From the NCBI GenBank assembly GCA_020634215.1, contig JACKCD010000019.1:30975-94974 (forward strand): a stretch of DNA of 64,000 nt, given 5' to 3'. The DNA comes from Ardenticatenaceae bacterium. Its GTDB lineage: Bacteria > Chloroflexota > Anaerolineae > Promineifilales > Promineifilaceae. Below are positions 1 to 64,000 of this stretch, piece after piece (within the stretch, counting starts at the first letter, position 1; each line of letters opens with the position of its first letter). The notes beneath the pieces were generated by a model. It was not told the DNA's origin. It did no database searches and saw only the letters and a program-made list of their open reading frames with translations. The position numbers were made by a program, and so were the translations under genes.

Positions 1-2258
1 GCCACATGAACAACCTTGCCGCCAGCGTCTTGGTGCTGGCCTTTGCCCGCAAAAGCAATAGACAAAATTTCGCCGTGCGCCCCTTCGCCCGTCATATAAA
101 CGGCCGGGTATTTCATCGTTACTTTGGAGTTGTGGACAATGAAACCTTGTGAGACAAAGTTGCCGGTCCCTTCTACTTCAATGTCCCAGGTAGGAACAAC
201 TTCGGTGGTTTCCGAAACGGTGACGGGGACAATTTCCACATCTTCACCGAGGGTGATGCTAGAACGGCCGATTTGCCGCCGCATGGTAAGTTTGGATAAC
301 GGCCGTTTTTCCGCCCGTTCTCGCAACCCCTCACTAATATACGGGTAGAGTCGTTCATCCACCATAAAGTCCAGGCGATGCGACCCATGCGCCGTACAAG
401 TCACCCCCATAATTTCTACTTGACGCGGCTCCATAAATTCGGTGTGTAAGCGCGGTGTAATGCCCAGCGAAACCAGCAGCGATGCTACATCTCCCAGCAG
501 CGGCTGATTAGCCGATTTCAGGCAAAAATACCGTTCTCGCACCAAACCATCGGCATCTAAATAGCCAGCTACAAACGCCAGCCGCTGCGATTCTGGCAGC
601 GACCAAACCCATTCTGGCACCCGTTTGCTAATCGCTTTGCCGCTAAACCCGTTCGCTTGGAAGAACTCAACCAATTCTTTACTATTCCAGGCCAGATGAA
701 CGCCGTCGGGTCGTTCTACAGGTTCTACATCAATCAAACCTGTCATTGTTTTAAGCAATTGAGGACGCGCTCGGTCTTGTTGGGGCGTGGAAAAACCAAC
801 CTTCCCCCACCGGATCATCTCTTCCGTTTTGCCTTGTTTGACCTCAATATTGCCGTCACCAACCCAGTAGCCAAACAGCCACATGATTTCATCAGTGGTC
901 ACTTCCCCCACATTCATTTTTGATGGCCGTGACCGTGTGGCCGTCAATTGCTCGGCATATTGATTGGAGGTAGTGAAGGTTGTTTCCAGTGCTGGCAAAA
1001 CCAGCGGGTGCGGCTGTCCATAATCCAACGATGTGCGCGGAATGATCGCTTCTCGCAGATGGTCAGCTCGTACATAAGCCAAACGATACCGTCCGGCCTT
1101 TTTAGCGGCCGTTTGATCATAAGCATACGAATAAAACGGGTGGTTAGCTGTCACATTGAGCTTCCGTTCCCCAACTGATACTGTATGAACCGGTTGATAG
1201 CCCGAAAATTTCTTGCCCAGTACCGTGCGGAAGCAAAGCTGTCCGGTTGCTTCATCGTAAGAAAGCACCTGATCTCCTGCCTCAAGGGCTTCAATTGGCA
1301 AAACACCCTCTGGAGTCGTCACCGTAGACCCCTCAGCCAAACAGCCTAAATTGCCGTCCACCCATTCCATCGTCGCCTTTTCTTCGGCCACAGCCCGTTT
1401 TGTCACCAAATTGTAGACGTTGTTCGACCAGTTCTGGATGGTGGTGTAGCGGCAGCGGCCACCCTTGCGGACGATGATTTCCACAACGGCCGAGTGCAGC
1501 GAGTCTGACGAGTAGATGGGCGCGGTGCAGCCTTCAACATAGTGGACATACGCCCCTTCATCCACAATAATGAGTGTACGCTCAAACTGTCCCACGTTTT
1601 TGGCGTTGATGCGGAAATAGGCTTGCAGCGGCATGTCAATGTGAACCCCTGGGGGAACATAGATAAAGCTGCCGCCTGACCAAACGGCCGTATTTAGCGC
1701 CGCAAACTTGTTGTCATTATAGGGGATGATCGTGCCAAAATATTCTTTGACCAGCTCGGGGTATTGTGCCAGCCCATCGTCCATCCCCAGGAAGACAACC
1801 CCTTTCTCCTCAAGTTCCTTCTTGATGTTGTGGTAAACCACTTCTGACTCATATTGAGCCGCTACTCCAGAGAGGAACTTTTGTTCAGCTTCAGGAATGC
1901 CAAGCTTATTAAAAGTATCTTTAATGTAGCTGGGAATATCTTCCCAATCATCGCCCTGCCGGTCGGCCGGCTTAATGTAGTAATAAATGTCGTCAAAATT
2001 AATGCCCGATAAGTCTGACCCCCAGTTGGGCATGGGGCGGCTGAGAAAATGTTGATAGGCCTTGAGGCGAATATCCAGCATCCATTCTGGCTCGTTTTTC
2101 ATCCGCGACATCATGCGGATCATTTCTTCATTCAGCCCTTTTTCGGCTTTGAAGACATAATCTTCCTTGTCGGCAAACCCATATTTTTCGGCGTAGTCGG
2201 CATTAACATCGGCAATAATTTCTTCTTCGGTTAATTCACGCTCAATCAATTCAGCCAT
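1..2258 (-). CDS. sufB: Fe-S cluster assembly protein SufB, 3' end cut by the window edge, interrupted in frame by an intein
   Basis: Manual minus-strand translation from ATG at 2258-2256: [28 protein letters not shown]...[12 protein letters not shown] / intein / [42 protein letters not shown]. The frame stays open to position 1. The start lies 2 nt after the sufC stop. Absent from the supplied ORF track because the frame runs off the window. Confidence 0.9.
129..1343 (-). mobile_element. SufB intein (405 codons) with a LAGLIDADG homing-endonuclease domain
   Basis: Starts [20 protein letters not shown] (Cys1 codon at 1343-1341). Block B is NVTANHPFY. Two LAGLIDADG motifs: [11 protein letters not shown] and [13 protein letters not shown]-terminal block is [21 protein letters not shown] followed by extein +1 Ser (codon 128-126). 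Length 1215 nt, exactly 405 codons, in frame with the exteins. Confidence 0.85.
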
Positions 2259-2260
2259 TT

Positions 2261-3043
2261 TTATGCCTCCTCGGCAACGCCATGCTTTTCACGAATCCAG
2301 TCATAGCCACGTTCTTCCATGACCAGTGCCAGCTCAGGGCCACCGCTTTCCACAATACGGCCGTCTAGCATAATGTGGACATAATCTGGTTTGATGTAGT
2401 TGAGAATACGGTGGTAGTGGGTAATGACCAGCATCCCCATCCCGTAGGATTCCTTGAGTCGGTTGGCTCCTTCGGAAACCACCCGCAGCGCGTCAATGTC
2501 CAGCCCAGAATCGGTTTCGTCCATAATGGCGATCTTGGGTTCCAGCGTTGCCATCTGTAAAATCTCGGCTCGTTTCTTTTCGCCACCAGAGAACCCTTCA
2601 TTGAGGTAGCGGCCGGCAAATTTGTGGTCAATTCCTAGCAGATCCATCTTCTCTTTAAGCACGCGGCGGAACATGGGAATAGGAATTCCTGCGTCTTCCG
2701 GGTTTTCCCCTTTGCGCTTGGAGTTGATGGCCTGGCGCAGGAACTTGGCAAGGGTCACACCCGGCACGGCCGATGGATATTGGAAAGCCAGGAAAAGCCC
2801 AGCGCGGGCGCGTTCGTCTGCTTCCATTTCCAGCAAATCCTCGCCGTTGAAAATCACCTGCCCAGCGGTGGGTTCGTAAGCTGGATGACCAGCCAGTGTA
2901 TAGGCCAGGGTGCTTTTGCCGGAGCCGTTTGGCCCCATCATGGCGTGTACTTCGCCTTGCTTAATTAGCAGGTCAATTCCTTTTAAAATATGGGTTTCCC
3001 CCACATTAGCGTGCAAATTTTTGATTTCTAGTGCAGCACTCAT
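2261..3043 (-). CDS. sufC: Fe-S cluster assembly ATPase SufC
   Basis: 260 aa. Walker [13 protein letters not shown] signature FSGGEKKR, Walker [13 protein letters not shown]. Immediately upstream of sufB. Confidence 0.95.
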
Positions 3044-3167
3044 CTGATTCTACATCTCCTGTCGTGCGTGTTGAGTTCTTAGAATAGCAGCTAAAAGCTG
3101 TTCGTTAATTGTACAAAGTATAGACGGTACCTTTTCAAGGGGCGTTTACAAGGCTAAATTATAGCAA

Positions 3168-3920
3168 ATGGGTTGTTTTGCGTCAATATTTATGATAAAA
3201 ATGATAAAAATAGCGGAAATTGACAGGGGTATGACCGAATGCTATAATTTTTTGCGTTTGGTAGACAGGGATTGTATCGTGAAATTTGTTACAAGCAACA
3301 AAACGGGCACGCGCGATGTCGTGTTGCAAACCATAAAAGAATCGGGGCAGGTGACAGTTGAGGAGCTGGCGCAGGCGGCGGATGTTTCTCCTGTAACGGT
3401 GCGGCATCATGTCAATGTGTTGCAGGCGGAGGGGTTGATTGAAGCAACGGCCGTTCGTCGCAAAGTCGGCCGGCCTTATTACGTCTATGCTCTCAGCGAA
3501 AAAGGGCAAGAACTGTTCCCCAAACGGTACGTTAGCCTTACTAACCGTCTCCTTAGCGAACTCAAATCACGCTTGCCGGCGGACACCGTGGCCGAAATCT
3601 TCAAAGGTGTCGTAGACGGGGTCATTACCGAACACGAAGGCGCATTTGAGCATCTATCGCTGGAAGAAAAGCTCGACTATCTGGTGCAGCTTCTAGGCAA
3701 AGAAGGGTTCCTGGCACGCTGGGAGCGGGATGAAACTAGTTACAAGCTCATCGAATATAGCTGCCCCTACATTTCTGTTGGTTCCAAGCACAGTGACGTG
3801 TGCAACATTGACAAAGAACTCATGCTCAACGTACTGCAACTGCCCGTGCAGCAGCACAGCTGCATGTTAGAGGGCGCAGATTGCTGCGAATTTTCTGTAG
3901 CGGCAGAAACCATACGATAA
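3168..3920 (+). CDS. sufR: SufR-like winged-helix (ArsR/DeoR-type) Fe-S regulator; the true start is probably internal (e.g. GTG near 3279)
   Basis: HTH region VTVEELAQAADVSPVTVRHHVNVLQAEGLI. C-terminal Cys cluster CPYISVGSKHSDVC...HSCMLEGADCC. Divergent from sufCB. The N-terminal 35 or so residues of the listed ORF look non-native. Confidence 0.65.
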   Translation: MGCFASIFMIKMIKIAEIDRGMTECYNFLRLVDRDCIVKFVTSNKTGTRDVVLQTIKESGQVTVEELAQAADVSPVTVRHHVNVLQAEGLIEATAVRRKVGRPYYVYALSEKGQELFPKRYVSLTNRLLSELKSRLPADTVAEIFKGVVDGVITEHEGAFEHLSLEEKLDYLVQLLGKEGFLARWERDETSYKLIEYSCPYISVGSKHSDVCNIDKELMLNVLQLPVQQHSCMLEGADCCEFSVAAETIR

Positions 3921-3922
3921 GG

Positions 3923-4237
3923 ATGGAAAAAATGGTTATTAGCAAGGAAGAAGAATTAGTCGAAACATTGCGGGTTGTTATTGACCCCGAAATTGGCATG
4001 AACATTGTTGAGCTTGGTTTGGTTCGCAACATCGAGCTGAACGAAGAAGATGATTCTGCCAAAATCACCATGATTTTGACCACCCCCTTTTGCCCCTATG
4101 GCCCACAAATCATTGAGCAGGTACGAATGGTTGCCAACAACGTCATGTCCGGCGGCGTGACGGTGGAAATTGGTACCGAATTGTGGGATCCTTCCATGAT
4201 GGAAGAGGGAGCCGGTGGCGACTGGGGTCTCTTTTAG
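3923..4237 (+). CDS. DUF59/SufT-like (MIP18 family) Fe-S assembly protein
   Basis: MEKMVISKEEELVETLRVVIDPEIGMNIVELGLV...TTPFCPYG. The ATG at 3923 follows the sufR stop; the listed ORF start at 3881 overlaps sufR. Confidence 0.8.
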   Translation: MEKMVISKEEELVETLRVVIDPEIGMNIVELGLVRNIELNEEDDSAKITMILTTPFCPYGPQIIEQVRMVANNVMSGGVTVEIGTELWDPSMMEEGAGGDWGLF

Positions 4238-4250
4238 GACGCAAAAAAGA

Positions 4251-4288
4251 ACCGCCAACGCTTACATCCACAGCGTTGGCGGTTTTTC
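4251..4288 (+). terminator. Rho-independent terminator hairpin between convergent genes
   Basis: ACCGCCAACGC (4251-4261) pairs with GCGTTGGCGGT (4273-4283), followed by TTTTT. An A-run precedes it, so it may act in both directions. Confidence 0.7.
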
Positions 4289-4312
4289 TTTGCCAATACA
4301 CCTCCAATACCG

Positions 4313-6055
4313 TTACTTAACGCTATCTGGCTTTGCTTCAATTAGCTCATACCAAACGTGAATTTTTGCCTGCCCGTGGCTTTCAAAGTAATCAACGTAG
4401 AGCGTGTGTTCCCCATCAAGGAAGAGATCAATGGCGTAGGGAGCGGAGCCATCATTGGAATGCCACTCGTCAATGACCTGTAAGTTGTCCACGGCGACCC
4501 GCACGCCATCATCCGCTTGGGCGTAGAGGCGATAGATGCCGGGGGTGAAAGTGAGCGTGCGTACCCAGCGAGCCGAGAATTCGTCGGTGGGCAGAGCCGG
4601 GAAGGGGGCCTGTTCGCCCCAGTTGAAATCAATGTCGGTGTCGTTGCGGACAAAAGCAGGCGTACCGGCCAAATATCTGTTGGCCCAATATTCACCGCGC
4701 CAGTCGGTATAGGGGGTTGTTTCTTCCCACCACAGTTGAATTTGGGCAATGCCCTGGGCTTCATAAAACTCTACCTGGATGAAGTGATTGCCGGCCGTCA
4801 GAGCAACATCAGCAGTGTAGGTGCTGCCATCGGCATCGTGCCATTCATTCAGCCGCAGTACGCTGTCAATCCAAAGCCGAACGCCGTCGTCGCTGTGGAC
4901 ATAGAAGCGGTAGTCACCTTCGGCAAAGTACAAGCTGCGCGTCCAGCGTGCCGAGAAGTTGTCGGCAGGTAGGGCAACTGCTGGTGGGTCAAAACCCCAG
5001 TTGAAATCAACGCCCGTATCATCACGAACCAACCCCGGTGTGCCACTGAGCGAGCTGTTGGCAAAGTATTCGCCGCGCCAGTTGTAGATGGTGGGCACGG
5101 GAACCGGTGTGGGTGTGGGGGTAGGCGGTGACGGTACAACGATGCGGACGTAGCACCGTTCGCCAACGGCCGTTCCGTTGGGCAACCTCAGCGACCAGTA
5201 GCCAGTGTAGGTACCGGGGGTGCTGGGGGCAATCAGATAAACGGAAACGTCAGCCGTTTCTCTAGGATTGGTGGCGGCAACGGGGATAGAAGTGGAGCCG
5301 CTCATCAGGTTGCCAGCGATAAAGACCCAACTGGTTCCGGCCGGCCAGGCGCAGTTGCCGCTGTTGCGGATACGCCAGGTTTTGAGGAAGCCAACGCCCG
5401 GTTGTACGGTGGTGTCATCGGGAATGCTCATGTCGGCAACAAAGTCCATGTCATAGGTGCAGGTTGGGGTTGGGATGGGTGTCGGGGTGGGAGTAGGGGT
5501 TGCCGTGGCCGTGGGAATGGGAGTAGGGGTGGGTGTAGGCGGCAGAGTAGCGACTTCGGTGGGGGGAATGGGTTGGGATTGGAGAGCAAAAACGGCCGTT
5601 GCTGCTCGTTCGCTGCTGGTGGACTGGGCGACAATGTGAACATCGGGCAAGCTGCGCCATTCAATATCGGTGGGGAACGTAAACGAAACAAAGAACAGCC
5701 CCGTTTCGTTGGCCGTTGCTTGGGCAATGACGGGTGGCTCACTGTTGCTGCCCAGATCATCCAGATAAAGCTGTACGGTCTCATTGGCTGCCCAGCCGGT
5801 ACCCCAAACGGCAATATTGATGCCAGCACTGCCGCTGGTGGGCGAAATCTGGATTTTTTGTTCGGTGGTGATGGCTGCGCTGCTAGGAACGGCCGTTGCC
5901 ACAGGTGCTGGCGCAAACAAACTATCCCACTGCTGGATGAGCATGGTCAGGACGATGCTCAGCAAGACAAACAGGACAGTCAGCAGCAATGCCCAGCCCC
6001 AGGGGAAGCCAAAACGGCCGTTTTGTTCACTGTGTGGTAAACGATTGGTTGTCAA
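4313..6055 (-). CDS. Membrane-anchored secreted protein: N-terminal TM anchor, Pro/Thr linkers, NBR1-like Ig domain, two PA14 domains
   Basis: 580 aa, TTG start with GGAGGGA RBS. Anchor QNGRFGFPWGWALLLTVLFVLL. PTPTPTP linkers. Two repeats of WRGEY(F/W)AN...DFNWG...FSARW...DDGVR typical of PA14. Confidence 0.75.
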   Translation of the reverse strand: MTTNRLPHSEQNGRFGFPWGWALLLTVLFVLLSIVLTMLIQQWDSLFAPAPVATAVPSSAAITTEQKIQISPTSGSAGINIAVWGTGWAANETVQLYLDDLGSNSEPPVIAQATANETGLFFVSFTFPTDIEWRSLPDVHIVAQSTSSERAATAVFALQSQPIPPTEVATLPPTPTPTPIPTATATPTPTPTPIPTPTCTYDMDFVADMSIPDDTTVQPGVGFLKTWRIRNSGNCAWPAGTSWVFIAGNLMSGSTSIPVAATNPRETADVSVYLIAPSTPGTYTGYWSLRLPNGTAVGERCYVRIVVPSPPTPTPTPVPVPTIYNWRGEYFANSSLSGTPGLVRDDTGVDFNWGFDPPAVALPADNFSARWTRSLYFAEGDYRFYVHSDDGVRLWIDSVLRLNEWHDADGSTYTADVALTAGNHFIQVEFYEAQGIAQIQLWWEETTPYTDWRGEYWANRYLAGTPAFVRNDTDIDFNWGEQAPFPALPTDEFSARWVRTLTFTPGIYRLYAQADDGVRVAVDNLQVIDEWHSNDGSAPYAIDLFLDGEHTLYVDYFESHGQAKIHVWYELIEAKPDSVK

Positions 6056-6242
6056 CGCTCGTCCCTCCGAGCGGAGGAAGGAATTTTACTTCCGTGCGCT
6101 CAATAACTTGTGGGTGTTGATAGGAAGTAGCTGTGGAGGGAGAAGAGGCAAGAACGGTAAACTTGTTCACAGCGGATCAACCTCTGACCGCGAAGCCTAC
6201 CAAGCCCACCTTTATTATGCGACAGAAAACACCTTCCTTCTA

Positions 6243-6256
6243 GTGACGAAGTTCAC
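6243..6256 (-). promoter_or_regulatory. Candidate CRP/FNR-type operator (GTGA-N6-TCAC) with a -10-like hexamer 23 nt downstream
   Basis: Minus-strand GTGAACTTCGTCAC, then 23 nt, then CATAAT (6219-6214). Sits inside a 44-nt box conserved with 8087-8130. Confidence 0.4.
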
Positions 6257-6288
6257 CTGGGAACCATGTCGTTTGCCACTATTTTCTT

Positions 6289-8001
6289 TCATTCTGGTTT
6301 TCTAGCGGGGAGTGGCTGCAAAATGAGATTAACGGCCGTTAATTCCCCCAACTCTACCCTGGCACTCACGGAAACGGTGTTGTAGCCTTTGACTGAGCTA
6401 GTGAGGGTATACTGCCCAGCCAGCAGTGGCAGATTGAATTGTCCGCTGGCATCGCTGATGACTTGAACCGTTGCCCCATTGGGCGTGGTCAATGCTAGGG
6501 GTGCTTCCGGCAGCGGCACACCGTCGGCATATAGGGTGCCTTGCAGCCGCCCGGTGAGCATTTGGCTGGCAACGGCGGCGTAGGCATCTAGCCGACCGCA
6601 GCCGCTGATGCAGGTGGTTGGCATAACGGCCGTTTGTGTTAGCACATCAATCAGTTCCTCAGGCAATAAGGTGGGGTTGGCTGACAGCAGTAGTGCTGCT
6701 GCGCCGCTGACGTGGGGTGCCGCCATCGAAGTACCAAAAAAGGTGCGGTATTGGTTGTTGGGGTAGGTGGAATAAACGGCCGTTCCCGGTGCCATTAACT
6801 CCGGTTTGTTATCGTCGGTAAAGTTGGAAGAGCCACGGCTGGAAAACCAAACCATCGTATCGCCCACATCGCAAGCACCAACGGCCAGAACAGTGCCATA
6901 GCTGGCCGGTGCGCCAATAGCCGTTGGCAGTGGGCCACTGTTGCCACTGGCAAAGATAGGCAAAATGCCACCTGCTTTTAGTGCTACTAAATCAGGTGCA
7001 AAAAGGGTGAGATCGGCCGCGCCCGACCAGGAACCGTTGACAATATCAGGAGCCAGGCTGGGGTCGCTGTTAGGTGCCAGCAGCCATTCAAACCCGGCGT
7101 GAACGGCACTGGTGACAATGAGATTGTCGGCATTGGTGATGTTGACGGCAATCCAGCGGGCGGCGGGAGCTACACCGATGCCATCTTGCCCAACGGCCGT
7201 TCCCGCCACGTGCGTTCCATGCCCCATCACATCAGTCGGTTCGCGTAGCGACTGATTGGCCGGGGAATACCAACTAGCGCGGTGGTCAACGGTGCCGTTG
7301 GGGTTCAAGCCACGATAAGTAGGACGAAGTTGGGGATGGTTCCAATCCACGCCGCTGTCCATGATGGCAACCACCACCCCTTCGCCGCGCACGCCCAGCC
7401 CTTCCCACACCAACGGTGCGCCGACGTGCTGTACGCCCCAGGTAGGCAAGGTTTGGTCATCGGTGAAGATGGCGTGGGGCAGGCTGATGCTGTCAGGAGG
7501 GGCAAAGCCGCTAAAGGTAAGATCGGGCACAATAGCCCCGACGCTGGGCAGGGAGGCGATGAGGGGCAGAATGGTTGGGTCAACGGTGGCGGCAATGGCG
7601 TTGATGATCCAAAAGGGACGAATATTATCGGCCAAGCCAAGCCGTTTTTGTTGGGTGAGCAGGTTGAGTAGCGGTGTTTGCGTGGAAACGGCCGTTTTTT
7701 GCAAGCCGTCAATGATAATCTGTCGCCGTTCCGTTTTATCGTTTGGCAGTTTGGTTGAGTCTATGCTTGTTTGCCGCGCCAGGTAGATGATAATGGGGGT
7801 AGGGTCGGTAGCTTGAGCCAGGGCGGACGCATATTTGTTGGTGCTAGATGAAACGGCCGTTTGTTCAGTCGCCAGCCAATTTTCCACCCGCTGCACGATG
7901 GCCGAAGCGGTTAGCCCCAGCAGTAGCAACAGTACTACCCAGCCCCATGGAAAGTAAAAACGGCCGTTTTGATTAGCTTGCGGTACAGTGTGAGTTGTCA
8001 T
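6289..8001 (-). CDS. Subtilisin-like S8 serine protease with N-terminal TM anchor, I9-like propeptide and C-terminal CarboxypepD_reg-like domain
   Basis: 570 aa. Catalytic triad motifs AIMDSGVD (Asp), HGTHVAGT (His), GTSMAAPHVSG (Ser). Anchor QNGRFYFPWGWVVLLLLL. Confidence 0.9.
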   Translation of the reverse strand: MTTHTVPQANQNGRFYFPWGWVVLLLLLGLTASAIVQRVENWLATEQTAVSSSTNKYASALAQATDPTPIIIYLARQTSIDSTKLPNDKTERRQIIIDGLQKTAVSTQTPLLNLLTQQKRLGLADNIRPFWIINAIAATVDPTILPLIASLPSVGAIVPDLTFSGFAPPDSISLPHAIFTDDQTLPTWGVQHVGAPLVWEGLGVRGEGVVVAIMDSGVDWNHPQLRPTYRGLNPNGTVDHRASWYSPANQSLREPTDVMGHGTHVAGTAVGQDGIGVAPAARWIAVNITNADNLIVTSAVHAGFEWLLAPNSDPSLAPDIVNGSWSGAADLTLFAPDLVALKAGGILPIFASGNSGPLPTAIGAPASYGTVLAVGACDVGDTMVWFSSRGSSNFTDDNKPELMAPGTAVYSTYPNNQYRTFFGTSMAAPHVSGAAALLLSANPTLLPEELIDVLTQTAVMPTTCISGCGRLDAYAAVASQMLTGRLQGTLYADGVPLPEAPLALTTPNGATVQVISDASGQFNLPLLAGQYTLTSSVKGYNTVSVSARVELGELTAVNLILQPLPARKPE

Positions 8002-8089
8002 CGCTCATCCCTCCGAGGCTGGAAATAAGCCTACGTATAAACCTATCCCAGTCACTTTCTAGTATGGTTCAAAACAAGATTGGCTTCTA

Positions 8090-8103
8090 GTGACAAATTT
8101 CAC
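8090..8103 (-). promoter_or_regulatory. Candidate CRP/FNR-type operator (GTGA-N6-TCAC) with a -10-like hexamer 23 nt downstream
   Basis: Minus-strand GTGAAATTTGTCAC, then 23 nt, then CATACT (8066-8061). Same spacing as the 6243 site. Lies in the divergent region shared with the 8185 gene. Confidence 0.4.
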
Positions 8104-8184
8104 CTGTGACTCGTGTCGTTTGCCACTATTGCGCTGGCCTGTGACTGATTATTGTGTTGGTATGGGGCATTGTGTAAATGATCA

Positions 8185-9993
8185 TTGGCGCATATTCAAG
8201 CTGCTGGCAATCATTTAGGTTTCAACCCTGCTTCCCCAAATAATGACAAAAATGGAGTTGTGGTGATGCAACAAAAAGTGTTGGCCTTTGATTATGATGG
8301 CACGCTGGCTGAGAACGGCCAGGTTCCTGCCGCCCTGTGCCACGTGCTAGAACAGTTAAAACTGGCGGGTTGTGTTCTCTTTCTCGTCACCGGGCGACGG
8401 TATGCCAGCTTGGATTTGGGGTCACTGGCGGATTTATTCACCGGCATTGCCTGGGAAAATGGTGCCGTGCTGGAACACATGGCAAGTCAGGAGCTATACC
8501 TTCCTTTTGGTCATGTTGATGCGCGGCTGATTCGGGCGCTGGAAAAAACGGATATGCCTTTGGAGCGTGGCGTTGCTATTGCTTCCACCTGGATAGACCA
8601 CGAGGCTGTGGTGTGGCAGCTTCTGGCCGAAACGGGCAGTGATGTGGTTATTGTCCACAACAAAGGTGCCTTGATGATTTTACCACCGGGCGCATCAAAA
8701 GGTACCGGGCTGGTGCGCTTGCTGGAGCTGTGTGGCTTTTCACCGCGCAATGTTGCCTGTTTTGGCGATGGCGAGAACGATTTGGCACTTTTCCAGGTGT
8801 GTGAAGTTGGGATTGCTGTAGCCGATGCCGTACCCAGTTTGTTGAGCGTGGCCGACATGGTGGCAGAGAAGCCGGGGCCGGCCGGTGTGCAGCATACTTT
8901 GGAAACCTATTGGCAAAACGGCCGTTTGTTAACCACCCCCACCCGACCTGAACGCGCCATCCTGCTTGGCACCGACGAAAACGGCAAGGCCGTTTCCCTG
9001 CCCGGTGCCATGCTCACCAACAGCAACATCGGCATTTTTGGCGATTCCCACAGCGGCAAATCCTGGGTAACAGGCCTGCTGGCCGAAGGCATGCACGTGG
9101 CTGGCTATCAGGTTTTGCTCCTTGACCCCGAAGGAGATTTTCGCGGTCTTAGCAGCTTGCCGGGGATCATTGCCCTAAGCGGCGACAAAAATACGCTGCC
9201 CACGCCTGCCACCGTGGTCTTGCTGCTGGCCGAAGCCTCCAACTCCGTTGTGTTAGACCTGTGTCAATACCCACACGAGCAGCGCGGGGACTATCTGGTT
9301 GAGCTGTTCCATGCGCTGCAGCCGCTTAAAAAACACAGATTTCGCCCCCAGTGGATTGTACTGGAAGAAGCCCAGTATTTTTTGCCACCCAACGGTAATG
9401 ATGTATCGGCTGCCCTGCTCCCCATGCTGGCAGATGGCGGCTTGGCTTTTGTCTCCTATCGTCCAGACCGCTTAGACAAACAGATACTAGCTATGCTAAC
9501 CTGCTGCCTTGTTTCGCGGTTGACCGAGAGGGAGGCGCTGGAGGCCATTTCATCTATTGCTCATCTGCCAGATGTAGAGGCTCTAGCCCAAACGCCTAAC
9601 AGCCACATCTGGCTTTGCGGGCAGCAGCAGGTGCGGCTGCGCCCGTCGGCACGGCGCATTCCCCACATTCGGCACCTGTACAAATATCTAGACATGCCGC
9701 TGCCCAAGCACAAGCGTTTTTACTTCCGCACCGACAAGACCTATTTGGGTATTGAGGCCGCCAGTCTTTTTGAATTTAAAGAACTGCTGCTGCAACTGCC
9801 AATGGAATGCCTCATTTACCATCATCGGCGTGACGATTTTGCCAACTGGGTCAGAAGTGCGTTGGATGATGACATTCTTGCTCGACATCTTGAAACTTTA
9901 ACCCATCGGCAGGAGTTGACGGGTGAGGCACTGCGCCAGGCACTGTGGCAATGCGTCATGGCTCGCTATGTGGAGCTAAGCACCCTGCGCTAA
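8185..9993 (+). CDS. Fusion protein: HAD-IIB (Cof-type) phosphatase domain plus HerA/DUF87-like P-loop ATPase plus an unassigned C-terminal domain; likely start at ATG 8266
   Basis: HAD motif I FDYDGTL and motif IV FGDGENDL. Walker A GDSHSGKS. Walker B-like WIVLEEAQYF. The C-terminal 100 or so aa (LFEFKELLLQLPMECLIYHHRRDDFANWV) were not recognised. Confidence 0.65.
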   Translation: MAHIQAAGNHLGFNPASPNNDKNGVVVMQQKVLAFDYDGTLAENGQVPAALCHVLEQLKLAGCVLFLVTGRRYASLDLGSLADLFTGIAWENGAVLEHMASQELYLPFGHVDARLIRALEKTDMPLERGVAIASTWIDHEAVVWQLLAETGSDVVIVHNKGALMILPPGASKGTGLVRLLELCGFSPRNVACFGDGENDLALFQVCEVGIAVADAVPSLLSVADMVAEKPGPAGVQHTLETYWQNGRLLTTPTRPERAILLGTDENGKAVSLPGAMLTNSNIGIFGDSHSGKSWVTGLLAEGMHVAGYQVLLLDPEGDFRGLSSLPGIIALSGDKNTLPTPATVVLLLAEASNSVVLDLCQYPHEQRGDYLVELFHALQPLKKHRFRPQWIVLEEAQYFLPPNGNDVSAALLPMLADGGLAFVSYRPDRLDKQILAMLTCCLVSRLTEREALEAISSIAHLPDVEALAQTPNSHIWLCGQQQVRLRPSARRIPHIRHLYKYLDMPLPKHKRFYFRTDKTYLGIEAASLFEFKELLLQLPMECLIYHHRRDDFANWVRSALDDDILARHLETLTHRQELTGEALRQALWQCVMARYVELSTLR

Positions 9994-10031
9994 ATCTTTT
10001 TTGCCGCCAAAGTTGCTGTACAATACATTCC

Positions 10032-13000
10032 ATGAAACAGCGTCTGGTCATCTTGCTGCTTGCCACCCTTGCTCCGCTTACCCTGCTGGCCGTGTTTTTG
10101 TTGTGGTCGCCAACGGCCGTTTTTGCCACCACCACCAAATACGACCCCACCCTTGCCCAAAGCCCGAACCCCGTTTCCGTCATCATCTACCTGCAGCAGC
10201 AGGCCGATTTGCCGCCGCAGCGCAGCGGCAGCCGTTTGGCACAGCGGGTGGCAGTGGTGGAGGGGTTGCAACAAACGGCCGTTTCCAGCCAAACCCCTCT
10301 CCGCAACCTACTCACCCGGCAGCAGCAAGCCGGACTTGTCGCTGATATTCATCCCTTCTGGATTGTTAACGCCATCGCCGCCACCGTAGACCCCGCCGCC
10401 TTGCCCGCTATTGCCGCCCTGTCCAGCGTCAGCCATATTCTCCCAGATGTCGCCTTTGACGGTTTTGCCCCTCCTGCTAATGCTCCCGAACCGGCCGTCC
10501 CGGTGACAGAAACGGCCGTTTTGCCCACCTGGGGCGTAGAGCGCATTGGGGCACCGCTGGTGTGGGACGGGCTGGGCGTGCGCGGCGAAGGGGTGGTGGT
10601 TGCCATCATGGACAGCGGCGTGGATTGGAACCATCCCCAACTTCGTCCTACTTATCGTGGCTTGAACCCCAACGGCACCGTTGACCACCGCGCCAGTTGG
10701 TACTCCCCCGGCAACCCGCTTTTGCGCCAGCCCACCGACGTGGTGGGGCATGGCACCCACGTGGCAGGAACGGCCGTTGGGCAAAGCGGTATCGGTGTTG
10801 CACCCGCCGCCCGCTGGATCGCCGTCAACATCGCCAACCCCGATGGCCTTATTCTCACCAGTGCCGTCCACGCCGGGTTTGAATGGCTGCTGGCACCGGG
10901 TGGCGACCCCAGCCTTGCTCCTGATATTGTCAACGGCTCCTGGTCGGGGGCAGGCAACCTTGATTTATTTTTGCCCGATTTGGCGGCGCTGCGGGCGGGC
11001 GGCATTTTGCCTGTCTTTGCCAGCGGCAACAACGGCCCCTTCCCTGAAACCATTGGTGCCCCCGCCAGCTACCCCACCACGCTGGCCGTGGGTGCCAGTG
11101 ACGACATTGACGCGCTGGCTTGGTTTTCCAGCCGTGGCCCGTCATTTTTTACCCCTGAACCCAAGCCGCAGTTGGTGGCACCGGGAACGGCCGTTTTTTC
11201 CACCTTCCCCGACAACCAATACCGCACCTTTCTCGGTACTTCGATGGCTGCGCCCCACGTCAGTGGCGCGGCGGCGCTGCTGCTCTCGGCCAATCCCGCC
11301 CTTTCGCCGGATGATCTCACCCGTGTGCTGCTGCAAACGGCCGTTGCCATCACCACCACCCACCCCAACTTTGACAGCGGTTGGGGGCGGCTGGATGTCT
11401 ATGCCGCTGTTGCCAGCCAGCTTGCCACCGGGCGGCTGCGCGGCACCGTGCGCGGCAATGGCCTGCCGCTGCCCAACGTGCCGCTAACCCTAACCACCCC
11501 CAGCGGCGCGGCTTTGCCATTTGCCAGCGACGACAGCGGCCAATTTGAATTGTCGTTAGTGGCTGGTGGCTACACCGTCGCTGCCGCCCCCTTTGGCTAT
11601 GCCCCTGCCCAAACCAGTGTCACGGTACAGCTTGGGCAAACGGCGGTTGCCGATTTGAATGCGACCCCACTGCCCGGCGGCACGGTTCAGGGGCAAATTC
11701 GCAGCGGGGGGCAACCGCTGACGGCGACGGTGCAGGTGGTGGGGTTGCCGGTGGCGGTGAGGACGGATGAAAACGGCCGTTATGCCCTCACCCTTCCCAG
11801 CGGCAGCTACCAGCTTGCAGTACACGCCCACGGCCATGAACTGGGTAAAGCGTCGCTCACGCTGGCCGTCGGCCAAGTGCTGACCCGCAATTTTGATTTA
11901 GCGGCTGCCCCCACCGTGCTGCTGATTGACAGCGGCCAATGGTATTACCAAAGCTATGCCCGTTATTACGATGAGGCGCTGCTGGCGGCTGGTTTTGACC
12001 ACGACACCGCTACCATCCGCAACCCGTTTGCCGATGTACCAACGCTGGAACAGGTGCAACCCTACGACGTTGTCATCTGGTCGGCACCCCACGACGCGCC
12101 GGGCCGGGTGGCGGCCAACGATGTCATCACCGATTATTTGAAAACGGGGGGGAATTTGCTGATTAGCGGAGAGAATGTGGCCTATTACGACGGGCAGGGG
12201 TTTGGCACGCAGCCGTGGTTTTTCCGCAATCTGGGAGCACTGTTTGATGGGGAGCAGGAGGGAGAAACGGCCGTTTCCAGCCTGCCTGCCACCCCCTTTG
12301 CTGGGATGACGCTGGCACTGAACGGCGGCGACAGTGCCAACAACCAGGCGACTCCCGACAACAGCCGCCTGCGCGAAAATGTGCTGACGCGCCCCGTTTT
12401 GCGCTATACCGACGGCCACACCGCCGGGCTGCTGGCGGGTCATTGCGCCCCGTACCAACTCATTTATTTGGGTTTTGGGTTGGAAGGGGTGCGCCGTGCG
12501 GATGACCGCGCCGAACTGCTGCGGCGCAGCTTTGCCCACTTTGCCGACCCGCTAGTGCAGCAGGGTTTGCAGCTTACGCCCGGCCGCGTGGACGATTTTG
12601 CCATTGCCGGTGACGAACTGGTCTACACCATCACCGTGCGGAACCTGAGCGAGGCGGTGACGGAGACGGTTGACATCTTGCTCAGCGGCGGCAGTTGGCC
12701 GACGACGCTGCTAACCCCGACGCTGACGCTGGGGCCGTGCCAAATGGGGGAGACGGTGCTGCGGCTGGCGGTGCCGCCGGATGTGGGGCGGGATGTGGTG
12801 CATGAGATGGTATTAACGGCCGTTTCCCGCCAAAACCCCGGCAACCGTATCGAACTTCCCGTTCGCCACAAAACCCCCGGCCGCTTCTTGCTGGTGGACG
12901 ATGACCGCTGGTTTGATCAACAGCGCACTTTTCTGGCAGCGTTGGCGGGTAATGGTATTGTCCCCGACGTGTGGGAGATTGGCGGCAGCCCGGCGGTGCG

Positions 13001-14252
13001 CGGCAGCCCTACGCTCCATTTGCTGGCGCAATATGACTACGTTTTTTGGTTTACTGGCTACGACTGGTTTGCCCCGGTGACGCGGGCAGAAAATGAACTG
13101 CTGACTGAGTATTTGGCGCAAAACGGCCGTTTGTTCCTCAACAGCCAGGATTATTTGTACTACAACCTGCACACGCCGCTGACGCTGAACTATTTTGGCA
13201 TCATTAGCCAGAGTGAGAGCATTACACCAACGGCCGTTTATCCTGACGGGTCGCTGGGGTTGCCGCCCGCGCTGGCTGGCCTGCTGCCGCTGGATTACAA
13301 GGCGGTGGGCTACCAAAACTTTAGCGACGGGCTGATTTTAGCTCCCGGCACGATGACCTTTTTGTGGCATAACCAGGGAACACCGGCGGGCGTGGCGCGA
13401 AAGGGGGACGGCTGGCGAGCCGTTTTTTGGGATGTGCCGTTGGAAGTGCTGCCGCCAGCCGAGCAACCTGCAATGATGGGCAGCGTTGTCGGCTGGCTTT
13501 CCAACTGGGGTGATGCCATCTTTGTCGTGGACAGCCAAACGGGTGTGCCGGGTGAACCGCGAACCTATACCCTAACGCTGCCTAGCGTGGCTCCCACGCG
13601 CACGCTGCGGCTGACCAACACGCTGCCAACGGGGTTGATGTTGCTGCCAGCCACGCTTGACGGTGGGGCGGTGTATGATGCCGCCACAAACCAATTGACC
13701 TGGCAGGGAGTTGTAAGCGGTAGCCACCAAATTCGCTATCAGGCCGTTCCCCAGGCGACGGCTGCGCCGTTGGTCAGCACCGTGCAGTTGGCGGATGATG
13801 TGGATGGGATTGTGTTGACGCGAACGGCGGCGGTGTGGCTGGATGCGCCAGATTTGCGGGAGGTGGCTTTAACGGCCGTTTCTGCCACCGCTACCCCCAG
13901 CCCGGCGCTTACCTATACATTGGTCGTGAGCAACAGCGGCCTGGCTGCTGCCAATGCCCAAATTGAACTGCGCTTGCCCGATGCCGCAAGCCCCATTACC
14001 GATACCCTGCACAGCAGCGACGGCACAACGACGCTAAAGCAGCATCGGGTGAATTGGCAAGTGGCGGTGGCACCTGGTGATACCGTGACAACCACGATTG
14101 TGCTAACCTATACTCCCCGTGTGGATGTGTGGCTGGCAGGAACGGCCGTTGTAGATGATGGCGTTACACAGCCGGTTATCAAGCATTTGCAGCTTTACTT
14201 GCCGCCGTATCAATACTATTTCCCTTTTTCAGTACGCCATAAACCTTTATAA
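10032..14252 (+). CDS. Giant secreted S8 serine protease (about 1406 aa) with signal peptide, CarboxypepD_reg-like repeats and DUF11-like C-terminal repeats
   Basis: Likely start MKQRLVILLLATLAPLTLLAV (10032). S8 motifs are identical to the 6289-8001 paralog (AIMDSGVD, HGTHVAGT, GTSMAAPHVSG). The listed ORF start at 9945 overlaps the upstream gene. Confidence 0.85.
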   Translation: MKQRLVILLLATLAPLTLLAVFLLWSPTAVFATTTKYDPTLAQSPNPVSVIIYLQQQADLPPQRSGSRLAQRVAVVEGLQQTAVSSQTPLRNLLTRQQQAGLVADIHPFWIVNAIAATVDPAALPAIAALSSVSHILPDVAFDGFAPPANAPEPAVPVTETAVLPTWGVERIGAPLVWDGLGVRGEGVVVAIMDSGVDWNHPQLRPTYRGLNPNGTVDHRASWYSPGNPLLRQPTDVVGHGTHVAGTAVGQSGIGVAPAARWIAVNIANPDGLILTSAVHAGFEWLLAPGGDPSLAPDIVNGSWSGAGNLDLFLPDLAALRAGGILPVFASGNNGPFPETIGAPASYPTTLAVGASDDIDALAWFSSRGPSFFTPEPKPQLVAPGTAVFSTFPDNQYRTFLGTSMAAPHVSGAAALLLSANPALSPDDLTRVLLQTAVAITTTHPNFDSGWGRLDVYAAVASQLATGRLRGTVRGNGLPLPNVPLTLTTPSGAALPFASDDSGQFELSLVAGGYTVAAAPFGYAPAQTSVTVQLGQTAVADLNATPLPGGTVQGQIRSGGQPLTATVQVVGLPVAVRTDENGRYALTLPSGSYQLAVHAHGHELGKASLTLAVGQVLTRNFDLAAAPTVLLIDSGQWYYQSYARYYDEALLAAGFDHDTATIRNPFADVPTLEQVQPYDVVIWSAPHDAPGRVAANDVITDYLKTGGNLLISGENVAYYDGQGFGTQPWFFRNLGALFDGEQEGETAVSSLPATPFAGMTLALNGGDSANNQATPDNSRLRENVLTRPVLRYTDGHTAGLLAGHCAPYQLIYLGFGLEGVRRADDRAELLRRSFAHFADPLVQQGLQLTPGRVDDFAIAGDELVYTITVRNLSEAVTETVDILLSGGSWPTTLLTPTLTLGPCQMGETVLRLAVPPDVGRDVVHEMVLTAVSRQNPGNRIELPVRHKTPGRFLLVDDDRWFDQQRTFLAALAGNGIVPDVWEIGGSPAVRGSPTLHLLAQYDYVFWFTGYDWFAPVTRAENELLTEYLAQNGRLFLNSQDYLYYNLHTPLTLNYFGIISQSESITPTAVYPDGSLGLPPALAGLLPLDYKAVGYQNFSDGLILAPGTMTFLWHNQGTPAGVARKGDGWRAVFWDVPLEVLPPAEQPAMMGSVVGWLSNWGDAIFVVDSQTGVPGEPRTYTLTLPSVAPTRTLRLTNTLPTGLMLLPATLDGGAVYDAATNQLTWQGVVSGSHQIRYQAVPQATAAPLVSTVQLADDVDGIVLTRTAAVWLDAPDLREVALTAVSATATPSPALTYTLVVSNSGLAAANAQIELRLPDAASPITDTLHSSDGTTTLKQHRVNWQVAVAPGDTVTTTIVLTYTPRVDVWLAGTAVVDDGVTQPVIKHLQLYLPPYQYYFPFSVRHKPL

Positions 14253-14393
14253 TTACCCCCCGCTATACTTGCGGCAAGATGAACCCTCATTTAAGCTGTC
14301 TATACCAGCTTGACTTTGGTGAGATTTTGTCTAGGATAGTCGCCAAAAGGCAAAATTTATGGTACTCTAGTACTATTATCTTGTTGATTTGGA

Positions 14394-14801
14394 GTGAATA
14401 AAGAACATCATATGCAGCGAGAGAAGTTACGCGATATTACGATTGCCTATGTTGAAGATGAGCCAAGTATTGCCCAGCTTTTGGTTTCGGGGCTGGGATT
14501 ATTTGGTATCAGGGTGCGTCCCATTTATATGAGTGGGGAGGCACTGCTGAATAGTGTTTGCCAACCTGAGTTTGCCGAGGCGGATATTTTGTTTTTTGAT
14601 GTGCGCCTGCCGCAAATGACGGGGGTTGAATTGGCGGCGGAGTTGCGGGCAAGGGGAGAACAACGGCCGTTTGTGTTGGTGAGTGCCTGGCCTTCGCCTC
14701 CCCGCGACGTATTAGAAGAGGTTAACGCCGTTTTTCTGGCTAAGCCCTTTGATTTTCCTAAACTGGTTCGCACCATTCAGTTTTTAGCTGAGAGACCGTA
14801 A
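14394..14801 (+). CDS. Stand-alone response-regulator receiver protein
   Basis: 135 aa. IAYVEDEPS...ILFFDVRLPQMTG...AKPF is a REC-domain pattern. Confidence 0.8.
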   Translation: MNKEHHMQREKLRDITIAYVEDEPSIAQLLVSGLGLFGIRVRPIYMSGEALLNSVCQPEFAEADILFFDVRLPQMTGVELAAELRARGEQRPFVLVSAWPSPPRDVLEEVNAVFLAKPFDFPKLVRTIQFLAERP

Positions 14802-14803
14802 CT

Positions 14804-15295
14804 TTACGCCTCATGTTCAGCAGCAACATCTACCAAGCGGGCACTTGTCAGCTTGAGTAAATCGTTGACACCAATTTTGACGTTAATGCCGCGTTCAGCG
14901 GCACTGATAAAAACGGCATCAAAGCCGCTGGCCTCTTGAGCCAGCAGCATTTTGAAGCCCCGGTTGAGCAGTGCCAAGGCTGAAATCCCCCCCACCTGTA
15001 ACCCTGTGAATGCTTCCGCTTCTTTGTGGGTTGCCATTTTCATCTTTTTGACCCCCACAACTTTTGCCAGTTTTTTCAAATCAAGCTGTTTGTTGGCCGG
15101 AATCATGACCAGGAACTTTTTTTCGGGTTGTTCATAGGCAACCAGGGTTTTGAATACCTGATCAGGTGGTACTCCTAGCCTATGGGCAACTTCTGTGGCA
15201 TCCGTTATACCTGTGGGATATTCACAGATTTGATGCACTACTTTTTTCCCTTCTAATAATCTTATAACCACTGTTTTCTTCATCGCCATAATCAC
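14804..15295 (-). CDS. ybaK: YbaK/EbsC-family aminoacyl-tRNA deacylase
   Basis: About 160 aa. TLVAYEQPEKKFLVMIPANKQLDLKKLAKVVGVKKMKMATHKEAEAFTGLQVGGISAL is typical of the YbaK editing domain. Confidence 0.65.
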   Translation of the reverse strand: MIMAMKKTVVIRLLEGKKVVHQICEYPTGITDATEVAHRLGVPPDQVFKTLVAYEQPEKKFLVMIPANKQLDLKKLAKVVGVKKMKMATHKEAEAFTGLQVGGISALALLNRGFKMLLAQEASGFDAVFISAAERGINVKIGVNDLLKLTSARLVDVAAEHEA

Positions 15296-15506
15296 TGTTA
15301 TCTTATTGAAAATTTTGGCAATCAGCCTTGGAACCGTTACAATGCCTTCTAAATTGGTGAATTTGGAGTGTAAAACGGCCGTTTTCGATCATACCGTCTA
15401 TTTTAGCGTATAATTAACGGAAATCTTAAGGTTCGTGAATTATCATATGACGATGGCTCATTGTAGTTAACGTCCAACGTAAGTTTTTTTAAGTCTGAGA
15501 GAGCAA

Positions 15507-15878
15507 ATGATAGGAGATCTCAAAGTTCTCTATATCGAGGACAACGAAGATAATCGGAAACTGGTGAACCGTATTTTGAGAGCGGCTGGTATTACAGTTG
15601 ATTTAGCTCCCGATGGCAGAACCGGTTTGAGCTATGTAGAGAGTGAGCTTCCCGATTTAATCCTGGTTGATATTAATCTTCCTGAAATTGATGGTTATAC
15701 AGTTGTTCGTGAGCTGCGAAAAACGTATGATCAGAAACAGCTTCCTATTTTGGCATTAACGGCTCATGCCTTGAAGGATGACCAAGAAAAATGCATAGCT
15801 GCCGGATGCAATGGCTACATTGCTAAACCGATTGATGTAGATACGTTGCCGGAGCAAATCTTGAGTTATCTTGAGTAA
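15507..15878 (+). CDS. CheY-like single-domain response regulator
   Basis: 123 aa. VLYIEDNEDN...LILVDINLPEIDG...LTAHA...AKPI. Confidence 0.85.
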   Translation: MIGDLKVLYIEDNEDNRKLVNRILRAAGITVDLAPDGRTGLSYVESELPDLILVDINLPEIDGYTVVRELRKTYDQKQLPILALTAHALKDDQEKCIAAGCNGYIAKPIDVDTLPEQILSYLE

Positions 15879-15891
15879 GTAAGGTGGTTTT

Positions 15892-16374
15892 ATGAAAACT
15901 TCTCCCTCCTCCGTGACAAATAAACCGCACGTGACAAATAAACCGCACGTGACAAATAAACCGCAGATTGATCCGAAGGATGCTTATATTTTGGTTGTAG
16001 AGGACAACGTTTCTAACTTTGTTCTCATTGCCCGTTTGCTGGCTTTTATGGGTGTGCAAAAGTGTGAGTGGAAAACAACGGGCTGGGGCGTTGTGGAGTT
16101 TGCCAATACCATGCCCCGTGTTGACCTGATCTTGATGGATTTAGGGCTGCCGCATGAAGATGGTTATGAAGCGTTGCAACAAGTGCGAGCCAACCCCCAT
16201 TTGCAAGATACGCTGGTGGTGGTGGTGACGGCGCAGGGTAGCGCGGCAGAAATGCAGAAGGCGAAGCGGGCTGGTTTTGATGGTTTTATTGCCAAGCCGC
16301 TTGATGCTGACAAGTTCCCTGAACAAATCGATAAAATCTTGAATGGCAAGCAAATTTGGGATTTGGGTGTGTAG
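15892..16374 (+). CDS. Response-regulator receiver protein with a repeat-encoded N-terminal tail
   Basis: 160 aa. REC pattern ILVVEDNVSN...LILMDLGLPHEDG...AKPL, preceded by VTNKPH x3. Confidence 0.8.
   Translation: MKTSPSSVTNKPHVTNKPHVTNKPQIDPKDAYILVVEDNVSNFVLIARLLAFMGVQKCEWKTTGWGVVEFANTMPRVDLILMDLGLPHEDGYEALQQVRANPHLQDTLVVVVTAQGSAAEMQKAKRAGFDGFIAKPLDADKFPEQIDKILNGKQIWDLGV
15913..15966 (+). repeat. 3 x 18-bp tandem repeat (GTGACAAATAAACCGCAC) inside a coding region
   Basis: Units at 15913, 15931 and 15949; the last base of the third unit differs. Encodes VTNKPH VTNKPH VTNKPQ. Confidence 0.9.
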
Positions 16375-16421
16375 TAAACTAACGGCCGTTAATTCCACCC
16401 CCACCGCCCCAAACAAAGCAG

Positions 16422-18131
16422 ATGCAAAGATACCCTACCTCTGTCGAAAGATTACAGGCTCGGCTGCAATGGGCTGAATCGCTCCTACAGCTAAAAGAAC
16501 TGCTGACTTCCACCCTTGATGTCGCAGAAGTATACCGTCGTGCCGCTCGCGCCTTTGTGGAAAATTTTGAGATTCGATACTGCGCTATTTCCAGTTGGGA
16601 TCAAGCGGCCAACACCTTAACCACACAGGCAGAGTTTACCGATAAAGCCTTGCGTGAGGGTGCCTTTGAATTTACACAAGCCGTCGAGATTTATGACCTG
16701 GCGGATTTTCCAGACTCCCAAAAGCTGTTGCAGACCAATGAGCCAGTTATTCGTTTTGTAGACGATCCTGGTCTAGCAGTAACCGAGAAAGAAATTTTGC
16801 TTGAGATGCAAATGGCACATTCGCTAGAAGTGCCATTGGCTTATCAAAATAAAACCATTGGTCTTGTTGAACTATACCGCAGTGACGACCAGCACATTTT
16901 CAACAATGAAGAAATTGATTTTGCCAGGGCAATGGCGGTACAAGTTGCTGGTGCTCTGCACAATGCCCAAATCACCACTGAAGCCAATCGTCGTGCCGCC
17001 GAATTGAGTATGTTGAATCGCCTTGGCACGGCTTTCTCTTCAGCACCGTCGCTTGCTGATGTTTTTCTTAGCGCCAACCGTGAAATCACTTCCCTCTTTG
17101 AAATCACCAAACTTGCCTTGTTCTTGCGGGGGGAAGAACAGGAAAAGCTGCAACTCCACTACTGTTTGGATAACGAGATGGAAGTGGATCCCGAACAGTT
17201 TTCGATGGAAGCTGCCAAGATGGCTTTGCTAAAGCAGGTAGTCGAGCAGCGCGATTTGCTGTTGGTAAAGGATGACGGAGCGTGGTTGGGCTTGCCCTTG
17301 ATTGTAGCCAATCGTGTTATGGGCGTGTTGATACTTGAAAACGAGTATGACGAAAATGCCTTTAACCCGCAAGACCTTGATTTGCTCCACACAATTGTTG
17401 GCCCACTTGCCACAACCATTAGCCGGTTAATTCAGTTTGAGGCGTTGCAAGCGGCGTTGGTACGGCAATCGGAGCAGCGCCTGCAACTGCAAACGGCCGC
17501 CGCGGTAGCGGCTGCCACCACCGACATCCTGAAGCTAGAAGAACTGATTCAGCGGGCTGTAGACCTCATTAAAGAACGGTTTCAACTCTACTATGTGGGT
17601 TTGTTTTTGATTGATGGGGAAACCAATTTTGCGGTTTTGCGCGCCGGTACGGGTGAGCCGGGGCGTATGCAGGTGGCAAATCATCATCAACTGCATGTTG
17701 GCGGCCGTTCACTTATTGGTGGGGCAACATTTGATGGGCAATCGCGTATTACGCAGGATGTGTTGCAAGATAGCGAATGGCGACCCAACCCTCATCTTCC
17801 AGAAACACGCTCAGAACTGGCACTGCCGTTGCGCGTTCGCGGACGTATTATTGGTGCTTTAACTGTGCAGAGCGTGCGGCCAAACCACTTCTCCGAAGAG
17901 CTAATTGAAACACTGCTCACGATGTCTGATCAGATGTCTGTTGCCATTGAAAATGCTCAGTTGCTTGCCCAGGTTCAAGAGCGTGCCGAACGGCAGCGCA
18001 AACTCAACCAAATTAGCACGCAACTGCATGGCACAAGTGATGTGAACAGTATCATTGAAATTGGGCTTAAAGCATTATCCGAATACATCGGTCATGCGGA
18101 TGTTGAACTGACTTTGGGTAGCCGTCAGTAA
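16422..18131 (+). CDS. Multi-GAF-domain protein with no recognisable output domain
   Basis: 569 aa. The C-terminal GAF (YYVGLFLIDGE...SELALPLRVRGRIIGALTVQS) is paralogous to a GAF in the 19040 kinase. Confidence 0.75.
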   Translation: MQRYPTSVERLQARLQWAESLLQLKELLTSTLDVAEVYRRAARAFVENFEIRYCAISSWDQAANTLTTQAEFTDKALREGAFEFTQAVEIYDLADFPDSQKLLQTNEPVIRFVDDPGLAVTEKEILLEMQMAHSLEVPLAYQNKTIGLVELYRSDDQHIFNNEEIDFARAMAVQVAGALHNAQITTEANRRAAELSMLNRLGTAFSSAPSLADVFLSANREITSLFEITKLALFLRGEEQEKLQLHYCLDNEMEVDPEQFSMEAAKMALLKQVVEQRDLLLVKDDGAWLGLPLIVANRVMGVLILENEYDENAFNPQDLDLLHTIVGPLATTISRLIQFEALQAALVRQSEQRLQLQTAAAVAAATTDILKLEELIQRAVDLIKERFQLYYVGLFLIDGETNFAVLRAGTGEPGRMQVANHHQLHVGGRSLIGGATFDGQSRITQDVLQDSEWRPNPHLPETRSELALPLRVRGRIIGALTVQSVRPNHFSEELIETLLTMSDQMSVAIENAQLLAQVQERAERQRKLNQISTQLHGTSDVNSIIEIGLKALSEYIGHADVELTLGSRQ

Positions 18132-18153
18132 GACATGCATACCTTCAATACCC

Positions 18154-18987
18154 ATGTCCCAAAACAGGCCAATACAATCTGCCGCTGCGGCAACATTTAG
18201 TCCGTCATCGTTTCTGGATGCCTCTCAGCCAAACCTGTCGCGGGTTTTTAATTACCTGACAGGTGGTTCTGCTTATTTTGAGGCTGATCGTGTCGTGGCG
18301 GAAAAAATGTTGGTGGAGTTTCCGCCTTTGAAAAAGCTGGTGCAATTGAGTAAGGCATTTACAGTTGAAGCGGTGCAGCATCTTCATGTGGTTGAAGGGT
18401 TTCGTCAGTTTTTAGATTTGGGGTCTGGGATTCCAAGTGGTGACATGGTGCATCAGCTTGTGCCGGATGCGATGTTTGTGTATAGCGATATTAACCCGGT
18501 GGCTGTGAGCTACGGGGTTCATTTGCTTGCTGGGCAGGAGCGGGTGGCGTATGTGCATGGGGATGCTCGTGAGATTGGGGCGTTGTTGGCGCACAAGGAT
18601 GTTAAGCAGCGATTGCGCTTTGATGAGCGTTTGGCGGTGGGTTTAAATAACATTCCGATGTTTTTGGCGGAGACTGAGCTGCGCCTGCTGGCGAAAACCT
18701 TGTATGACCGGCTGGCGGCTGGTTCGCAGATTTCGTTTTTCTTGCAGATGCGGGCAGCGGAGGCACAATCGAGCAAGGCGGACGAGGCTCAGATGAAGCT
18801 GCAGCGGATGGGGGTTCCGGTGCGGTATGTGGATGTAGGGAAGGTGTGTGAGCTTTTTTGGCCGTGGAAACCGAAGCTGGTGGAGACGGCGATAAGATTT
18901 ATGGGGTTGCCGGCCGATTTTTTGGATGATGTAGCGGTTCAAGAGGCTGGTTTGGCTCATTATGCGCTTTTTTTGGTCAAGGAGTAG
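18154..18987 (+). CDS. SAM-dependent methyltransferase, DUF574 (Methyltransf_19)-like
   Basis: 277 aa. FNYLTGGSAYFEADR...FLDLGSGIPS...VYSDINPVAV. Confidence 0.6.
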   Translation: MSQNRPIQSAAAATFSPSSFLDASQPNLSRVFNYLTGGSAYFEADRVVAEKMLVEFPPLKKLVQLSKAFTVEAVQHLHVVEGFRQFLDLGSGIPSGDMVHQLVPDAMFVYSDINPVAVSYGVHLLAGQERVAYVHGDAREIGALLAHKDVKQRLRFDERLAVGLNNIPMFLAETELRLLAKTLYDRLAAGSQISFFLQMRAAEAQSSKADEAQMKLQRMGVPVRYVDVGKVCELFWPWKPKLVETAIRFMGLPADFLDDVAVQEAGLAHYALFLVKE

Positions 18988-19039
18988 GGCTGCGCTTTTT
19001 TCTGCCTGGCCTGTGTAAGGAGCTAGCTAAAGTCGAGTT

Positions 19040-22000
19040 ATGATGGCGAAAACGGGAAATGCAAATTTGACGAAGCAACTGAATATTGAGCATTATTTGC
19101 AGGAGGCATTTATTCAACATGCCATCAATAATCGGGGATTTTTGAAATCGGCCCGACGTTCGGCTTTGGTAGTAGACAGATTAGCAAAGCTGTTTTGGGA
19201 TTATATGGCGGGGACGGTGGGGGAAACGGCCGTTACTGTGGCCGCTTCGGAAATGGCAGAGCAAGGGCTGGTGGTGGAAAGTGGGGCACGGCTAATGCAG
19301 GCACTTAATCGGGTGCCGTGGGAAACGATGGAAGAGGAAACGGCCGTTTTTGTTAAGATCGGCGATTTCCAAATTCTCTTTCTGGAAAAATTGGCTCAGG
19401 CTCACGTGGCTCTGGAGCATACCTTTCGTGAACAGTCACAAATTGCCCTACAGAGAGCCTTGCACAGCCAGCTAGACCAGCAGCGGCTGCTTCAGCAAGC
19501 CCAGGAGCGCCGTAACAAAACGCTGCAGGATCTGATTGGGCTAAACAGCCATTTGGCGACCTTAAATGAAGAAAACAAGCTGCTGCACCAGGCTATAACG
19601 GGTGTTGTCCAGATTCTGCAGCTTGATTTGGCAGCAATTTGTGTGTTTGATGCCGTTGAAAACCGCTGGATTGTGAAGGATAGTACTGACTCAAGTCATG
19701 CCCCAGGGCGATTGATTGAATCCCGGTTGGCAATGATTTTGGACAACGCGCAGGGTAATCGGGAGGGTGAATACCGAGAATATTATCAGACTAGCGATGG
19801 TAACAGTACGCTGTTAATGGCACTGACGCTGCCGGATATTAACAACCAGACGGGTGGCGTGGTGACGCAGAGCAGTTCGCTGCGAGCCGATTTGGCTGAA
19901 ACGCCGATTTTGTTGCGGGCATTTGCCCAAGAATTGTGGTCGCTTTGGCGAACGGCCGTTTTCTTCCAACAAATTCAATATCGCTCACGAGAGCTGGAAG
20001 TGATGCAGGGACGGTATCTTGACTCGCTTTGGAACAGCGAATTTGCTGGTGTTCATGCAACTTATCACGACCACAGCCTGATGCTGAACCGCGTCACGAA
20101 TCCTGTTAGCGATGACCTGGATGGGGCAAAATTTAATTTGAAAGTGGGTGAGCAACCCTTTGGGCACGTCGTGCTGCCACCTGGCCTGATGTTGCCAGAT
20201 GAAGACATAGCTTTTGTGGAAGAGCTGGTCAAAGAGATGGGGAGTGCGCTCAACAATGCCAAGCTGCTGCAATCTGCCAGTGCCAGCTCGAACCAGCTTG
20301 GTGTGGCGGCCGAAGTGTCGCGGCGTGTGACGACCATTCTAGACCGCAATGTGCTGATTGAGCAGGTGGTGGAACTGGTACGCGAGCGGTTTGGTCTGTA
20401 CTACGTGGGGCTGTTTTTGGTAGACAGCAGTGGAGAAACGGCCGTTTTGCAGGCCGGTACTGGTGAAGCAGGGCGCATTCAAATTGAGCGTGGGTTCAAG
20501 CATATTGTCGGTGGCCCTTCCATGATTGGAACGGCCGTTTCCCGGGGCGAGGCAATTGTGGAACAGGACGTTTCGCAGGCAAAAGCATTCCAGCCAAACC
20601 CGCTCTTACCCCATACCCGGTCAGAATTGGCACTGCCGCTGCGGGCAGGTGAACGCACCATTGGGGCATTGACGGTGCAGCATGTGGCTTTGGGTGCCTT
20701 CCCGGAAGAGACCGTTGCCATTCTGCAAAGTTTGGCCGACCAACTTGCCATTGCTATTGAAAATGCCGGGCTGTTTACGCAGTTGGAATCCACCTTGACG
20801 GAGTTGACAACAACCCTTAGTGAAACCAGCAATTTGTATGAAACCAGCCGCCATTTGAGTGAGGCCACGACCGCAACCGATGTATTTCGGGCACTCATTG
20901 ATTTTGCCGCTAAGTCACAGCAGTTTGATATGGCTGCCGTGGTAACGTATGATCCAGCTAACCTGGACTTTTTGCTTTGCCCGGTGCTGTGGGGGATGAC
21001 ACAACAGCCGTTTGATCCCAACACGCGCTATCCCTTTGACCAATTCAACCTGGGGGAATATCAATTCCGGTTGCTGTTGATTGATGATTTGAAGGACACA
21101 ACGGCCGTTCAGCACACCATCCAGCAATTCTTCCTCGCCAACGGCTTTCGCTCCCTGGCTTTGCTGCCGATTGTTTATGAGACAGAGTGGCTAGGCACCC
21201 TGGCACTTTGCCGCACCCAGCCAAGCCAGCTTGATTTGCAAGAGCTACAGCCTTTTGTCACCCTGGCTGACCAGGCGGCCGTTGTGCTTTCCAACCAAAA
21301 GCTGCTTGAGGAAACCAACACGCTTTACACCATCAACAACCTGTTGACCAAGGCCATTACCCGCGATCTGGCACTGTCTGAAGCGGTTGGCTATGTGGCT
21401 CGGTATATTGGGGTGCCTCAATGCCGCTTTGTTTTGTTTGAACAGCAGAAAGACGTGGCAACTGTTGTGGCAACCACGGCGCAGGATTTTGTACAAAAAC
21501 AGCCAACTCAGTTTGAAATTGTGGGTGATTATGTATTTGCTGCCCTGCAAGAGTCGGGTGAGCCTTTGTTGCTGTTGCAGGGCGATGAAATGCTGCCGCA
21601 GCCCTGTAAGGCTCGGCATCTTGAGGCGTTTGATGCCCATGCGTCGTATATCATTCCGGCAGCTAGTCAGCAGGAATTGATTGGCTATATGGCACTGGAT
21701 TCAACGGGTAGTTTACGGCCGTTTACCGAAAAAAATATTAAATTTGCCCAGGCTGTGGTCGAACAGGCCACCATCCAGATTGAAAACCTAAAGTTGTACG
21801 AAGATGCGCTTAGCCGTGCCCAAGAACTTGTCCGCCTGAACCACATCGGCTCCGCCATTTCTAGTACGCTAAACATCAATACCCTGTCTAAAACAGTTTA
21901 TGAGCAAGTTGGCACACTACTGGACAATACCATCTTTGTTCTGGCTCAATATCAACCAGAAAATGCTACCTATACGCCAGCCTTTACCACAGCCAACGGG

Positions 22001-23095
22001 CATCGGCTCATGCTGGGGTCTAAACAAGTGAAACCCAGCGAGCCACTTTATCAGATTATCCATAGCGATCAGCCCGTTCTGACCGGTGAGGATACCGGCA
22101 CATTCTTGCCCCAACTTTCGCGTGAGCTTTCTGTGCTGCCTCGTTCTGGTATTTGGGTCGCTTTACGCCAAGAGGGCAAACCGGCCGGCTTCATCAGCCT
22201 GCAATCCTACGATCCCTATGCCTACACTGAAAATGGCGCACAGTTACTGCGTACTGTCGCCACACAAGCCAGCCTGTCCATTGCCAATGCCCAGCTATTT
22301 CAGCGCATTCAGAAAAGCCTAGAAGAAATTCAAGCTGCCAACGCCAAATTGCGCGAACTCGATGAATTAAAAACACAATTCCTGGCAAATATGTCGCATG
22401 AGCTGCGTACACCCTTAAATTCTATCATTGGCTTCTCTCGCGTCATTCTCAAAGGGATTGACGGCCCCATTACTGAAGCCCAAGAGGAAGACCTCAATAC
22501 CATCTACAGAAATGGACAACACTTGCTGGCTCTCATCAACGAAATTCTCGACATGGCAAAAATCGAAGCTGGTAAAATGACGCTAAGCTTCGAGCAGGTT
22601 GATTTGTCTGAAATAGCGCGGACGGTTCATGCCATAACCGTTGGTCTTGTCAAAGAATCCGATATTGCATTGGTTTGGAACATTGCCCCACAATTACCCC
22701 AAATTGAAGCTGACCCCATTCGTATTCGCCAAATCTTGATCAACTTGTTGTCTAATGCAGCCAAATTCACCAGCAAAGGGCAGATTGAATTAGCGATCAA
22801 CCAATCATCAAGTAACGAAGTTCATATTGCTGTACGTGATTCAGGTATTGGTATTGCAAAAGAGAATTATGAAAAACTCTTTGCTGCCTTTGAACAAGTA
22901 GACAGCTCAACAACCCGTGTCGTCGGGGGCACTGGCTTGGGGCTTCCCATCACCAAATGGTTAATCAACATGCATGGAGGTTCTATTGAAGTTGAAAGTG
23001 AGTTAAACAAAGGCACTACGTTCCACGTGAAGCTGCCAGTCAAGCAGTTAGGCGCACCTAATAACAGTATACATTTTATTGGAAACAATCATTAG
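19040..23095 (+). CDS. Large multi-GAF sensor histidine kinase
   Basis: 1351 aa. H-box FLANMSHELRTPLNSIIGF. HATPase_c N/G boxes (LLSNAAKFT, DSGIGI, GGTGLGL). Several GAF-like segments. Confidence 0.9.
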   Translation: MMAKTGNANLTKQLNIEHYLQEAFIQHAINNRGFLKSARRSALVVDRLAKLFWDYMAGTVGETAVTVAASEMAEQGLVVESGARLMQALNRVPWETMEEETAVFVKIGDFQILFLEKLAQAHVALEHTFREQSQIALQRALHSQLDQQRLLQQAQERRNKTLQDLIGLNSHLATLNEENKLLHQAITGVVQILQLDLAAICVFDAVENRWIVKDSTDSSHAPGRLIESRLAMILDNAQGNREGEYREYYQTSDGNSTLLMALTLPDINNQTGGVVTQSSSLRADLAETPILLRAFAQELWSLWRTAVFFQQIQYRSRELEVMQGRYLDSLWNSEFAGVHATYHDHSLMLNRVTNPVSDDLDGAKFNLKVGEQPFGHVVLPPGLMLPDEDIAFVEELVKEMGSALNNAKLLQSASASSNQLGVAAEVSRRVTTILDRNVLIEQVVELVRERFGLYYVGLFLVDSSGETAVLQAGTGEAGRIQIERGFKHIVGGPSMIGTAVSRGEAIVEQDVSQAKAFQPNPLLPHTRSELALPLRAGERTIGALTVQHVALGAFPEETVAILQSLADQLAIAIENAGLFTQLESTLTELTTTLSETSNLYETSRHLSEATTATDVFRALIDFAAKSQQFDMAAVVTYDPANLDFLLCPVLWGMTQQPFDPNTRYPFDQFNLGEYQFRLLLIDDLKDTTAVQHTIQQFFLANGFRSLALLPIVYETEWLGTLALCRTQPSQLDLQELQPFVTLADQAAVVLSNQKLLEETNTLYTINNLLTKAITRDLALSEAVGYVARYIGVPQCRFVLFEQQKDVATVVATTAQDFVQKQPTQFEIVGDYVFAALQESGEPLLLLQGDEMLPQPCKARHLEAFDAHASYIIPAASQQELIGYMALDSTGSLRPFTEKNIKFAQAVVEQATIQIENLKLYEDALSRAQELVRLNHIGSAISSTLNINTLSKTVYEQVGTLLDNTIFVLAQYQPENATYTPAFTTANGHRLMLGSKQVKPSEPLYQIIHSDQPVLTGEDTGTFLPQLSRELSVLPRSGIWVALRQEGKPAGFISLQSYDPYAYTENGAQLLRTVATQASLSIANAQLFQRIQKSLEEIQAANAKLRELDELKTQFLANMSHELRTPLNSIIGFSRVILKGIDGPITEAQEEDLNTIYRNGQHLLALINEILDMAKIEAGKMTLSFEQVDLSEIARTVHAITVGLVKESDIALVWNIAPQLPQIEADPIRIRQILINLLSNAAKFTSKGQIELAINQSSSNEVHIAVRDSGIGIAKENYEKLFAAFEQVDSSTTRVVGGTGLGLPITKWLINMHGGSIEVESELNKGTTFHVKLPVKQLGAPNNSIHFIGNNH

Positions 23096-23112
23096 CTTAA
23101 GTAAAGTATCGC

Positions 23113-24825
23113 ATGAGAAATTTTCATTTGGTTTGTAGAAATTGCCAGACACAATTTCTATATACAAAACCGGTTGAAGGGTGTCCTGTTTGTAGCAGCA
23201 CGCAGTTAGACGCTTGCTATGATCTGTCTAGTCTACAAAAACAAAATGGAAATGGTTATCACTCCAAGTGGGTTGATCAATTAGCTGAGCGGGGAGCCAC
23301 CATGTGGCGTTACCGCGAACTGCTTCCAATCTGTAACGACGAAAACATTATTACATTAGGGGAAGGGTGGACACCGCTTCTTCGTGCCAAGAACTTGGGC
23401 CTCATGCTTGGCCACCCTAATATTTATCTTAAAGACGAGCGCCAGGGGCCAACAAACTCATTTAAGGATCGTCAGGCAGCCGTAGCCGTGAGCGCGATGC
23501 AGGAGGCGGGAGTCAAAGAGGCGGTTGTTGCCTCAACAGGCAATGTTGCCATTGCCTACTCGGCTTACTGCACGCGGGCTGGCATAAAGCTGTGGGCGTT
23601 TGTAACCAATTCGATACCGGCCGAAAAGGTACGCGAAATTGCCATTTATGGCTCTGAAGTCATTATTGTGGCTAGTACCTATGATGATGCCAAAAAAGTG
23701 GCGGCCGATTTTGCCCATGACAAGGGTTTCTTTTTGGATCGCGGCATTAAAAGTATTGCTGCCAAAGAGGCTATGAAAACGGTAGCCTTTGAGATTGCTG
23801 AGCAGCTTGGCACCCTACGCGCCGGTGGTGATCCTTCTATGCCAAATGGAAACCGCCACCCGTGGCAAACACCGGACTGGTTTATTCAGGCCGTTAGTGG
23901 TGGTATGGGGCCTGTGGGGGTGATGAAGGGGTTCCAAGAGTTGAAGGATCTGGGGCTGGTTGAAAAATTGCCTAAGCTGGCTTGTATTCAGGTCGCAGGC
24001 TGTGCTCCGATGGCTAATTCATTTAAAAAAGGGTTGGCAGTTGCAGAAAATGTTGAGGAACCGGAGACAGATATTACAACATTGGCAACTGGGTTTCCTG
24101 GCGAGGCGTATCAGGTGCTGCGGCAGTTGATTTTGGAGCATGGTGGTACCATGGAAACGGTGACTGACCAAGAGGCGTTTAATGCCTTGCGAATGATGGC
24201 TAAGATGGATGGCATTTCGGTTGAGCCAGCAACGGCCGTTGCGTTTGCTGGTCTATTTAAACTCATCCGTGCCGGTGTGATCCGCCCCCATGAAACCGTG
24301 GTGGTCAACTGCTCTGGCCATACTTTCCCCGTGGAGAAGCATATTGTTGGTGAAAACCAAATGCGGAATATGGTTCTCAACGAAGCCGAAGCCCATAAAT
24401 TTGACCTGACAGACAGTGGCGATATTGTCACATCCCATGAAGATATTGACCAGCGCCAGAAGCATGTCGTCATTGTGGAGGACAATGAGGATTCGCTCAA
24501 ACTGATTCGCCGCATCTTGCAATCTCACAGCGATTTGCATATAGATGAAGCGGCCGATGGAGTAATTGGCCTTGAAAAAATCAGGACAATTCAGCCAGAT
24601 TTGGTATTATTGGATTTGACCATGCCTGGCCTGGATGGTTTTTCTATTGTTGAGGCGATGAAAGGGGATAAGCATTTAAAAGATATTCCTGTTATTGTCA
24701 TTACGGCTCGCGATCTTTCTGTTCTTGAGCGCAAGCGGTTAGATGGAAAAATTAAGGCGTTGCTTCAGAAGGGGTCGTTTATGATAACGGAGTTGGTTGA
24801 GGGTATCCAGCAGGCACTTCTTTAA
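23113..24825 (+). CDS. Threonine-synthase-like PLP enzyme (fold type II) with N-terminal Zn ribbon and a C-terminal receiver (REC) domain
   Basis: 570 aa. CRNC...CPVC ribbon. PLP-lysine motif NSFKDRQAAV. C-terminal VVIVEDNEDS...LVLLDLTMPGLDG...ITARD is a REC pattern. Confidence 0.75.
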   Translation: MRNFHLVCRNCQTQFLYTKPVEGCPVCSSTQLDACYDLSSLQKQNGNGYHSKWVDQLAERGATMWRYRELLPICNDENIITLGEGWTPLLRAKNLGLMLGHPNIYLKDERQGPTNSFKDRQAAVAVSAMQEAGVKEAVVASTGNVAIAYSAYCTRAGIKLWAFVTNSIPAEKVREIAIYGSEVIIVASTYDDAKKVAADFAHDKGFFLDRGIKSIAAKEAMKTVAFEIAEQLGTLRAGGDPSMPNGNRHPWQTPDWFIQAVSGGMGPVGVMKGFQELKDLGLVEKLPKLACIQVAGCAPMANSFKKGLAVAENVEEPETDITTLATGFPGEAYQVLRQLILEHGGTMETVTDQEAFNALRMMAKMDGISVEPATAVAFAGLFKLIRAGVIRPHETVVVNCSGHTFPVEKHIVGENQMRNMVLNEAEAHKFDLTDSGDIVTSHEDIDQRQKHVVIVEDNEDSLKLIRRILQSHSDLHIDEAADGVIGLEKIRTIQPDLVLLDLTMPGLDGFSIVEAMKGDKHLKDIPVIVITARDLSVLERKRLDGKIKALLQKGSFMITELVEGIQQALL

Positions 24826-24992
24826 GACGTTTTGCAAGAAATAATGATTAAGCTTGCTAAATTAGCATACCAAACATTGGTGTGGATGTCATGTTGCGAG
24901 TAGTGGGTGAAATAATTTTATACAAGGGATCATCTTGCTGTGTCGTTCCCCAAACGGTTTGAGAGCCAAGAGATGATTTCCATAAAAGGCAC

Positions 24993-26258
24993 TTGATTAT
25001 CAATACTGTAGTTGAGTATACACGGCCTGTCAAAATACTTTATATTGAAGACAACAACGCTAGTCGGTTGCTTGTTCAGCGTGTGTTGGGTAGCAAGGGA
25101 TATGAGGTATATGTTGCCAATGATGGGCTAGAAGGCATTACGATTGCTCGTGAGCAACAGCCACGGCTTATCCTGATGGATATTAATTTACCCAACATGG
25201 ATGGCCGAGAGATTACGACGCGCCTACGCAGTATTCCTCATTTTGCGAATGTCCCCATTGTTGCTTTAACAGCAAATAACAGCCCTGGCAGCCGTGAACT
25301 TGCTTTGGCGGCCGGCTGCACGGGCTTCCTGACTAAGCCAATCAACGTTTCGCAATTTCCCAAGCAAGTTGAAGATTTTTTGCAGGGGCGAATTGAGCCA
25401 CTGAGTGAAACAGAGCGGGCACAACATTTGCAACTTCATGCACAAAAACTGGTTGAGCGGTTAGAAAGCAAGGTGCGTGAGTTGGAAAATGTGAACAAGC
25501 GGTTGCGCGAACTGGATCAGATGAAAAGTGATTTCATTGTCTTGGTTTCGCATGAACTACGAACGCCTTTAACTTTGATCAGTGGCTATTCTTACTTGCT
25601 TGAAGAAAATTTGAAGCGAGCAGAGAAGATAGTTGCGGTAGAGTCTTTAAGTAATGTTGCTGTTGGCCTAAATTTAGGTGTTGCCCGTATGCAAGAGGTC
25701 ATTGATGAGATCATCAATTTTTCACGGGTGGCGGCCGGCATGTTGGATTTATCGTTTGGGCCAGTTTCCTTACAGGCATTGTTTAACGATATTGAGCAGG
25801 AATTTAGCAAAATATGTGAGAAACGGCATCTGTCTTTGCATATGGGTGATTTTTATCATTTGCCATTGATTGAGGGTGATGGGAATCAGTTGCGGCTGGC
25901 GTTTTCCAATTTGTTAAGCAACGCCATAAAATTTACGCCTGATGGTGGCCACATTTATGTAGTTGGGCGTACTGTAGGCAATATTGTGGAAGTTTTGGTG
26001 CGGGATACGGGTATTGGGATTCCTGCTGAAGAGCAAAGCCGAATTTTTGAACAGTTTTATGTGTTAGGCTCTATTGAGCACCATTCAACAAGCAAACATG
26101 CTTTTCAAGGTGGCGGGTTAGGGCTTGGGTTGGCAGTGGCAAAGGGTATTTTTGAAGCGCATAACGGCCGTATTTCTGTAGAAAGTGAACGCCGTGACCT
26201 GGATAATTTACCTGGCAGCACCTTCCATATTTTCTTACCTATAAAAAGACAGCTTTAG
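24993..26258 (+). CDS. Hybrid REC-histidine kinase (N-terminal receiver, HisKA, HATPase_c)
   Basis: 421 aa. ILYIEDNNAS...LILMDINLPNMDG. H-box LVSHELRTPLTLISGY. DTGIGI and GGGLGLGL boxes. Confidence 0.9.
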   Translation: MIINTVVEYTRPVKILYIEDNNASRLLVQRVLGSKGYEVYVANDGLEGITIAREQQPRLILMDINLPNMDGREITTRLRSIPHFANVPIVALTANNSPGSRELALAAGCTGFLTKPINVSQFPKQVEDFLQGRIEPLSETERAQHLQLHAQKLVERLESKVRELENVNKRLRELDQMKSDFIVLVSHELRTPLTLISGYSYLLEENLKRAEKIVAVESLSNVAVGLNLGVARMQEVIDEIINFSRVAAGMLDLSFGPVSLQALFNDIEQEFSKICEKRHLSLHMGDFYHLPLIEGDGNQLRLAFSNLLSNAIKFTPDGGHIYVVGRTVGNIVEVLVRDTGIGIPAEEQSRIFEQFYVLGSIEHHSTSKHAFQGGGLGLGLAVAKGIFEAHNGRISVESERRDLDNLPGSTFHIFLPIKRQL

Positions 26259-26539
26259 TTTCGCTTACTTTTGCTCCTTTCAAACCTTGTATGTAAAGTA
26301 TATACAAATTTAGTCTCAAATCTTTGTAAACAGTTGACAAAACTACGTATCTCAGGTAGTTTATCAGCCATAATGTTAATAGTACTTTGGTACTAGAATG
26401 TTTATTTTGTTTGTAACATTTCTATGCTAATGTGTATCTCATTGTAATTGAGAGCTATTAATTTGAGCAAGAGCAAGGACGAGACTATCTCAGGTAGTTG
26501 ATTCAATTTATTATCTAACACCTTGGGCTTAGGCAAACT

Positions 26540-27592
26540 GTGTCTAGGTTGTTTTATGCTTTTATGCAAGAAAAATATAGGAGTAAGAATATGCCAGCGC
26601 AAACTAGCGAAACTACGCCTCTTTCATTGCCGCAAGCTGCAAGTACACAAGTAGGGACAAATAGTGTGAAAAGTCAAGCAACAAATTGGTACAAAGGATT
26701 ACAATGGGCACTTTTATCACCCTTGTTTCTTGGCACCATTCCAATTCTGGCAAAAATAGCTTATGCGGCTGGTGTCAATGTTTTCACAGTGGTTGCATTT
26801 CGGACTATTTTTGCAGCATCGCTGCTGTGGGTTGCCGTTTTTATTTTTCAACGAAAATATATTCATACATCTTCGCCGGCATTAGCCAGTAGCTTGTTTA
26901 TCGGTGCCATTAATGGGATTGGTTCCATTTTCTTTTATGCTAGTCTTACCCGGATTGATGCGTCTCTTGGTCAATTAATTAACATCACTTATCTTGTTTT
27001 TGTTACCCTCTTTTTGCGTCTAAGTGGTCAGACCGTCTCTTTCATTACTTTGTTGCGTACGTTGCTTGCCATTACCGGGATATATATTTTGACCATTGGC
27101 GGTATTGGCTCACCAGATTGGATTGGTGTTGGGATGATGATGGTTGGAGCCATTATGTTTGCCATTCATTTGGTGATGAGCCAGCGGATTTTATATGAAA
27201 CACCTGCACAAACTATGACATTATATGCATTAACAGCTATGGCTATTGTGGTGACAATTGCCTGGTTTATTTTTCCGTCTGATTTGCGTCTTGTTTCGGT
27301 GGCAGGTTGGCGGGCGATTGTGTTGATGGGATTGGTGACGAGCATTTCGCGCTTAACGTTGTTCCTGGGTGTTAAGCATATGGGTAGTATGCAAACGGCC
27401 TTGTTGAATATTCTGGAGGTCGTGGTAAGTATTGTGTTGGCGATTGTTTTCTTAGGGGAAACGATGACGTTGACGCAGGTGTTGGGTGCGGTTGTGCTGT
27501 TGTCAAGCGTGCTGTTAGTGCGCTTTGAGCGTGGTGTTCCCCGTTTTGTGGACTGGTGGCGTTTTTTCTGGCGACTGCGTATTCCCCGTTAA
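26540..27592 (+). CDS. EamA/DMT-family transporter; likely start at ATG 26591
   Basis: About 10 predicted TM segments and duplicated EamA-like halves. The ORF-track start is a non-ATG codon upstream of MPAQTSE. Confidence 0.7.
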   Translation: MSRLFYAFMQEKYRSKNMPAQTSETTPLSLPQAASTQVGTNSVKSQATNWYKGLQWALLSPLFLGTIPILAKIAYAAGVNVFTVVAFRTIFAASLLWVAVFIFQRKYIHTSSPALASSLFIGAINGIGSIFFYASLTRIDASLGQLINITYLVFVTLFLRLSGQTVSFITLLRTLLAITGIYILTIGGIGSPDWIGVGMMMVGAIMFAIHLVMSQRILYETPAQTMTLYALTAMAIVVTIAWFIFPSDLRLVSVAGWRAIVLMGLVTSISRLTLFLGVKHMGSMQTALLNILEVVVSIVLAIVFLGETMTLTQVLGAVVLLSSVLLVRFERGVPRFVDWWRFFWRLRIPR

Positions 27593-27737
27593 CTGTTCGC
27601 TGAGCGAATTCAGCTTGTTTTAAAGCACCTGCTGTACTTTTGCAGCAGGTGCTTTTGTTGTTGGTGTCAACTGGTCTGGCCTGAGGGTATAATTAGACAA
27701 ATCATAGTAACATTGTGAAGAAGGGTGAGAAACGTTT

Positions 27738-28733
27738 ATGCAAGTACATTTGTTTGAAGGAAAAGAGGCGTTTTCGGCGTTGGCGGAGACGTGGGATGAG
27801 GTGGCAATGGCGGGAATGAGTGATACGCCATTTCAAATGTGGGCGTATCAGCGGGCTTGGTGGGAGCATTTGCAGCCGGCCGGGGCGACATTGCATACGG
27901 TGGTGGCTTATGAGGATAAACGGCCGTTTGCCATTGGTTGTTTCTATTTGGTTGACGGCGTGATCCACTTTAACGGCTGTTTGGAAGAAACCGACTACCT
28001 CGATTTAATTGCGGCTCCCCAAAATGCTGAAGCGGGGTGGACGGCCGTTTTTGAAGCTTTCCATAGTCCCGATTTTCCCCAATGGCACACACTTGATTTT
28101 TGCAACGTGCCTAGCGCTTCGCCGACCCGTACCATTCTGCCCAAGCTGGCAGCCAAATATGGCTACACATGGCAAGAATCGGTGCAAGAGGTGTGCCCCG
28201 TGATTAAGCTGTCCAACACTTTTGACGGCTATTTAGACGGGATTGACAGCAAACAGCGGCGCGAGATTAACCGTAAGCTGCGTCGGGCGCAGGCCAGTGG
28301 CGTGCGGCTGCGGGTGGTGGGGGCGGAAGATGATGTGAAAACGGCCGTTGATCAATTCCTGACGTTGCTTCAATCCAGCACCTTTGAAAAACGCGACTGG
28401 CTCAACGACGGTCGCCGCGCTCTTTTTTATGACGTGGCAGCAGCGGCGCAAAAAGCAAATACGCTCCAGCTTTTGTTTGTAGAAGTAAACGGCGAGCGGG
28501 CAGCGGCTTTGTTTAACTTTGACTATAAGGGTCGCATTTGGGTTTATAATTCGGGTTTGGAGCCAAATGCGTATGGGCCGCTGAGCCTAGGCGTGGTGTT
28601 AACGGCGATGGCGATTGAGTATGCGATTGAAAACGGCTGTTCTGAGTTTGATTTTCTGCGCGGCAATGAAATTTACAAGTACCGCTTTGGCGCTCAGGAC
28701 ACCACCATTCACCGTCAGCATATTACCAAGTAG
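27738..28733 (+). CDS. GNAT-type acetyltransferase (CelD/BcsL-like, Acetyltransf_6 family)
   Basis: 331 aa. The C-terminal FDFLRGNEIYKYRFGA motif is typical of this family. Confidence 0.6.
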   Translation: MQVHLFEGKEAFSALAETWDEVAMAGMSDTPFQMWAYQRAWWEHLQPAGATLHTVVAYEDKRPFAIGCFYLVDGVIHFNGCLEETDYLDLIAAPQNAEAGWTAVFEAFHSPDFPQWHTLDFCNVPSASPTRTILPKLAAKYGYTWQESVQEVCPVIKLSNTFDGYLDGIDSKQRREINRKLRRAQASGVRLRVVGAEDDVKTAVDQFLTLLQSSTFEKRDWLNDGRRALFYDVAAAAQKANTLQLLFVEVNGERAAALFNFDYKGRIWVYNSGLEPNAYGPLSLGVVLTAMAIEYAIENGCSEFDFLRGNEIYKYRFGAQDTTIHRQHITK

Positions 28734-28755
28734 CCAGCTACGGTTTGGGTTATAC

Positions 28756-28791
28756 GATGAAAAACGGCCGTTTTAACGGCCGTTTTTCATC
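28756..28791. terminator. Bidirectional hairpin built from two copies of the iterated palindrome
   Basis: GATGAAAAACGGCCGTT tt AACGGCCGTTTTTCATC: 17-nt arms, between convergent stop codons at 28733 and 28805. Confidence 0.55.
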
Positions 28792-28804
28792 TTTGTCTTG
28801 CAAG

Positions 28805-29815
28805 TCAGCCTACAAGTTTGCCCAGCTCGATTTGGATTTGTGTGGCTGCAGCCAGCCCCGACAAGGCTGCGCCTTCCACACGCGGCCCATTGAAAGCATC
28901 GCCAGCAAAAAGCAGGGGGGGCGTTCCCTGTGTCAGCAAAAACGGTGCTGGATGCACCGTTTCCGGTAGAGCATAGGGCCATTTGGTAAGCTGCGCTTGG
29001 CTGATGGTAGCTCCTGCGGCTAAAAATTGCGCCAACTCGGTTTGCATGAGTGTCAATACATCGTTAACGGCCGTTTGCCACAGTTCGCGGCTGGCAGCAG
29101 GGGAGGCATGGACGGTAATAAGCGTGGTGGGAGAAATTCCCTTGCGCTGGTTGTCAGCTAACCAGCTAAAGCGGTGGTTTGGCCGTTGTAAGGCTCCCGG
29201 TTCGGGCAAATGAACATCGCCTTCCACCCAGAACAGCCCGCAGAGGCAGGGAGCATAGCTGATTTGGTCAAGAGCCGCCTGGTCATCTGCGTGTAGCAAT
29301 GTGTCGCCGTTTGCCAGCAGTGCCAGTGATTGTGGCACGGGCGGGGTTAGCAGCACGGTGCGGCTGTGGTAGGTGTGGTTGTGGCTGTCGGTGGCTTGCC
29401 AGAGGGTGGGGGAAACGGCCGTTAATCCCCACATCTCCACCCCCAATTCAACCTCCACCCCCTGCGCCAGCCAATTAGCAATCCCCGCCATGCCTGCCCG
29501 CCCCGCATAGCGTGGAAAGCCATCTACCGCCTGTTCCCCTAACAAGCTGCCGTCCGACCATCCCCGCGACCATTCAAATACCACTCCTTCGGCCAGCCAT
29601 TGGTCTATAAACTGTTGGAACTGCGGCGACCGTACCGTAAAAAATTGCGCCCCCAAATCAGCCAGCCCTGCGCCCATTGGCCGCGTTGCCAGCCGGCCGC
29701 CAACCACCACGCCTTTTTCCACCACCCGCACCGCCAAACCCGCCCGCTGCAGCCGCCGCGCCGCCATCAGCCCGGCAATCCCCGCCCCAATAATGAGTAT
29801 GTCGGTCGTTCCCAT
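28805..29815 (-). CDS. NAD(P)/FAD-dependent oxidoreductase (COG3380/renalase-like)
   Basis: 336 aa. N-terminal dinucleotide fold ILIIGAGIAGLMAARRLQRAGLAVRVVEKGVVVGGR. Confidence 0.7.
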   Translation of the reverse strand: MGTTDILIIGAGIAGLMAARRLQRAGLAVRVVEKGVVVGGRLATRPMGAGLADLGAQFFTVRSPQFQQFIDQWLAEGVVFEWSRGWSDGSLLGEQAVDGFPRYAGRAGMAGIANWLAQGVEVELGVEMWGLTAVSPTLWQATDSHNHTYHSRTVLLTPPVPQSLALLANGDTLLHADDQAALDQISYAPCLCGLFWVEGDVHLPEPGALQRPNHRFSWLADNQRKGISPTTLITVHASPAASRELWQTAVNDVLTLMQTELAQFLAAGATISQAQLTKWPYALPETVHPAPFLLTQGTPPLLFAGDAFNGPRVEGAALSGLAAATQIQIELGKLVG

Positions 29816-29821
29816 CAGATC

Positions 29822-30169
29822 CTATAAACCTAAACAATACCGGGCGGCATCTTCAATTTTTTGCAAGGCCAGACCAGAAATCTTTCCGGCAGGGTTTTCT
29901 GGAAAGCGTTTGGCATCTAATGAGCGAACCTGGAAGCATAAGAAAACAGTTTCGTGCGGTAGCCCAGTCTCACTAGCTTTGAGTCGAACGTTGGTAGAAT
30001 AGTCACGGGATATATTTTGCCCATTTGTTCCAACAACGACGGTGACAACCAGGGGCAATTTGTTGATAGTATCAATGGATAAAACCAACACTGGGCGATG
30101 CCCCGCCTGCTCGCGCCCCGTTACGGGATTTAAATTGACAAAATAGATTTCGCCACGCTGGATTGTCAT
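29822..30169 (-). CDS. mazF: MazF/PemK-family type II toxin (mRNA interferase)
   Basis: 115 aa. RGEIYFVNLNPVTGREQAGHRPVLVLS...ETVFLCFQVRSLD. 4-nt overlap with the upstream small ORF. Confidence 0.85.
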   Translation of the reverse strand: MTIQRGEIYFVNLNPVTGREQAGHRPVLVLSIDTINKLPLVVTVVVGTNGQNISRDYSTNVRLKASETGLPHETVFLCFQVRSLDAKRFPENPAGKISGLALQKIEDAARYCLGL

Positions 30170-30513
30170 ATTTGATTATCTAGTCCATCAAGTTCTGTGA
30201 ACGCAAAATCTTCTTCTATTTGCTCTAACTCGGCCCGGATTTCCGGATCATTTGCCATTTCAAGAAGCTCTCTTTCAATTTGGGACGATTCCCCAAAACG
30301 ATTTTCGCGGATGCGGTGAATAAGGCGTTCCATTAGCCAAAGTTGCTCATCCAAAGAAAGTCGGTTGATGTGATTTTCAATTTGGTTTAGTGCTAACATG
30401 TTCATGATCTGAACCTCTTCCAGTTCATCAAAGAATTCTGTAGAATCATGTGTATCCCAAAATTCGGATTCTTCTTGCTCATTGTGAAAAACAGGTATTT
30501 TTGACTTACTCAT
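30166..30513 (-). CDS. Putative antitoxin of MazF, atypical and possibly chimeric
   Basis: 115 aa, acidic. The N-terminal 36 aa (KIPVFHNEQEESEFWDTHDSTEFFDE) resemble BrnA/CopG-type antitoxin N-termini. The remainder (from MNMLALNQ..., internal ATG at 30405) has LSLDEQLWLMERLIHRI, an addiction-module-like helix. Confidence 0.55.
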   Translation of the reverse strand: MSKSKIPVFHNEQEESEFWDTHDSTEFFDELEEVQIMNMLALNQIENHINRLSLDEQLWLMERLIHRIRENRFGESSQIERELLEMANDPEIRAELEQIEEDFAFTELDGLDNQI

Positions 30514-30521
30514 AGCTCATG

Positions 30522-32591
<2,070 letters not shown>

Positions 32592-32725
32592 TTATTTCTC
32601 CTGCATCAAGATGACATGATTATAACATGGTCTGTGCTGCCCAATAGAGAAATTGGGTGGGGTGCATTTCAGTTTTAGGGCATGTTAAACACGCCTTTCC
32701 ACAAACTATTTTTTTAGCCAAGAAT

Positions 32726-32810
32726 TGTCATTTCGACGAGTCTTCGAGGAGAAATCCCGCTCAAATGGCGGGTATAAGAGCGGGATTTCTCGGAGGACCT
32801 CGAAATGACA
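32726..32810. repeat. 85-nt imperfect palindromic (MITE/REP-like) element
   Basis: TGTCATTTCGACGAGTCTTCGAGGAGAAATCCCGCTC ... GAGCGGGATTTCTCGGAGGACCTCGAAATGACA. Intergenic, upstream of ligA. Confidence 0.7.
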
Positions 32811-32933
32811 CTTGTTTTACTAGCTGCTTGGTTAAAGATTATGTCAAACTTACTAAGTTTGCTCCCAAACTGAAATACACCCATTGGGTGATGGAGCTTG
32901 TGACCATAATAGAGTTGGGTATATACTACACTC

Positions 32934-32984
32934 ATGAAGTTTGAATGGGATGAGCAAAAGAACCAGTCCAACGTGCGGCAAGCA
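32934..32984 (+). pseudogene. Remnant of a BrnT/DUF497 toxin gene (first 16 or so codons only)
   Basis: MKFEWDEQKNQSNVRQ matches the conserved BrnT N-terminus; homology is lost afterwards. Confidence 0.5.
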
Positions 32985-33024
32985 GTTGCAAACTTCGATA
33001 TGCTGATTAGATTGGAGCAAATGA

Positions 33025-33111
33025 ATGCCAACAATATCCATGTTCTATGGAATCATCATCCGGATGTACTATGCACCAAAGGAACCGTTCAAAATTCAGC
33101 CGCTACAGTAA
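33025..33111 (+). pseudogene. Truncated DUF4160 gene (28 codons)
   Basis: An alternative frame reads MPTISMFYGIIIRMYYAPKE, the canonical DUF4160 N-terminus, then PFKIQPLQ-stop. Confidence 0.55.
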
Positions 33112-33122
33112 AAGGTAAAATT

Positions 33123-33404
33123 ATGTATCCATCTGTGAAAAAGGTCATTCCTGCTGAGGATTATCTTCTCTCGATTGACTTTGATAATGGAGAGAAAAGA
33201 ATTTTAGATATGAAGCCATATTTGGGCTTTGGTGTTTTTCAAAAACTCAAGGAGCGCAGAGCCTTTAATAGAGTTCATGTATCATTTGATACCATAGAAT
33301 GGGAGTCAGGGATAGACCTTGATCCTGAGTTTGTTTACAGCAAAAGTCAGCGGGTGGTCGCACAACAAGTTGCTCCAGCCGATGAGGAAAAGCAGCGCGG
33401 CTGA
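33123..33404 (+). CDS. DUF2442-family protein (usual partner of DUF4160)
   Basis: MYPSVKKVIPAEDYLLSIDFDNGEKRILDMKPYL...FDTIEWESGIDLDPEFVY. The internal ATG at 33123 lies within the listed 156-aa ORF. Confidence 0.65.
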   Translation: MYPSVKKVIPAEDYLLSIDFDNGEKRILDMKPYLGFGVFQKLKERRAFNRVHVSFDTIEWESGIDLDPEFVYSKSQRVVAQQVAPADEEKQRG

Positions 33405-33434
33405 ACGATAACATTATGCCGCCCATTTAATTGC

Positions 33435-34001
33435 CTAGTTGATGGTGTCGTTTGACAGCCAATACTTTTTACAAACCGTATGAACTCCCTCGTTTATTTG
33501 AAGCAGTGCTACATTATCGAAGCACAACTCAAAATTTGGCGTGTCGATTTGTCCCAAAAAAGACCACACGTTGTCGAAATTTTGTGAGTTTAGTCCTTGA
33601 TGTGCCAAAGTGATATGATAATGAAGCGTTGCGTTATCAAATGGACTCCATTGCATCCAATCCAGCTGCTTTAAGGCTTCAAGCAATTGATTATGAGCTT
33701 GCCGGGCAGCTATTGAGGGCACAACATCCATAAAAAGAACAAAAGCCCCAGCATTTTGAAAAAAGTTAAATCCTTTTATGTTCCACTTGGTTTTAGCCTG
33801 TGAGAGGCTAAACGTCTCTAAAGTGTGATCTACCTCGTGGATATTTAACGCCTGAAAACGATATTTCAGTGTAATATGCGATGGTGCATGTAGATCGTGG
33901 TGCCCAACCAAATTGAAAGCATCTTCAATTTTATGCCGCAAGCTGCGGTGATAGACACTGACTTCATCAGGGAGTAGATAGACGATTCCAAACTCCTGCA
34001 T
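33435..34001 (-). CDS. 2H-superfamily phosphoesterase (LigT / 2'-5' RNA ligase-like)
   Basis: 188 aa with two HxT motifs: PSHITLKY and HYHITLAH. Confidence 0.7.
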   Translation of the reverse strand: MQEFGIVYLLPDEVSVYHRSLRHKIEDAFNLVGHHDLHAPSHITLKYRFQALNIHEVDHTLETFSLSQAKTKWNIKGFNFFQNAGAFVLFMDVVPSIAARQAHNQLLEALKQLDWMQWSPFDNATLHYHITLAHQGLNSQNFDNVWSFLGQIDTPNFELCFDNVALLQINEGVHTVCKKYWLSNDTIN

Positions 34002-34013
34002 CAGGTTTATAGT

Positions 34014-35522
34014 TCACAACTGATAAAGATCGCCAAATTTGCCACGCAGATAAGCCATGTATGGCTCAATTCGCAGCGGGCCGCCGGTGACGCGCTCGAT
34101 GAGTTCGTTGGCGGTGAGTTTGCTGCCGTGCTGGTAGATGTTTTCGATGAGCCAATTGTGCAGCGTGCCAAACTGCCCCTGGCCGATTTCGTCGGGAATG
34201 GTGGGGTGGGCTTGCAGGGCTTGGTCATAAAACAGCCCGCTTAAAATGTTGCCCAGCGTGTAGCCCTGGAATGCACCGCCAATCAGTCCGCCATACCAAT
34301 GGACATCTTGCAGCACCCCGTTCACGTCGCTGGGGGCGTGCAGCCCCAGGTCGGATTGGTAGCGGGCGTGCCACGCTTCGGGCAAATCTTTGATCGCCAG
34401 CTTGCCTTCCAGCAGCGCCAGTTCCAAATCGAAGCGGATCATAACGTGGAGGTTGTAGGTCACTTCGTCGGCTTCGGTGCGGATGAGTGAGGGCTGGACT
34501 TTGTTGATGGCGCGGTGGAAGGTGTCGAGCGGCACGCTGCCAAGCTGGGTGGGGAAGGCGGCCTGTAGCTGCGGGTAGTAATGACCCCACATGCCCCGGC
34601 TGCGCCCAACGACGTTTTCCCACAGCCGCGACTGGCTTTCATGCACCCCGGCCGAGGTGCCGCTGTTAAGGGTGGTCTGTTCCAATGCCAAGCTGATGCC
34701 CTGCTCATACATGCCGTGTCCGGCTTCGTGCAGGGTGCTAAAAAGGCAGTCGGCGAGGTTGTTTTCGTCCACGCGGGTGGTGATGCGGACATCGCCGATG
34801 CTGAATTTGATGGCGAAGGGGTGATGGGTTTTGTCCTGCCGGCCGCGCTGGAAATCATAGCCAAAGGCGGTGGCAACGGCCGTTCCAAAGGCCAACTGCT
34901 CTGCTTCCGGGTACGGCTGGTGCAAACAACTGTTGTCAATCGGCTCCCGTTCGGCAATGGCCTGCACCAGCGGCACAAGCTGCTGGCGCAGTTCGCCAAA
35001 CACCCGCTGAATATCGGTCGCCTTCATCCCCTGGTCAGAAAAATCAATCAGCGGGTCGGCAATATGGTCATAACCGGGGAAACAGTCGGCCATTTGGCGG
35101 CTGTAGTCAAGCGTTTTTTCCAGATAGGGGCGCGTTTTGGCAAAATCGTTGGCCGGCCGTGCCTCGGCCCACACCTGGTAGCTTTCTGAGGCGTGGGTGG
35201 TAATTTGTGATAGGAGGCTAGAAGGAACCTTGATTAGCCGTTCATACTGCTGTCGCACCACCCGAATCAGGCTGGCATCGTCACTGTCATACGGTAATGA
35301 TTCCCCATACGCTTGCAGGTCATCTAAAAGTTGGCCTACGCGGGCATCGGTAAATTTTTCGTGCGACAGGCGACCCAGCGTTGCCATTTGTCGTCCCCGC
35401 GCTGCTGCTCCCCCTGGCGGCATGTGGGTTTGCTGATCCCAGCCTAATACGGCTCCGGCCATGTTCAAATCGTTGACTTCGCTCAGACGCTCTTTCAGTT
35501 CGGCTAATTTTTGCTCCATCAT
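34014..35522 (-). CDS. M32 carboxypeptidase (Taq-type metallocarboxypeptidase)
   Basis: 502 aa. HEAGHGMYEQG (HExxH) and HESQSRLWEN motifs. Confidence 0.9.
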   Translation of the reverse strand: MMEQKLAELKERLSEVNDLNMAGAVLGWDQQTHMPPGGAAARGRQMATLGRLSHEKFTDARVGQLLDDLQAYGESLPYDSDDASLIRVVRQQYERLIKVPSSLLSQITTHASESYQVWAEARPANDFAKTRPYLEKTLDYSRQMADCFPGYDHIADPLIDFSDQGMKATDIQRVFGELRQQLVPLVQAIAEREPIDNSCLHQPYPEAEQLAFGTAVATAFGYDFQRGRQDKTHHPFAIKFSIGDVRITTRVDENNLADCLFSTLHEAGHGMYEQGISLALEQTTLNSGTSAGVHESQSRLWENVVGRSRGMWGHYYPQLQAAFPTQLGSVPLDTFHRAINKVQPSLIRTEADEVTYNLHVMIRFDLELALLEGKLAIKDLPEAWHARYQSDLGLHAPSDVNGVLQDVHWYGGLIGGAFQGYTLGNILSGLFYDQALQAHPTIPDEIGQGQFGTLHNWLIENIYQHGSKLTANELIERVTGGPLRIEPYMAYLRGKFGDLYQL

Positions 35523-35540
35523 TGCGTATCCTTTCTCACC

Positions 35541-35574
35541 AGAAGTTCAACTTCTTCTGAGAAGTTGAACTTCT
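35541..35574. repeat. 34-nt perfect hairpin element, copy 1 (AGAAGTTCAACTTCT-TCTG-AGAAGTTGAACTTCT)
   Basis: 15-bp perfect arms, 4-nt loop. 18 nt upstream of the minus-strand start at 35522. Confidence 0.9.
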
Positions 35575-35751
35575 CAAATATAAGTGCAATTATAGGACAA
35601 TTTGGTGGAATTGCCCTACAAACGGCCGTTTTCATTAGGCGTTTATCTAACAAAATGTTATCCTATCCTCACACGCTGTCAAAACGTTGAACCCCATCAC
35701 GCACCTTGACGGCCGTTTTATTAACCCCTTGTCCCACGTAAGGAGGAACGA

Positions 35752-38700
35752 ATGTCCAAGTTTGATGGCTTACTCAAATGGCGCTGTATTGGCCCATTTC
35801 GCGGCGGGCGCGTTGTCACCGTGGCTGGCGACCGCCATAACCCCAACACCTTTTATTTTGGCGGCTGCGCCGGTGGCGTGTGGAAAACCACTGATGCAGG
35901 AACCTATTGGGAATGTATCTCCGATGGTTACTTCAACACATCGGCCGTTGGCGCACTGGCCGTGGCCGACTCTGACCCCAACGTGATTTTTGCCGGAACG
36001 GGCGAAACCACCATCCGCATTGACGTGTCCCACGGCGACGGGGTGTATAAATCCACCGACGCGGGCAAGAGCTGGAGCCACATGGGGCTGGCCGACACCC
36101 GCCACATCGCCAAAATTCGCATCCACCCCACCAACCCCGACATTGTGTATGTAGCCGCTTTCGGCCATGCCTTTGGCCCCAACCCAGAGCGCGGCGTTTA
36201 CAAATCTACCGACGGCGGCAAAACGTGGAGCCAGGTGCTGTTCCGCAGCGACAAGGCTGGGGCGATTGATTTGAGCATTGACCCCACCAACCCGCGTGTC
36301 ATTTACGCCGCTTTTTGGGAGGCTTACCGCAGCTTTTCCCAAATTTCCAGCGGCGGCCCCGACAGCAGCATTTACAAATCCACCGACGGCGGCGAAACGT
36401 GGAGCGACATCAGCAAAAACCCTGGTTTGCCAAAGGGAATCATGGGCAAGATTGCCGTGGCGGCCTCGCCAGCGCGGCCGGGGCGGGTGTGGGCGTTGAT
36501 TGAACACAAAAGCCACGCCGGGATGTACCGCTCCGACAATGGTGGCGACACATGGGAACATGTGAGCGATAACCAAAACCTCGTTTCCCGCGCCTGGTAC
36601 TACATTCACCTCACGGCTGACCCGCAGGATGGCGACACCGTTTATGTCAATAACCTGTCGCTGTGGAAATCGGTGGATGCTGGCAAGACGTATGACCAGA
36701 TTACCACCCCACACGGCGATAACCACGACATTTGGATTAACCCCAACGACCCGCAGCGGATGGTGCAGGGGAATGACGGGGGGGCGTGTGTCACGGTGAA
36801 TGGGGGTGTTTCGTGGTCAACGATTTATAACCAGCCAACGGCGCAGTTTTACCATTTGGATGTGAGTAACCAGGATCCGTATATTGTCTATGGGACGCAG
36901 CAGGATAACAGCAGTTTGGGGGTGCCGAGTCGCAGTAACGGCCGTTCTATCACCTGGGCCGACTGTTTCCTCGCGGGTTCTGGCGAAAGCGGCTACATCG
37001 CCGTCAACCCTGACGACCCCGACATTGTGTTTGTGGGCGCGATTGGCAGTTCCCCCGGCGGCGGCAACGCCTTGCAGCGGTATGATCATCGCACCAAACA
37101 AATTCGCCTGGTGACAACCTGGCCGGTGGGGATGCGCGGCTATGGCGCAGGGCAGCACAAACACCGCTTTGCCTGGACCTACCCCATCATTTACTCCCCC
37201 CACGACAGCAATGTGATTTATATTGGCGGCAACTACGTTTTTAAAACGACTAACGAAGGGCAAAGCTGGCAAGCCATTAGCCCTGACCTGACGCGAGCCG
37301 ACCCGGAAACGCTTCAACCAACCGGTGGCCCGATCAACAAGGACGCGCTGGGGGCGGAAACCTACGCCACCGTCTTCGCGCTGGCTGAATCTCCCCATGA
37401 ACAGGGGGTGCTGTGGGCTGGTTCTGACGACGGGTATTTGCACATTACCAAAGATGGCGGGGCTAACTGGACAAAGCTGGAGCCGGGTTGGCCGGAGTGG
37501 ATGATGGTGAGCATGATTGAGCCATCGCCCCATGACCCGGCAACGGCGTATGTGGCGGGGACGCGCTACAAGCTGGATGATTACCAGCCCTACCTCTACA
37601 AAACAACGGATTACGGCCAAAGCTGGACGCGCATTAACGACGGCATTGCCGATGACGACTTTACGCGGGCGATTCGGGAAGACCCGAACCGGCAAGGGTT
37701 GCTGTATGCTGGAACGGAAACAGGGCTGTATATCTCCTTCGATGATGGTGGCTCGTGGGAGCGTTTCCAACTCAATTTGCCTGTCACGCCAATCCATGAT
37801 TTGAAGGTGAAGAATCAGGATTTGGTGGTGGCAACACACGGCCGTTCCTTCTGGATTCTCGATGACATTACGCCGCTGTACCAGTACAGCGATGAACTGC
37901 GCGAAAAGACGGCGCATCTGTTTAAGCCGCGCCGCAGCGTGCGGGTGCTGCCCAAGATTTTTGAAGGGTTTAGCCGAGGGGTCTTGAATAAGAAGAGCTA
38001 CATGAGTACGCTGGGGATTGTGGCGGCCTTTACGCAGACCAAGACAAAGGAGGGGCGGCTGGATGCCAGCTTCCACGATTCGGGTGAGAACCCACCGCGT
38101 GAGGTGATTGTCACCTACCACTTGCAGGCTGCGCTGGAGAAGCCGCTGAAGCTTGTTTTTAAGGATTCGGCCGGCAACGAGGTGCGTTCGTTTGATGGGT
38201 ATGTGGAACCGAGCGATGATGATAAGAAGAAAAAGGGCGGTGATGAGCTGGAAGCGCCGATGGAAGCGGGCTGGAATCGGTTCCTATGGGACATGCACTA
38301 TCCGCCGGTGACGAAGATTAAAGGTAGTGACCCCATATCAGAGGCCACCATCGAAGGTGCAATGGTGGCTCCGGGTACCTACTCAGTGACGCTGGTGGTG
38401 GGTGAGGAGAGTATGACCGAGACTTTTGAGATTGTGCAGGAGCCTGGCACAACGGGGACGCAGGCAGATTTAGAGGCGCAGCGGGATTTGTGGCTGGCGA
38501 TCAACGGCAAGCTGGATGAAGCGGCCAAGGCGATTAATCGGTCACGCGACCTGCGGGCGCAGTTGGCAGGCTGGGCAGAACGGGTTGGTCATGAAGAGCT
38601 GGCGCAGCAGGCTTCTGACCTGCGGAAAATGGTGCTGGCGATTGAAGAGAAGCTCCACGTGCCGGATTTGCGGCCGGGTTGGGCGGATGGCATTAACGCC

Positions 38701-38907
38701 GGTACGCGGCTGTTTGAGCAGTTGGCGGGGTTGCCATCGGCCGTTAATCTGGGTGATTACAAGCCGACGGATCAGGCGCAAGAGGTGCTTGCCGATTTAG
38801 CGGGTCAGATTGATGCCGTGCTGGCGGAAATGAATAGCTTTATCAAGAAGGATATTGCTAACTTTAATGATTCTATGGAGGGGGTAACGGCCGTTGTTCC
38901 ACAATAG
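35752..38907 (+). CDS. BNR/Asp-box repeat (sortilin/VPS10-like) beta-propeller protein
   Basis: 1051 aa. Repeated S(T)DxGxTW motifs (STDAGKSWS, STDGGKTWS, STDGGETWS, SDNGGDTWE, ...). AAGGAGG RBS. Confidence 0.8.
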   Translation: MSKFDGLLKWRCIGPFRGGRVVTVAGDRHNPNTFYFGGCAGGVWKTTDAGTYWECISDGYFNTSAVGALAVADSDPNVIFAGTGETTIRIDVSHGDGVYKSTDAGKSWSHMGLADTRHIAKIRIHPTNPDIVYVAAFGHAFGPNPERGVYKSTDGGKTWSQVLFRSDKAGAIDLSIDPTNPRVIYAAFWEAYRSFSQISSGGPDSSIYKSTDGGETWSDISKNPGLPKGIMGKIAVAASPARPGRVWALIEHKSHAGMYRSDNGGDTWEHVSDNQNLVSRAWYYIHLTADPQDGDTVYVNNLSLWKSVDAGKTYDQITTPHGDNHDIWINPNDPQRMVQGNDGGACVTVNGGVSWSTIYNQPTAQFYHLDVSNQDPYIVYGTQQDNSSLGVPSRSNGRSITWADCFLAGSGESGYIAVNPDDPDIVFVGAIGSSPGGGNALQRYDHRTKQIRLVTTWPVGMRGYGAGQHKHRFAWTYPIIYSPHDSNVIYIGGNYVFKTTNEGQSWQAISPDLTRADPETLQPTGGPINKDALGAETYATVFALAESPHEQGVLWAGSDDGYLHITKDGGANWTKLEPGWPEWMMVSMIEPSPHDPATAYVAGTRYKLDDYQPYLYKTTDYGQSWTRINDGIADDDFTRAIREDPNRQGLLYAGTETGLYISFDDGGSWERFQLNLPVTPIHDLKVKNQDLVVATHGRSFWILDDITPLYQYSDELREKTAHLFKPRRSVRVLPKIFEGFSRGVLNKKSYMSTLGIVAAFTQTKTKEGRLDASFHDSGENPPREVIVTYHLQAALEKPLKLVFKDSAGNEVRSFDGYVEPSDDDKKKKGGDELEAPMEAGWNRFLWDMHYPPVTKIKGSDPISEATIEGAMVAPGTYSVTLVVGEESMTETFEIVQEPGTTGTQADLEAQRDLWLAINGKLDEAAKAINRSRDLRAQLAGWAERVGHEELAQQASDLRKMVLAIEEKLHVPDLRPGWADGINAGTRLFEQLAGLPSAVNLGDYKPTDQAQEVLADLAGQIDAVLAEMNSFIKKDIANFNDSMEGVTAVVPQ

Positions 38908-38935
38908 TGGCGTTTGGTTAAGGTTCTAGCAAATG

Positions 38936-38980
38936 GGAGATTAGAGATTGGAAATGAAAGACGGTCAATCTCCAATCTCC
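38936..38980. repeat. Inverted array of GAGATT-core short-period repeats (hairpin after the stop codon)
   Basis: GGAGATTAGAGATTGG ... loop ... TCAATCTCCAATCTCC. Confidence 0.75.
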
Positions 38981-39183
38981 TCTTTGGCAATAGGCCGTAT
39001 GTGTTATGTGGGTTTTTATTGGCTGCCGTTAGTATCTTAACGATGAAATTCGTGTAAGCTAAACAAGAAAATGAACTACAGATGCACACAGATAAACACT
39101 GATTTTCTTATCTGTTTTCATCTGCGTTTATCTGTAGTTGATTCATCTTTTTGGTTGCGGCTTGTCCGCGTTAGGATCATAAC

Positions 39184-39504
39184 ATGGCTTTAGATGAAAC
39201 ATATCGCAATGAGGTAATGGGGAAGTTGGAGCTGGTTTTGCCCGATGTGCATGACCGCAAGATGTTTGGTGGGCTGGGGATTTATAGCGAGACGTGGTTT
39301 TTTGCCCTGATCACGAGTGATAATGTGCTGTATTTTAAGGTAGATGACAGCAACCGTGTGGAGTATGAGGGGCGGGGGATGCCACGGTTTGAGCGGATGC
39401 CGTATTATCGGGTGCCGGATGGGGTGCTGGAGGATTTGGAGCAGTTAAAGGGGTGGGCAGAAACGGCCGTTTCTGTTGCCAAACGTGCTAAGAAAAAGGT
39501 ATGA
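39184..39504 (+). CDS. TfoX N-terminal-domain protein
   Basis: 106 aa. DRKMFGGLGIYSETWFFALI is typical of TfoX_N. Confidence 0.7.
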   Translation: MALDETYRNEVMGKLELVLPDVHDRKMFGGLGIYSETWFFALITSDNVLYFKVDDSNRVEYEGRGMPRFERMPYYRVPDGVLEDLEQLKGWAETAVSVAKRAKKKV

Positions 39505-39540
39505 TTTGCTCAGAAAATTGCCCTAATTTGGCTATTTGTA

Positions 39541-42500
39541 ATGAGGCAATTAATACTCTCTTGTTACAATCCTTTTCTTATGGATAGACAGGTTCACGAC
39601 ACAAACAACCAAATGCCGTATGATGGCGAAGACGTTATTTCACAAATATATCTCAAGAATATTTATGATAATGTACGCTGGACGATTCTTAGCCTTCTTT
39701 GTGGTACGTTTGTTTATTTTTACCTGGCCTGGCAATTAAACGCCTGGCAGCTATATGTTGTTGGAGCCGTTTCTATTCTTGGCACCCTCATTGCTGCCAT
39801 CAACTTTTTCCCTTCGCTGGTTCTTTCCCCCAATGCACGAATTAGCTCGTTGATGTTGAGCAGCGAGATCATTGTTGTTGCTGGGGTGGTGCTGCTTGAA
39901 GGGATGGGTTGGATATTGGCATTCACCCTCATTTTGGCTTCGGGAACCATTTTGATGTTGAGTATGCGGCGGCCATCGTGGCAGTTTATTTTGCGTACAG
40001 CATTGGTGGCTCTCGTCTTAATAGGCAGTAATTGGCTTGAATTGCCGTTTCGGCTACCCATTAGAGAGATTGCGCTTTGGCAATATATCTTTGTGATCTT
40101 GGTTGCCGTTTTTGGTATTGCTCTACTCTATAACGTCTTTTGGAACTGGCGCAACCAGTCACTGCGAACGCGCCTCATTACGACTTTTGGCTTTGTGGCA
40201 ATGCTGACGATTTTAGGGGTAGCGATTTTCCTGAACCAGTCGGAGCGTGTGCTTTTGCAGACGCAAATGAGCAAGAGCCTTCAGCAGCGGGTTGGGGTGC
40301 AGGCGGCCTTTGTTTCCTCAACGTTGCAGCGCGAGGTGGGTGTGTTGCAGTCGCTGGGAAATGAACCGGCTTTGCAAGCTGTGTTGGCAAACGGCCGTTC
40401 TTCTGAATCAGCCGCACAAATTCTGCAAGCCATCTACGAAGCAAACGCCAGCTACCAAGCCCTTTGGCTGCTGGATGATAGCAAAGTTGTGGTGCAGGCA
40501 TCGGCCCCAACGGCCGTTTTTCCCGCCCAACCCACATGGCAGCCAACCGTGAACAGCGGGCAACCCTACCTAGGCGACCTGAAATTTATAGACGACCGCT
40601 ACGAATTGCTCATCGCCGTACCCATTCATGCGTCAGGCGAAACGGCCGTTATTGGCACACTCTTATTAAGCTACAATCTGCGCCACCTGCTTGATCAAAT
40701 GCGCTTGCTCGATCAAAACGCCGGTGGACAGTTGCAAATCGTAACGCCAGAAGGGGTAGTTGCGCTCAATAACCTGCTCGCCCCACCCACTCCTATTGAC
40801 CTCACACCCACCCAGATCAATCGGCTGCGGGCTGTTGATGCCTTAACCATCGAAAACAACCTGAACATTTTGGAGGTTATGAGTTTGTCGCCCGTTGTGG
40901 GGCGAACGGCCGTTAGCAACCTCCAATGGAACATCCTCCTCACCCTAGCCGAAACCCAAGCCTTTGCCATCAGCAACGAACAAGAAAATTATAACATCCT
41001 CATAGGCATGGTTGGAGCCATCGTCTCCATCATCATCTCCTTTTTCTTCAGCAACGCCTTTGTGCGCCCCATCTCTCGCCTAACCGAAGCCGCCATTCGC
41101 GTCACCGACGGCGATCTAAGTGCCACCGTAACCGTTGACACCAACAATGAAATTGGCGTTTTAGCCCGCGCCTTCAACACCATGACCTATCAGATTCGGG
41201 AAAACGTCAACGAACTGGAAGCCACAGTCGCCCGTCGCACCGCCGCCTTATCCCAGGCCAATGCCCAGCTAGGCAGCAGTGAATTGCGCTACCGCGCCCT
41301 GGCAACCCTTGTGGCTGATTATGCTGGCGTTGTTGTCGCCACGGCTGACGGCACGTTTGCCATTGACTGGCTGAGCGACCAGGCCAAATGGCTGTTGAGT
41401 GACGCGGTAGATGGAGATTTATCTCAGCTTTTGCGTAGCATTCATCCCGATGACCTGGAAGATGCTTTAGCCATGATTGACCGGGTGCAAAAAGGAGATC
41501 AAAGCTCGGTTGACCTTCGCTTTTACAACAAGCCAGACCGATTCCTGTGGCTGCGGGTTCATGCCTACGGCTTTGCTGACCCTGTGGACAGCAGCAAACA
41601 GCAAATTTATGTGGCTGCACAAGATATTACCAGCGAGCGGCAGACGCAGGAAGCGTTGAGCCAAGCCGAGCGGCTGCGTAGTGTAGGGGTTTTGGCTGGC
41701 GGCATTGCCCATGATTTTAATAATCTGCTGACTGGTATTTTGGGGCAGGCCTCTCTGGTGAAACTGCGGCTGCAGCAAAGGCGACCCATTGAAAAGAACA
41801 TAGACAGCGTGATTAAGGCGGCAGAGCACGCCGCTGATCTGACCCAAAAGCTGTTGGCCTATGCAGGTAAGGGACGTTTTGAGCTGCGGGTGATTGATAT
41901 AAACCAGCTTTTGGCCGACAATCGCTTATTTTTGCAGACACTCATTCCGGCGCGTGTTCGCTTTGTGCTGCAGCCGGCCGCTCACGCCGCCTACATTGAA
42001 GCCGATCCGGGGCAAATTCAGCAGGTGGTCATGAACCTGATCTTGAATGCGGTAAATGCCTGTGCGGAAAATGGGGGAGAGGTGCATGTGCAAACACGGC
42101 CGTTAATTGTGACCAACACTCCGCCACCAACCATTGCCGAAACGCCGCTGAAGCCGGGCGAATATCATACCCTGATTGTGCGTGACACGGGCAAAGGGAT
42201 GGATGAGACAGTTTTATCCCACATTTTTGAGCCCTTCTTCACCACTCGTGAAAACGGCCGTGGGTTAGGGCTGTCAGCCACTCTAGGCATCATTCAGGCG
42301 CATCATGGTGGGCTGCATGTTAGCAGTACGCCCGGCGTTGGCACCACATTTTACATCTATCTGCCCGCCACCAGTGCGCCATCAGCACCAAAGCCAGAGG
42401 CTCATACAACGGCCACGGTTTCCGCTACAGCCAACACGATCTTGCTCGTTGATGATGAAGCTTGGGTGCGTGATGTGGTTGAGGATGGTTTAACTTCTTT

Positions 42501-42795
42501 TGGCTTTCGGGTTTTTACCGCCGATAATGGTCGTGAAGGTTTAATTCTGCACAAGGCGCATCGAGAGCAGCTACAGCTTGTGATTGTTGATATGCAAATG
42601 CCATTGATGAGCGGAGCAGAATTTATTGAGCACATTCGCTATGAAGACCCTAACCTAAAGATTATTTTGTCTTCAGGCTATAGCGCGACAGATCTTGAGC
42701 CTTCGTTGTCAAATGATAGCCATATCTGGTTTTTACAAAAGCCTTACTCAGTGGAACAATTGGTTTGGGTAGTTAACCAGGTTTTGCAAGCATAA
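39541..42795 (+). CDS. Membrane-bound hybrid sensor histidine kinase (TM region, extracytoplasmic sensor, HAMP, PAS, HisKA, HATPase_c, REC)
   Basis: 1084 aa. N-terminal TM helices. HAMP-like FVRPISRLTEAAIRVTDGDL. GIAHDFNNLL H-box. DTGKGM/GRGLGL boxes. C-terminal ILLVDDEAW...VIVDMQMPLMSG REC. Confidence 0.9.
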   Translation: MRQLILSCYNPFLMDRQVHDTNNQMPYDGEDVISQIYLKNIYDNVRWTILSLLCGTFVYFYLAWQLNAWQLYVVGAVSILGTLIAAINFFPSLVLSPNARISSLMLSSEIIVVAGVVLLEGMGWILAFTLILASGTILMLSMRRPSWQFILRTALVALVLIGSNWLELPFRLPIREIALWQYIFVILVAVFGIALLYNVFWNWRNQSLRTRLITTFGFVAMLTILGVAIFLNQSERVLLQTQMSKSLQQRVGVQAAFVSSTLQREVGVLQSLGNEPALQAVLANGRSSESAAQILQAIYEANASYQALWLLDDSKVVVQASAPTAVFPAQPTWQPTVNSGQPYLGDLKFIDDRYELLIAVPIHASGETAVIGTLLLSYNLRHLLDQMRLLDQNAGGQLQIVTPEGVVALNNLLAPPTPIDLTPTQINRLRAVDALTIENNLNILEVMSLSPVVGRTAVSNLQWNILLTLAETQAFAISNEQENYNILIGMVGAIVSIIISFFFSNAFVRPISRLTEAAIRVTDGDLSATVTVDTNNEIGVLARAFNTMTYQIRENVNELEATVARRTAALSQANAQLGSSELRYRALATLVADYAGVVVATADGTFAIDWLSDQAKWLLSDAVDGDLSQLLRSIHPDDLEDALAMIDRVQKGDQSSVDLRFYNKPDRFLWLRVHAYGFADPVDSSKQQIYVAAQDITSERQTQEALSQAERLRSVGVLAGGIAHDFNNLLTGILGQASLVKLRLQQRRPIEKNIDSVIKAAEHAADLTQKLLAYAGKGRFELRVIDINQLLADNRLFLQTLIPARVRFVLQPAAHAAYIEADPGQIQQVVMNLILNAVNACAENGGEVHVQTRPLIVTNTPPPTIAETPLKPGEYHTLIVRDTGKGMDETVLSHIFEPFFTTRENGRGLGLSATLGIIQAHHGGLHVSSTPGVGTTFYIYLPATSAPSAPKPEAHTTATVSATANTILLVDDEAWVRDVVEDGLTSFGFRVFTADNGREGLILHKAHREQLQLVIVDMQMPLMSGAEFIEHIRYEDPNLKIILSSGYSATDLEPSLSNDSHIWFLQKPYSVEQLVWVVNQVLQA

Positions 42796-42858
42796 AGGTG
42801 ATAAATTTGGTACGTGGTGCGTGCTCATTGTGTTTGACGCACCACGCTAAAAGCAAAT

Positions 42859-44967
42859 TTAAACGGCCGTTGGCAACGTCAAATTAAACTGTGCCCCGCC
42901 CCCCGGCGCGTCATCTACCCAAATCTGCCCCCCATGGGCTTCCACGGCCAACCGACAAAACGCTAGTCCCAGCCCCAGCCCCTTTGACGACGTTTCGTCA
43001 TCCTTAATCCGCTGGAATTTTTCAAAAATCGTTTCGCGGTACCCCTTGGGAATCCCCTCTCCCTCATCGCTTACTGACAGGAAAAGCATGTTTTCCTTCT
43101 TGTCATCCCGCCGTGCCACAATGGTGATCCGCTTGTTGTCCAGGCTGTGCTTAATGGCATTGTCTACCAAATTGACCAGTACCCGCTGAATCATATCCTC
43201 TTCAATCCGCAGATGAGGAATGTCAGGCTCGATGTTGCTGGTAAAGACAATTTCCCGGCGTTCCAGATTGGGTGATTCAATTTCGTAAACATCCTCAATC
43301 AGCTTTTGCACCGGCACCTGCTTTAGCTCACGCACCGGGCTGCCCGCTTCCAGCCGGTCAATGTCCAGCAGTGAGCGGATGAGGGATTGCAGGTGATGAC
43401 TGCTGCGCTTGGCAATATCGAGCATGGACAGGAGGCTTTCGTCGCTGTCGGCCGGCATTTGGAATTTGATGAGTTCCAGGCTGGCGATGACATTGCCCAG
43501 CGGGCTTTGCAGGTCGTGGAACAGCATGGCCGTCAGGTCGCGGCGCATCTCTTCCAGTTCCACCTGTTTGGAAATGTCGTGGTGAATCCACTGAATCATG
43601 TCGTGGTCGCCAAAGCTGGTGCGCTTGGCGTAAATTTCCACGTGGATGGGGTGGCGATCCTTGGGTAGTGCCTGGCTGGTAAAAACGCGCACGCTGTCGC
43701 CACGTACCTGCTTGGCGGGGGGCAGGGTGGTGTCTGGCGGGTGCAGCTCGGAAATGTGCAGCCCAATCAGACTGTCGCGTGTGTAGCCAAAGAAGTTGAT
43801 GGCGCGGCGGTTGGCTTCCACAATATAGCCATCGAGGTCGGTGAGCAGAATGGGATCTACGCTGCCTTGGAAGAGGCTTTGGTAGCTGGCCTGGGCGGCC
43901 TGGGTGCGGGCAAACTGTTGGGCGTTGGCAATGGCGCTGCTGGCGATGTTGGCAAGGTTGATAAGGAGGTCGAGGTCTTCTTGGGTAAAACGGCCGTTAA
44001 TCGGATTAATCGCCTGAATCGTTCCCCACACCTCTCCCTTCGACTGTACTGGCGCACATAGCATGGCTCGCGTCACCGCTCCGGTGCGTTTGTCACCCAA
44101 ACGACCAAACCTCGAATCCTGGCTGGTGTCATTGACAATAAGTGGCTCGCTATGCTCCATCACCCAACCTGAAATGCCTTGGTTAGACGGCAGCCGCAGC
44201 CCCACGATCTTGTCGCTGCCCAGCCCTTCAGCCGTGCGGTAAACCAGTTCGTTGGTTTTCTTATCCACCAGCGCAATCGAAATGGCTTCGGCGTTGAGCA
44301 ACTCATTCATCTGCGTCAGCAAATGCTGCATAATTTCGTTAATATCGAGCGAGGAGTTAATAACCGAGCTGGCTTCCCGCAGCAGGTTGGTAATTTGAAG
44401 CTGCCGTATGGACTTTTCGTAAAGCCGCGCGTTTTGGATGGTGCTAGCCGTCAGACTAGAAATGGCGCTCAGCAGACTGAGGTCGCTGTCATCAAACTGG
44501 CTGGTGCCCGGTTTGTGAACGGTGATCGCTCCAATGGCCTGATTCCGCACCACAAACGGGGTACACATCACCGACAAGGATTCGACCGGGTACTTGTCGT
44601 CTGGCCGTGGCAGCCAGCGGCTGTCGTTGAGCGTATCGTGGATGACGCTTGGTTCCCGATTGCGAATGACCCAACCAGCTAGCCCATTGTGAATAATATC
44701 GCTTAGAAAAAGGGTAAATTGTTTGTTACTGTACTGGTCGTTGGCTAACCAGGCGTGCTCAACTTCTAGCTGCTCATCCACAACAATGATGCTGCCATCG
44801 CGGGCATCGAGTTGTTTGACGGCTACCTTGAGCACACGCGGTAAGATGGTGTTGATATCCAACCCATCAGCCGCGATTTGGTTGAGCATGTCGTTGACGA
44901 GATAGAGGGTTTGCAGCCGTTCGCTGTCTTTGACTTCACTTAGGAGTTCTGGATTCATTGTTTCCAT
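42859..44967 (-). CDS. GAF-GAF-PAS sensor histidine kinase
   Basis: 702 aa. H-box MLFHDLQSPLGNV. HATPase_c boxes LVDNAIKHS, DEGEGI, GLGLGLAF. Confidence 0.9.
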   Translation of the reverse strand: METMNPELLSEVKDSERLQTLYLVNDMLNQIAADGLDINTILPRVLKVAVKQLDARDGSIIVVDEQLEVEHAWLANDQYSNKQFTLFLSDIIHNGLAGWVIRNREPSVIHDTLNDSRWLPRPDDKYPVESLSVMCTPFVVRNQAIGAITVHKPGTSQFDDSDLSLLSAISSLTASTIQNARLYEKSIRQLQITNLLREASSVINSSLDINEIMQHLLTQMNELLNAEAISIALVDKKTNELVYRTAEGLGSDKIVGLRLPSNQGISGWVMEHSEPLIVNDTSQDSRFGRLGDKRTGAVTRAMLCAPVQSKGEVWGTIQAINPINGRFTQEDLDLLINLANIASSAIANAQQFARTQAAQASYQSLFQGSVDPILLTDLDGYIVEANRRAINFFGYTRDSLIGLHISELHPPDTTLPPAKQVRGDSVRVFTSQALPKDRHPIHVEIYAKRTSFGDHDMIQWIHHDISKQVELEEMRRDLTAMLFHDLQSPLGNVIASLELIKFQMPADSDESLLSMLDIAKRSSHHLQSLIRSLLDIDRLEAGSPVRELKQVPVQKLIEDVYEIESPNLERREIVFTSNIEPDIPHLRIEEDMIQRVLVNLVDNAIKHSLDNKRITIVARRDDKKENMLFLSVSDEGEGIPKGYRETIFEKFQRIKDDETSSKGLGLGLAFCRLAVEAHGGQIWVDDAPGGGAQFNLTLPTAV

Positions 44968-45156
44968 AGACCAAAATTAGACAATACGTATTCCACTACG
45001 ATGTTGTGATGATGAAGAATGTTTGATGATGACTCTCACGATACTGCTGCAATTGACACATCCGTTTTCTACCCGTTAATTGTGTTCTGGTCAAGCATTT
45101 GCTTTTATTAAACAGCCATTTCACCATTTTGTTCGTAAAAATAAAGATATTTCTGT

Positions 45157-46179
45157 CTAAATGAGACGTAAACTAGGAGTCACATCCAGGTTAAGGGTAT
45201 CAAAACGGCCGTTTTTGAAAGCCCAATACGCGGCTGCCCCAATCATGGCCGCGTTGTCGGTGCAAAGGACGGGGGGGGGGTAGCGCACGGGCAAATCAAT
45301 TTGCTGGCTCATCGCCTGGCGTAGCGCCCGGTTGGCCGACACCCCCCCCGCCAGATGAACGGCCGTTACCCCATGTTCCTGCGCCGCCTGCACCGTCTTG
45401 CTCACCAGCGACTCCACTACGGCGGCCTGAAAGCTGGCGGCCAAATCATTCACAGGCAGACGGTTGCTTTCAAATTTTTTGGTTTGGCGCAAAACGGCCG
45501 TTTTCAGCCCGCTAAAACTAAAATTATACCCATGCTCGCTCTGCATCACGGCGCGGGGGAAGCGGTACGCCTGCGCGTTGCCCTGCGTCGCTGCCTTGTC
45601 AATGGCCGGCCCACCCGGATACGGCAGCCCCAGCAGCCGCCCCACTTTGTCAAACGCCTCACCCGCCGCATCATCCAGCGTCCCACCCAAATGCTCATAC
45701 ACCCCGTGGTCACGCATCAAATAAAGCTCGGTATGGCCGCCGCTTACCACTAGCGTCAGCAGCGGAAATTCAATCTCCGCCGCCGCTTCCGTTAGCCACA
45801 GCGAATAGATGTGGCCTTCGATGTGGTTGACCCCAATCAGCGGTTTGCGCCGCGCCAGCGCCAGCCCTTTGGCGGCGTTCACCCCCACCAGCAGCGATCC
45901 TACCAGCCCCGGCCCCTTCGTCACGGCAATGGCATCAAGGTCGTCATAGCCGATGTGGGCCTGCTGCATTGCCTGCCGAATGACGGCATAAATTAGCTCC
46001 ACATGCTTGCGCGAAGCCACTTCAGGAAAAACCCCGCCGTACTTAGCGTGTAAATCGGTTTGGCTGGCGATCACGTTGCTGAGCATCCGCGTACCGTTTT
46101 CAACCACGGCGGCGGCGGTTTCATCACACGATGTTTCTATCGCCAGAATGCGAATCATTTGTTTTTCGGGGGTGACCAT
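45157..46179 (-). CDS. tsaD: tRNA N6-adenosine threonylcarbamoyltransferase TsaD
   Basis: 340 aa. ILAIETSCDETAAAVV, GVNHIEGH and SGGHTEL motifs. Confidence 0.95.
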   Translation of the reverse strand: MVTPEKQMIRILAIETSCDETAAAVVENGTRMLSNVIASQTDLHAKYGGVFPEVASRKHVELIYAVIRQAMQQAHIGYDDLDAIAVTKGPGLVGSLLVGVNAAKGLALARRKPLIGVNHIEGHIYSLWLTEAAAEIEFPLLTLVVSGGHTELYLMRDHGVYEHLGGTLDDAAGEAFDKVGRLLGLPYPGGPAIDKAATQGNAQAYRFPRAVMQSEHGYNFSFSGLKTAVLRQTKKFESNRLPVNDLAASFQAAVVESLVSKTVQAAQEHGVTAVHLAGGVSANRALRQAMSQQIDLPVRYPPPVLCTDNAAMIGAAAYWAFKNGRFDTLNLDVTPSLRLI

Positions 46180-46303
46180 AGGGCTAATTCTATCCTTAAG
46201 GGTGGGCTTACGTGTAAAACAGATTACTTTTTGCTTGCAAAAGTACCCACAAAGTTCATAAAAATCTCATATAGATTTATCGAGGTTGTTTATGCTTGTT
46301 TGC

Positions 46304-46383
46304 AGATAGAGATTAGGAGACTCGGAGATTAAGAGATTATTGGATAGCCGTAGTCTCCCAGTCTCTTAGTCTCTCAATCTCCC
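46304..46383. repeat. Inverted array of GAGAYT-core 8-nt-period repeats
   Basis: Left arm GAGATTAG GAGACTCG GAGATTAA GAGATTAT. Right arm is the imperfect complement and overlaps the last 5 codons of selA. Confidence 0.75.
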
Positions 46384-47760
46384 ACACTGCTGGAGAATTG
46401 CTTGCAGCAGCGTCTCTTCCTGATTAGGCAGCACGGTGCGGGGGTCGAGGAGAAAACGGCCGTTTTGAATGCGCCCAATCACCGGTGGGTTGTTGCCGCG
46501 CAGCCGCGCAGCCAGTTCATCCGGGTTGGGGTGGGGCAGGGCCAGCAGCGTGGTGGGCAAGCTGGTGCCAGGCAATGAGCCGCCGCCGACGGTCGAACGG
46601 CCGTTAATCACCTCACACTCAATCCCGCTCTCTGCCAGTCGGGTTGCCCATTGCTCCGCCCGTGCCGTAATGGCAGCCAGCGGTGCCGCAATCATCTGCC
46701 ACACCGGAATCTGGGTCGTGGCTTGTTCCGCCGCATAATGGCGCAGCGTGGCCGCCAATGCTGCCAGACACAGCTTGTCAGCTCGCACCGCCCGCGCCAG
46801 CGGATGCCGCTTTAGCTGGGCGATCAGGTCGGCGCGGCCGCACAAAATGCCCGCCTGCGGCCCCCCCAGCAGCTTGTCGCCGCTAAACGCCACCACATCA
46901 CACCCGGCTTCCAACCCCTCCGTCACCGTCGGCTCTGGCTCCAGCCCATAGGGAGCCACGTCCAGCAGCGCCCCGCTCCCCTGGTCATAGAGCAGGGGCA
47001 ACTGGTGGGCGTGTGCCAGTTCGGCCAGTTCGGCCAGCGTTGGTTCGCTGGTAAAGCCGATGATTTTGTAGTTGGAGTGGTGGGCAACCAAAATGGCGGC
47101 GGTGTTGGCGCTGATGGCGTTGGCGTAGTCGCGCAGGTGGGTTTTGTTGGTGGTGCCAACTTCCACCAGCTTAGCCCCCGACTGCACCATCACGTCGGGG
47201 ATGCGGAAGCCGCCGCCGATTTCGACAAGCTGCCCCCGGCTGATGATGACTTCGCGCCCCTGGCAAAGGGTGGTGAGCATGAGCAGGACGGCGGCGGCGT
47301 TGTTGTTGACGACGAGGGAGGCGGCGGAGCCGGTAATCTGGTTGAGCAGTTGTTCGCCGTGGATGGTGCGGGAGCCGCGCTGTCCGGCTTCGGGGTCGTA
47401 TTCGAGGGTGGAGTAGGTGGAAGAAACGGCCGTTATTGCCGCCACTGCCCCCTCACTCAGCGGTGCCCGCCCCAAATTGGTGTGGACAATTACCCCCGTG
47501 CCGTTGATCACCGGTCGTAATGTGGCCCCAAACTGGTCGTCCAGCCACGCCTGCGCCAGCCCTAACAGGTCGCTGGCCGTTATGCTACCGTTCCCGCCGG
47601 ACAAAATGTGCTGTCGCCGCTGGTCAAGGGTATGGCGCAACGCTTCGGTGGTCAATAAACGGCCGTATTCCCCCACCAGCCCCTCCGCTTGCAGCAGCAA
47701 TTTGTCCACGCTGGGCAGGTGACGTAAAAGGGAGCGATTATTGGGGTTATCGTTGTTCAT
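46366..47760 (-). CDS. selA: L-seryl-tRNA(Sec) selenium transferase SelA
   Basis: 464 aa. N-terminal LRHLPSVDKLL. PLP-lysine region VAFSGDKLLGGPQAG. Confidence 0.9.
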   Translation of the reverse strand: MNNDNPNNRSLLRHLPSVDKLLLQAEGLVGEYGRLLTTEALRHTLDQRRQHILSGGNGSITASDLLGLAQAWLDDQFGATLRPVINGTGVIVHTNLGRAPLSEGAVAAITAVSSTYSTLEYDPEAGQRGSRTIHGEQLLNQITGSAASLVVNNNAAAVLLMLTTLCQGREVIISRGQLVEIGGGFRIPDVMVQSGAKLVEVGTTNKTHLRDYANAISANTAAILVAHHSNYKIIGFTSEPTLAELAELAHAHQLPLLYDQGSGALLDVAPYGLEPEPTVTEGLEAGCDVVAFSGDKLLGGPQAGILCGRADLIAQLKRHPLARAVRADKLCLAALAATLRHYAAEQATTQIPVWQMIAAPLAAITARAEQWATRLAESGIECEVINGRSTVGGGSLPGTSLPTTLLALPHPNPDELAARLRGNNPPVIGRIQNGRFLLDPRTVLPNQEETLLQAILQQCGRLRD

Positions 47761-47767
47761 ACGAGAG

Positions 47768-47838
47768 AGTAATCGGTAATCAGTAATCGGTAATCAGTGA
47801 CCTCGTTACTGATTACCGATTACCGATTACTGATTACT
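47768..47838. repeat. Inverted array of GTAATC-core heptamer repeats (long hairpin)
   Basis: AGTAATC GGTAATC AGTAATC GGTAATC AGT - loop - complement. Lies between the selA start and the stop of the upstream membrane-protein gene. Confidence 0.85.
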
Positions 47839-48310
47839 GTAGCTGTGCGGCCCGCGTGCGGACTTGCAGCAGAAATTCAAACAAAATAAAGACGACTGCT
47901 ACCAAAATGACGATGGCGATGCCGAGGGTGCGGTTCATTTGCAGCCAGGTACAGAAGGCGATCCACAGCCCCACCCACATCGCCTGCCGCAGCGTGAGCA
48001 GGAAGCCGGGGGTTTGGCTAGAGCCGCTGAACCGTTTGTTGAGGAAAAAGACAAAGGGCAGCACCAGCCCGGTGACGGCCACGAGGACGGCGGCGAGAAA
48101 GGCGAGGATGATTTCGCTGTTGGCGGCGGCCATCAGGGTGGGGGCATCAATGGTGCCTTGCGCCGTAGCCCGCACCAAATCCAGCCGCTCCACGTCAAAC
48201 GGCCACCAGTTGTCCACAATGTGGTTGAGCGACAGCAGCCCCAGCCCCAGCAGGCTGAGGCCAAACAGCAGGGAGGGGATGACGCCGAGGCGGGTGAGGA
48301 ATCCTTTCAT
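47834..48310 (-). CDS. Small integral membrane protein of unknown function
   Basis: 158 aa with four hydrophobic segments. No motif recognised. The same-length plus-strand ORFs are shadows. Confidence 0.55.
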   Translation of the reverse strand: MKGFLTRLGVIPSLLFGLSLLGLGLLSLNHIVDNWWPFDVERLDLVRATAQGTIDAPTLMAAANSEIILAFLAAVLVAVTGLVLPFVFFLNKRFSGSSQTPGFLLTLRQAMWVGLWIAFCTWLQMNRTLGIAIVILVAVVFILFEFLLQVRTRAAQLQ

Positions 48311-48395
48311 AGGGGTGATTATACTTGAGTAGGGGCGTATTGCATACGCCCTTATCCCTTTCCCGCAATTCTCAGTTTAGCCCACGCCTTTGGCA

Positions 48396-48560
48396 GGGGC
48401 GGGATGACCGGGGGTAAAGCTGGCAACGCCGCTGGCCTTTTCTCCCGGTCGTCTCGCCCATGTATTGTCCAAACACACCGTTTTCGGCCACCACAAGGGC
48501 GAGACGGCGCGGAGACAGCACCATTTGTTCACCTTGCGCTTATCCGCGCCATCCCGCCCC
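48396..48560 (+). ncRNA. Candidate structured RNA or DNA element: perfect four-way junction (cloverleaf) of unknown class
   Basis: P1 48396-48406/48550-48560 (11 bp). P2 48407-48414/48442-48449 (8 bp, one G-U). P3 48450-48459/48497-48506 (10 bp). P4 48507-48513/48543-48549 (7 bp). The helices abut with no unpaired junction nucleotides. Confidence 0.45.
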
Positions 48561-48657
48561 CACCCTTAGCTGGCCCTTTGAACCGGATTTTTGGGGTTGA
48601 AAGCGCGGCTACAACCTGCTAGACTGCTGCCAACCAAACCGCCAGAGGCACTGCCCG

Positions 48658-51600
48658 ATGAACGACCGCGACATTATCCAGCAGATTGAACAGATTTTAG
48701 ACCGCCGCCTGTTTTTGAAGCCATACGAGCCAGACAAGCTGCGCGGAAAGAAAAGCTTCTGCCTCAACGAGGCGGGGCAGGTCATTCACCTCGGTCTGCC
48801 CCAGTGTGGCCTCAATGATGCCCTTATCAGCCAACTTTCCCCCATGCTCCAACAGTTGGGGCAGCTACAGACGCTCTCTTTAAGGAATAACCAAATCAGC
48901 GACCTCTCGTTTTTGTCGGGGCTGGGGCAGCTACAGACGCTCGATTTAAGTTCTAACCCAATCAGCGACCTCTCGTTTTTGTCGGGGCTGGGGCAGCTAC
49001 AGACGCTCGATTTAAGTTCTAACCCAATCAGCGACCTCTCGTTTTTGTCGGGGCTGGGGCAGCTACAGACGCTCGATTTAAGTTCTAACCCAATCAGCGA
49101 CCTCTCGTTTTTGTCGGGGCTGGGGCAGCTACAGACGCTCGATTTAAGTTCTAACCCAATCAGCGACCTCTCGTTTTTGTCGGGGCTGGGGCAGCTACAG
49201 ACGCTCGATTTAAGTTCTAACCCAATCAGCGACCTCTCGTTTTTGTCGGGGCTGGGGCAGCTACAGACGCTCGATTTAAGTTCTAACCCAATCAGCGACC
49301 TCTCGTTTTTGTCGGGGCTGGGGCAGCTACAGACGCTCGATTTAAGTTCTAACCCAATCAGCGACCTCTCGTTTTTGTCGGGGCTGGGGCAGCTACAGAC
49401 GCTCGATTTAAGTTCTAACCCAATCAGCGACCTCTCGTTTTTGTCGGGGCTGGGGCAGCTACAGACGCTCGATTTAAGTTCTAACCCAATCAGCGACCTC
49501 TCGTTTTTGTCGGGGCTGGGGCAGCTACAGACGCTCGATTTAAGTTCTAACCCAATCAGCGACCTCTCGTTTTTGTCGGGGCTGGGGCAGCTACAGACGC
49601 TCGATTTAAGTTCTAACCCAATCAGCGACCTCTCGTTTTTGTCGGGGCTGGGGCAGCTACAGACGCTCGATTTAAGTTCTAACCCAATCAGCGACCTCTC
49701 GTTTTTGTCGGGGCTGGGGCAGCTACAGACGCTCGATTTAAGTTCTAACCCAATCAGCGACCTCTCGTTTTTGTCGGGGCTGGGGCAGCTACAGACGCTC
49801 GATTTAAGTTCTAACCAAATCAGTGACCTCTCGTTTTTGCAGCATTTGCCTGCTTTGGAACAGGTTGATCTGGCTAAAAACAAGTTAACAGAGCTGCCAG
49901 CCTGGATCACCGAAAAGGGGTTGGGCATTGATGTAATCAGTAAATACGGTGGCAATCACGGGGATATTAGGCTGGCTGAAAATCCCATTGCCACGCCGCC
50001 GCTGGAAATTGTGCAGCAGGGCAAGGCGGCCATCCGCGCCTACTTCCGTTCGCTGGAAGGGCAAGAAACGGTGCAGCTCAACGAGGTCAAGCTGCTGCTG
50101 GTGGGGGAAGGGATGGCCGGCAAAACGTCGCTGCTCAAGCGGCTGCAGGGGCTTCCCTTTGATGCCCAGGAGTCGCAAACCCACGGCATCAACGTGGTCA
50201 CGCTCCCCGCCGCCAGCATCAGCGGGCTGGAAGCCCACGCCGACCTGGCCGAATGCCAGCTCCACTGCTGGGATTTTGGCGGGCAGGAAATCATGCACGC
50301 CTCACACCAATTCTTCCTCAGCCAGCGCGCCCTCTACATCCTCGTCATTGACAGCCGCACCGACGACAAAAAGCACCACTGGCTCAAGCATATCGAAAAA
50401 TTTGGCGGCAAATCCTCTCCCCTCATCGTCGCCATGAACAAAATGGATATCAACCCTGGCTACAACGTCGAGCAAAACAGCCTCAACAGCAGCTTTCCCA
50501 GCATCAAAAACCGCTTCGTCCGCCTCTCCTGCCACACCGAGGCTGGCCTGCCCGACCTCATCCACCACATCGCCGCCGCCATCCCCGAAACCTCCCTCTT
50601 TGGCAGCCCGATCAGCGTCGCCTGGATGAACGTCAAAAACCAGCTTGAACGGGAAACAGCCTCCAAACGGTACATCAGCCAAGCTCGCTTTCTCGCCATC
50701 TGCCAGGAGAACAACGTCCACGACCGCGACAGCCAGCAAACCCTCCTGCAATACCTCCACGATCTCGGCATCGTCCTCTATTTCAAGCAGCTCAACCTCG
50801 CCAGCATCTACGTCCTCGACCCCCACTGGGTCACCATCGGCGTTTACAAAATCATCAATTCCGAAAAGGTGGTTGAAGGGCGGCTGCAAGAAAGCGACCT
50901 CGACTACATTCTCAACGAGGAGCCGATCAAAAAGCAAGAATATGACCCGGCCAGCAAGCAAAGCATTCGCTACAGCCTCGACGAACAACGCTACATCCTC
51001 AACATCATGCAGCAGTTTGAACTCTGCTACCTCTATAACGAGCGACGGCGCGAATACATCATCCCCAGCCAGCTTCCCAAAGAGATCAACAGCGAGCCAA
51101 ACCTGGATGAAGGTACCCCGCTGCGCTTTATCATGCGCTACGACTATCTGCCTGCCACCATCATCCCGCGCACCATGATTGACTTCAGAAACGACATCGA
51201 GCCGGGGCAGCAGTGGCGTTTTGGCATGGTGCTCCAAAACTCCAGCACCCAGTGCCGCGCCAAAATCAAGGCCGATGAGCAGAAAAAGTCCATCGAGATC
51301 ACCGTGCAGGGGGAAGCCCACCGCAAGCGGGAATATTTTGCCATCATCCGCCACACCCTGCGCGACATCAGCAGCGAATTTGAAAATTTGCAGATTGAGG
51401 AGTGGATTCCGCTGCCCGGCCACCCCGACTTTTTGGTTGAGTACCAGGTGCTGCTGGGGCATGAGCAGGAAAAGCGGGAGGAATATTTTGACGGCAAGCT
51501 GCGCAAGAGCTTCCCCGTCTCCCAACTGCTGGACAGCGTCATCAGCCCCGCCGACCGCCAGCGGGATAGCCATTTGTTAAACGACATGCTGCGCGATGCC

Positions 51601-52119
51601 AAAATGGTGAACTTTGGGACTTACTATGCGGGGGAACATCATGAGGGAGACAGAACGCAGGTGGGCGACATTACCGAGGCCACCGGAATAGCTGTTGGCA
51701 GAAAGAGCCGGGCCAGCGTGGGCAGCAGCCTCCCGCCCACCCCGCCCCCGCTGACAGAAGCAGAGCAAGCGGAGCTGGCTGCCCTCGCCACCCACAAACA
51801 ACTGCTTGAGCGCCCCCTGCGGCTGTGGGCGCGGGTGGCAGCGGTGGGGTATGTGCTGCTGTATGTGGGGTTGCTGCTGCTGGTTTGGTGGCTGCTCAAC
51901 AAGCTGGTGGCGTGGCAAAGCTGGGACACGCTGGAGCCGTATACGTGGATTGTAAGCGTGGTGATGGCTCTGGCCGCACCGCTGCTCGTCTGGTTGGCTC
52001 CAGACCGGCTTAGCCCATACGCGCTGAGGGATTGGCTATTTGCGCGGCTGCAGCGGCGCAGCTTTGAGAAACATGGGTTCAAGCTGGAACGGTATGAGGC
52101 ACTGCGGGCAAGGGTGTAG
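48658..52119 (+). CDS. ROCO protein: LRR array, Roc GTPase, COR domain and a C-terminal two-helix TM region
   Basis: 1153 aa. 22-aa LRR units LQTLDLSSNPISDLSFLSGLGQ. Roc motifs GEGMAGKTS, WDFGGQE, NKMD. C-terminal hydrophobic helices VAAVGYVLLYVGLLLLVWWLL and WIVSVVMALAAPLLVWLA. Confidence 0.85.
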   Translation: MNDRDIIQQIEQILDRRLFLKPYEPDKLRGKKSFCLNEAGQVIHLGLPQCGLNDALISQLSPMLQQLGQLQTLSLRNNQISDLSFLSGLGQLQTLDLSSNPISDLSFLSGLGQLQTLDLSSNPISDLSFLSGLGQLQTLDLSSNPISDLSFLSGLGQLQTLDLSSNPISDLSFLSGLGQLQTLDLSSNPISDLSFLSGLGQLQTLDLSSNPISDLSFLSGLGQLQTLDLSSNPISDLSFLSGLGQLQTLDLSSNPISDLSFLSGLGQLQTLDLSSNPISDLSFLSGLGQLQTLDLSSNPISDLSFLSGLGQLQTLDLSSNPISDLSFLSGLGQLQTLDLSSNPISDLSFLSGLGQLQTLDLSSNPISDLSFLSGLGQLQTLDLSSNQISDLSFLQHLPALEQVDLAKNKLTELPAWITEKGLGIDVISKYGGNHGDIRLAENPIATPPLEIVQQGKAAIRAYFRSLEGQETVQLNEVKLLLVGEGMAGKTSLLKRLQGLPFDAQESQTHGINVVTLPAASISGLEAHADLAECQLHCWDFGGQEIMHASHQFFLSQRALYILVIDSRTDDKKHHWLKHIEKFGGKSSPLIVAMNKMDINPGYNVEQNSLNSSFPSIKNRFVRLSCHTEAGLPDLIHHIAAAIPETSLFGSPISVAWMNVKNQLERETASKRYISQARFLAICQENNVHDRDSQQTLLQYLHDLGIVLYFKQLNLASIYVLDPHWVTIGVYKIINSEKVVEGRLQESDLDYILNEEPIKKQEYDPASKQSIRYSLDEQRYILNIMQQFELCYLYNERRREYIIPSQLPKEINSEPNLDEGTPLRFIMRYDYLPATIIPRTMIDFRNDIEPGQQWRFGMVLQNSSTQCRAKIKADEQKKSIEITVQGEAHRKREYFAIIRHTLRDISSEFENLQIEEWIPLPGHPDFLVEYQVLLGHEQEKREEYFDGKLRKSFPVSQLLDSVISPADRQRDSHLLNDMLRDAKMVNFGTYYAGEHHEGDRTQVGDITEATGIAVGRKSRASVGSSLPPTPPPLTEAEQAELAALATHKQLLERPLRLWARVAAVGYVLLYVGLLLLVWWLLNKLVAWQSWDTLEPYTWIVSVVMALAAPLLVWLAPDRLSPYALRDWLFARLQRRSFEKHGFKLERYEALRARV
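48901..49758 (+). repeat. 13 perfect tandem copies of a 66-bp unit (in-frame LRR repeats), flanked by diverged copies
   Basis: The unit start GACCTCTCG recurs at 48901 + 66n for n = 0 to 13. The 14th unit has two substitutions (NQISD). Confidence 0.9.
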
Positions 52120-52129
52120 CAGTTGCGTT

Positions 52130-53263
52130 TCAGGCTCTTTTCATTTCGAGCGCAGATAACGGGAGGCCAAAAAAGTGGGCAAGCTGGGTGGCGTAGTGGG
52201 AAACGGTTTCTGTCAACCTTTCCCCACACCATTCCTCAAACAGTTCCACCGTAACACCAATCCCGCTGTCTGACCGATCATACCGCCAGGTTCCCACAAT
52301 GCGGCCATGCTCCAGCACAACCCCCTCAATGTGCCCGGCCGGCCGCCACACCCGTTTGTAATACGCCATATCAATCAGCCAACTTTTTTCCCGGTGCCCC
52401 AGCAGCAGCGGTTCAAAGCGGTAAAGCAGCCGAATCGGCCACGCTTCCCGTTCCGGCGGCGTTTCGGCCATCGCCTCCAGGTCGGAGAGCAGTGCCAGCA
52501 TTGGCGTTCCCGCCGCGTCCAATTCCACCACCCCCTCGCCCAGTGCCTTCAGCCAGCGGCGAATGTCGCTCAGATTACGGCCGCGCCAATAGCCAATGTC
52601 CTGCACCGTGGCCGGGCCATAGGCGTGGAGAAAACGCCACACCAGCTCAATGTTGGCTGCCTCGGCGTTGGGCGGTACCCATTTCAGGTCGGGTAGCCAA
52701 TAGTCGCGGTGGGCAAACAGCCCCTCGCTGCCGTCCCGCCCAGCGTGGCAGGCGTGGCCGCGATAGACCAAATCGCGGAAGATGCCGCCCCAGGCGGAAA
52801 AAAGATCGCCGTGAACATCCAAATCGCTGTCGCGCAGGTCGCTGCGCCCCATGATTCCCCGTTGCCGCAGCAGTTCGGCCAAATCGGCCACCAATTGCTG
52901 GTATTGGGCGTGGTCTACGCCGCTTTTCACCGCCCGCAGCTCTTGCCACGCCACTTCCAAAGGCATGGCAGCGTGGATGAGCGCCCATTCACGGCTGGTG
53001 TAAAGATGGAGCGTTTGCCGCTGCCCCCATAGCTTGACCAAGCTGCGTTCGGTAAACAGCATCTCTTCAAAGCGGGCGTAGGTTAACCCGGTGGTGCGGT
53101 TCCACAGGGAAATGGCGGCGGCGGGGAGGATTTGGGCTTGGATGCCAGCGAGGGTGGAAACGGCCGTTGTGACAGCTTCTGTCAACACCCCATCAAACGG
53201 CTTCACCAGCCCCGACCGCCGCAGCCGAAACCAGCGAATTTGCGCTTCTGTCAGTCGAATCAT
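52130..53263 (-). CDS. Winged-helix DUF1006 (HTH_42) protein, AlkZ/YcaQ-family DNA glycosylase-like
   Basis: 377 aa. N-terminal MIRLTEAQIRWFRLRRSGL. A QxQ motif in LAGIQAQILP. Overall family resemblance only. Confidence 0.6.
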   Translation of the reverse strand: MIRLTEAQIRWFRLRRSGLVKPFDGVLTEAVTTAVSTLAGIQAQILPAAAISLWNRTTGLTYARFEEMLFTERSLVKLWGQRQTLHLYTSREWALIHAAMPLEVAWQELRAVKSGVDHAQYQQLVADLAELLRQRGIMGRSDLRDSDLDVHGDLFSAWGGIFRDLVYRGHACHAGRDGSEGLFAHRDYWLPDLKWVPPNAEAANIELVWRFLHAYGPATVQDIGYWRGRNLSDIRRWLKALGEGVVELDAAGTPMLALLSDLEAMAETPPEREAWPIRLLYRFEPLLLGHREKSWLIDMAYYKRVWRPAGHIEGVVLEHGRIVGTWRYDRSDSGIGVTVELFEEWCGERLTETVSHYATQLAHFFGLPLSALEMKRA

Positions 53264-53276
53264 TGGACGTTACAGA

Positions 53277-53310
53277 AGAAGTTCAACTTCTTTTGAGAAG
53301 TTGAACTTCT
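53277..53310. repeat. 34-nt perfect hairpin element, copy 2 (loop TTTG)
   Basis: AGAAGTTCAACTTCT-TTTG-AGAAGTTGAACTTCT. 13 nt upstream of the minus-strand start at 53263. Confidence 0.9.
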
Positions 53311-53437
53311 AAATAGGTATTTGCAAGGCCAGGAGGGTCTGGTTGTTAGCCTGGTAGCCAACGAGGAAATAGTTGTCAATCATAGGGTGTAGCTTAAGGA
53401 AATTATCCACCTGCTCAAAATAAATTGCAATGAGAGA

Positions 53438-56400
53438 TCAAGTTATCCCCAATTTACGAAGTCGGCTACGAATAGCGGATGGCTGACGTTCCAACAGGTT
53501 GGAGATGGCCTGCGTACCATGGTGGTTGATAAAAAGCTGTCGCAACTTTTCATCTTCTTCGTTTGACCAGGTTTCGTAAGCACGGGGATAGCTGGCCTTG
53601 ATTTGGTTTAACCGCTCGTGGTAGGCGGATGTGGTGGCATATACAGGATCGGGTTGTTCGGTCGTTTCTAGCCAGTAAATGAGCCGCATGATGTGGAGTT
53701 CGTCGAACTCGATGGTCTCGTTGAAGGCATCGAAGTAGGGGCGCAGATAATCGGTGTCGAGTTCGGCGAATTTTTGGAGAACGGCCGTTTGCACCTCCTC
53801 CATCAAACCCGAAGCCATCCGTAGCTTCTCCACAGGTAGCCTATTTCCAGCCTCCACATAGTTGCTCAAATGTCCCAAAATCGTCCTTCGCTTTACAGCA
53901 TAATTCGCCATTAACGCCTCGATAGATTGTCCGTTAGCAAAGGCTTCTCCCACCTCTTCCCAGCGGGATTTGCTAATGGTGGTGCGGTGGGGCTGGGCAG
54001 CAGGGCGGGATGGGGCGATTTTAGGCTTTTCGCTCAAGTTATTTTTGGCGCAAAAATTACGGATGAGAGGTAGGAAGATGTCGGCATATTGTTCTACTTT
54101 GGCTTGGCCGATGCCGTGTAACTGGCTAAAGGTGTTGGCTGAATGGGGGAAGTAGGTTGCCATTTCTTGTAAGGCACGGTCGGGGAAGATGACGTAGGGA
54201 GGAACGCCAACCTGGTCGGCCAGTTCCTTGCGTTTTTGGCGCAGGAGGTGGAAGAGGGTGGGGTCGTAAACGGCCGTTTCCATTTCCACGCTCCTTATCA
54301 CTTGTTTGGCTAATTGGCCCCACACTTTTGCCTCATTTTTGAGTACGGACCAAGCGGCATTGGTTAGCTTAAGGCCGCCATGTTCTTGGTCTTGGACGAG
54401 TAGCCCTTGCTGAATGAATTGGCGGGCTAAATGTTGCCAATCACTTTTGGAGAATTCGCGGCCGATGCTGTAGGCGGAGAGGCGATCATGCCCTTTTTGC
54501 AACACTTTTTGGGAACGGGAGCCGCGAAGCACGTCAATGATGTGGTTTATGCCGTATAGCTGGCCGGTGCGGTAGGCGCAGGAGAGAAATTTTTGGGCGG
54601 GGATGGTGAGATCGTCTAGTTCGTGTTTTTCACGTAGACAGTTGTCACACATCTGGCAATTATCTTTGGGGTAATTTTCGCCAAAGTAGGCGATGAGTTG
54701 TTGGCGGCGGCAAACGGCCGTTTCTGCCCAACTCACCATCGTTTGTAAACGCGCCTCGCTGCCACGCTGCTCAGATTCTGCCCCTTGTTTAATGAAGCGA
54801 CGAATCGTTGCCACATCGCCGTAGTCAAAGAGCAGCAGACAGTTGGAGCGGAGGCCATCGCGCCCAGCCCGGCCAATTTGCTGGTAATAATGCTCCATGT
54901 TTTGCGGCAAATCTACATGTAGGATGAAGCGCACATCGGGTTTGTCTATGCCCATGCCAAAGGCGATGGTGGCGACCATGATTGGCACATTGTCGCGGAT
55001 GAAGGCCGTTTGGTTGTGGCTGCGCGTAGCATTGTCCAGGCCAGCGTGGTAAGGTAGCACGGATAACCCTCGGTTGGTTAATTCTTCGGTTAGGGTATCT
55101 ACCGTCTTGCGGGTGGCGCAATAGATAATGCCCGATTGGTCGGGATGGGCGGCGATGAAGTTGAGAGTCTGCTCCAGGGTGTTGGTCTTGGGGGCGACTT
55201 CGATGAAGAGGTTGGGGCGGTCGAAGCTGGCGATGAAGGTGTTGCGCTCCTTGAAGTTGAGGCTTTGCTGGATGTCTTGCTGGACGCGAGGTGTAGCGGT
55301 GGCAGTAAGGGCGACGGTGACGATGTGGGGTAGCCGCTGGCGCACGGTGACGAGTTGGCGGTATTCGGGGCGAAAGTCGTGGCCCCATTGGGAGATGCAG
55401 TGGGCTTCGTCTATGGCGAGGCAGGCGAGATTGCTTTGTTCGAGGAGGAGCAGGGTTTCGGGTCGCAGCAGGGTTTCGGGGGCGACGTAGAGCAGTTTGA
55501 CGTGGCCTTGGCGGATGGCTTGGCTGGTTTTGAGGTATTGGAGATAGCTGAGGGTGCTGTTGAGGAAAACGGCCGTTATTCCTACCGCCTGCAACTGCGA
55601 CACCTGATCTTGCATGAGGGAAATAAGGGGTGAAACAACGACGGTGAGGCCATCAAACAGCAATGCCGGAATCTGATAGCAAAGTGATTTGCCGCCACCG
55701 GTGGGCATGATGACGAGCGTATCTCGCTTTTTCAGGACGTTGTTAATGATTTCAGCCTGGATGGGGCGGAACTCTTCGTAGCCAAAGATGGTTTGCAGAA
55801 CTTCTTGAGGAGATTGGAGATTAGAGACTGGAGATTGGGAAATGGGGAGATTGAAGGGAATGGATTGGGGTGTGTCAAAATAGTGGACTTCATCAGATAA
55901 CGGGTAGTCGGGCAGCCAGAGATCATCATCGTCGTAGGTGGGCAGGAACCAGCCGGAAAGTTGGAGGTAGCAGCGGGGTTCTTCGGCCGACCGATCTGCG
56001 GGCTGCCACCAATGCGCCAGGGATACGCGCAATAGCGTGCCTGCGGGAATCTCCTCCGGCGGTTCTTGGAAGCCGACGAAGGTAAGGGTACGTCCGCCAT
56101 TAGCGGTGGGGTAGCGGTAGCGGATGCGTTTGCCCTCGGTGTCTCGCACTAATAGTTGATCGGGTCGCCAAAACATGGTGCTATAGGTGGGGATGCCTCC
56201 TTTTTCGCTGATATACATAGCCCCCGTCTCTCTGTGTTGCACCAAACCATCATAGAGGACATCCAGGCCGCCCGTTTTGGGCGGCATATGTTTTTCGATG
56301 AAGGGGATGATGCCAGACAGGGGAGCGAGGCGGACTTTGTGCTGGATGAGGACATCTTCGGTGTGGGGAAGGGGGCGATGGGAGAGAACGGCCGTTTCCA

Positions 56401-56554
56401 CCTCCCACACGTCCCCCACTTCAAACACCATGTTGGCGCGTTCATTGCTCTCCATGTCTGGCGCAACCAGGCGCACACTTTGTCCGGCAAAGGTAATGCC
56501 ACCAATACAGGCCCTTCCCCCCATTCTCGTTTTAGCGACGATTAAAACTTTCAT
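53438..56554 (-). CDS. recQ: RecQ-family DNA helicase with an about 250-aa N-terminal extension and extra C-terminal HTH-like domains
   Basis: 1038 aa. The RecQ core starts at LQTIFGYEEFRPIQ. Motifs MPTGGGKS and DEAHCISQWGHDFRPEY. Zn-binding CRRQ...CQMCDNC. HRDC (LRQKRKELADQVGVPPYVIF). The N-terminal MKVLIVAKTRMGGRACIGGI... region was not recognised with confidence. Confidence 0.9.
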   Translation of the reverse strand: MKVLIVAKTRMGGRACIGGITFAGQSVRLVAPDMESNERANMVFEVGDVWEVETAVLSHRPLPHTEDVLIQHKVRLAPLSGIIPFIEKHMPPKTGGLDVLYDGLVQHRETGAMYISEKGGIPTYSTMFWRPDQLLVRDTEGKRIRYRYPTANGGRTLTFVGFQEPPEEIPAGTLLRVSLAHWWQPADRSAEEPRCYLQLSGWFLPTYDDDDLWLPDYPLSDEVHYFDTPQSIPFNLPISQSPVSNLQSPQEVLQTIFGYEEFRPIQAEIINNVLKKRDTLVIMPTGGGKSLCYQIPALLFDGLTVVVSPLISLMQDQVSQLQAVGITAVFLNSTLSYLQYLKTSQAIRQGHVKLLYVAPETLLRPETLLLLEQSNLACLAIDEAHCISQWGHDFRPEYRQLVTVRQRLPHIVTVALTATATPRVQQDIQQSLNFKERNTFIASFDRPNLFIEVAPKTNTLEQTLNFIAAHPDQSGIIYCATRKTVDTLTEELTNRGLSVLPYHAGLDNATRSHNQTAFIRDNVPIMVATIAFGMGIDKPDVRFILHVDLPQNMEHYYQQIGRAGRDGLRSNCLLLFDYGDVATIRRFIKQGAESEQRGSEARLQTMVSWAETAVCRRQQLIAYFGENYPKDNCQMCDNCLREKHELDDLTIPAQKFLSCAYRTGQLYGINHIIDVLRGSRSQKVLQKGHDRLSAYSIGREFSKSDWQHLARQFIQQGLLVQDQEHGGLKLTNAAWSVLKNEAKVWGQLAKQVIRSVEMETAVYDPTLFHLLRQKRKELADQVGVPPYVIFPDRALQEMATYFPHSANTFSQLHGIGQAKVEQYADIFLPLIRNFCAKNNLSEKPKIAPSRPAAQPHRTTISKSRWEEVGEAFANGQSIEALMANYAVKRRTILGHLSNYVEAGNRLPVEKLRMASGLMEEVQTAVLQKFAELDTDYLRPYFDAFNETIEFDELHIMRLIYWLETTEQPDPVYATTSAYHERLNQIKASYPRAYETWSNEEDEKLRQLFINHHGTQAISNLLERQPSAIRSRLRKLGIT

Positions 56555-56578
56555 GAGCGACTGGATAATGAGTGATTT

Positions 56579-56612
56579 AGAAGTTCAACTTCTTTGGAGA
56601 AGTTGAACTTCT
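56579..56612. repeat. 34-nt perfect hairpin element, copy 3 (loop TTGG)
   Basis: AGAAGTTCAACTTCT-TTGG-AGAAGTTGAACTTCT. 24 nt upstream of the recQ start at 56554. Confidence 0.9.
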
Positions 56613-56640
56613 TGCTTACCTATGGTTGAATGATGACTTA

Positions 56641-57135
56641 CTACACATCCGGCAGTAAATGCGCCACTTCTAGCTGGTACGCCTCCGCTAATTTGTTAGC
56701 CACAAGGGAGCGATGACAGGCAGTTGGCTCCCGCTCTACACAAAAAAGGGCGATGGTCTGGGCAGCGTCAGGTAGGGCATCTAGCAGCGATTGGGACTGA
56801 AACTGAGACAAGATTTCGGCTTCGTAGGCCGCGATGAAGGTGTCGGAAAGAGCGGTGCGTTGACGTTTAGCGGTTTTGCTGGCTTTATCGGCCGCCTCTT
56901 GGCGGGCGCGAACGGCTTGGCTGGGGGCTAAATCTTGCAGATGCAAGTAACGGATACCCATTTCGGCCAATCGAGCTTGCAAACGCTGGCTGTTGGCAAA
57001 GGCGTACTGAGAGTCACGCACCCCGCGTCGCCGCCGAATATCGCAAAAGGTGTCTACCCCAGCCTCAGTCAACGCGGCAAAAAAGCCCTCTTCTGTAAAC
57101 CCATAAACGCCAATGGTCACAATTTTCAGCTTCAT
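56641..57135 (-). CDS. DUF488-family protein
   Basis: 164 aa. IVTIGVYGFTEEGFF...CDIRRRR...ALFCVEREPTACHRSLV. Confidence 0.75.
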   Translation of the reverse strand: MKLKIVTIGVYGFTEEGFFAALTEAGVDTFCDIRRRRGVRDSQYAFANSQRLQARLAEMGIRYLHLQDLAPSQAVRARQEAADKASKTAKRQRTALSDTFIAAYEAEILSQFQSQSLLDALPDAAQTIALFCVEREPTACHRSLVANKLAEAYQLEVAHLLPDV

Positions 57136-57785
57136 TCTATCTCCTCTGCTCCGGCGTTCCTTTGCTCCCCTGCTTCTTCATATCGTTTACGCGACGTGAA
57201 GGTATGTTCCCCAAAGAGGCTCAGCTGCCCAGCGGTGAGGCGGTTGATAACGGCCGTTTGCCCCACCACCTCATTATTCTCATCAATATGCGCTACGGGA
57301 ATCTCTAACTGGGTCAGCGTTGCTCCGATTAACTTGCTGCGGTGGCATGTTTCTGGCTTGCCCTCACTGCACATGAGCATCACAGCCTGCTGCTGTTGAA
57401 AGGCGGTTTGCAGACGGCCGATCCCTGCCTGATAAAAAGCCGTTTGCTTTACCTTCTCATAATCCACCTTGCCATCTGTGTAACAACTGGTATCAGACGG
57501 CCGGCCGCCCAAGCTGTCGCCCATAAAAACGTAGCGAATCCCTGCTGCCTGTAAAGCCTCTGGCAAAGACTCCTTGCCAAACTCTGGTTTATAGCGGGAG
57601 TAGGGGGCAGAGCGAATGTCAATGAGGTAGGCGATGTGGTGTTGTTGGAGAACGGCCGTAAAATCCGCCAACGACCGACTGCCATAACCGATGGTGTAGA
57701 TAGGGATTAACTGTCCGAGCATGAAGCGATTATAATCCAGCCTGGCTGTTATGACGACAAAAGGAGACGAGAAATCGTTCAGCAA
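57132..57785 (-). CDS. DUF488-family protein (second paralog); likely start at ATG 57722
   Basis: IYTIGYGSRSLADF...LIDIRSAPYSRYKPEF...MLMCSEGKPETCHRSKL. 4-nt overlap with the downstream DUF488 gene. Confidence 0.75.
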   Translation of the reverse strand: MLNDFSSPFVVITARLDYNRFMLGQLIPIYTIGYGSRSLADFTAVLQQHHIAYLIDIRSAPYSRYKPEFGKESLPEALQAAGIRYVFMGDSLGGRPSDTSCYTDGKVDYEKVKQTAFYQAGIGRLQTAFQQQQAVMLMCSEGKPETCHRSKLIGATLTQLEIPVAHIDENNEVVGQTAVINRLTAGQLSLFGEHTFTSRKRYEEAGEQRNAGAEEIE

Positions 57786-57857
57786 TCAGTGACTTATCGT
57801 GTGCTGAGCTGGCTATTTTGACGATTATACTTGTTGGTAAAAAGCGAGGATAAACAG

Positions 57858-59801
57858 ATGTTTGGCAGGCCAGTTACTTATATTTTTAGTGGATGTTTGT
57901 GTTTGCTGATAATTTTTATGGCTGGTTGTGTGCCGAGAGAGGAGGAAGTGGCAGAAACGGCCGTTGTAAAGGTGGTGAGTACGGAAACGGCCGTTGCCAC
58001 TCCCATCGCTACCCTCCCCATCAACATGACCCGTCAAGTTATCTCGACTCTTACCCCCACCATTCCTGCCACGCTATTGCCTACCGTCACTCCTGCTTCC
58101 TCACCGACGGCCACGCCAATTCCCTTACCACTCCCACCGATGCAACCCTTCCCAACAGTTACACCTGATTATCCTTTTCATGAAACAAAACAAATTTTCT
58201 TGTTTTATGGTGATGTAGGTGGAGATGGTACTGGCTCTCTTGGTAACACACTGCCTTCTTTGGTGATTTATAACGATGGGCAATTGCTCATGGAAGTTGG
58301 TGATTGGCAGACCAGAGTCATCATGGAATCCAATCTCTCACCAAATGAGATGTGTGATTTACGAGAGAAAATTGCTGCCACTGGGTTCATGAACCCTCAT
58401 GATCCGTTTGAATACTTTACACAGCAGGATGGGAGTGCAGGCGCAACAAATATAGTTATTCAGGTGGAAGACACATTTTATTCATTTTACAGCCCCGATG
58501 TGGACTATTTGGTAGATGATTTAGCCAGCGGTTATGAGATCATAAAGAATTTTCAACCGATACAGCCTCTTGCACCCTATATCCCGGAACAATTTCTTGT
58601 TTCGTTGGAAGAATGGCCTTACGAAACGGAAACTGAGCCAATTGTTTGGCCTGAGGATTTGCCACTTTTAGCTGATTTGCGACCTGATCCTGGGCAAGAC
58701 CTTTTTGTTATTGAGAATGATCTCCTAATATCAATTTTTGACCTGTTTTCACGACAAATCTCAGTACGCTCTTTTCAAGAGGATGAAATTGTATACACGA
58801 TGCTTATCCGCCCTATTTTGCCGCATGAGACATTACAAAATGCCCTGGCTTATCCTCGCCGACCTAAGGATTATGTGCCTGTCTTAAATTGTGAAGATGA
58901 ACCCTCGCTCATTTCGTCTGCAATTCCTACAGCAACGCCAACGTTAACGGCCGATCTCACGCAACTAGTTGGACAAGGCCGCATCCTGTTTGTAACCGAC
59001 AATGATGGTGATGAAGAGATTTTTGTCATGGAAGCCGACGGCACAAATCGCCAGCGTTTGACAAATAATTTGGCTGATGATTTCTCGCCAAGCTGGTTTC
59101 CAGATGGACAGCACATCGTTTTTGCTTCAGATCGTGATGGAGATAGTGAAATTTATGTCATGGCCGCCGATGGAACAAATGTTGTACAACTCACAAATAA
59201 CGATGTAAGTGACTATGCTCCAGCTATTTCCCCTGATGGTGAACAAATTGCTTTTGTATCTGACAGGAACGGTGGATGGCAAGTATCATCGGAAATTTAC
59301 GTGATGCGTTTTGATGGTTCTCAACTACGTCGCCTGACAGACAACGATAGTCGTGATTTGGATCCTGAATGGTCAGCGGATGGCAGTCAAATATTGTTTG
59401 CACAGGAAGTTCAGTTTAATGAACTGTATAAAGTGGTTACTGTCGGTGTCGAGAGTTTAGAAACAACTGAAGTTTTGCGTGCATTTGATTATCGAAACAA
59501 CAATCCTCGTCCTATTTGGTCGGTGGATGGTTCTCATTTTGTTTGGGCTAAGCAAGTTGATGATGCTCATTCGGTTATTCAAATCATGGATAGCGCAGGC
59601 GTTTTGCAGCAAGAGATCGCGTTCCAATCAACTTATTTTCGCTCCATAAGTTGGTCATCTGATGGGCGAACTGTTCTGTTCTCCGCACGAGAGTATGGAG
59701 ATTGGGATATGGAACTATACGTTCTTGTTGTAGATGCTGGTGAAATCATTCAAATCACGCATAATCAGCAAGATGAATTTGGTGCTGTTTGGTGGCCGTA
59801 G
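57858..59801 (+). CDS. Lipoprotein with a C-terminal TolB-like PD40 beta-propeller
   Basis: Lipobox LLIIFMAGC. Pro/Thr linker. Repeated PD40 units (FSPSWFPDGQHIVFASDRDGDSEIYVM, YAPAISPDGEQIAFVSDRNG..., DPEWSADGSQILFA). GAGGA RBS before ATG 57858. Confidence 0.75.
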   Translation: MFGRPVTYIFSGCLCLLIIFMAGCVPREEEVAETAVVKVVSTETAVATPIATLPINMTRQVISTLTPTIPATLLPTVTPASSPTATPIPLPLPPMQPFPTVTPDYPFHETKQIFLFYGDVGGDGTGSLGNTLPSLVIYNDGQLLMEVGDWQTRVIMESNLSPNEMCDLREKIAATGFMNPHDPFEYFTQQDGSAGATNIVIQVEDTFYSFYSPDVDYLVDDLASGYEIIKNFQPIQPLAPYIPEQFLVSLEEWPYETETEPIVWPEDLPLLADLRPDPGQDLFVIENDLLISIFDLFSRQISVRSFQEDEIVYTMLIRPILPHETLQNALAYPRRPKDYVPVLNCEDEPSLISSAIPTATPTLTADLTQLVGQGRILFVTDNDGDEEIFVMEADGTNRQRLTNNLADDFSPSWFPDGQHIVFASDRDGDSEIYVMAADGTNVVQLTNNDVSDYAPAISPDGEQIAFVSDRNGGWQVSSEIYVMRFDGSQLRRLTDNDSRDLDPEWSADGSQILFAQEVQFNELYKVVTVGVESLETTEVLRAFDYRNNNPRPIWSVDGSHFVWAKQVDDAHSVIQIMDSAGVLQQEIAFQSTYFRSISWSSDGRTVLFSAREYGDWDMELYVLVVDAGEIIQITHNQQDEFGAVWWP

Positions 59802-59813
59802 CGTAATGGCCGC

Positions 59814-59919
59814 AAACGGCCGTTGTGAGAGCCGCTGTCAACACCCCCTCAAACGGCTCCACCAGCCCTGACCGCCGCAACCGATACCAGCGAATTTGGG
59901 CTTCTGTCAGTCGAATCAT
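59814..59919 (-). pseudogene. Relic of the first 35 codons of an AlkZ/YcaQ-like gene
   Basis: MIRLTEAQIRWYRLRRSGLVEPFEGVLTAALTTAV. About 92% nt identity (9 mismatches by eye) with 53158-53264. Homology ends abruptly. ATGA overlap with the stop of the 59916-60317 gene. Confidence 0.75.
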
Positions 59920-60317
59920 TGCTCTTGCTCTAACAAGTGCAGCAGTGCTAGCCCGTATGCTTCGCTGGCGCTGGTGGCGGTAAAGTGGTGGCGATTGTTG
60001 AGGATGCAGGTGATGGTAACGGCCGTTTGTTGCAGCGTACATTCCGCCACCCGTTGCCCAATTTGTTCCCGCAGCTGCGTTTCTGTAGGCAACCACACCA
60101 CCTCATGCGTCCAAATATGATCAAGCGCCCATTCCGTTGCTCCCGCAAAAGCGACCACCGGCCAGCCGCGCAGCAGGTCAAGATAAGCCATCGTATCGCT
60201 GAGAACAAAAACCTGCTCGTCCAGACCACTCACTGGAACTGCAAAAAAATCATGGTTTTGCGCCATCCATATCAACCCAGCCTCTTTAAGCCGTTGTGCT
60301 AATGCCAGAGAAATCAT
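59916..60317 (-). CDS. Hypothetical protein (133 aa)
   Basis: ATG-initiated ORF with no motif recognised. Translationally coupled (ATGA) to the ycaQ-like relic. Confidence 0.45.
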   Translation of the reverse strand: MISLALAQRLKEAGLIWMAQNHDFFAVPVSGLDEQVFVLSDTMAYLDLLRGWPVVAFAGATEWALDHIWTHEVVWLPTETQLREQIGQRVAECTLQQTAVTITCILNNRHHFTATSASEAYGLALLHLLEQEQ

Positions 60318-60320
60318 AAT

Positions 60321-63300
60321 TTGCTTTCATCACCCTTCACCCATAAGATCACGCCTATGGATGAACTGCCGCCCTATTTTACGCATCTTCACGTACATTC
60401 CCACTATTCGCTGCTGGGTGGAACCGCCGCCGTGCCGGATTTGGTGGCGCGGGCGGTGGCGGAGGGGCGGCGAGCATTGACGCTCACCGACAGCGCCGCC
60501 CTCTATGGGGCCGTTGCCCTGCACAAAGCGTGCCGCGCCGCCAACATTCAGCCCATCATTGGCCTTACCCTCCCCATTGCCACCCCCGCCGAAGATTTGG
60601 CCGAGCAAACCACGCCGGGGCAGGTGGTGCTGCTGGCGCAAAACCCCGCTGGCTATCGCTCCCTGTGCCGCCTCGCTTCGCAGTTGGACGGGGCGCAGCC
60701 GGTGGAATTGGGCTTGTTGCGCGATTTTAGCGAGGGTGTTATTTGTCTGGACGGTGGGCGGCGGGGCTGGATCAACCGCTTTGTGCGGGCGGGTAACACG
60801 GCGGCGGCGGTGCGCTATGCGTCGCGGCTGGCGGCGATTTTTCAGGAGAATGGGTATGTGGGGGTGGAATTAACGGCCGTTTCCCCCCGCCGCCACACCC
60901 AAGACCTGCTCAAAATTGGCGCACGTTTTGGCCTAGCTCCCGTGGCTCTGCAGCCTGTTTACTGCCTGGAACCCGATGAGCGGGAGATGCTGCGGCTGCT
61001 AACGGCCGTTTCCCACAACTGCACCCTTGACGAACTCAACCCCGTTTTGCTGCCCGACGAGGGAGAAACGGCCGTTGACCTCCACTGGCTGCCCCCCGAC
61101 GAGATGCTGGCGCGGTACGCCGACCTGCCCGAAGCCCTCACCAACGCCGCCGAAATCGTCAAACAGTGCGAGCCGTCACTGCCAGACGGCCGTTCCATCT
61201 GGCCCGCCCTCAAGCTGCCCGACGGCCAAAGCAGCGACGAGGCATTGGCCGAATGGGTGCGAGTGGGGCTGGGCGACCATTTTCTTGACGGGCTGGATGC
61301 GGCGGGAGAGCAGCGACTGCGGCGTGAATTGGAAGCATTGCGGGCGCGGGGGTTGGCTCCCCTCTTTTTGGTCGTGGCCGACATTGTGGGGTTTGCCCGC
61401 CAGCTTGATATTCCCGTCAACACGCGGGGTAGCGTCGCCAATTCGCTCGTTGCTTACTGCCTCGGCATCACCACCGTCAACCCGCTCGTCCATGACCTGC
61501 TGTTTGAGCGGTTTCTCAACCCCGCCCGCGCCAACTTGCCTGACATTGACCTCGATTTTTGCAGCCGCCGCCGCGACGAGGTGCTGGATTATGTGCGCCA
61601 AACGTATGGCGAGGATCGGGTGGCGCTGGTGGCGACGGTCAACACCCTCAAGCCCAAGTCGGCGGTGCGCGAGGTTGCCAAGGCGTTTGGGCTGCCGGAG
61701 AGCCGCATTGGCAAGCTGGCTGCGCTGGTGCCGCACCGCGATTGGCACCCCGACCCGCGCCGCCGCGAGACAGCTTTGCTCGATGACCTGCTGGCGCAGC
61801 TTGACGACCCGCAGGAGCAGGCAATCTTTCGCGCCGCCTTTCAACTCATCGGACAGCCGGATCACCTCAGCGTTCACCCCGGCGGCATCGTCATCACCCC
61901 CGGCCCACTCACCGACGTGGTGCCGGTGCAGATGGCACCGAAGGGGTTTCTCATTACCCAGTACGATCACCGCGACGTGGAGGCGATTGGGCTGCCGAAG
62001 ATTGATTTGCTGGGGATTCGGGCGTTGACGGTGCTGGCCGATGCTGCCGAACTGGTGCGAACCCACCACGCGCCGTCGTTTCGGCTGGGGCAGATTGGGC
62101 AGGGGGATGAAAAAACGGCCGTTTTGCTCGCCACCGCCGACACCATTGGCGTGTTCCAATGCGAATCCACCGGGGCGCAGCGCACCCTGCGCCAGCTTCG
62201 CGCCCGCAGCGTGGCCGATCTCGCCATTGCCAACGCCTTTTTCAAGCCCGGCCCGGCCACCGGCGGCATGGCAAAAAGTTTTGTCCGCCGCTATCGGGGC
62301 GAGGAGGCGGTCAGCTATTTGCACCCAACGTTGCAGCCGATTTTGGGCAAGACGCAGGGGGTGCTGCTCTTTCAGGAGCAAATTCTGCGTATAGCCACCG
62401 AGATCGCCGGGTTAAGCTGGCAGGAAGCCGACCATTTACGGCGGGGGATGAGCAAATTTTTGGCGCGGGAGATGGCGGCACTGCGGACGCGCTTTGTCAC
62501 GGGGTGCCAGCGGCAGGCAGGGTTTACGCCGGAGCAAGCGGAGACGCTGTGGCAGCAGGTGATGGCCTTTGCCGGATACGGCTTCAACCAGGGTCACGCC
62601 ACGGCGTATGCGGCGGTGAGTTATGAGTCGGCCTATTTGAAAGCCCACTGGCCGGCCGAATTTCTCTGTGCGCGGCTGGCCGATGCCGGTGGCTTCCACC
62701 ATCAGGCGATTTACGTGGCCGAGGCGCGGCGGCTGGGCATCACGGTGCGGCCGCCGCATGTGAATGCGAGTGGGCGGAAGTTTGTGCTGTCGTATGAAGA
62801 GCGTGGGGCGTGGGGAGTAGGGAGTACGCCACACCCCACACGCCACACCCCACACCCCACGCTTTGGATGGGCCTCGGCCAAGTCCGTGACCTGCGGCGC
62901 AAAAGTGTGGCGGCGATTCGGGCGGAACGGCCGTTTGCCAACCTGCGTGATCTGCTGGCGCGGGTGGCGTTGCAAGACAAGGAAGTGGTGCACCTCATCC
63001 AGTGCGGGGCGCTGGATGGGCTGGGGGAGAGCCGAGCGGCGCTGCTGGCGGAGGCGCGGGGGGTGGCGCGGGCGGGGAGTGCGCGGCAGTTGAGCTTTGG
63101 CTTTGCGCTGGAAACGGCCGTTTTGCCCGACACCGCTGCCGAACGGGCCGAATGGGAACGCCATCTGCTGGGGTATCCGGTGAGCGTGCAGCCCGGCGAT
63201 TTGGTTGCGCCCCCAGCCGAGGCGGTTCCGCTGCGCGAGCTGCCGCAAACGCGGGGCAAGCTGGTGACAATTGCTGGCTGGCGGCTGCCCGGCTGGACGG

Positions 63301-63455
63301 GTGGGCGCGGCTTTTATTTTGGCGACGGCGACAGCTTTGTGGTGGTGCGGGAGGCAACAGAGGGGGGAAAGGTGCGGAAATCGTGGCAGCCGGTGGTGAT
63401 TAACGGCCGTTGGCGCAGCGATGAGTGGGGGAATGGGGTGTTTCAGGTAGGATAG
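60321..63455 (+). CDS. dnaE: DNA polymerase III alpha subunit DnaE; likely start at ATG 60357
   Basis: PHP domain FTHLHVHSHYSLLGG. Polymerase core (PDIDLDF, GIVITP, GLPKIDLLG, NQGHATAY). OB-fold region. Confidence 0.95.
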   Translation: MLSSPFTHKITPMDELPPYFTHLHVHSHYSLLGGTAAVPDLVARAVAEGRRALTLTDSAALYGAVALHKACRAANIQPIIGLTLPIATPAEDLAEQTTPGQVVLLAQNPAGYRSLCRLASQLDGAQPVELGLLRDFSEGVICLDGGRRGWINRFVRAGNTAAAVRYASRLAAIFQENGYVGVELTAVSPRRHTQDLLKIGARFGLAPVALQPVYCLEPDEREMLRLLTAVSHNCTLDELNPVLLPDEGETAVDLHWLPPDEMLARYADLPEALTNAAEIVKQCEPSLPDGRSIWPALKLPDGQSSDEALAEWVRVGLGDHFLDGLDAAGEQRLRRELEALRARGLAPLFLVVADIVGFARQLDIPVNTRGSVANSLVAYCLGITTVNPLVHDLLFERFLNPARANLPDIDLDFCSRRRDEVLDYVRQTYGEDRVALVATVNTLKPKSAVREVAKAFGLPESRIGKLAALVPHRDWHPDPRRRETALLDDLLAQLDDPQEQAIFRAAFQLIGQPDHLSVHPGGIVITPGPLTDVVPVQMAPKGFLITQYDHRDVEAIGLPKIDLLGIRALTVLADAAELVRTHHAPSFRLGQIGQGDEKTAVLLATADTIGVFQCESTGAQRTLRQLRARSVADLAIANAFFKPGPATGGMAKSFVRRYRGEEAVSYLHPTLQPILGKTQGVLLFQEQILRIATEIAGLSWQEADHLRRGMSKFLAREMAALRTRFVTGCQRQAGFTPEQAETLWQQVMAFAGYGFNQGHATAYAAVSYESAYLKAHWPAEFLCARLADAGGFHHQAIYVAEARRLGITVRPPHVNASGRKFVLSYEERGAWGVGSTPHPTRHTPHPTLWMGLGQVRDLRRKSVAAIRAERPFANLRDLLARVALQDKEVVHLIQCGALDGLGESRAALLAEARGVARAGSARQLSFGFALETAVLPDTAAERAEWERHLLGYPVSVQPGDLVAPPAEAVPLRELPQTRGKLVTIAGWRLPGWTGGRGFYFGDGDSFVVVREATEGGKVRKSWQPVVINGRWRSDEWGNGVFQVG
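62801..62862. repeat. GTGGGG/CCCCAC short-period inverted repeat inserted in frame in dnaE
   Basis: GCGTGGGGCGTGGGGAGTAGGGAGT ACGCCACACCCCACACGCCACACCCCACACCCCACGC, encoding RGAWGVGSTPHPTRHTPHPT. Confidence 0.8.
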
Positions 63456-63456
63456 G

Positions 63457-63500
63457 TTGGAGATTGGAGATTGGGAGATTGGAGATTAGGAGATTGCAGT
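63457..63500. repeat. Tandem GGAGATT-type short-period repeat after the dnaE stop
   Basis: TTGGAGATTGGAGATTGGGAGATTGGAGATTAGGAGATT. Confidence 0.85.
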
Positions 63501-63616
63501 CTTCGACAGAACCTGGTTTATAAGGTGTGGCACATTGCCACGCACCAATGTGACGACAGACGACTTATCCGCGTTCATCCGTGTTCGTCTGCGTCCCATG
63601 TTTAAGAGGAGAGGAG

Positions 63617-64000
63617 ATGGAAAACGGCCGTTCTACGATATTTGTAAGCACACGATCCCTGCCCTGGTGGTCGCTGCTTGTTCCCGGCGTGATCGCTATT
63701 TTGGCGGGCGCGTTTATCTTTTTTCAAACCGATAACTTTGTCCAGCTTCTGACCATCACCGTTGGCTTTTTTGTCCTGCTAAACGGCATTGCTACCGTCA
63801 TTGGGGCCATCCGCAGCGGCGGCGATAGCGGGCGGCGGTTGCTGACGCTGCTGCGCGGCGTGCTGGGCATTGTCATTGGCGCATTGGCACTGACGCTGCC
63901 CTTTATGTTTGCCGCCATTGCCTGGAGCGTGATGCTAACGCTGGTGGCGATTCAGCTCATCATAGCCGCCATTTTGGAAATCGGCGTGGCGTACCGGCTG
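63617..64000 (+). CDS. DUF308 (HdeD-like) membrane protein, 3' end cut by the window edge
   Basis: Manual translation from ATG 63617 (GAGGAG RBS): MENGRSTIFVSTRSLPWWSLLVPGVIAILAGAFIFF...LLRGVLGIVIGALALTLPF. Open to position 64000. Not in the ORF track. Confidence 0.6.
   Translation, partial: MENGRSTIFVSTRSLPWWSLLVPGVIAILAGAFIFFQTDNFVQLLTITVGFFVLLNGIATVIGAIRSGGDSGRRLLTLLRGVLGIVIGALALTLPFMFAAIAWSVMLTLVAIQLIIAAILEIGVAYRL

Follow-up and report, generated by a model that had tools for sequence, protein, structure and literature searches.

What maintains a single 10-base palindrome, AACGGCCGTT, about once in every ~750 bases (~1.3 per kb) of a Chloroflexota chromosome? The question was raised by an initial annotation of a 64-kb window (the whole stretch of DNA analysed here) from the Promineifilaceae/Ardenticatenaceae group, in which roughly 85 copies were estimated by eye and the word was likened to HIP1 of cyanobacteria.

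Abundance and dispersal of the palindrome

The exact count is 85, against ~0.1 expected, and all ten of the positions originally given as examples were recovered to within 1 base (298, 6013, 7959, 10112, 19225, 31164, 45204, 54269, 62114 and 63623). Dinucleotide shuffles of the window predicted 0.07 copies, and window-trained Markov models of orders 1-4, in which all CGGCCG neighbourhoods were masked, predicted 0.09-0.18, placing the count far above background. When masking was omitted, order-4 and order-5 models gave 4.4 and 18, only because AACGGCCGTT itself dominates the k-mer table. The runner-up 10-nt palindrome of the window occurs 2 times, and one-mismatch variants of AACGGCCGTT number only 22, versus the 85 exact copies. 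In 747 kb of DNA that uses the 10-mer spelling, 902 exact copies were found, versus ~1 per control 10-mer, with the one-mismatch classes declining steeply from the outer to the inner position (273, 78, 15, 18, 4). The longer extensions that had been described as frequent turned out to be a minority, as AAACGGCCGTTT accounts for 25 of the 85 copies, AAAACGGCCGTTTT for 9 of the 85 and GAAACGGCCGTTTC for at most 2 occurrences.

As had been proposed, the copies are dispersed: 76 lie within 24 functionally unrelated genes and 9 are intergenic; coding DNA carries 1.35 copies per kb and non-coding DNA 1.19. The intergenic copies are found at 298-307, 15374-15383, 16381-16390, 35621-35630, 60018-60027 and 63623-63632, at 28763-28772 and 28775-28784 (a pair between convergent genes, with starts 12 nt apart), and at 59815-59824, within a 108-nt duplicate of 53158-53265. 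Confinement to one duplicated family or to a mobile element was not observed. The S8 protease paralogues A and B account for 3-4 shared copies (6625-6634 with 11336-11345, 6775-6784 with 11186-11195, and 7192-7201 with 10769-10778), which leaves the conclusion of an iterated palindrome unaffected. Information in the flanks is absent beyond position ±5-6, and since the flanks are unconserved a mobile element was rejected; AACGGCCGTT is a bare 10-base word with no larger element around it.

Reading frames and the peptide imprint

The initial annotation placed the copies on both strands and in all three frames. The first part is uninformative because AACGGCCGTT is a palindrome; the second stands, with the qualification that usage is very uneven, the coding copies being read 58 times as x-T-A-V, 13 times as N-G-R-x and 5 times as x-R-P-x. 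Outside LigA, the T-A-V frame is used in an HTH regulator gene (3446-3455), a PA14/Ig gene (5165-5174, 5591-5600, 5888-5897), S8 protease A (6331-6340, 7687-7696, 7852-7861 and the three paralogous copies above), S8 protease B (10112-10121, 10274-10283, 10511-10520, 12266-12275, 12815-12824, 13229-13238, 13871-13880, 14141-14150 and their three counterparts), a GAF histidine kinase (19225-19234, 19339-19348, 19951-19960, 20437-20446, 20530-20539, 21100-21109), a PALP-receiver gene (24231-24240), a GNAT/FemAB gene (28340-28349), an amine oxidase gene (29066-29075, 29414-29423), an M32 carboxypeptidase gene (34875-34884), a BNR/sortilin gene (38886-38895), a TfoX_N gene (39462-39471), a hybrid histidine kinase (40509-40518, 40641-40650, 40905-40914), a GAF-PAS histidine kinase (42862-42871), TsaD (45358-45367, 45493-45502), SelA (47425-47434), an AlkZ-like glycosylase gene (53159-53168), RecQ (53780-53789, 54269-54278, 54713-54722, 55568-55577, 56387-56396), a DUF488 gene (57249-57258), a PD40 gene (57956-57965, 57986-57995) and a DnaE-like polymerase gene (60872-60881, 61001-61010, 61067-61076, 62114-62123, 63113-63122). 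N-G-R is encoded in the PA14/Ig gene (6013-6022), S8 proteases A (7959-7968) and B (11772-11781, 13122-13131), a HAD hydrolase gene (8917-8926), the BNR/sortilin gene (36937-36946), the hybrid (40390-40399) and GAF-PAS (43989-43998) kinases, TsaD (45204-45213), SelA (46455-46464, 46596-46605) and the polymerase gene (63402-63411), and R-P in a response regulator gene (14662-14671), the GNAT/FemAB gene (27919-27928) and the polymerase gene (62926-62935).

The peptide imprint that had been noticed (TAV, NGR, RP) is real and could be quantified. The observed/expected ratio is 7.9 for TAV (an ~8-fold excess) and 5.9 for NGR, while permutations of both are near 1. Among the 61 TAV tripeptides of the window 60 use the spelling ACGGCCGTT, against the 4% that codon usage would give, and just 1 is spelled otherwise, versus ~7 expected. 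The use of all frames, the intergenic copies and the nearly invariable ACGGCCGTT spelling of TAV together indicate that the target is the DNA and not the protein. The force on AACGGCCGTT acts at the DNA level, including where it changes amino acids in proteins.

Origin, retention and spelling of the sites

The six LigA copies could be followed by codon alignment, in which R, T, A or V stands at motif sites where relatives differ and no insertions or deletions are seen. The T-A-V copy at 30870-30879 is an orthologous site common to up to 35 genomes; T-A-V at 31164-31173 is T-G-A, T-G-E or T-A-A in relatives, P-T-A-V at 31515-31524 is P-A-A-V or P-N-A-V, and N-G-R-F at 32168-32177 has L, V, A or Q for R. 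The E-R-P-L site at 31654-31663 was gained in the window lineage, the relative L001 differing there by 3 bases, including a D to E change. Across genomes this site forms a graded series (AGGGGGCGGT, AGCGGCCGGT, AACGGCCGAT, AACGGCCGTT), and the window, L009, L017 and L037 each gained the full word independently. New AACGGCCGTT sites thus arise in place by point substitution, including convergent gains. The substitutions that form a site leave the protein unchanged where they can and alter amino acids at residues that tolerate it.

Once present, a copy is kept far more strictly than neighbouring sequence. L001, at 87% identity, retains 11 of 12 window sites unchanged, versus 27% of all 10-mers; conserved copies include those at 21100, 24231, 27919, 28340, 29066 and 29414 and the LigA E-R-P-L copy at 31882-31891. 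Over all locus pairs of 75-80% identity, 65% of sites were conserved versus 16-18% of controls, and at 80-85% identity the figures were 79% and 26%, matched control words being conserved 2–4 times less well than palindrome sites. Deviations concentrate at the outer bases, and "ghost" sites with one mismatch in the core are no commoner than in motif-free relatives.

Two parts of the window are poor in the word. The longest AACGGCCGTT-free island, 5.7 kb at 47435-53158, contains an LRR-Roc-COR gene, lacks CGGCCG wholly from 48 to 52 kb and is probably younger or foreign DNA. The stretch at 21110-27918 has 1 copy per 6.8 kb and carries low-GC (43-48% GC) signalling and transporter genes; the syntenic stretch of L001 is just as poor. 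We take the low-GC genes and the empty island as a sign of time dependence in the filling of sites.

The count was repeated in 80 related genomes, and a CGGCCG-centred family was found clade-wide, with CGGCCG the top palindrome almost everywhere. Among these genomes ACGGCCGT is dominant in a large subclade and AACGGCCGTT in only a few lineages (the window, L001, L011, L025, L037 and L068). Other spellings are CACGGCCGTG in L065, (C)GCGGCCGC(G) in L040 and L052, (T)TCGGCCGA(A) in L059 and TGCCGGCA in L070 and L050, and in L074-L078 CGGCCG occurs alone, at 3-4.4 per kb, without flank preference. Specificity is layered: the 6-base core is strictest, next come the two outer bases of the 8-mer (2/9 in the 10-mer) and last positions 1/10, and the outer layers vary by lineage. 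The same word is borne by the clade's phages, at equal or higher density, and by its other mobile elements.

Likeness to HIP1 and possible mechanisms

The HIP1-like reading is borne out, as AACGGCCGTT agrees with HIP1 in every sequence-level property examined: its density of ~1.3 per kb, dispersal in unrelated genes and intergenic DNA, lack of conserved flanks, origin by substitution in place, conservation of orthologous sites above controls, deviations at outer positions and other palindromes taking its place in related lineages. It belongs with HIP1 among the highly iterated palindromes and differs from it in the sequence itself. The alternative HIPs of cyanobacteria follow the specificity of resident methyltransferases and a methyl-directed biased-repair ratchet was proposed (PMC4390886), and in Synechocystis the HIP1 core is fully m5C-methylated (PMC6105098). 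Dnd phosphorothioation is also known to target a cGGCCg core (PMC1888814).

The best explanation overall, to which we give about an even chance, is that a sequence-specific DNA-modifying or DNA-nicking system, probably dimeric, recognises this HIP1-kind word as its site. The mechanism is most likely a DNA modification specific for the core that works together with biased repair or recombination. In its likeliest form the modification (m5C, m4C, possibly phosphorothioate) would be specific for CGGCCG or GGCC and linked to strand-biased mismatch correction or recombination, so that site-completing mutations would be kept and site-breaking ones reversed. Such a ratchet or trap would over time fill all permissive positions and leave recently acquired DNA empty, and the spelling would shift when the flank-reading component changes. 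Several results count against modification. Typical type II methyltransferase sites are shorter than a 10-bp palindrome. Core one-mismatch variants show no clear depletion relative to relatives (ratios 0.6-1.2), and in the 747 kb there is no clear deamination hotspot (12, 9 and 4 C-to-T variants at the three cytosines). Elhai's model requires a G before the methylated C, a rule that fits neither the main spelling here, with its A flank, nor the spellings of other lineages that have T or C there. Within the 64-kb window and in 1.5 Mb of related loci, no gene for a DNA methyltransferase or for a Vsr-like or MutH-like protein tied to the motif was found. Neither the window nor ~2 Mb of accessible related DNA yielded a CGGCCG- or GGCC-specific methyltransferase or restriction gene, for which the initial annotation had proposed to search; motif-rich metagenomic DNA (592 kb) gave a single methyltransferase-class find, an Eco57I/MmeI-type enzyme.

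The main rival is that the word is selected as a self-recognition or DNA-uptake signal. Phages selected to mimic a host "self" signal would also be expected to show an equal or higher density, and Xu et al. argued that conserved HIP1 sites point to selection rather than neutral replenishment (PMC5861425).

Such palindromes are described in the searchable literature only in cyanobacteria. AACGGCCGTT is one lineage's spelling within a CGGCCG-centred family that pervades the Promineifilaceae/Ardenticatenaceae group and is shared by its phages, which goes beyond the initial annotation, and the family, which has several lineage-specific spellings, represents a counterpart of cyanobacterial HIP1, itself long unexplained, that is independent of it and spelled differently.

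Abundance, placement and protein imprint of the palindrome

An exact count of the 10-base palindrome AACGGCCGTT gave 85 copies in the 64,000 bases of the window, the figure that the initial annotation had estimated by eye, and the example positions listed there were right to within one base. The density is 1.33 per kb (85 in 64 kb), while only 0.07-0.2 copies in all would be expected: dinucleotide shuffles of the window yielded 0.07 copies, and Markov models of orders 1-4, trained on the window with the CGGCCG neighbourhoods masked, predicted 0.09-0.18, so that the Markov comparison proposed as a check upheld the excess. Unmasked order-4 and order-5 models expect 4.4 and 18 copies, respectively; these values are circular, since the sub-word counts behind them are dominated by the motif itself. 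The runner-up among 10-nt palindromes has 2 copies, CGGCCG (151) and the 8-mer ACGGCCGT (97) are the top 6- and 8-nt palindromes of the window, and the peak is sharp, with 85 exact copies against 22 one-mismatch variants altogether. HIP1 (GCGATCGC), the iterated palindrome of cyanobacteria, does not appear in the list of the commonest 8-nt palindromes there.

The window is ordinary chromosomal DNA, with genes for LigA, TsaD, SelA, RecQ, a DnaE-like polymerase, an M32 carboxypeptidase, two S8 proteases, many two-component signalling proteins and others. As claimed, the copies are scattered over unrelated genes and intergenic DNA: 76 of them (89%) lie in 24 different genes and 9 are intergenic, and their density is about equal in coding (1.35 per kb) and non-coding DNA (1.19 per kb). 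All three reading frames occur, as had also been stated, but they are used unevenly, with 58 copies read as x-T-A-V (76% of genic copies), 13 as N-G-R-x and 5 as x-R-P-x; a strand orientation is impossible, since the word is a perfect palindrome. The longer forms that had been described as frequent turned out to be a minority (AAACGGCCGTTT 25/85; AAAACGGCCGTTTT 9/85). Past ±5-6 bases the flanks show no more than a slight symmetric bias, towards G 5' of the word and towards C 3' of it, and are not conserved, and the information content around the copies is confined to 10 (weakly 12) positions. Thus AACGGCCGTT is a bare word and not a MITE or REP element. REP/BIME elements and MITEs are also palindromic and highly repeated, but they are intergenic units of 20-150 nt with conserved flanks, whereas the word found here is 10 nt long, mostly genic and without conserved flanks. 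The two S8 protease genes are paralogues at 80% identity that have 3 or 4 copies in common, which leaves the conclusion on AACGGCCGTT unaffected.

The peptide imprint proposed from the sequence was confirmed in the window proteins, where TAV is 7.9-fold and NGR 5.9-fold over-represented, with permuted residues near 1. Sixty of the 61 T-A-V tripeptides in the annotated proteins are spelled ACGGCCGTT, where codon usage predicts about 4%, and for 58 of these the preceding codon ends in A. TAV in any other spelling occurs once, against about 7 predicted from composition, so that the synonymous neighbours of the word have been absorbed. In a codon alignment of LigA from 81 genomes, the motif sites of motif-bearing lineages encode N-G-R-F, P-T-A-V or Q-T-A-V; in relatives, R gives way to L, V, A or Q, T to A or N, and A-V to G-A, G-E or A-A, and no insertions or deletions occur at these sites. 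The force acts on the DNA and overrides weak protein constraints.

Spacing of the copies is clumped (CV 1.23 versus 0.98 at random placement), which rules out regular spacing in the window. Copy number rises with local GC content (Spearman rho 0.50); the density is 0.42 per kb in genes of less than 50% GC and 1.6 per kb in the others, while composition alone would, by our own arithmetic, give a difference of about 1.7-fold between low- and high-GC density. The largest motif-free stretch (47435-53158) contains an LRR-Roc-COR gene, and its CGGCCG count is 0 between 48 and 52 kb. We infer that motif-poor DNA may be younger or foreign, as was reported for HIP1 islands; in L001, the closest species representative, the low-GC block at 21-28 kb has a syntenic counterpart that is just as poor in the motif, so the block is not a very recent arrival. 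The GC content of genes ranges from 39% to 65% within the 64 kb (for example 24993-27592, 29822-30513 and 32934-34001 versus 9945-14252 and 60321-63455), and low-GC genes nearly without the motif include EamA, a MazF/CopG pair, DUF2442, a 2'-5' RNA ligase and several response regulators.

Several other repeats were seen in the window. The LRR-Roc-COR gene (a Roco-type GTPase, 48658-52119), which lies inside the largest motif-free island, holds an array (48857-49839) of about 15 head-to-tail 66-bp units, each encoding one 22-residue leucine-rich repeat; their 98-99% nucleotide identity suggests a very recent expansion or ongoing homogenisation. An intergenic hairpin of 37-39 nt, AGAAGTTCAACTTCT-(4-5 nt)-AGAAGTTGAACTTCT, occurs in at least three copies (35541-35577, 53276-53314 and 56575-56613) and again in L001 (9783-9830 and 15046-15094); it has no relation to the 10-mer and resembles a REP element or a terminator. 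Directly upstream of selA, at 47768-47838, lies a long, nearly perfect hairpin with 34-nt arms and a 3-nt loop, made of 7-nt and 14-nt repeats (AGTAATCGGTAATC, TTACTGA). A 108-nt duplicate at 92% identity (53158-53265 and 59814-59921) carries one motif in each copy, one copy overlying the 5' end of an AlkZ-like gene and the other lying downstream of a PD40 gene, and a perfect 18-nt x 3 tandem repeat (CGTGACAAATAAACCGCA) is located at 15912-15965, at the start of a response-regulator ORF. An Rfam scan of the window gave no RNA family at the gathering score.

Lineage spellings and the origin of sites

Loci anchored on LigA place the window in the Promineifilaceae/Ardenticatenaceae group of the Anaerolineae, Chloroflexota (Candidatus Leptofilum, Promineifilum, Leptovillus). 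The nearest species representative is MAG BC3.16 (L001, JAWKPA010000013; LigA identity 92%), and a strain of the same species at 98% identity to the window is also available (GCA_020432595.1). Complete or near-complete sequences in the set also include NZ_OZ244997.1 (L019), JACKBQ010000001 (L009), CBDCVS010000003 (L048) and OZ244995.1 (L070), and exact-protein matches for extending the window's own genome lay on contigs of 8 kb and 2 kb only. Counting in relatives, which the initial annotation had recommended, extended the enrichment well past the window: CGGCCG ranks first among 6-nt palindromes in nearly all of 80 related loci, where it reaches 2-5 copies per kb while composition predicts about 0.2-0.4. 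Five loci (L074-L078) have this core with no flank preference, a large subclade has ACGGCCGT at up to 2.9 per kb, and in the window, L001, L011, L025, L037 and L068 65-100% of the 8-mers are extended to AACGGCCGTT. Other loci carry CACGGCCGTG (L065, 30/32 8-mers), (C)GCGGCCGC(G) (L040 and L052), (T)TCGGCCGA(A) (L059) or CCGGCCGG/GGCCGGCC (L062 and L073), and in L070 and L050, with TGCCGGCA, CGGCCG is at or below background. Specificity is layered, the spelling of the flanks is lineage-specific, and the word is present in mobile elements. In a metagenome scan for two copies 100-130 bases apart, at least 592 kb matched, with 1.19 copies per kb among the matches listed. In the lineage of L070 and L050 the CGGCCG-centred word has been replaced by TGCCGGCA, the core of which is GCCGGC (a NaeI-type site); L070 has 47 copies of TGCCGGCA in 22 kb and a single CGGCCG.

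The sites are strongly retained. Between the window and L001 (10.9 kb aligned, 87% identity) 11/12 window sites are intact, as opposed to 27% of all 10-mers. Over all locus pairs at 75-80% identity ACGGCCGT is kept in 65% of cases, matched-GC 8-mers in 16-18% and other GC-rich palindromes in 9%, and at 80-85% identity the values are 79% for ACGGCCGT versus 26% for controls; these pairwise figures are taken as qualitative, since the locus pairs are phylogenetically non-independent. None of the 155 differences from the 98%-identical strain falls inside the 11 shared sites, where about 2 would be expected, which is not significant. Sites that are not shared between loci often differ at 3-5 of 8 bases.

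Copies arise in place by substitution. The orthologous site of the copy at 31654 reads AGGGGGCGGT, AGCGGCCGGT, AACGGCCGGT or AACGGCCGAT in relatives, and the full word is found there in four separate lineages (the window, L009, L017 and L037), while L001, the sister of the window, has three bases unlike those of the window, including an Asp-to-Glu change. Read along these aligned loci, the site shows a stepwise and convergent origin of the word. The ACGGCCGT-type genomes contain 1188 exact copies in 721 kb and only 5-27 members in each core one-mismatch class, and since these classes are no commoner than in motif-less relatives, decayed "ghost" sites do not accumulate. In 747 kb with the 10-mer spelling, 902 exact copies were counted, control words having about 1 each, and the one-mismatch variants drop from 273 at the outermost position through 78, 15 and 18 to 4 at the innermost. 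One-mismatch neighbours, sought as a sign of conversion, stand at ratios of 0.6-1.2 to motif-less relatives, and clear depletion is restricted to the non-motif TAV spellings (1 versus about 7 expected).

A deamination hotspot was considered and rejected. Both sites present only in L001 have a C7-to-T change in the window, and all four core variants in the window lie at C7/G4. The pooled data lent no support to a single hot cytosine, with the 8-mer variants flat and C-to-T counts of 12, 9 and 4 for the 10-mer, and the pairwise C-to-T skew among locus pairs was inflated by phylogenetic pseudo-replication. No outgroup aligning at the two L001-only sites was found.

Mobile elements, the putative writer and competing explanations

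Phage and conjugative-type contigs (L086, L082, L087, L081 and L091) bear the palindrome of the clade at host-like or higher density and in matching spelling. L086 (IMGVR_UViG_3300030397_000671), which encodes a portal and a head protease/major head protein, has 19 copies in 12.9 kb (1.47 per kb, 86% of 8-mers extended) in the same spelling as the window, and L082 has 9 copies in 7.1 kb. L087, with a large terminase, a major head protein and a ParB-methyltransferase fusion, carries 37 ACGGCCGT and CGGCCG at 7.8 per kb; L081 (ParA, FtsK, a lytic transglycosylase, an antirepressor and RadC) carries ACGGCCGT at 3.7 per kb, and L091 has 8 copies of the CACGGCCGTG spelling in 4.5 kb. Whatever writes or selects the word thus acts on phage and plasmid-like DNA of the clade as well. 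Viral matches for the CACGGCCGTG and TTCGGCCGAA spellings were mostly chance occurrences in high-GC phages, L091 alone being convincing, and a search for further relatives of L086 returned L086 alone. Some of the phage copies lie inside portal and capsid genes, and the ParB-DNA methyltransferase fusion of L087 adjoins the terminase.

Neither the window nor about 2 Mb of related DNA yielded a suitable methyltransferase for the core. A Pfam search of all 38 genes of the window gave a Methyltransf_19 protein only and no recognised DNA methyltransferase family, and in 1.5 Mb of related loci no methyltransferase, Vsr or restriction gene was detected by phmmer, with an approximate C5-methyltransferase query (M.HhaI), or by motif regular expressions. 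The same search of 592 kb of metagenomic loci, among the matches listed, retrieved neither Vsr nor a C5 methyltransferase and only a fused restriction-methylase of the Eco57I/MmeI type (1390 residues; L185:1631-5800, on metagenome contig WBZL01000128.1). Such enzymes act on asymmetric sites and are adenine methylases, which makes it unlikely that this one reads the palindrome. A small cluster of DNA-repair type was noted in the window: a RecQ that has a dual-OB domain at its N-terminus and an AlkZ-like glycosylase lie beside two adjacent DUF488 genes (56641-57785), one of which belongs to the "active N3a" subclade.

The best explanation may be a sequence-specific modification or nicking system with CGGCCG or GGCC as its core, which would bias repair or recombination in such a way that completed sites are trapped and broken sites restored; a change in the part that reads the flanks would then change the spelling. 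The model published for HIP1 is poorly matched. Its proposed "G before methyl-C" rule does not apply, since the flanks are A..T here and not G..C (T, C or G precedes the core in other lineages), and further against it are a length of 10 bp, which is long for a methyltransferase site, the lack of an evident deamination hotspot and the lack of a candidate enzyme in the DNA searched.

The main rival is an uptake or recombination signal of "self". It is possible, though we would not call it probable, that the word is a selected recognition signal for DNA exchange, acting as an uptake sequence and/or a Chi-like recombination enhancer; the fuller proposal, that it spreads by biased uptake and recombination of motif-bearing fragments from relatives and that the spellings restrict exchange to close kin, may be entertained at a similarly low level of confidence. 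Occurrence about once per kb, traces left in proteins at tolerant residues and species-specific spellings recall the DUS of Neisseria and the USS of Haemophilus, phages and a conjugative-type element carry the host spelling at host-like or higher density, and the differences of 3-5 in 8 bases at non-shared sites fit allele replacement. TfoX/Sxy proteins are competence regulators in other bacteria, and a stand-alone TfoX N-terminal-domain gene (TfoX_N, 39184-39504) in the window offers a weak hint in the same direction. HIP1 is reported to lift natural transformation up to 100-fold in a methylation-dependent manner and has been considered Chi-like (bioRxiv 10.1101/2024.09.10.611283), and its abundance co-varies with DNA-uptake and type IV machinery (bioRxiv 10.64898/2026.06.24.733823). 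However, known uptake signals and Chi are asymmetric and AACGGCCGTT is a perfect palindrome, natural competence of the clade is not established, an uptake signal has no obvious benefit to phages, and the graded intermediates at one orthologous site suggest stepwise substitution and not wholesale replacement. Since one and the same methylated word might give repair its direction and also function in DNA exchange, this rival is compatible with a methylation component and overlaps the modification or nicking explanation instead of excluding it.

An improbable alternative is that an abundant dimeric protein, nucleoid-associated or chromosome-organising, binds the word, the sites or their distribution being selected for chromosome structure. 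A perfect 10-bp palindrome with layered specificity would suit a homodimeric DNA-binding protein, site conservation is well above controls, and selection together with a 10-90 kb periodicity was inferred for HIP1 (Xu et al., PMC5861425). The clumped spacing and the saturation of permissive positions make a role in chromosome architecture less likely, as 60 of 61 TAV filled looks like an unbounded drive and not like an optimum in number or spacing; moreover, each change of spelling would need thousands of sites to shift together with the protein, and the word is common to phages. The site-specific nucleoid proteins known to us have tens of sites per genome, not thousands. That the word is an ordinary by-product of a duplicated gene family, a MITE/REP element, selection for the T-A-V peptide, codon bias or an assembly artefact has a negligible chance of being right. 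The copies shared by the S8 protease paralogues and the predominance of T-A-V among genic copies are what such an origin would predict, yet the copies occur in 24 unrelated host genes and intergenically, with no conservation past ±5-6 bases and with three reading frames in use; the spelling of TAV is fixed far above what codon usage would give, relatives have other amino acids at the same positions, and the word recurs in dozens of independently assembled genomes and metagenomes. These observations together refute all five of these origins.

Relation to known systems and significance

The description of HIP1 in cyanobacteria reportedly dates to Robinson in 1995. Cyanobacterial HIP1 reaches 500-2500 copies per Mb, occurs in all frames and in non-coding DNA, is propagated by substitution and deviates at outer positions, and exceptional lineages have alternative palindromes that match resident methyltransferases (PMC4390886); its conservation is above controls (PMC5861425) and its core is m5C-methylated (PMC6105098). 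Like HIP1 and the alternative HIPs (Elhai 2015, PMC4390886; Xu 2018, PMC5861425), the word studied here is a short, GC-rich perfect palindrome at about 0.5-2.5 per kb, found in all reading frames and intergenically, spread by substitution, kept at orthologous sites above controls, with one-base deviations at outer positions and alternative palindromes in related lineages, and missing from apparently foreign DNA. In both, the core is a 6-bp type II restriction or methylation site around a 4-bp site (PvuI-type/GATC in HIP1, EagI-type/GGCC here). The suggestion that this is a HIP1-like palindrome of a different sequence therefore agrees with the class in every sequence-level feature examined (density, dispersal, substitution, conservation, outer deviations and alternatives). 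It is not HIP1 itself, as both the sequence (AACGGCCGTT versus GCGATCGC) and the phylum (Chloroflexota versus cyanobacteria) differ. Unlike HIP1, specificity reaches 10 bp in the lineage of the window, in some relatives the 6-mer is enriched by itself with no preference in the flanks, something reported not to hold for CGATCG, and at least six spellings exist inside one family-level clade. Full-text literature searches turned up such palindromes in cyanobacteria only, and no description of this motif as repeated across a genome. The feature is real and very strong, and we regard it as a member of the HIP class from a second phylum, whose spellings form a clade-wide family and are shared by the phages.

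Other systems resemble the word in part. The DUS of Neisseria and the USS of Pasteurellaceae also occur about once per kb, are genic with an imprint at tolerant positions, have lineage-specific spellings and are kept by a process at the DNA level and not by protein function; they are, in contrast to the perfect palindrome here, asymmetric 9-12-mers read by a defined receptor in naturally competent bacteria. Enrichment of a methyltransferase site by directional mismatch correction, as at E. coli Dcm sites with Vsr repair, follows the logic of the ratchet proposed here, but the enrichment there stays below about 2-fold, as against roughly a thousand-fold for the 10-mer here. A Chi-type hotspot was rejected as the identity of the word, because Chi is an asymmetric octamer with a replication strand bias and a perfect palindrome can have no strand orientation. 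We know of no phosphorothioation sites that are over-represented. The Dnd site cGGCCg of Streptomyces lividans (PMC1888814) shares the palindromic core, its GGCC centre being strict and its flanks looser, and is a lead only; no dnd genes were seen in the DNA examined.

It may tentatively be proposed that the clade holds an independently evolved and rapidly diversifying signature-word system, in which a putative reader writes a CGGCCG-centred palindrome into resident and phage DNA. With no greater assurance, recognition might be supposed to have grown from 6 to 8 to 10 bp with repeated switches of the flanks, giving every lineage a spelling of its own in common with its mobile elements. If so, the word would be a kin or self label for DNA, serving exchange, repair direction or defence, and not a passive methyltransferase by-product.

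About thirty years after HIP1 became known, there is still debate over where it comes from and what it does. To our knowledge, HIP examples have so far come from one phylum and essentially one sequence, which partly limits progress. The Chloroflexota system is a second, independent one, with a different core, and its spellings in close relatives are natural replicates that allow a search for the gene that changes with the spelling, be it for a methyltransferase, a nicking enzyme, an uptake receptor or a DNA-binding protein. Its value is comparative, because the HIP question becomes testable by association of gene content with spelling and by methylomes, which are directly readable in several genomes that are long-read assemblies. 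The word shapes proteins (TAV 8-fold), its absence may mark foreign DNA and a shared spelling links phages to their hosts, and it can thus be of use for binning, host prediction and the detection of horizontal transfer in a clade abundant in wastewater and soil.

Follow-up and report, generated by a model that had tools for sequence, protein, structure and literature searches.

The 165-nt structure at 48396-48560 (plus strand) is very probably a copy of a REP/REPIN/BIME-type repeat, non-autonomous, palindromic and tagged with GTAG, for whose copying a RAYT, a REP-associated tyrosine transposase, is most likely responsible. Positions given without a contig name refer to the window, the whole 64-kb stretch of DNA that was analysed. 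The core of the repeat is predicted, by folding and by a covariance model, to form a four-way junction (4WJ). Systems of the REP/REPIN-RAYT kind are known; a tagged stem that encloses three hairpins as a gap-free 4WJ was not found in the REP catalogue and appears to be a new architecture. This reading would add uncultured Anaerolineae to the hosts of REP/REPIN-RAYT systems, work on which has been confined almost entirely to Proteobacteria. It would also remove a false lead: what looked like a striking, orphan riboswitch-like fold before a ROCO gene would be mobile-element DNA.

The structure and its locus

The closing helix P1 (11 bp; 48396-48406 with 48550-48560, arms GGGGCGGGATG and CATCCCGCCCC) encloses three further helices, namely P2 (8 bp with one G-T/U pair; 48407-48414 with 48442-48449, arms ACCGGGGG and CTCCCGGT), P3 (10 bp; 48450-48459 with 48497-48506, arms CGTCTCGCCC and GGGCGAGACG) and P4 (7 bp; 48507-48513 with 48543-48549, arms GCGCGGA and TCCGCGC), all given on the plus strand. 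The hairpin loops of P2, P3 and P4 measure 27, 37 and 29 nt, no nucleotide is unpaired at the junction, and the 3′ end lies 97 nt before the start codon of the ROCO gene (ATG at 48658) on the same strand. Every number and coordinate that the initial annotation had given for the helices, the loops and the distance to the gene proved correct. Its description of the structure as exceptional was borne out as well. The 4WJ is the minimum free energy (MFE) structure in all four tests made with ViennaRNA (RNA and DNA parameters, each strand), and in a comparison with 200 dinucleotide shuffles per test, which the annotation had proposed, no shuffle folded as well (0 of 200 in each of the four). With RNA parameters the plus strand reaches -92.2 kcal/mol (z = -8.41) and the minus strand -94.2 kcal/mol (z = -6.35); with DNA parameters the z-scores are -5.80 for the plus strand and -6.39 for the minus strand. 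The structure is far beyond chance. The annotation had also taken the single G-U pair to favor a plus-strand transcript, a weak argument because the two strands fold equally well.

The window copy is intergenic, lying in a 347-nt spacer between two divergent genes: one for a 158-aa protein with no Pfam match (47834-48310, minus strand) and the ROCO gene, of LRR-Roc-COR organization (48658-52119, plus strand). The 158-aa protein served as the query for orthologous loci, and, judging by its homologues, the organism belongs to Chloroflexota of the Promineifilaceae/Ardenticatenaceae kind. A comparison of homologous intergenic regions had been suggested in the annotation as a way to look for conservation; upstream of the 158-aa gene, the element is absent in four relatives (95, 91, 80, and 78% protein identity). 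The 4WJ is therefore not conserved as an orthologous element of this intergenic region. The closest relative (L003, from WBZL01/GCA_009612995.1) matches the window at 44001-48333 and at 52165-53265 with 84-87% identity, and between 48333 and 52165 it shows no match and carries a 2-hydroxyacid dehydrogenase gene instead. The lineage-specific segment at 48334-52164, which comprises a REP cluster and the ROCO gene, replaces that gene. Two short same-strain contigs (L001 and L002) are identical across the structure and so give no covariation signal. The first, a metagenome contig (ERZ27309380 k141_7657), ends at window position 48446, inside P2, as expected if the repeat breaks assemblies, which such repeats probably do.

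A small hairpin of classical REP-like form, GTAG followed by GGGCGTAT-TGC-ATACGCCC, lies at 48329-48351 (plus strand) and is unique in the window. It starts at the left synteny breakpoint (48333/48334), stands as an insertion in the alignment with L003, from which it is absent, and recurs about 70 nt upstream of a 4WJ copy in another contig (L014). Because both a 4WJ copy and this second, simple REP are present, the spacer appears from its sequence to contain a small cluster resembling a BIME, on the border of the ROCO cassette. The repeat unit also reaches beyond the junction. A left extension, GCAATTCTCAGTTTAGCCCACGCCTTTGG (48364-48392, plus strand), which begins GCAATTCTCAGTTT, is common to copies in the MAG BC3.16 and in assembly WBZL01; it is part of an outer inverted repeat, CAGCAATTCTCAG...CTGAGAATTGCTG, which L014 and L048 retain in full but which has decayed on the right side in the window. 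BLAST similarity between the window and the BC3.16 copies spans about 48362-48567.

The slot beside the 158-aa/selA/tsaD block is occupied by the ROCO segment in the window (48334-52164), by the 2-hydroxyacid dehydrogenase gene in L003 (2982-3977), by SNF2/PLD next to an MmeI-type methyltransferase in L009 (62-3925), and by an nSTAND1 ATPase in L012 (816-3767), and it looks like a hot spot in the style of a defense island. A TATAAT box within 48311-48333 (minus strand), conserved in relatives, has its end 7 nt upstream of the start codon of the 158-aa gene, whose mRNA may for that reason be leaderless.

The element might now serve its host as a module, whether as a cruciform or protein-binding site, as an insulator or terminator, or as the donor of the ROCO -35 box. 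We consider this unlikely; it would be compatible with an origin in a REP/REPIN-RAYT system. The sole sigma-70-like site in the region (one found, 0.2 expected) is a candidate promoter of the ROCO gene at 48597-48625 (plus strand), TTGAAA-17-TAGACT with a TG extension, a match to consensus only, which is downstream of the 4WJ and upstream of the ROCO ATG. The position of the element between two divergent promoters is in keeping with a host module, and the TTGAAA hexamer lies in window sequence similar to the outer flank of the L014 copy (TGGTTGGCAATGG...). E. coli REP/BIMEs, moreover, are reported to bind IHF and gyrase and to affect mRNA decay (PMC2817692, PMC3479197, PMC3733652). The resemblance at the -35 box is weak, however, at about 13 of 19 bases, and none of the relatives examined has the copy in this intergenic slot, so that the 158-aa gene has no need of it.

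A dispersed repeat family in Anaerolineae

The reading of the element as a REP/REPIN-type repeat rests in the first place on its relatives. A scan of one genome per GTDB species with the pattern GGGGCGGGATG-N(125-155)-CATCCCGCCCC returned 38 loci, 27 of which have the full architecture, an outer stem followed by three abutting hairpins. A covariance model built from 26 family copies added one more, giving 28 full copies in 10 MAGs of Chloroflexota (Anaerolineae), hosts that are Promineifilaceae/Ardenticatenaceae-like. BC3.16 carries six copies and a seventh found by the model, Dive96_bin10.74 five, bin30017 four, S146 and binchicken_co256_207 three each, and five other MAGs one each. These per-genome numbers (at most seven) are lower bounds, as they come from an exact-match scan, and so far they stand far below the hundreds typical of classical REPINs. 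Unit length ranges from 147 to 177 nt across the family. Raw ORF calls (at least 150 aa) do not span most of the other copies, and several overlap them in part. The model scores the window copy at 140.8 bits on the plus strand and 108.9 bits on the minus strand; neither the model nor searches with the arms found a further copy in the 64-kb window, which thus holds one only. In annotation, the same model could be used to mask these repeats in Chloroflexota MAGs.

Matches of the first scan in Phenylobacterium, Microbacterium, Actibacterium, Myxococcales, Gemmatimonadaceae, Eisenbacteria, and others score at most 25 bits or are unseen by the model, and were set aside as chance. Those in Pyrinomonadaceae, at 22-32 bits, were assigned to a different repeat family. 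The acidobacterial Pyrinomonadaceae MAG T4R1BO (L017, L021, L027, L033) has its own multi-copy palindromic repeat, which begins with the same 11-mer (GGGGCGGGATGTTTATAG...); one copy of it lies 2.3 kb from a Roc-like GTPase gene, probably by coincidence.

A second scan covered metagenomes and was keyed on P3 and P4 only; among the first 80 loci listed, seven are true members of the family (L092, L107, L113, L064, L124, L105, and L069). In L113 (UOEU01000699.1, 1-416), at least three 4WJ units form a head-to-tail array with a period of 159 nt, joined by CTACGTGATCTGGTTGGGG. L092 is another contig of WBZL01, and its copy is about 82% identical to that of the window, including some 30 nt of the left flank. 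In WBZL01 the repeat is absent at the syntenic site (L003) and present elsewhere (L092), as a mobile repeat predicts.

Tags, target sites, and the associated transposase

In most copies the ends of the unit read GTAG-GGGCGGGA... and ...TCCCGCCC-CTAC. Among the flanks of 27 copies, most have GTA directly before GGGGCGGGATG and TAC directly after its complement, and these tags lay outside the search pattern of the first scan. In the 26-copy alignment, the G of the 5′ tag is invariant, the A is found in 26 of 26 copies and the T in 21 of 26. The window copy has C in place of this T. Its 5′ tag is thus a degenerate GCAG (48393-48396, plus strand), the last G of which is the first base of P1, and its 3′ tag is CCAC (48560-48563, plus strand) in place of the CTAC of the family, which is GTGG on the opposite strand. 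In E. coli, binding and cleavage are both lost as soon as one base of GTAG is changed (PMC3479197); by this analogy the window copy may no longer move, since each of its two tags is point-mutated.

A direct target-site duplication was found at none of the 27 copies. Instead, the inverted symmetry extends into the bases beyond the repeat, as GTA...TAC and often as TCGTA...TACGA.

Copies of the repeat also flank a transposase gene. In L035, a gene of 187 aa (5356-5919, minus strand) lies between 4WJ copies at 5120-5284 and 5970-6134, which are 850 bp apart. Its product scores 82.6 bits on the NCBIfam model NF047646, ‘REP-associated tyrosine transposase’ (cut-off 80) as against 21 bits with the IS200 model (cut-off 55), matches Pfam Y1_Tnp, and has E. 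coli TnpA_REP (4ER8) as its only PDB relative. Its NHVHV aligns to the E. coli HUH motif H59-M60-H61 and its YIADN to Y115...N119 of 4ER8, the roles of the residues in the HUH motif and of the Tyr and Asn of the catalytic helix (helix D) being taken from PMC3479197. RAYT genes are likewise flanked on both sides in L051 (gene at 1487-2044, copies at 1153-1325 and 2118-2290; 93.5% identity to the L035 protein) and in L039/L047 (63% identity). This makes three loci in two genomes, and the orientation of the element relative to the RAYT gene is the same at all three. BC3.16 has two RAYT copies, which are 93.5% identical to each other. No RAYT gene was found in the 64-kb window. The REPtron arrangement, GTAG REPs, and their presence in Chloroflexi have been described (PMC3733652).

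These data bear on a different kind of mobile element. A conventional MITE, the deletion derivative of a DDE-type IS moved by cut-and-paste through terminal inverted repeats of 11-14 bp, would account for the terminal inverted repeats, the length of 147-177 bp, the dispersed multiple copies, and the palindromic build of the family. It is nevertheless very improbable, given flanks that show no target-site duplication and continue the inverted symmetry, and given that the only transposase beside copies, at three loci, is a Y1 HUH enzyme of RAYT type; nor did a non-systematic look reveal any longer element with the same ends.

Four-way junction and long hairpin

Covariation, which the initial annotation had suggested as a check, was scored on the copies of the GTAG-tagged family, and there are compensatory changes in P2 and P3. 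In the 26-copy alignment, 93.3% of the cells of the 4WJ pair, versus 45-52% after a shift of the partners by 1-3 columns. At seven pairs both bases change; the foot of P2 is ACC.../...GGT in some copies and GGG.../...CCC in others, and position 2 of P3 occurs as A-T, G-C or T-A. The covariation score is 0.107 versus 0.044 in shuffles (0 of 500 reach 0.107), and RNAalifold, unaided, returns the same four helices. A 34-copy alignment, made by adding eight copies found without any constraint on the outer arms, is 91.7% paired and has a covariation score of 0.116 versus 0.060. Moving the junction by 2 bp gives an equally good fit (91.5% paired, score 0.123), and because in many copies the four dinucleotides next to the junction are compatible with one another, the 4WJ should be able to branch-migrate. 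P1, on the other hand, hardly varies, and its single mismatches are uncompensated; this points to sequence-specific recognition of P1, not to mere pairing.

P2 resembles the reverse complement of P4, which makes the unit a near-perfect large palindrome. The MFE structure of single sequences is an extended hairpin in 21 of the 26 copies with RNA parameters and in about 17 of the 26 with DNA parameters. This hairpin keeps P1 and P3 and cross-pairs P2 with P4. The window copy, L029, L031, L048, and L051 are among those for which the 4WJ is the preferred fold with at least one of the two parameter sets. Models of two adjacent hairpins and of an in-register long hairpin were also considered and are possible, but they fit the alignment less well than the 4WJ; in the in-register long hairpin, 25 of the 26 copies are unpaired at each of four positions. 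Both conformers seem accessible from the sequences, and the comparative data favor conserved local hairpins. The cloverleaf may be a by-product of nested palindromes, because the single-sequence MFE structure of most members is the extended hairpin.

We put forward, tentatively and as the more doubtful possibility, that the cloverleaf is itself the working form, in which case the family would be an undescribed class of RAYT substrate with a perfect, branch-migratable 4WJ in single-stranded DNA. The GTAG-tagged ends would then be held side by side, the DNA itself would provide synapsis, and both ends could be cut and rejoined by an HUH-Y1 enzyme acting as a monomer. This would answer how the two ends of a BIME are cleaved in coordination, a question raised for E. 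coli TnpA_REP (PMC3479197). If the transposase does use the 4WJ, the family would offer a natural system for the study of two-end coordination by HUH-Y1 enzymes.

In the mechanism that we propose for the REP/REPIN-type repeat, the unit would consist of two inverted halves around a central hairpin, with three internal hairpins between tagged ends, and a single strand could fold in two ways, as a perfect 4WJ that allows a 2-bp shift or as one long imperfect hairpin like that of classical REPINs. The near-invariant outer stem with its GTAG tags would be the probable module for recognition and cleavage, and the inner stems appear to be kept by compensatory change. A RAYT of the HUH-Y1 type would bind the tagged stem where the DNA is single-stranded, as at replication forks, and would cleave and rejoin the DNA while the closing helix holds the two ends together, so that the unit is copied. 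The copy in the window would be a resident, possibly immobile, in a divergent promoter region beside a simple REP hairpin. We infer mobilization by a RAYT through single-stranded DNA by analogy with the E. coli and IS200/IS605 paradigms (PMC3479197, PMC6006769), and the conformer used and the immobility of the window copy are likewise our inferences.

Relation to the ROCO gene

The statement of the initial annotation that no catalogued RNA matches the structure held in each search. Rfam 15, a scan that it had suggested, gave no match at the gathering score in the whole 64-kb window, and in E-value mode it gave only junk, sub-threshold miRNA hairpin models of at most 27 bits; ARAGORN found no tRNA and no tmRNA. 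Among the interpretations that it had offered, a DNA cruciform or recombination site comes closest to our own reading, and its headline proposal of a ROCO-linked leader or small RNA finds no support. A riboswitch-like cis-regulatory leader or a dedicated small RNA controlling the downstream ROCO gene is hardly credible: the fold is very stable, precedes the ROCO ATG by 97 nt on the same strand, has a sole G-U pair that is acceptable on the plus strand only, and is favored on the plus strand by about 30 bits in the covariance model, but a promoter-like site lies between the element and the ATG, Rfam has no match, the strands fold equally well, and the element belongs to a multi-copy family whose other members flank RAYT genes or adjoin unrelated genes, with no ROCO gene found near any of them. 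G-U cells number 16 in the 26-copy alignment (eight of them at one position), versus about nine A-C cells, a rough balance outside that position which suggests no clear strand bias. The element is near-symmetric under reverse complementation, which is typical of mobile DNA rather than of an RNA gene. The 4WJ probably lies outside the ROCO leader, and the element probably has no dedicated role in ROCO regulation.

Among the ROCO homologues, those with 90 and 64% identity are truncated and come from short contigs of 2.7 and 2.5 kb; those that follow show at most 64% identity over only three-quarters of the query. Small proteins were considered as well and rejected, as the ORFs at 48404-48622 (plus strand) and 48372-48524 (minus strand) translate to low-complexity, unconvincing sequence. 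Within the ROCO gene, 66-nt tandem units at 48725-49948 (15 overlapping 300-nt copies, most of them 98% identical) encode identical leucine-rich repeats of 22 aa, and the same-strain contig L002 ends inside this array, at window position 48923. The end of the ROCO protein has a membrane-spanning tail with a weak MCU-like match.

Other repeats and motifs

A palindromic decamer, AACGGCCGTT, occurs 85 times in the 64 kb (0.07 expected), both inside and between genes (for example at 298, 10112, 47425, and 53159). It resembles the HIP1 octamer of cyanobacteria, and it is also present in the P3 loop of several 4WJ copies (L014, L031, L048, L069). A literature search found no paper describing it as a genomic motif. 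Over the 5.7 kb at 47435-53158, which hold the ROCO cassette, the decamer does not occur, versus a window mean of one per 750 bp, and its absence suggests that the cassette is a recent foreign acquisition.

A family of palindromic repeats, AGAAGTTCAACTTCT-4 nt-AGAAGTTGAACTTCT, is found at 35541-35577, 53276-53314, and 56575-56613 of the window and at about 1733-1783 of L003. Between selA and the 158-aa gene lies an inverted repeat with 34-nt arms made of AGTAATCGGTAATC units (47768-47838), and BC3.16 has a similar stretch (L031, 2254-2321). A larger inverted repeat of 825 nt, 80% complementary and with its arms 3 kb apart, occupies 6625-7449 and 10521-11345.

Comparison with known systems

The family can be compared with the ends of IS200/IS605 elements and with their gene-less derivatives, the palindrome-associated transposable elements. 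By general background and PMC6006769, it would share with IS200/IS605 a Y1 HUH transposase that recognizes sub-terminal hairpins on one strand, transposition through single-stranded DNA without duplications, and an orientation fixed relative to the transposase gene. Unlike in IS200/IS605, the enzyme scores as a RAYT and not as an IS200 TnpA (82.6 versus 21 bits), no tnpB is adjacent, and complete palindromic units stand on both sides of the gene in place of distinct left and right ends.

The inverted terminal repeat of adeno-associated virus forms a T-shaped hairpin, a three-way junction, that is processed by the HUH endonuclease Rep. As in the family described here, an outer palindromic stem encloses smaller palindromes and a multi-way junction results, the processing enzyme is of the HUH superfamily, and both orientations of the element occur. 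The viral repeat differs in being part of a virus, in having a three-way junction, and in serving as replication origin and primer, and the two have no sequence relationship. This analogy, from general background, bears on how the element might work and not on what it belongs to.

The closest likeness is to the REP/BIME and REPIN sequences that, together with a RAYT (TnpA_REP), form the ‘REPtrons’ of Gammaproteobacteria such as E. coli and Pseudomonas fluorescens (PMC3116915, PMC3337134, PMC3479197, PMC2817692). Common to the family and gammaproteobacterial REPs are multi-copy palindromes with GTAG abutting the stem; common to it and REPINs may be two inverted halves that could form one long hairpin; and, as in REPtrons, a RAYT gene with HUH and Tyr is flanked by repeats on both sides. 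Target-site duplications are lacking here as in REP/REPIN, and clusters and tandem arrays occur as in REP/BIME (the array in L113, the two-element cluster in the window). The unit is longer, at 147-177 nt versus 20-40 nt for a REP or about 100 nt for a REPIN hairpin. Unlike REPs, it has three separate hairpins between its tagged arms, so that a perfect 4WJ is possible, and P2 and P4 stems that differ and give the unit polarity. The host phylum is Chloroflexota (Anaerolineae) in contrast to the Gammaproteobacteria of the REPtrons, copy numbers are so far low in comparison with classical REPINs (again as lower bounds), and BC3.16 has two RAYT copies where one per genome is usual.

The GTAG-tagged super-family of REPs described by Di Nocera et al. 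(2013) includes GTAG-23 of Thermomicrobium roseum, a member of the Chloroflexi, and composite ‘double palindromic’ TIRs adjoin some Pseudomonas RAYT genes (PMC3733652). With this super-family our repeats share the tag, including the degenerate GYAG and GTGG forms seen in the window copy, a stem of 5-13 bp that is rich in G+C and varies in a complementary manner from one sub-family to another, a tolerance of G-T pairs, the association with a tyrosine transposase, and the occurrence in Chloroflexi (PMC3733652). The catalogue contains no four-way or cloverleaf REP, and its loops measure 2-20 nt, whereas here the corresponding 143 nt are made up of three conserved hairpins (PMC3733652). A full-text literature search likewise found no paper on REPs or tyrosine transposases with the terms ‘four-way junction’ or ‘cloverleaf.’ With a GTAG stem, three hairpins, a gap-free junction, and a 2-bp shift, the architecture appears more elaborate than that of any catalogued REP.

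What the first reader, a model, noticed from the sequence alone, without database searches (positions are those of the whole stretch)
48658..52119. LRR-Roc-COR protein with a C-terminal membrane module and 13 sequence-identical LRR units: candidate NLR-like sensor
The architecture is a sensor-like LRR array, a Roc GTPase switch with its COR domain, then a tail with two hydrophobic helices that could act as a membrane effector or anchor. Thirteen consecutive 66-bp units (48901-49758) are identical at the nucleotide level. This implies very recent expansion or ongoing homogenisation, and the ability to change LRR number in frame by slippage or recombination. Bacterial ROCO proteins are largely uncharacterised. 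STAND/GTPase-switch proteins with repeat sensors and membrane effectors have been proposed as conflict or immunity systems in multicellular bacteria. The gene also lacks the iterated palindrome.
Basis: partly seen in the sequence, partly recalled or inferred. Interest (0 to 1): 0.7.

Follow-up and report, generated by a model that had tools for sequence, protein, structure and literature searches.

The report
LRRK2-like GTPase fused to uniporter pore
This bacterial gene joins a leucine-rich-repeat sensor and an LRRK2-type GTPase switch to a membrane domain homologous to the pore of the mitochondrial calcium uniporter, so it looks like a GTP-switched cation channel, probably a cell-suicide or alarm device, and its sensor carries 13-14 DNA-identical repeats.

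Summary
ORF 48658-52119 (+) encodes a 1153-aa LRR-Roc-COR protein. It has two C-terminal TM helices and a perfectly periodic 66-bp tract at 48894-49816 (13 identical units).

[quoted passage not shown] The window protein alone is marginal (Pfam E 8e-4, below cut-off). A profile of 11 related ROCO tails hits every MCU structure at E 1e-15 to 1e-13. W and E of the filter are near-invariant in 165 relatives.

ROCO-MCU fusions recur in Chloroflexota, Aminicenantes, Spirochaetes and Bacteroidota. In Aminicenantes they sit among Schlafen-like ATPase, toxin-antitoxin and transposase genes.

Here the gene is a 3.8-kb cassette without the genome's iterated palindrome (AACGGCCGTT). It replaces a dehydrogenase gene in an otherwise syntenic relative.

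Best reading: a single-protein, GTP-switched cation-channel effector of the predicted prokaryotic ROCO conflict-system class. Channel activity and immune role are inferred, not shown. Repeat copy number is not independently verified; one short-read assembly breaks exactly at the array. The architecture was already catalogued as LRR+AP-GTPase+COR+TM+TM, without the MCU link.

The parts
48335..52145 (.). Variable cassette carrying the ROCO-MCU gene. A syntenic relative (L013) has a 1.04-kb 2-hydroxyacid-dehydrogenase gene here instead.
   Evidence: Flanks align at 84-88% nt identity up to about 48333 and from about 52145-52165; the interior is unrelated. There are no ACGGCCGT palindromes inside.
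48597..48625 (+). Sigma-70-like promoter candidate (TTGAAA-17-TAGACT, with TG), 33 nt upstream of the ATG.
   Evidence: Consensus scan: 1 found against 0.1 expected. This is a consensus match only.
48658..52119 (+). CDS, 1153 aa: LRR - Roc - COR-A - COR-B - linker - MCU-like 2-TM pore domain.
   Evidence: The N-terminus aligns with the full-length relative P0012.
48856..49911 (+). LRR solenoid: 16 units of 22 aa (SDS22/internalin-like LxxLxLxxNxIxD).
   Evidence: Pfam LRR_4/LRR_8; unit coordinates.
48894..49816 (+). Perfectly periodic 66-bp tract. It holds 13 identical units, aa 89-374 in codon register.
   Evidence: Short-read contig L025 ends at 48923.
49981..50055 (+). LRR C-terminal cap / linker helix NPIATPPLEIVQQGKAAIRAYFRSL, conserved with CtRoco.
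   Evidence: Alignment to 6hlu.
50089..50583 (+). Roc GTPase domain. P-loop at 50104-50127, DFGGQ at 50272-50286, NKMD at 50437-50448.
   Evidence: Pfam Roc 2.8e-31 and Ras 3.5e-11; motifs.
50620..51534 (+). COR-A (50620-51069) and COR-B (51121-51534), the dimerisation device.
   Evidence: Pfam. Roc-COR matches CtRoco structures 6hlu, 3dpu and 8r4b at E 1.4e-182.
51535..51747 (+). Low-complexity Pro/Ser/Gly-rich linker (aa 960-1030).
   Evidence: No family match; composition read directly from the sequence.
51748..52116 (+). MCU-homologous pore domain: CC1, TM1 (51823-51897), filter, TM2 (51937-51996), CC2 (52012-52116).
   Evidence: - Pfam MCU E 8e-4.
- PDB phmmer: the top 12 hits are all MCU.
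- Family profile against PDB MCU: E 1.7e-15.
- AF2 plus Foldseek: the top 11 hits are all MCU.
51922..51939 (+). W-D-T-L-E-P (aa 1089-1094), in register with the MCU selectivity filter WDxxEP.
   Evidence: Alignments. W is present in 162/165 and E in 163/165 relatives. The motif definition comes from PMC3410928.

Best explanation
The gene encodes a single-polypeptide sensor-switch-effector of the prokaryotic ROCO ('AP-GTPase') class.

Components:
- A cytoplasmic 16-unit LRR solenoid acts as the sensor or autoinhibitory arm.
- The Roc-COR tandem is a GTP-dependent conformational and oligomerisation switch, as in Chlorobaculum tepidum Roco.
- The C-terminal 124 aa are a membrane-inserted homologue of the MCU pore domain.

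Predicted topology: both ends of the pore domain are cytoplasmic, and the acidic W-D-x-x-E-P loop faces the periplasm. This matches MCU, whose filter faces the intermembrane space.

Proposed mechanism: four tails would form a cation (probably Ca2+-permeable) pore. A stimulus sensed through the LRR/Roc-COR module changes the nucleotide or oligomeric state. That opens or assembles the pore, giving Ca2+/cation influx and depolarisation. The most likely outcome is growth arrest or death of an infected cell in a filament, or otherwise an alarm signal.

History of this copy: the gene is a recently acquired 3.8-kb cassette. Its LRR array was very recently expanded from one variant unit by unequal recombination or slippage.

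Shown here: domain identities, homology to MCU, conservation of filter residues, cassette status and repeat identity.

Inferred: topology, tetramerisation, ion conduction, coupling to GTP, and a conflict function.
For: Roc-COR identity:
- Pfam hits lie above cut-offs.
- CtRoco structures match at E 1.4e-182.
- G1, G3 and G4 motifs are intact here and in every complete ROCO-MCU relative.

MCU homology:
- Single-sequence PDB search returns MCU as all of the top 12 hits, with SWDTLEP aligned to SWDIMEP.
- An 11-sequence ROCO-tail profile hits 13 MCU PDB sequences at E 1.7e-15 to 9e-13 across CC1-TM1-filter-TM2-CC2. The next non-MCU hit is at 0.0036.
- Relatives P0168, P0132 and P0139 pass Pfam's MCU gathering score.
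- The AF2 model (pLDDT 83) breaks the helix exactly before W1089. Foldseek's top 11 PDB hits are all human MCU, with prob 1.0 and TM 0.54-0.60.

Functional constraint on the pore: W is kept in 162/165 relatives, E in 163/165, P in 77% and T in 84%.

Topology: there are 10 K/R after TM2 against 1 in the TM1-TM2 loop. There is no signal peptide and no other hydrophobic segment.

Conflict-type signals:
- ROCO-MCU genes in Aminicenantes sit among SLFN_AlbA_2, AAA_14/DUF4143, HicB, YhcG and transposase genes. Paralogue presence or absence differs between L008 and L010.
- Other relatives lie next to TA-like or PD-(D/E)XK genes.
- The MCU-like module is also fused to CHAT and WD40.
- A published prediction treats LRR-AP-GTPase-COR proteins with variable C-terminal effectors as conflict systems, and catalogues the architecture '...COR+TM+TM' (PMC8195603).
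- The Runella gasdermin-activating protease is Roc-COR-CHAT, an experimental precedent for a bacterial ROCO upstream of a membrane-pore death effector (bioRxiv 10.1101/2021.06.07.447441).

Cassette status: synteny break against L013 and absence of the palindrome.

GTP-driven dimer-to-monomer switching and LRR swing in CtRoco are described in PMC11052575.
Against: - No experiment exists on any ROCO-MCU protein.
- The window protein alone scores below Pfam's MCU cut-off (19.9 against 30.8 bits).
- Its coiled-coil arms are shorter than in most relatives.
- The D of the filter is not conserved: D 53%, N 24% overall, and the 90%-identical relative P0002 has WNTLEP. Ca2+ selectivity is therefore uncertain.
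- ROCO dimers must be reconciled with a tetrameric pore.
- This gene's own neighbours are housekeeping or repair genes.
- PADLOC has no model for it.
- Its GC and GC3 are not outliers.
- Thirteen identical LRRs give a uniform rather than a diversified binding surface.
- Foldseek E-values are only about 1e-2, since helical hairpins carry little information.
Confidence: 0.5

Rival explanations
1. A housekeeping or signalling channel. The protein is a GTPase-regulated Ca2+ or divalent-cation entry channel used for normal physiology of a filamentous Chloroflexota cell, such as Ca2+ signalling, motility or stress response. It is not used for conflict.
For: - It has the same domain and filter evidence as the main model.
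- Its local neighbours are housekeeping, repair or two-component-system genes.
- There is no PADLOC match.
- No effector-type enzymatic domain is present.
- Eukaryotic MCU is itself a physiological channel.
Against: - The gene is absent from a close syntenic relative and lacks the genome's palindrome, so it is accessory and recently acquired.
- Relatives lie in island-like contexts with transposases and TA genes and vary in paralogue number.
- The LRR arrays of relatives vary at the predicted concave-face positions.
- The same pore module is swapped onto CHAT and WD40 proteins.
Confidence: 0.25
2. Anchor only. The MCU-like hairpin merely tethers and oligomerises the ROCO protein at the membrane. 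The output goes through Roc-COR-dependent protein interactions, not through ion conduction.
For: - The D position of the filter is variable, and the closest relative has N.
- The coiled-coil arms are shortened in this subgroup.
- The monomer model cannot show a pore.
Against: - Near-invariance of W, E, P and T of the filter across 165 diverged relatives is hard to explain for a passive anchor.
- The whole CC-TM-filter-TM-CC unit is conserved with eukaryotic channels at E 1e-15.
Confidence: 0.13
3. Artefact or decay. The 13-copy identical array is partly an assembly or polishing artefact (wrong copy number or over-homogenised units), and/or the gene is a recently landed, non-functional passenger.
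For: - No independent contig spans the array.
- Short-read contigs of the same or related strains stop at it (L025 ends at 48923; L006 starts in the last unit).
- Among 266 related proteins the longest identical run is 3 units.
Against: - The left junction and first variant unit are reproduced independently.
- The 3' 1.6 kb plus flank is reproduced at 100% identity over 5307 bp in a separate dataset.
- The 3.46-kb ORF is intact with all motifs.
- Relatives also carry 66-bp arrays of 3-18 units at 76-89% identity.
- The scarcity of long identical runs in databases is expected from short-read assemblies.
Confidence: 0.1

Closest known systems
Chlorobaculum tepidum Roco (CtRoco; PDB 6HLU, 3DPU, 8R4B), the bacterial LRRK2 model
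   Same: - It has the same LRR-Roc-COR core; Roc-COR matches at E 1.4e-182, about 55% identity.
- It has the same G motifs and the same LRR-cap helix.
- CtRoco is a COR-B-mediated dimer that monomerises on GTP, with a 135-degree LRR swing (PMC11052575).
   Different: CtRoco is soluble. Its last ~150 residues are flexible and uncharacterised, and authors describe bacterial Rocos as 'only LRR-Roc-COR'. The protein here ends in a 2-TM MCU-like pore domain and has a homogenised 13-unit LRR tract.
Mitochondrial calcium uniporter pore subunit MCU (Pfam PF04678; e.g. PDB 6D7W, 6XQN, 6O58)
   Same: - It has the CC1-TM1-WDxxEP-TM2-CC2 unit, with W, D, E, P and T of the filter in register.
- The predicted topology is equivalent: the filter faces the periplasm or intermembrane space and the termini face the cytoplasm or matrix.
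   Different: - There is no MCU N-terminal domain, no mitochondrial targeting, and no EMRE or MICU partners nearby.
- The pore unit is fused behind a ~1000-aa ROCO module.
- The coiled coils are shorter.
- The window protein is below Pfam's cut-off on its own.
- Conduction and selectivity are untested.
Prokaryotic AP-GTPase (ROCO) conflict systems predicted by Kaur, Iyer, Burroughs and Aravind 2021 (PMC8195603)
   Same: LRR + AP-GTPase + COR with a variable C-terminal 'effector' position. [quoted passage not shown]
   Different: The words MCU and uniporter do not occur in that paper or its 26 supplementary files, so the 2-TM tail was not linked to the uniporter. I could not check that their TM+TM entries are the same family.
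Runella Roc-COR-CHAT protease that activates bacterial gasdermin (bioRxiv 10.1101/2021.06.07.447441)
   Same: A bacterial Roc-COR protein sits upstream of a membrane-permeabilising death effector. CHAT is also found fused to the MCU-like module (P0163).
   Different: There the pore (gasdermin) is a separate protein released by proteolysis. Here the putative pore is fused in cis and would be a small ion channel, not a large lytic pore.
NLR/STAND immune sensors (Avs, bNACHT, plant and animal NLRs)
   Same: The logic is the same: repeat sensor, then NTP switch, then effector.
   Different: The switch here is a Ras-like GTPase with COR, not a STAND ATPase, so this is an analogue and not a member.
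Brown-algal ROCO genes with shuffled single-LRR exons (PMC3341825, PMC11378527), and bacterial surface proteins with identical large tandem repeats (from my own knowledge, e.g. streptococcal alpha C protein)
   Same: LRR or repeat number and order change by recombination of near-identical cassettes. Unit changes stay in frame.
   Different: Here all internal units are identical, so only length varies, not sequence repertoire. The protein is cytoplasmic or inner-membrane, not surface-exposed.

Membership tests
ROCO proteins | Roc (Ras-like GTPase) domain immediately followed by COR-A and COR-B | tested here: met
   Pfam Roc 108.7 bits, COR-A 125 bits and COR-B 84.5 bits, all above the curated cut-offs. 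CtRoco structures match at E 1.4e-182.
ROCO proteins | Intact nucleotide-binding motifs G1 GxxxxGK[ST], G3 DxxGQ and G4 NKxD | tested here: met
   GEGMAGKT (aa 483-490), DFGGQ (539-543) and NKMD (594-597).
ROCO proteins | GTP binding/hydrolysis and a nucleotide-dependent dimer-monomer cycle | not testable with these tools
   Known for CtRoco (PMC11052575). Here it is inferred from about 55% identity.
MCU family (Pfam PF04678) | Two TM helices joined by a short loop carrying W-D-x-x-E-P | tested here: met
   TM1 is aa 1056-1080 and TM2 is aa 1094-1113. WDTLEP is at aa 1089-1094, aligned to MCU WDIMEP/WDTMEP.
MCU family (Pfam PF04678) | Sequence match to the curated family model above the gathering score | tested here: inconclusive
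   - The window protein scores 19.9 bits, E 8.2e-4, against a cut-off of 30.8, so this is not met on its own.
- A profile of 11 ROCO tails hits all PDB MCUs at E 1e-15 to 1e-13.
- Relatives P0168 (59.2), P0132 (58.9) and P0139 (37.6) pass the cut-off.
MCU family (Pfam PF04678) | Flanking coiled-coil helices CC1 and CC2 and the MCU fold | tested here: met
   The profile alignment spans CC1 to CC2. The AF2 model has helices 5-58, 60-84, 91-109 and 114-123. Foldseek's top 11 hits are all MCU, TM 0.54-0.60. CC arms are shorter than in most relatives.
MCU family (Pfam PF04678) | Tetrameric Ca2+-selective, ruthenium-sensitive channel | not testable with these tools
   Only conservation of the E ring (163/165) and W (162/165) speaks for a pore. 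The D ring is variable.
MCU family (Pfam PF04678) | MCU N-terminal domain and MICU/EMRE partners (the eukaryotic holocomplex) | tested here: not met
   The sequence upstream of CC1 is COR-B plus a linker. No conserved partner gene appears in five relatives' loci. It is therefore a homologue of the pore domain, not an orthologue of the uniporter.
Prokaryotic AP-GTPase conflict systems (Kaur et al. 2021) | N-terminal LRRs + AP-GTPase + COR + variable C-terminal effector domain | tested here: met
   Architecture. The catalogued class '...COR+TM+TM' is in their source data.
Prokaryotic AP-GTPase conflict systems (Kaur et al. 2021) | Behaviour of a conflict gene: accessory, island-associated, variable between relatives | tested here: inconclusive
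   - The gene is accessory and recently acquired here.
- Relatives lie in island-like contexts.
- This copy lies among housekeeping genes.
- There is no PADLOC model.
- No functional data exist.
NLR / STAND NTPases | NACHT/NB-ARC-type STAND ATPase domain | tested here: not met
   There are no STAND, NACHT or NB-ARC hits; the switch is Roc/Ras-like.
SLATT 2-TM effectors | Match to SLATT family models | tested here: not met
   No SLATT family appears among the Pfam hits at E<=0.1. The tail matches MCU instead.

The most novel reading that the evidence does not exclude
Bacterial ROCO-MCU proteins are GTP-gated, Ca2+-permeable inner-membrane channels that execute abortive infection or programmed cell death (or raise a Ca2+ alarm) in multicellular bacteria. 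The pore of the eukaryotic mitochondrial calcium uniporter descends from this pool of bacterial conflict-system effectors, as proposed for gasdermins, TIR and caspase-like domains. The close kinship to CtRoco would also provide a natural, directly measurable output (ion current) for the LRRK2-type Roc-COR switch.
Probability: 0.2. Interest if true: 0.85.

Novelty: new variant of a known kind. Interest (0 to 1): 0.62.

Why it matters
Bacterial Roco proteins are the main structural model for the Parkinson's-disease kinase LRRK2. They are described as having no output domain and no known function. A natural fusion of a CtRoco-like core (about 55% identity) to an ion-channel pore would give the Roc-COR switch a measurable output.

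The mitochondrial calcium uniporter has no characterised prokaryotic relative. A bacterial family with the same filter, often fused to sensor and switch modules (ROCO, CHAT, WD40), bears on where the uniporter pore came from. It would also add a Ca2+ or cation channel to the list of bacterial death or immune effectors.

The identical 66-bp LRR units are a clean example of in-frame repeat expansion in a putative sensor. They also warn that such arrays are systematically lost from short-read assemblies.

Tried and rejected
- Tail-only word-indexed protein search found only a 99%-identical fragment. The full HMMER scan was needed.
- The genome-contig scan with Roc-COR-tail found only three distant ROCOs and not the source genome.
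- Metagenome scans found nothing. The exact 24-mer of the repeat junction gave 0 hits. Alignment A1 was not conserved enough to search with. Alignment A2 gave no confirmed hit.
- The viral-contig scan with A2 found nothing.
- Rfam found nothing in 47700-52300.
- PADLOC gave only a spurious LRR-to-Cas2_II hit with 0 stretches for the ROCO. RecQ hits to DpdF models look generic.
- The divergent upstream 158-aa membrane protein is not related to the gene upstream of P0012 (E 0.74). It is conserved in the ROCO-less relative L013, so it is not a partner.
- The first AF2 model (11 sequences) showed no TM1-TM2 break. Only the 18-sequence model did.
- GC and GC3 do not mark the gene as foreign.
- No second ROCO or MCU-like gene is in the window.
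- Literature: no paper found with 'bacterial MCU', or with 'calcium uniporter' plus 'anti-phage'. Bick et al. 2012 could not be retrieved. My recollection that it mentions bacterial MCU homologues is unverified. PMC7423614 only notes bacterial sequences in its tree.

Full report
**1. The observation**

The ORF 48658-52119 (+) is intact and encodes 1153 aa.

Tandem Repeats Finder reports a 66-bp period with 14.9 copies at 48857-49839 (99% matches, no indels). A base-by-base test shows perfect 66-nt periodicity from 48894 to 49816 (923 nt).

In codon register, thirteen 22-aa units LGQLQTLDLSSNPISDLSFLSG occupy aa 89-374. They are flanked by diverged units:
- ...SLRNNQ... on the left;
- ...SSNQISDLSFLQH and LPALEQVDLAKNKL... 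on the right.

Homogenised interior units with diverged edge units are the classical footprint of unequal crossing-over or slippage. The amplified unit carries Pro after the LRR Asn, where the flanking units and relatives have Gln. So one variant unit was amplified. There are no synonymous differences, so the identity arose at the DNA level and is recent. A 66-nt unit equals 22 codons, so copy-number changes stay in frame.

Pfam confirms LRR, Roc, COR-A and COR-B, all above the curated cut-offs. The G1, G3 and G4 motifs are intact. Hydropathy finds exactly two hydrophobic segments, both at the C-terminus.

**2. The palindrome remark**

HIP1 (GCGATCGC) is absent from the window. The iterated palindrome is AACGGCCGTT, with 85 copies against 0.07 expected. 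None of the 97 ACGGCCGT cores lies in the gene. The largest palindrome-free gap of the window (47659-53160) contains the gene. P(0) is about 0.005 for the gene.

**3. What the tail is**

Pfam gives a weak hit to the mitochondrial calcium uniporter family (aa 1067-1149, E 8e-4, below the cut-off).

A single-sequence search of the PDB with aa 960-1153 returns MCU as all twelve best hits (best E 7e-4). SWDTLEP aligns to the selectivity filter SWDIMEP / GWDTMEP.

Searching with Roc-COR-tail found 4818 ROCO proteins. A subset of them has tails carrying the same motif, and several already carry a precomputed Pfam MCU hit.

A profile of 11 such tails (A1) hits 13 distinct MCU sequences in the PDB at E 1.7e-15 to 9e-13 over almost the whole profile (CC1-TM1-filter-TM2-CC2). 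The next unrelated hit is at 0.0036.

Relatives from Spirochaetes, Bacteroidota and Aminicenantes pass Pfam's own MCU cut-off while also being LRR-Roc-COR proteins.

An AF2 model built from 18 tails (pLDDT 83) breaks the long helix exactly before W1089. Foldseek returns human MCU as its 11 best PDB matches (prob 1.0, TM 0.54-0.60, rmsd about 4.3 A). E-values are only about 1e-2, as expected for a helical hairpin. An earlier, shallower model did not resolve the turn.

Homology of the tail to the MCU pore domain is therefore established at family level. It is not an orthologue of the uniporter. It has no MCU N-terminal domain and no MICU or EMRE partners.

**4. Is the pore likely functional?**

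Among 165 MCU-like domains in hand (39 of them ROCO-fused), filter residues are conserved as follows:

| Residue | Conservation |
|---|---|
| W | 162/165 |
| E | 163/165 |
| P | 77% |
| T | 84% |
| D | 53% D, 24% N |

The 90%-identical relative P0002 has WNTLEP. The glutamate ring is the constrained element, so selectivity may differ from MCU.

The charge distribution is 10 K/R after TM2 against 1 in the loop, and there is no signal peptide. This predicts N-in/C-in with the acidic loop outside. That orientation is topologically equivalent to MCU. An open pore would admit cations down the membrane potential.

**5. How widespread, and in what company?**

The exhaustive profile search finds 1305 cluster representatives at E<=1e-3 and 309 at E<=1e-10. 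They fall into these groups:
- ROCO fusions;
- short stand-alone proteins;
- fusions to CHAT, WD40 and other N-terminal regions;
- eukaryote-type WDIMEPVT sequences.

ROCO-MCU genes have no conserved partner gene. Their contexts are:
- In Aminicenantes they lie between Schlafen-like ATPase, AAA_14/DUF4143, HicB, YhcG and transposase genes. One genome has two paralogues flanking a transposase where a related genome has one.
- Other copies lie next to TA-like or PD-(D/E)XK genes or XisH/XisI.

**6. This copy is an accessory cassette**

TsaD places the host in Chloroflexota (Anaerolineae/Ardenticatenia-type names). The closest ROCOs are from Anaerolineales MAGs.

A relative with 96% identical TsaD (L013) has the same gene order: DUF488-DUF488-DuOB/RecQ-AlkZ-[X]-TM158-SelA-TsaD-HK-HK, with flanks at 84-88% nt identity. 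At X it carries a 1.04-kb 2-hydroxyacid-dehydrogenase gene, where the window has the 3.8-kb ROCO cassette at about 48335-52145. L013 has the palindrome at normal density, including one copy inside that dehydrogenase gene.

The 90%-identical ROCO gene (L005) has a different downstream neighbour.

Together with the missing palindromes, this indicates recent horizontal acquisition. GC and GC3 are unremarkable.

**7. Is the array real?**

Independent assemblies reproduce parts of the region:
- window 50532-55838 at 100% identity (L023);
- window 51709-52270 at 100% identity (L007);
- window 47811-48923 at 99.5% identity (L025).

L025 stops exactly at the first base of the first identical unit. The contig of P0003 starts inside the last LRR unit.

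So the array exists and breaks short-read assemblies, but its copy number rests on this assembly alone.

Relatives have 66-bp arrays of 3-18 units at 76-89% identity. The longest identical run in 266 related proteins is 3 units, a figure biased by short-read data.

In P0012 the variable positions are the x positions of LxxLxLxxNx, the predicted concave face. In the window these positions are uniform.

**8. Mechanism**

From CtRoco (about 55% identical Roc-COR): the nucleotide-free protein is a COR-B dimer with the LRR folded back on COR. GTP drives monomerisation and a 135-degree LRR swing (PMC11052575).

I propose that the same switch controls assembly or gating of a tetrameric MCU-like pore formed by the tails. 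The result would be cation or Ca2+ influx and depolarisation.

The conflict reading rests on three things:
- the computational prediction for LRR-AP-GTPase-COR proteins with variable effectors, including a catalogued '...COR+TM+TM' class (PMC8195603);
- the experimentally studied Runella Roc-COR-CHAT protease that activates a gasdermin pore;
- the accessory, island-type behaviour described above.

None of this is experimental evidence for this protein. Confidence is about 0.95 for the architecture and MCU homology, about 0.5 for a gated channel, and about 0.4-0.5 for a conflict role.

**9. Novelty**

The architecture is listed in the supplementary data of PMC8195603 as TM+TM. Automated Pfam annotation flags MCU on some relatives.

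The words MCU and uniporter are absent from that paper and its supplements. I found no paper on bacterial MCU homologues beyond a passing mention in a tree legend.

I therefore rate it a new variant of a known kind, with moderate-to-high interest.

Noticed in passing
whole window (e.g. 298-307, 45204-45213, 53159-53168); also L013: AACGGCCGTT is a highly iterated palindrome in this Chloroflexota genome: 85 copies in 64 kb against 0.07 expected. It behaves like cyanobacterial HIP1 but has a different sequence (core CGGCCG). It is equally dense in the relative L013. Besides the ROCO cassette, palindrome-poor stretches lie at about 16.4-19.2 kb, 21.7-27.9 kb and 32.2-34.9 kb, and may mark other recent acquisitions.
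   Followed up: partly
window 52130-57785 (-): A cluster of an AlkZ-like DNA glycosylase, a RecQ helicase with an N-terminal DuOB domain, and two DUF488 genes is conserved in L013. The DUF488 proteins hit PADLOC candidate defence systems PDC-M45B/C and PDC-M19A. It is either a possible defence or repair module next to the ROCO cassette, or generic family hits.
   Followed up: partly
proteins P0039, P0042, P0076, P0093, P0105 (cable bacteria and others): ROCO proteins of Electrothrix/Electronema carry a different conserved, non-TM C-terminal tail (...SRLGKALEFVDQ..KV..LARTYN..GLPxVPPLLLG). It has no Pfam match and is another uncharacterised ROCO output module.
   Followed up: no
proteins P0163, P0148, P0157: The MCU-like pore domain is also fused to a CHAT protease, to WD40 repeats (MCU at the N-terminus) and to a squalene-hopene-cyclase-like repeat region. 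This suggests a modular prokaryotic pore cassette.
   Followed up: partly
L008 10001-17146 versus L010 10001-12739: In one Aminicenantes contig two ROCO-MCU paralogues flank a Transposase_31 gene. A related genome has only one ROCO-MCU gene at the same site.
   Followed up: partly
window 47768-47839: Short tandem repeats (14-bp x2.2 and 7-bp TTACTGA x4.9) lie in the spacer between selA and the 158-aa membrane-protein gene.
   Followed up: no
L014-L022 (relatives), equivalent to window ~46180-46370: Nine independent Logan contigs of close relatives all begin 192 nt upstream of tsaD. This is a recurrent assembly break in the tsaD-selA spacer and hints at a repeated or variable element there.
   Followed up: no
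P0002 / L005 (Anaerolineales MAG GCA_020432745.1): The 90%-identical orthologue has WNTLEP instead of WDTLEP in the filter, and a different downstream gene (a membrane protein). Its contig starts about 80 nt after the LRR array.
   Followed up: partly

Follow-up and report, generated by a model that had tools for sequence, protein, structure and literature searches.

Segments integrated between direct duplications of one end of their target gene are known from e14 and phage 21 at icd of Escherichia coli. The locus described here resembles these systems in that the gene is kept intact by the copy on one side whereas a dead stub stands on the other, and in that the two copies are similar and not identical. 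It differs from them in that the 5' end is duplicated, in the lack of an integrase and of phage genes, in a cargo of cellular repair genes, and in an arrangement that appears fixed across diverged lineages, with no presence/absence polymorphism seen. The gene concerned is of the AlkZ/YcaQ type (HTH_42, PF06224), a family of interstrand-crosslink DNA glycosylases (PMC7367128, PMC9040887) with the catalytic motif (H/Q)-phi-(D/Q) (PMC9040887). It has the AlkZ-type Q-phi-Q and not the YcaQ-type Q-phi-D, and lies outside any biosynthetic cluster in an array with two DUF488 genes and recQ. A third related system is the cyanobacterial iterated palindrome HIP1 (GCGATCGC), which has been linked to illegitimate as well as site-specific recombination (Elhai, 2015; PMC4390886). 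Like HIP1, the palindrome at our locus is short, GC-rich and hyper-abundant, and one copy lies exactly at the rearrangement breakpoint; unlike HIP1, it has another sequence and is found in the phylum Chloroflexota. The analysed stretch of DNA (hereafter the window) comprises 64,000 nt of an Ardenticatenaceae bacterium (GCA_020634215.1, JACKCD010000019.1:30975-94974), and its features are compiled in Table 1.

The Duplicated Gene Start

A preliminary description had reported a direct duplication of the 5' end of the glycosylase gene over 107 bp with about 92% identity. On alignment (MAFFT and a repeat finder) this is confirmed with slightly corrected coordinates, as 53158-53265 and 59814-59921 form a gapless direct repeat of 108 nt with 99 identical positions and 9 mismatches (91.7%), and these are the only two copies in the genome (5.76 Mb, 112 contigs searched). 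The start codons are located at 53263-53261 in the intact gene and at 59919-59917 in the stub, and the homology of the two copies ends 2 nt upstream of either ATG. Between the copies, three synonymous and five non-synonymous codon differences were counted, which are too few sites to call the sequence more than not obviously constrained. The repeats flank the intervening block in an attL/attR-like manner, and the proximal copy restores an intact gene of 377 aa. Its product matches the PF06224 profile over the full length (173.5 bits, E 1.2e-50; residues 35-364 on positions 1-329 of 329), and its QAQ motif (residues 41-43) aligns opposite the QAQ of S. sahachiroi AlkZ (5UUJ; E 5e-24). By profile and catalytic motif, the intact gene is thus a predicted AlkZ/YcaQ-family DNA glycosylase gene; the closest AlkZ is P0001 (93%). 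A single weak promoter-like site was found upstream of it at 53430-53402 on the minus strand.

Table 1. Features of the locus, with positions counted from the first nucleotide of the window
Feature	Position	Strand	Remarks
o176-selA-tsaD	45163..48310	-	far edge of variable island; directly after p133 in most relatives
AlkZ/YcaQ-family (PF06224) glycosylase gene, 377 aa	52130..53263	-	QAQ motif at residues 41-43
Proximal repeat copy	53158..53265	-	first 35 codons of intact AlkZ-like gene and 2 nt upstream of the ATG (53263)
Iterated palindrome AACGGCCGTT, intact copy	53159..53168		inner repeat boundary; codons T-A-V 33-35
Intervening block, 6548 nt	53266..59813		GC 50.4%; palindrome density 1.22 per kb, equal to genome average
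34-nt hairpin	53277..53310		13 nt upstream of AlkZ ATG; one of ~35 dispersed genome copies; same place in relative L135
DuOB-RecQ helicase, 1038 aa	53438..56554	-	paralogue (62% aa) of core DUF488-RecQ locus on contig C13
Second hairpin copy	56579..56612		upstream of recQ
DUF488 gene a (164 aa)	56641..57135	-	Pfam
DUF488 gene b (217 aa)	57132..57785	-	Pfam
PD40-repeat lipoprotein gene	57831..59801	+	GC 44%, called atypical; converges on stub
Stub ORF, 54 codons and stop	59755..59919	-	codons 1-35 from AlkZ; called as ORF in other assemblies too
Distal repeat copy	59814..59921	-	AlkZ-derived part of stub, 91.7% identical to proximal copy
Iterated palindrome AACGGCCGTT, stub copy	59815..59824		inner repeat boundary
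p133, conserved 133-aa protein	59916..60317	-	upstream partner of AlkZ in genus g19
DnaE-family polymerase gene	60321..63455	+	divergent from p133; pairing kept in 25/80 related loci

The distal copy had been taken for a dead stub, which agrees with its AlkZ part stopping at residue 35 and therefore before the QAQ motif. Its frame stays open to a TGA at 59757-59755, so that it ends in a tail of 19 codons made up of the 12 spacer nucleotides and of sequence antisense to the PD40 gene 3' end (the last 47 nt, 59755-59801). The proposed stop-start overlap with the 133-aa gene is likewise borne out by the codon coordinates: the stop codon of p133 (TGA, 59918-59916) overlaps the ATG of the stub as ATGA. 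Searches of Pfam and NCBIfam with p133 gave no family match. For its C-terminal half, the fold search gave a modest match to a dsRBD-like alpha-beta3-alpha fold, from which no functional assignment was obtained, and its closest homologue is P0121 (95%). A p133 protein and a stub protein are each recorded on an ENA contig of 2968 bp. No terminator was found in scans of the stub region or of the spacer between RecQ and AlkZ.

The Intervening Block

The content of the block is as described before, i.e., a hairpin, recQ, a second hairpin, two DUF488 genes and the gene of a PD40 lipoprotein, which has a lipobox-like N-terminus (...FMAGC) and whose gene has its stop at 59799-59801 and 5' two-thirds that are variable among strains. 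Direct repeats around a block together with a restored gene are the hallmark topology of a site-specific cassette that targets the AlkZ 5' end and brings a replacement 5' end, comparable to e14 and phage 21 at icd, which either lost its integrase or moves by host recombination between the 108-nt repeats. Moreover, a recombinase might act on the palindromic core of the inner boundary, and in two runs the contig depth of the block is about half of that of the flanks, which is compatible with a sub-population without the block. We nevertheless regard such a cassette as very unlikely. An assembler that collapsed the flanks of two strains into one would produce this depth pattern just as well. Among the block ORFs (RecQ, two DUF488, PD40) and their neighbors (AlkZ, a ROCO gene, p133, DnaE), Pfam revealed neither an integrase, already reported as missing, nor a recombinase. 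Since the genes occupy ~6.2 of the 6.55 kb, there is also no space for an integrase. The cargo consists of repair genes of the cell, for which the genome has a core paralogue at another locus; the block itself occurs only once in its own genome, and the plasmids and phages searched gave no match beyond the RecQ core. Furthermore, no joint skipping 53265-59920 was reported in four runs of short Logan contigs, and p133 and full-length AlkZ of this clade share no recorded contig size save 100194 and 75934 bp. With these results, and with the same gene order in the relative L135 (see below), the earlier reading of the block as an integrative element is not supported. The iterated palindrome does occur in the block at the normal density noted before, but it is common to the family. 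Neither this density nor the GC content of the block is informative on foreignness. LRR repeats are also present within 45000-62000.

Gene Order in Relatives

In the genus g19, p133 overlaps AlkZ (TGATG) in every AlkZ-bearing genome (G019, G099, and G102; three of five searched). Of the 159 other genomes searched in the family, no more than these three carry AlkZ. As the overlap is present in all three, the coupling of p133 and AlkZ is plausibly ancestral for this clade. However, the AlkZ proteins of g19 are only 47-54% identical to the intact AlkZ here (maxima are 60% for orthologues of other families and 64% for uncharacterised metagenome proteins), and convergence of the coupling or a transfer of the gene is therefore conceivable. 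The previously suggested ancestral coupling of the 133-aa gene to ycaQ is thus seen in g19, but it is not the ancestral state of the whole family, because 46 of 80 related loci have o176-selA(-tsaD) behind p133. Together with the position of o176-selA-tsaD in the window (48310-45163), this indicates that the whole 11.5 kb from p133 to o176 is a variable island. An uninterrupted ("empty") p133-AlkZ site, as present in the three g19 genomes, was not recovered within this clade. RecQ-AlkZ adjacency was found in none of 13 AlkZ orthologue loci examined outside the clade, three of which belong to g19 and ten to other families of the class (nine genomes).

The block as such has no further copy in the genome or relative in plasmids and phages, whereas its DUF488-DUF488-RecQ-AlkZ order recurs in L135 (WBZL01002021.1), which reads DUF488b-DUF488a-RecQ-hairpin-AlkZ-(dehydrogenase)-o176-selA-tsaD. 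The array of L135 has 82.5-89% nucleotide identity to the window (about 82-89%), with 84% for AlkZ. L135 is apparently without p133 in the 2.9 kb upstream of DUF488b, no database homologue of p133 is recorded on a 20210-bp contig, and the far side of the block may differ from that in the window. In the same-genus genome G001 (86% complete), AlkZ, p133, this DnaE and selA are all absent and only a fused DUF488-RecQ is present elsewhere, so that this genome offers no synteny comparison.

Age of the Junction and Probable Homogenization of the Copies

Stub ORFs in other assemblies have the same junction and tail (...TAV/CGHYATATKQHQIH.ADYA, with the slash at the junction), which are shared by at least six stub alleles including the short-type lineage. 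The N-termini of intact AlkZ proteins are of a long and a short type, and as all outgroups have the short one, this type is ancestral. One stub of 49 aa has the short N-terminal type (...VETAV/FRHYATATKQHQIHPADYA), and P0269 is a short-type stub. Since junction and tail are shared, since stubs of both types exist and since the gene order is kept in L135, the junction predates about 16% nucleotide divergence. The stubs of either type resemble the intact gene of their own type, and the stubs P0271 and P0272 are identical in all 35 residues to the intact alleles P0244/P0248 and P0001. This co-variation argues that the two copies are being homogenized, and stub and gene 5' end are probably kept alike by non-allelic gene conversion, as judged from proteins of called ORFs, a set that is biased towards open frames and in which stub and intact gene are not tied pairwise to single genomes. 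The identity of 92% would then be due to gene conversion and not to age. An old event or a close relative as donor had been proposed before; of these, the old age is in line with the junction in diverged lineages, whereas the 92% is no guide to age or donor.

This bears on a recent import, similar to the donor option of the preliminary description, in which a PD40-DUF488-DUF488-RecQ-AlkZ fragment of a close relative would have entered a p133-AlkZ recipient by homology-facilitated illegitimate recombination, with the anchor in AlkZ or further left and the illegitimate join at the palindrome, and in which the 8% would be the divergence of donor and recipient. A one-step event with 11-nt microhomology fits the structure, and the AlkZ 5' ends are indeed mosaic among strains. 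However, the occurrence of one junction and tail in all these stub alleles, short-type lineage included, and the RecQ-AlkZ order common at 84% nucleotide identity make the junction far older than 8% implies, and this scenario is strongly disfavored and highly improbable in our view.

Logan contigs of two runs end exactly at the repeat boundary, at 53187 (the boundary plus 29) and 59814, where near-identical copies would break a k=31 graph. From these ends and the about twofold depth of the flanks, a strain with an uninterrupted p133-AlkZ was considered; it was dropped after stubs identical to intact alleles had been found, since homogenized repeats give the same graph breaks. The contig joints over 51000-62000 have short sides or lie at palindromes or hairpins and were treated as spurious.

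The co-variation of the stub with a gene part 6.5 kb away, a 15-nt indel included, and the identity of the two in some strains are similar to the concerted evolution of short dispersed repeats by non-allelic conversion between genes and pseudogenes. The present case differs in a very short tract of about 106 nt and in evidence at the protein level only, and no adaptive role such as antigenic variation is apparent.

The Palindrome at the Breakpoint

On its inner side, the repeat terminates precisely with the iterated palindrome and the adjoining A (AAACGGCCGTT, at 53158 and 59814), and in the stub copy (59814) 12 nt separate this sequence from the PD40 stop. The palindrome AACGGCCGTT occurs 7054 times in 5.76 Mb (1.22 per kb), whereas ~6 copies are expected from base composition; it lies within coding regions and is common to many family members, and is thus over-represented like HIP sequences. 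A repeat boundary at a palindrome edge has a chance of about 1-2%, and as this is a single observation at a single breakpoint, the link to the palindrome is statistical and not experimental. Nevertheless, we infer that the palindrome served as the crossover point. The other breakpoints between the window and L135 (525 extra nt at the RecQ C-terminus; the ROCO gene versus the dehydrogenase) are not at palindromes, so that no general rule follows.

The exact position of the breakpoint, 12 nt past the PD40 stop, also suits a truncation. Two full-length AlkZ copies would have stood 6.5 kb apart, one coupled to p133 and one behind RecQ that arrived with the block, and the p133-coupled copy would have lost everything past codon 35, either by deletion between two palindrome copies or by replacement upon arrival of the PD40 gene. 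HIP1-linked recombination has been reported (Elhai, 2015; PMC4390886), homology stops at the ATG as it would for two genes with different upstream contexts, and the PD40 gene is atypical in GC (44%) and variable among strains. On the other hand, two events are needed as well as a source of RecQ-AlkZ, an adjacency seen in 0/13 orthologue loci outside the clade. Moreover, the surroundings of PD40 contain no remnant of an AlkZ 3' end, and two full copies were found in none of the extant relatives. Truncation is therefore an unlikely origin, although one to be taken seriously.

Origin and Meaning of the Arrangement

An insertion with duplication of the gene 5' end is the most economical topology, because p133-AlkZ adjacency is seen outside the clade and RecQ-AlkZ adjacency is not, and on this parsimony it is favored over the truncation of a second AlkZ copy. 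What stands of the preliminary description in this respect is the insertion at the gene 5' end with a replacement 5' end, and not the mechanism of an integrative element. In the ancestor of the clade, the AlkZ-type glycosylase gene would have been translationally coupled to p133, until a segment with PD40 (on the opposite strand) and DUF488-DUF488-RecQ moved between p133 and the AlkZ body. The join would have occurred at codon 35, exactly on a copy of the iterated palindrome, and left the first 35 codons on both sides. One 5' copy would thereby have remained with the intact gene, now behind RecQ and with a hairpin and promoter-like site upstream, and the other would have become the catalytically dead stub of 54 codons that keeps the overlap with the p133 stop. 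The arrangement would then have been vertically inherited through at least about 16% nucleotide divergence, while non-allelic gene conversion repeatedly homogenized the copies of 106-108 nt, leading to 92% identity here and to identical proteins in some strains. As a whole, insertion with 5' duplication, vertical inheritance and homogenized copies is the best explanation, and we give it somewhat better than an even chance. With the same cautious preference, the locus appears to be the scar of an old, ordinary rearrangement in a variable island between p133 and o176-selA-tsaD and not a recent mobile-element insertion.

A more speculative, rather improbable view is that the block pops out and in by host recombination via the 108-nt repeats and the palindrome, switching AlkZ between p133-coupled expression and expression from the RecQ array. 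If this was true, AACGGCCGTT would be a recombination hotspot, and a HIP-like sequence would for the first time be tied to a breakpoint outside the cyanobacteria. In a weaker form of this idea, the N-terminus of the glycosylase might be diversified by conversion from the stub.

The current understanding of genome rearrangement is unchanged by these results. They do show that a short duplicated gene start can mislead, as 92% identity points to recent origin or a close donor, yet the junction is older than about 16% divergence. For studies of candidate repair modules, it is relevant that DUF488-DUF488-RecQ-AlkZ forms a conserved array in a variable island beside a DnaE-family polymerase gene. 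Finally, one concrete breakpoint at the hyper-abundant palindrome of a Chloroflexota genome offers a clue to the role of such palindromes.

A duplicated gene start flanks a block of cellular genes

Besides its intact gene for an AlkZ/YcaQ-type glycosylase, the window contains a second, truncated copy of the start of this gene, here called the stub, directly downstream of the 133-aa gene p133. Alignment of 53158-53265 with 59814-59921 (MAFFT and repeat finder, family D3) gave a direct repeat of 108 nt with nine mismatches and no gap, which confirms the 107-bp duplication claimed in the preliminary description. The homology ends on the outer side 2 nt upstream of the ATG and on the other side directly after the palindrome AAACGGCCGTT, at 53158 and 59814. 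A search of G000, the assembly to which the window belongs (as C24:30975-94974) and which has 112 contigs, 5.76 Mb, and 86.6% completeness, found only these two repeat copies and a single full AlkZ-type gene. The ATG of the distal copy (59919-59917) overlaps the TGA stop of p133 (59918-59916) as ATGA, as had been described. Past the homology the stub frame continues for 19 codons, formed by a 12-nt spacer and then the antisense of the PD40 3' end, up to a TGA at 59757-59755 on the minus strand. The catalytic motif of these enzymes is Q-phi-Q (PMC9040887), and in the intact protein the QAQ at residues 41-43, which lies opposite the QAQ of the solved AlkZ chain (5UUJ), represents it. Since the AlkZ part of the stub breaks off six residues before this QAQ, the stub cannot be a glycosylase, and its designation as dead can be kept.

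Features of the duplicated gene start and of the block between both copies
Feature	Position	Strand	Remark
Intact AlkZ-like gene, 377 aa	52130-53263	minus	PF06224
Proximal repeat copy	53158-53265	minus	codons 1-35 of the 377-aa AlkZ-like gene
Hairpin, 34 nt	53277-53310		within block
DuOB-RecQ gene, 1038 aa			within block
Hairpin, second copy	56579-56612		within block
DUF488 genes (two)			within block
PD40-repeat gene, lipobox-like N-terminus		opposite	within block
Distal repeat copy	59814-59921	minus	ATG 59919-59917
p133, 133-aa gene	59916-60317	minus	stop TGA 59918-59916

The block between the repeat copies comprises 6548 nt, and its contents agree with the earlier account, including the lack of an integrase, which is neither among its genes nor would find space there. 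About 35 copies of the hairpin are scattered over the genome. RecQ and DUF488 of the block have a paralogous DUF488-RecQ locus (60-62% aa identity) at G000 C13:90454-93126, which is the core locus; in the same-genus genome G001 the core DUF488-RecQ is one 915-aa fusion (C12:425.3-428.1 kb). In its topology the duplication matches gene-end replacement at integration sites, from which it differs by the missing integrase. An integrative cassette, whether still active or active in the past, and with it the integrative mode proposed earlier, is unsupported: besides the absent integrase, the cargo is cellular, RecQ and DUF488 have the paralogues named above, and the block has neither another copy in G000 nor a plasmid or phage relative. 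The PD40 gene has a GC content of 44%. In run X3 the depth of Logan contigs over its 5' two-thirds (57973-59073) is 2- to 10-fold below that of the flanks, and a variant contig of the same run links 57783 to 59515. PD40 thus appears to be strain-variable, yet its 3' end, and hence the stub tail, appears conserved.

Probable concerted evolution of stub and intact gene

Two types of intact AlkZ N-termini occur in the clade, a long one (...PFDGVLTEAVTTAVSTLAG) in the window and in the proteins P0001, P0244, and P0248, and a short one (...PFEEVETAVSTLAG) in P0249 of the relative L135 (part of record WBZL01002021.1) and in others. Since all outgroups are short, the 15-nt insertion of the long type is derived. 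This clade-specific insertion forms a small hairpin directly beside the iterated palindrome in both repeat copies (53169-53192 and 59825-59848); in the intact copy its sequence is TGACAG-AAG-CTGTCA. A search with the stub peptide, restricted to short proteins, gave stub ORFs called in other assemblies: five stub alleles are of the long type with 54 aa and the same tail CGHYATATKQHQIH[L/P]ADYA, and one, with 49 aa, is of the short type and also has this tail (...VETAV FRHYATATKQHQIHPADYA). Long- and short-type lineages thus have the junction in common, and the AlkZ part of the stub follows the intact type. Over all 35 residues, stub P0271 is identical to P0244 and P0248, and stub P0272 to P0001. 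The window stub and stub P0273 represent a more diverged version (E24, A29, L31). In the close relative P0001, residues Y12 and E21 are those of the window stub, and D24, E29, and V31 those of the window intact gene. The simplest reading is recurrent non-allelic gene conversion between both copies, judged from proteins of open frames only and from stubs without a same-genome link to the intact alleles. Given such conversion, the 92% identity of the copies is no clock.

The organism, an activated-sludge Chloroflexota MAG whose family is of the Promineifilaceae/Ardenticatenaceae type, has DNA in sequencing runs of nine studies, and Logan contigs of four runs were mapped on 51000-62000. In two runs containing a ~95%-identical strain, the AlkZ-body contig ends at 53187, 29 nt beyond the repeat boundary, and a 589-nt contig covers exactly 59814-60401. 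Contig ends at 53187 and 59814 are expected when the boundary 31-mers are common to two contexts. An uninterrupted p133-AlkZ arrangement as cause of these breaks was dropped, since homogenised repeats, with stubs identical to intact alleles, suffice. No trustworthy joint bypassing the block was present among the short contigs of the four runs in this region. A p133 protein and a stub protein are each recorded on a 2968-bp contig, and, two large contigs excepted, no contig size common to p133 and full AlkZ is recorded.

The palindrome at the inner repeat boundary

G000 has 7054 copies of the iterated palindrome AACGGCCGTT in its 5.76 Mb (1.22 per kb), with about six expected from base composition, and many other members of the family also carry it at high frequency. 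Only 1-2% of the window positions lie at or ≤2 nt from a copy, and against this background it is suggestive that the inner boundary of the repeat coincides with one. Since palindromes are absent from the other window-L135 breakpoints, we treat the coincidence as a single data point. For HIP1 of cyanobacteria, indications of illegitimate and site-specific recombination have been summarised (Elhai, PMC4390886). Four other GC-rich 8-mer palindromes, GCGATCGC, ACGCGCGT, AGGGCCCT, and ACCGCGGT, are found 1, 2, 1, and 0 times in G000, respectively, with ~120 expected each, which looks like strong palindrome avoidance beside one hyper-abundant palindrome.

Gene order and age

The p133 homologs were aligned and 80 related loci fetched. 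In 46 of the 80, o176 (~165 aa) and selA come next after p133 on its strand, with tsaD after selA in 37 of those 46, and a DnaE-family gene lies divergently upstream of p133 in 25 of the 80; the usual place of p133 is between the DnaE-family gene and o176-selA-tsaD. In the window the DnaE-family gene adjoins p133, but o176, selA, and tsaD sit at 48310-45163. Therefore, the stretch of 11.5 kb that reaches from the stub to ROCO is extra to the conserved order of the family, and the 6.5-kb block is but one part of a variable island. The p133 family is conserved in Chloroflexota and Actinomycetota and has no Pfam or NCBIfam model; the label "pilus assembly protein CpaE" in some NCBI records looks doubtful. 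In its AF2 model (pLDDT 80), residues 78-133 are predicted to adopt an alpha-beta3-alpha fold, and this C-terminal half resembles dsRNA-binding domains (Z 7.6, rmsd 1.7, 54 residues). The DnaE-family gene (60321-63455) is, beside the copy on contig C65 with which it shares 30% identity, a second paralogue of pol III alpha; its scores reach the NCBIfam cut-off neither of replicative DnaE nor of error-prone DnaE2, and no orthologue was found in G001. The selA-o176 gap (47769-47840) holds a ~70-nt palindromic repeat with dozens of copies in G001 (about 80-94% identity, both strands matching).

L135, 9.1 kb of the 20.2-kb record found in a scan of metagenome contigs, has the order DUF488b, DUF488a, RecQ (862 aa), hairpin, AlkZ (376 aa), 2-hydroxyacid dehydrogenase, o176, selA, tsaD; L135 and the window are collinear, with 82.5-89% identical nucleotides (84% in AlkZ). 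Compared with this RecQ, that of the window has ~525 extra nt near the C-terminus (53487-54011, the HTH_40-match region). The RecQ-hairpin-AlkZ junction is thus older than about 16% divergence, twice that of the repeat copies, which agrees with the old event assumed before. This gene order contradicts the alternative offered then, a recent donation by a close relative, and so do the stubs of other strains, which co-vary with the intact genes. The ROCO gene of the window and the cloverleaf repeat upstream of it (48396-52119) are replaced in L135 by the 332-aa dehydrogenase (5141-6139), and a 7.9-kb Logan contig of a 95% strain likewise has no match to the window downstream of AlkZ. ROCO (LRR-Roc-COR) is therefore a lineage-specific insertion, in agreement with its lack of palindromes.

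Origin of the arrangement

Among 159 other genomes of the family, AlkZ orthologs occur in the genus g19 only (three of five genomes), and in all three p133 lies directly upstream of AlkZ with a TGATG stop/start overlap, which supports the view that the stub marks a formerly p133-coupled AlkZ. The ancestral coupling proposed earlier gains from this overlap, but vertical inheritance of the pair is not proven, since g19 AlkZ shares 47-54% identity with the window protein, less than some orthologs of other families (60%) and unassigned metagenome contigs (64%). Elsewhere in the class, ten AlkZ ortholog loci from nine genomes outside the family had neither p133 nor RecQ as a neighbour.

We somewhat favour an origin by insertion, gene conversion included, in which a segment with PD40 and DUF488-DUF488-RecQ would have entered the p133-AlkZ operon at codon 35 and duplicated codons 1-35 of AlkZ by a Campbell-type, att-type, or other duplicative insertion. 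It is preferred because p133-AlkZ adjacency exists outside the clade, RecQ-AlkZ adjacency was not seen at the 13 AlkZ loci examined there, and a single event suffices. In the rival history a second AlkZ would have arrived along with the RecQ array, after which the p133-coupled copy would have lost everything beyond the palindrome. This accounts naturally for the breakpoint, but is rather unlikely given that RecQ-AlkZ adjacency is absent from those loci. The duplication described at first is real, and most of its initial interpretation holds. The arrangement is an old, fixed rearrangement scar rather than a recent or mobile insertion, and its copies are probably maintained by ordinary gene conversion. 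The most useful leads are the palindrome at the breakpoint and the conservation of the DUF488-DUF488-RecQ-AlkZ array.
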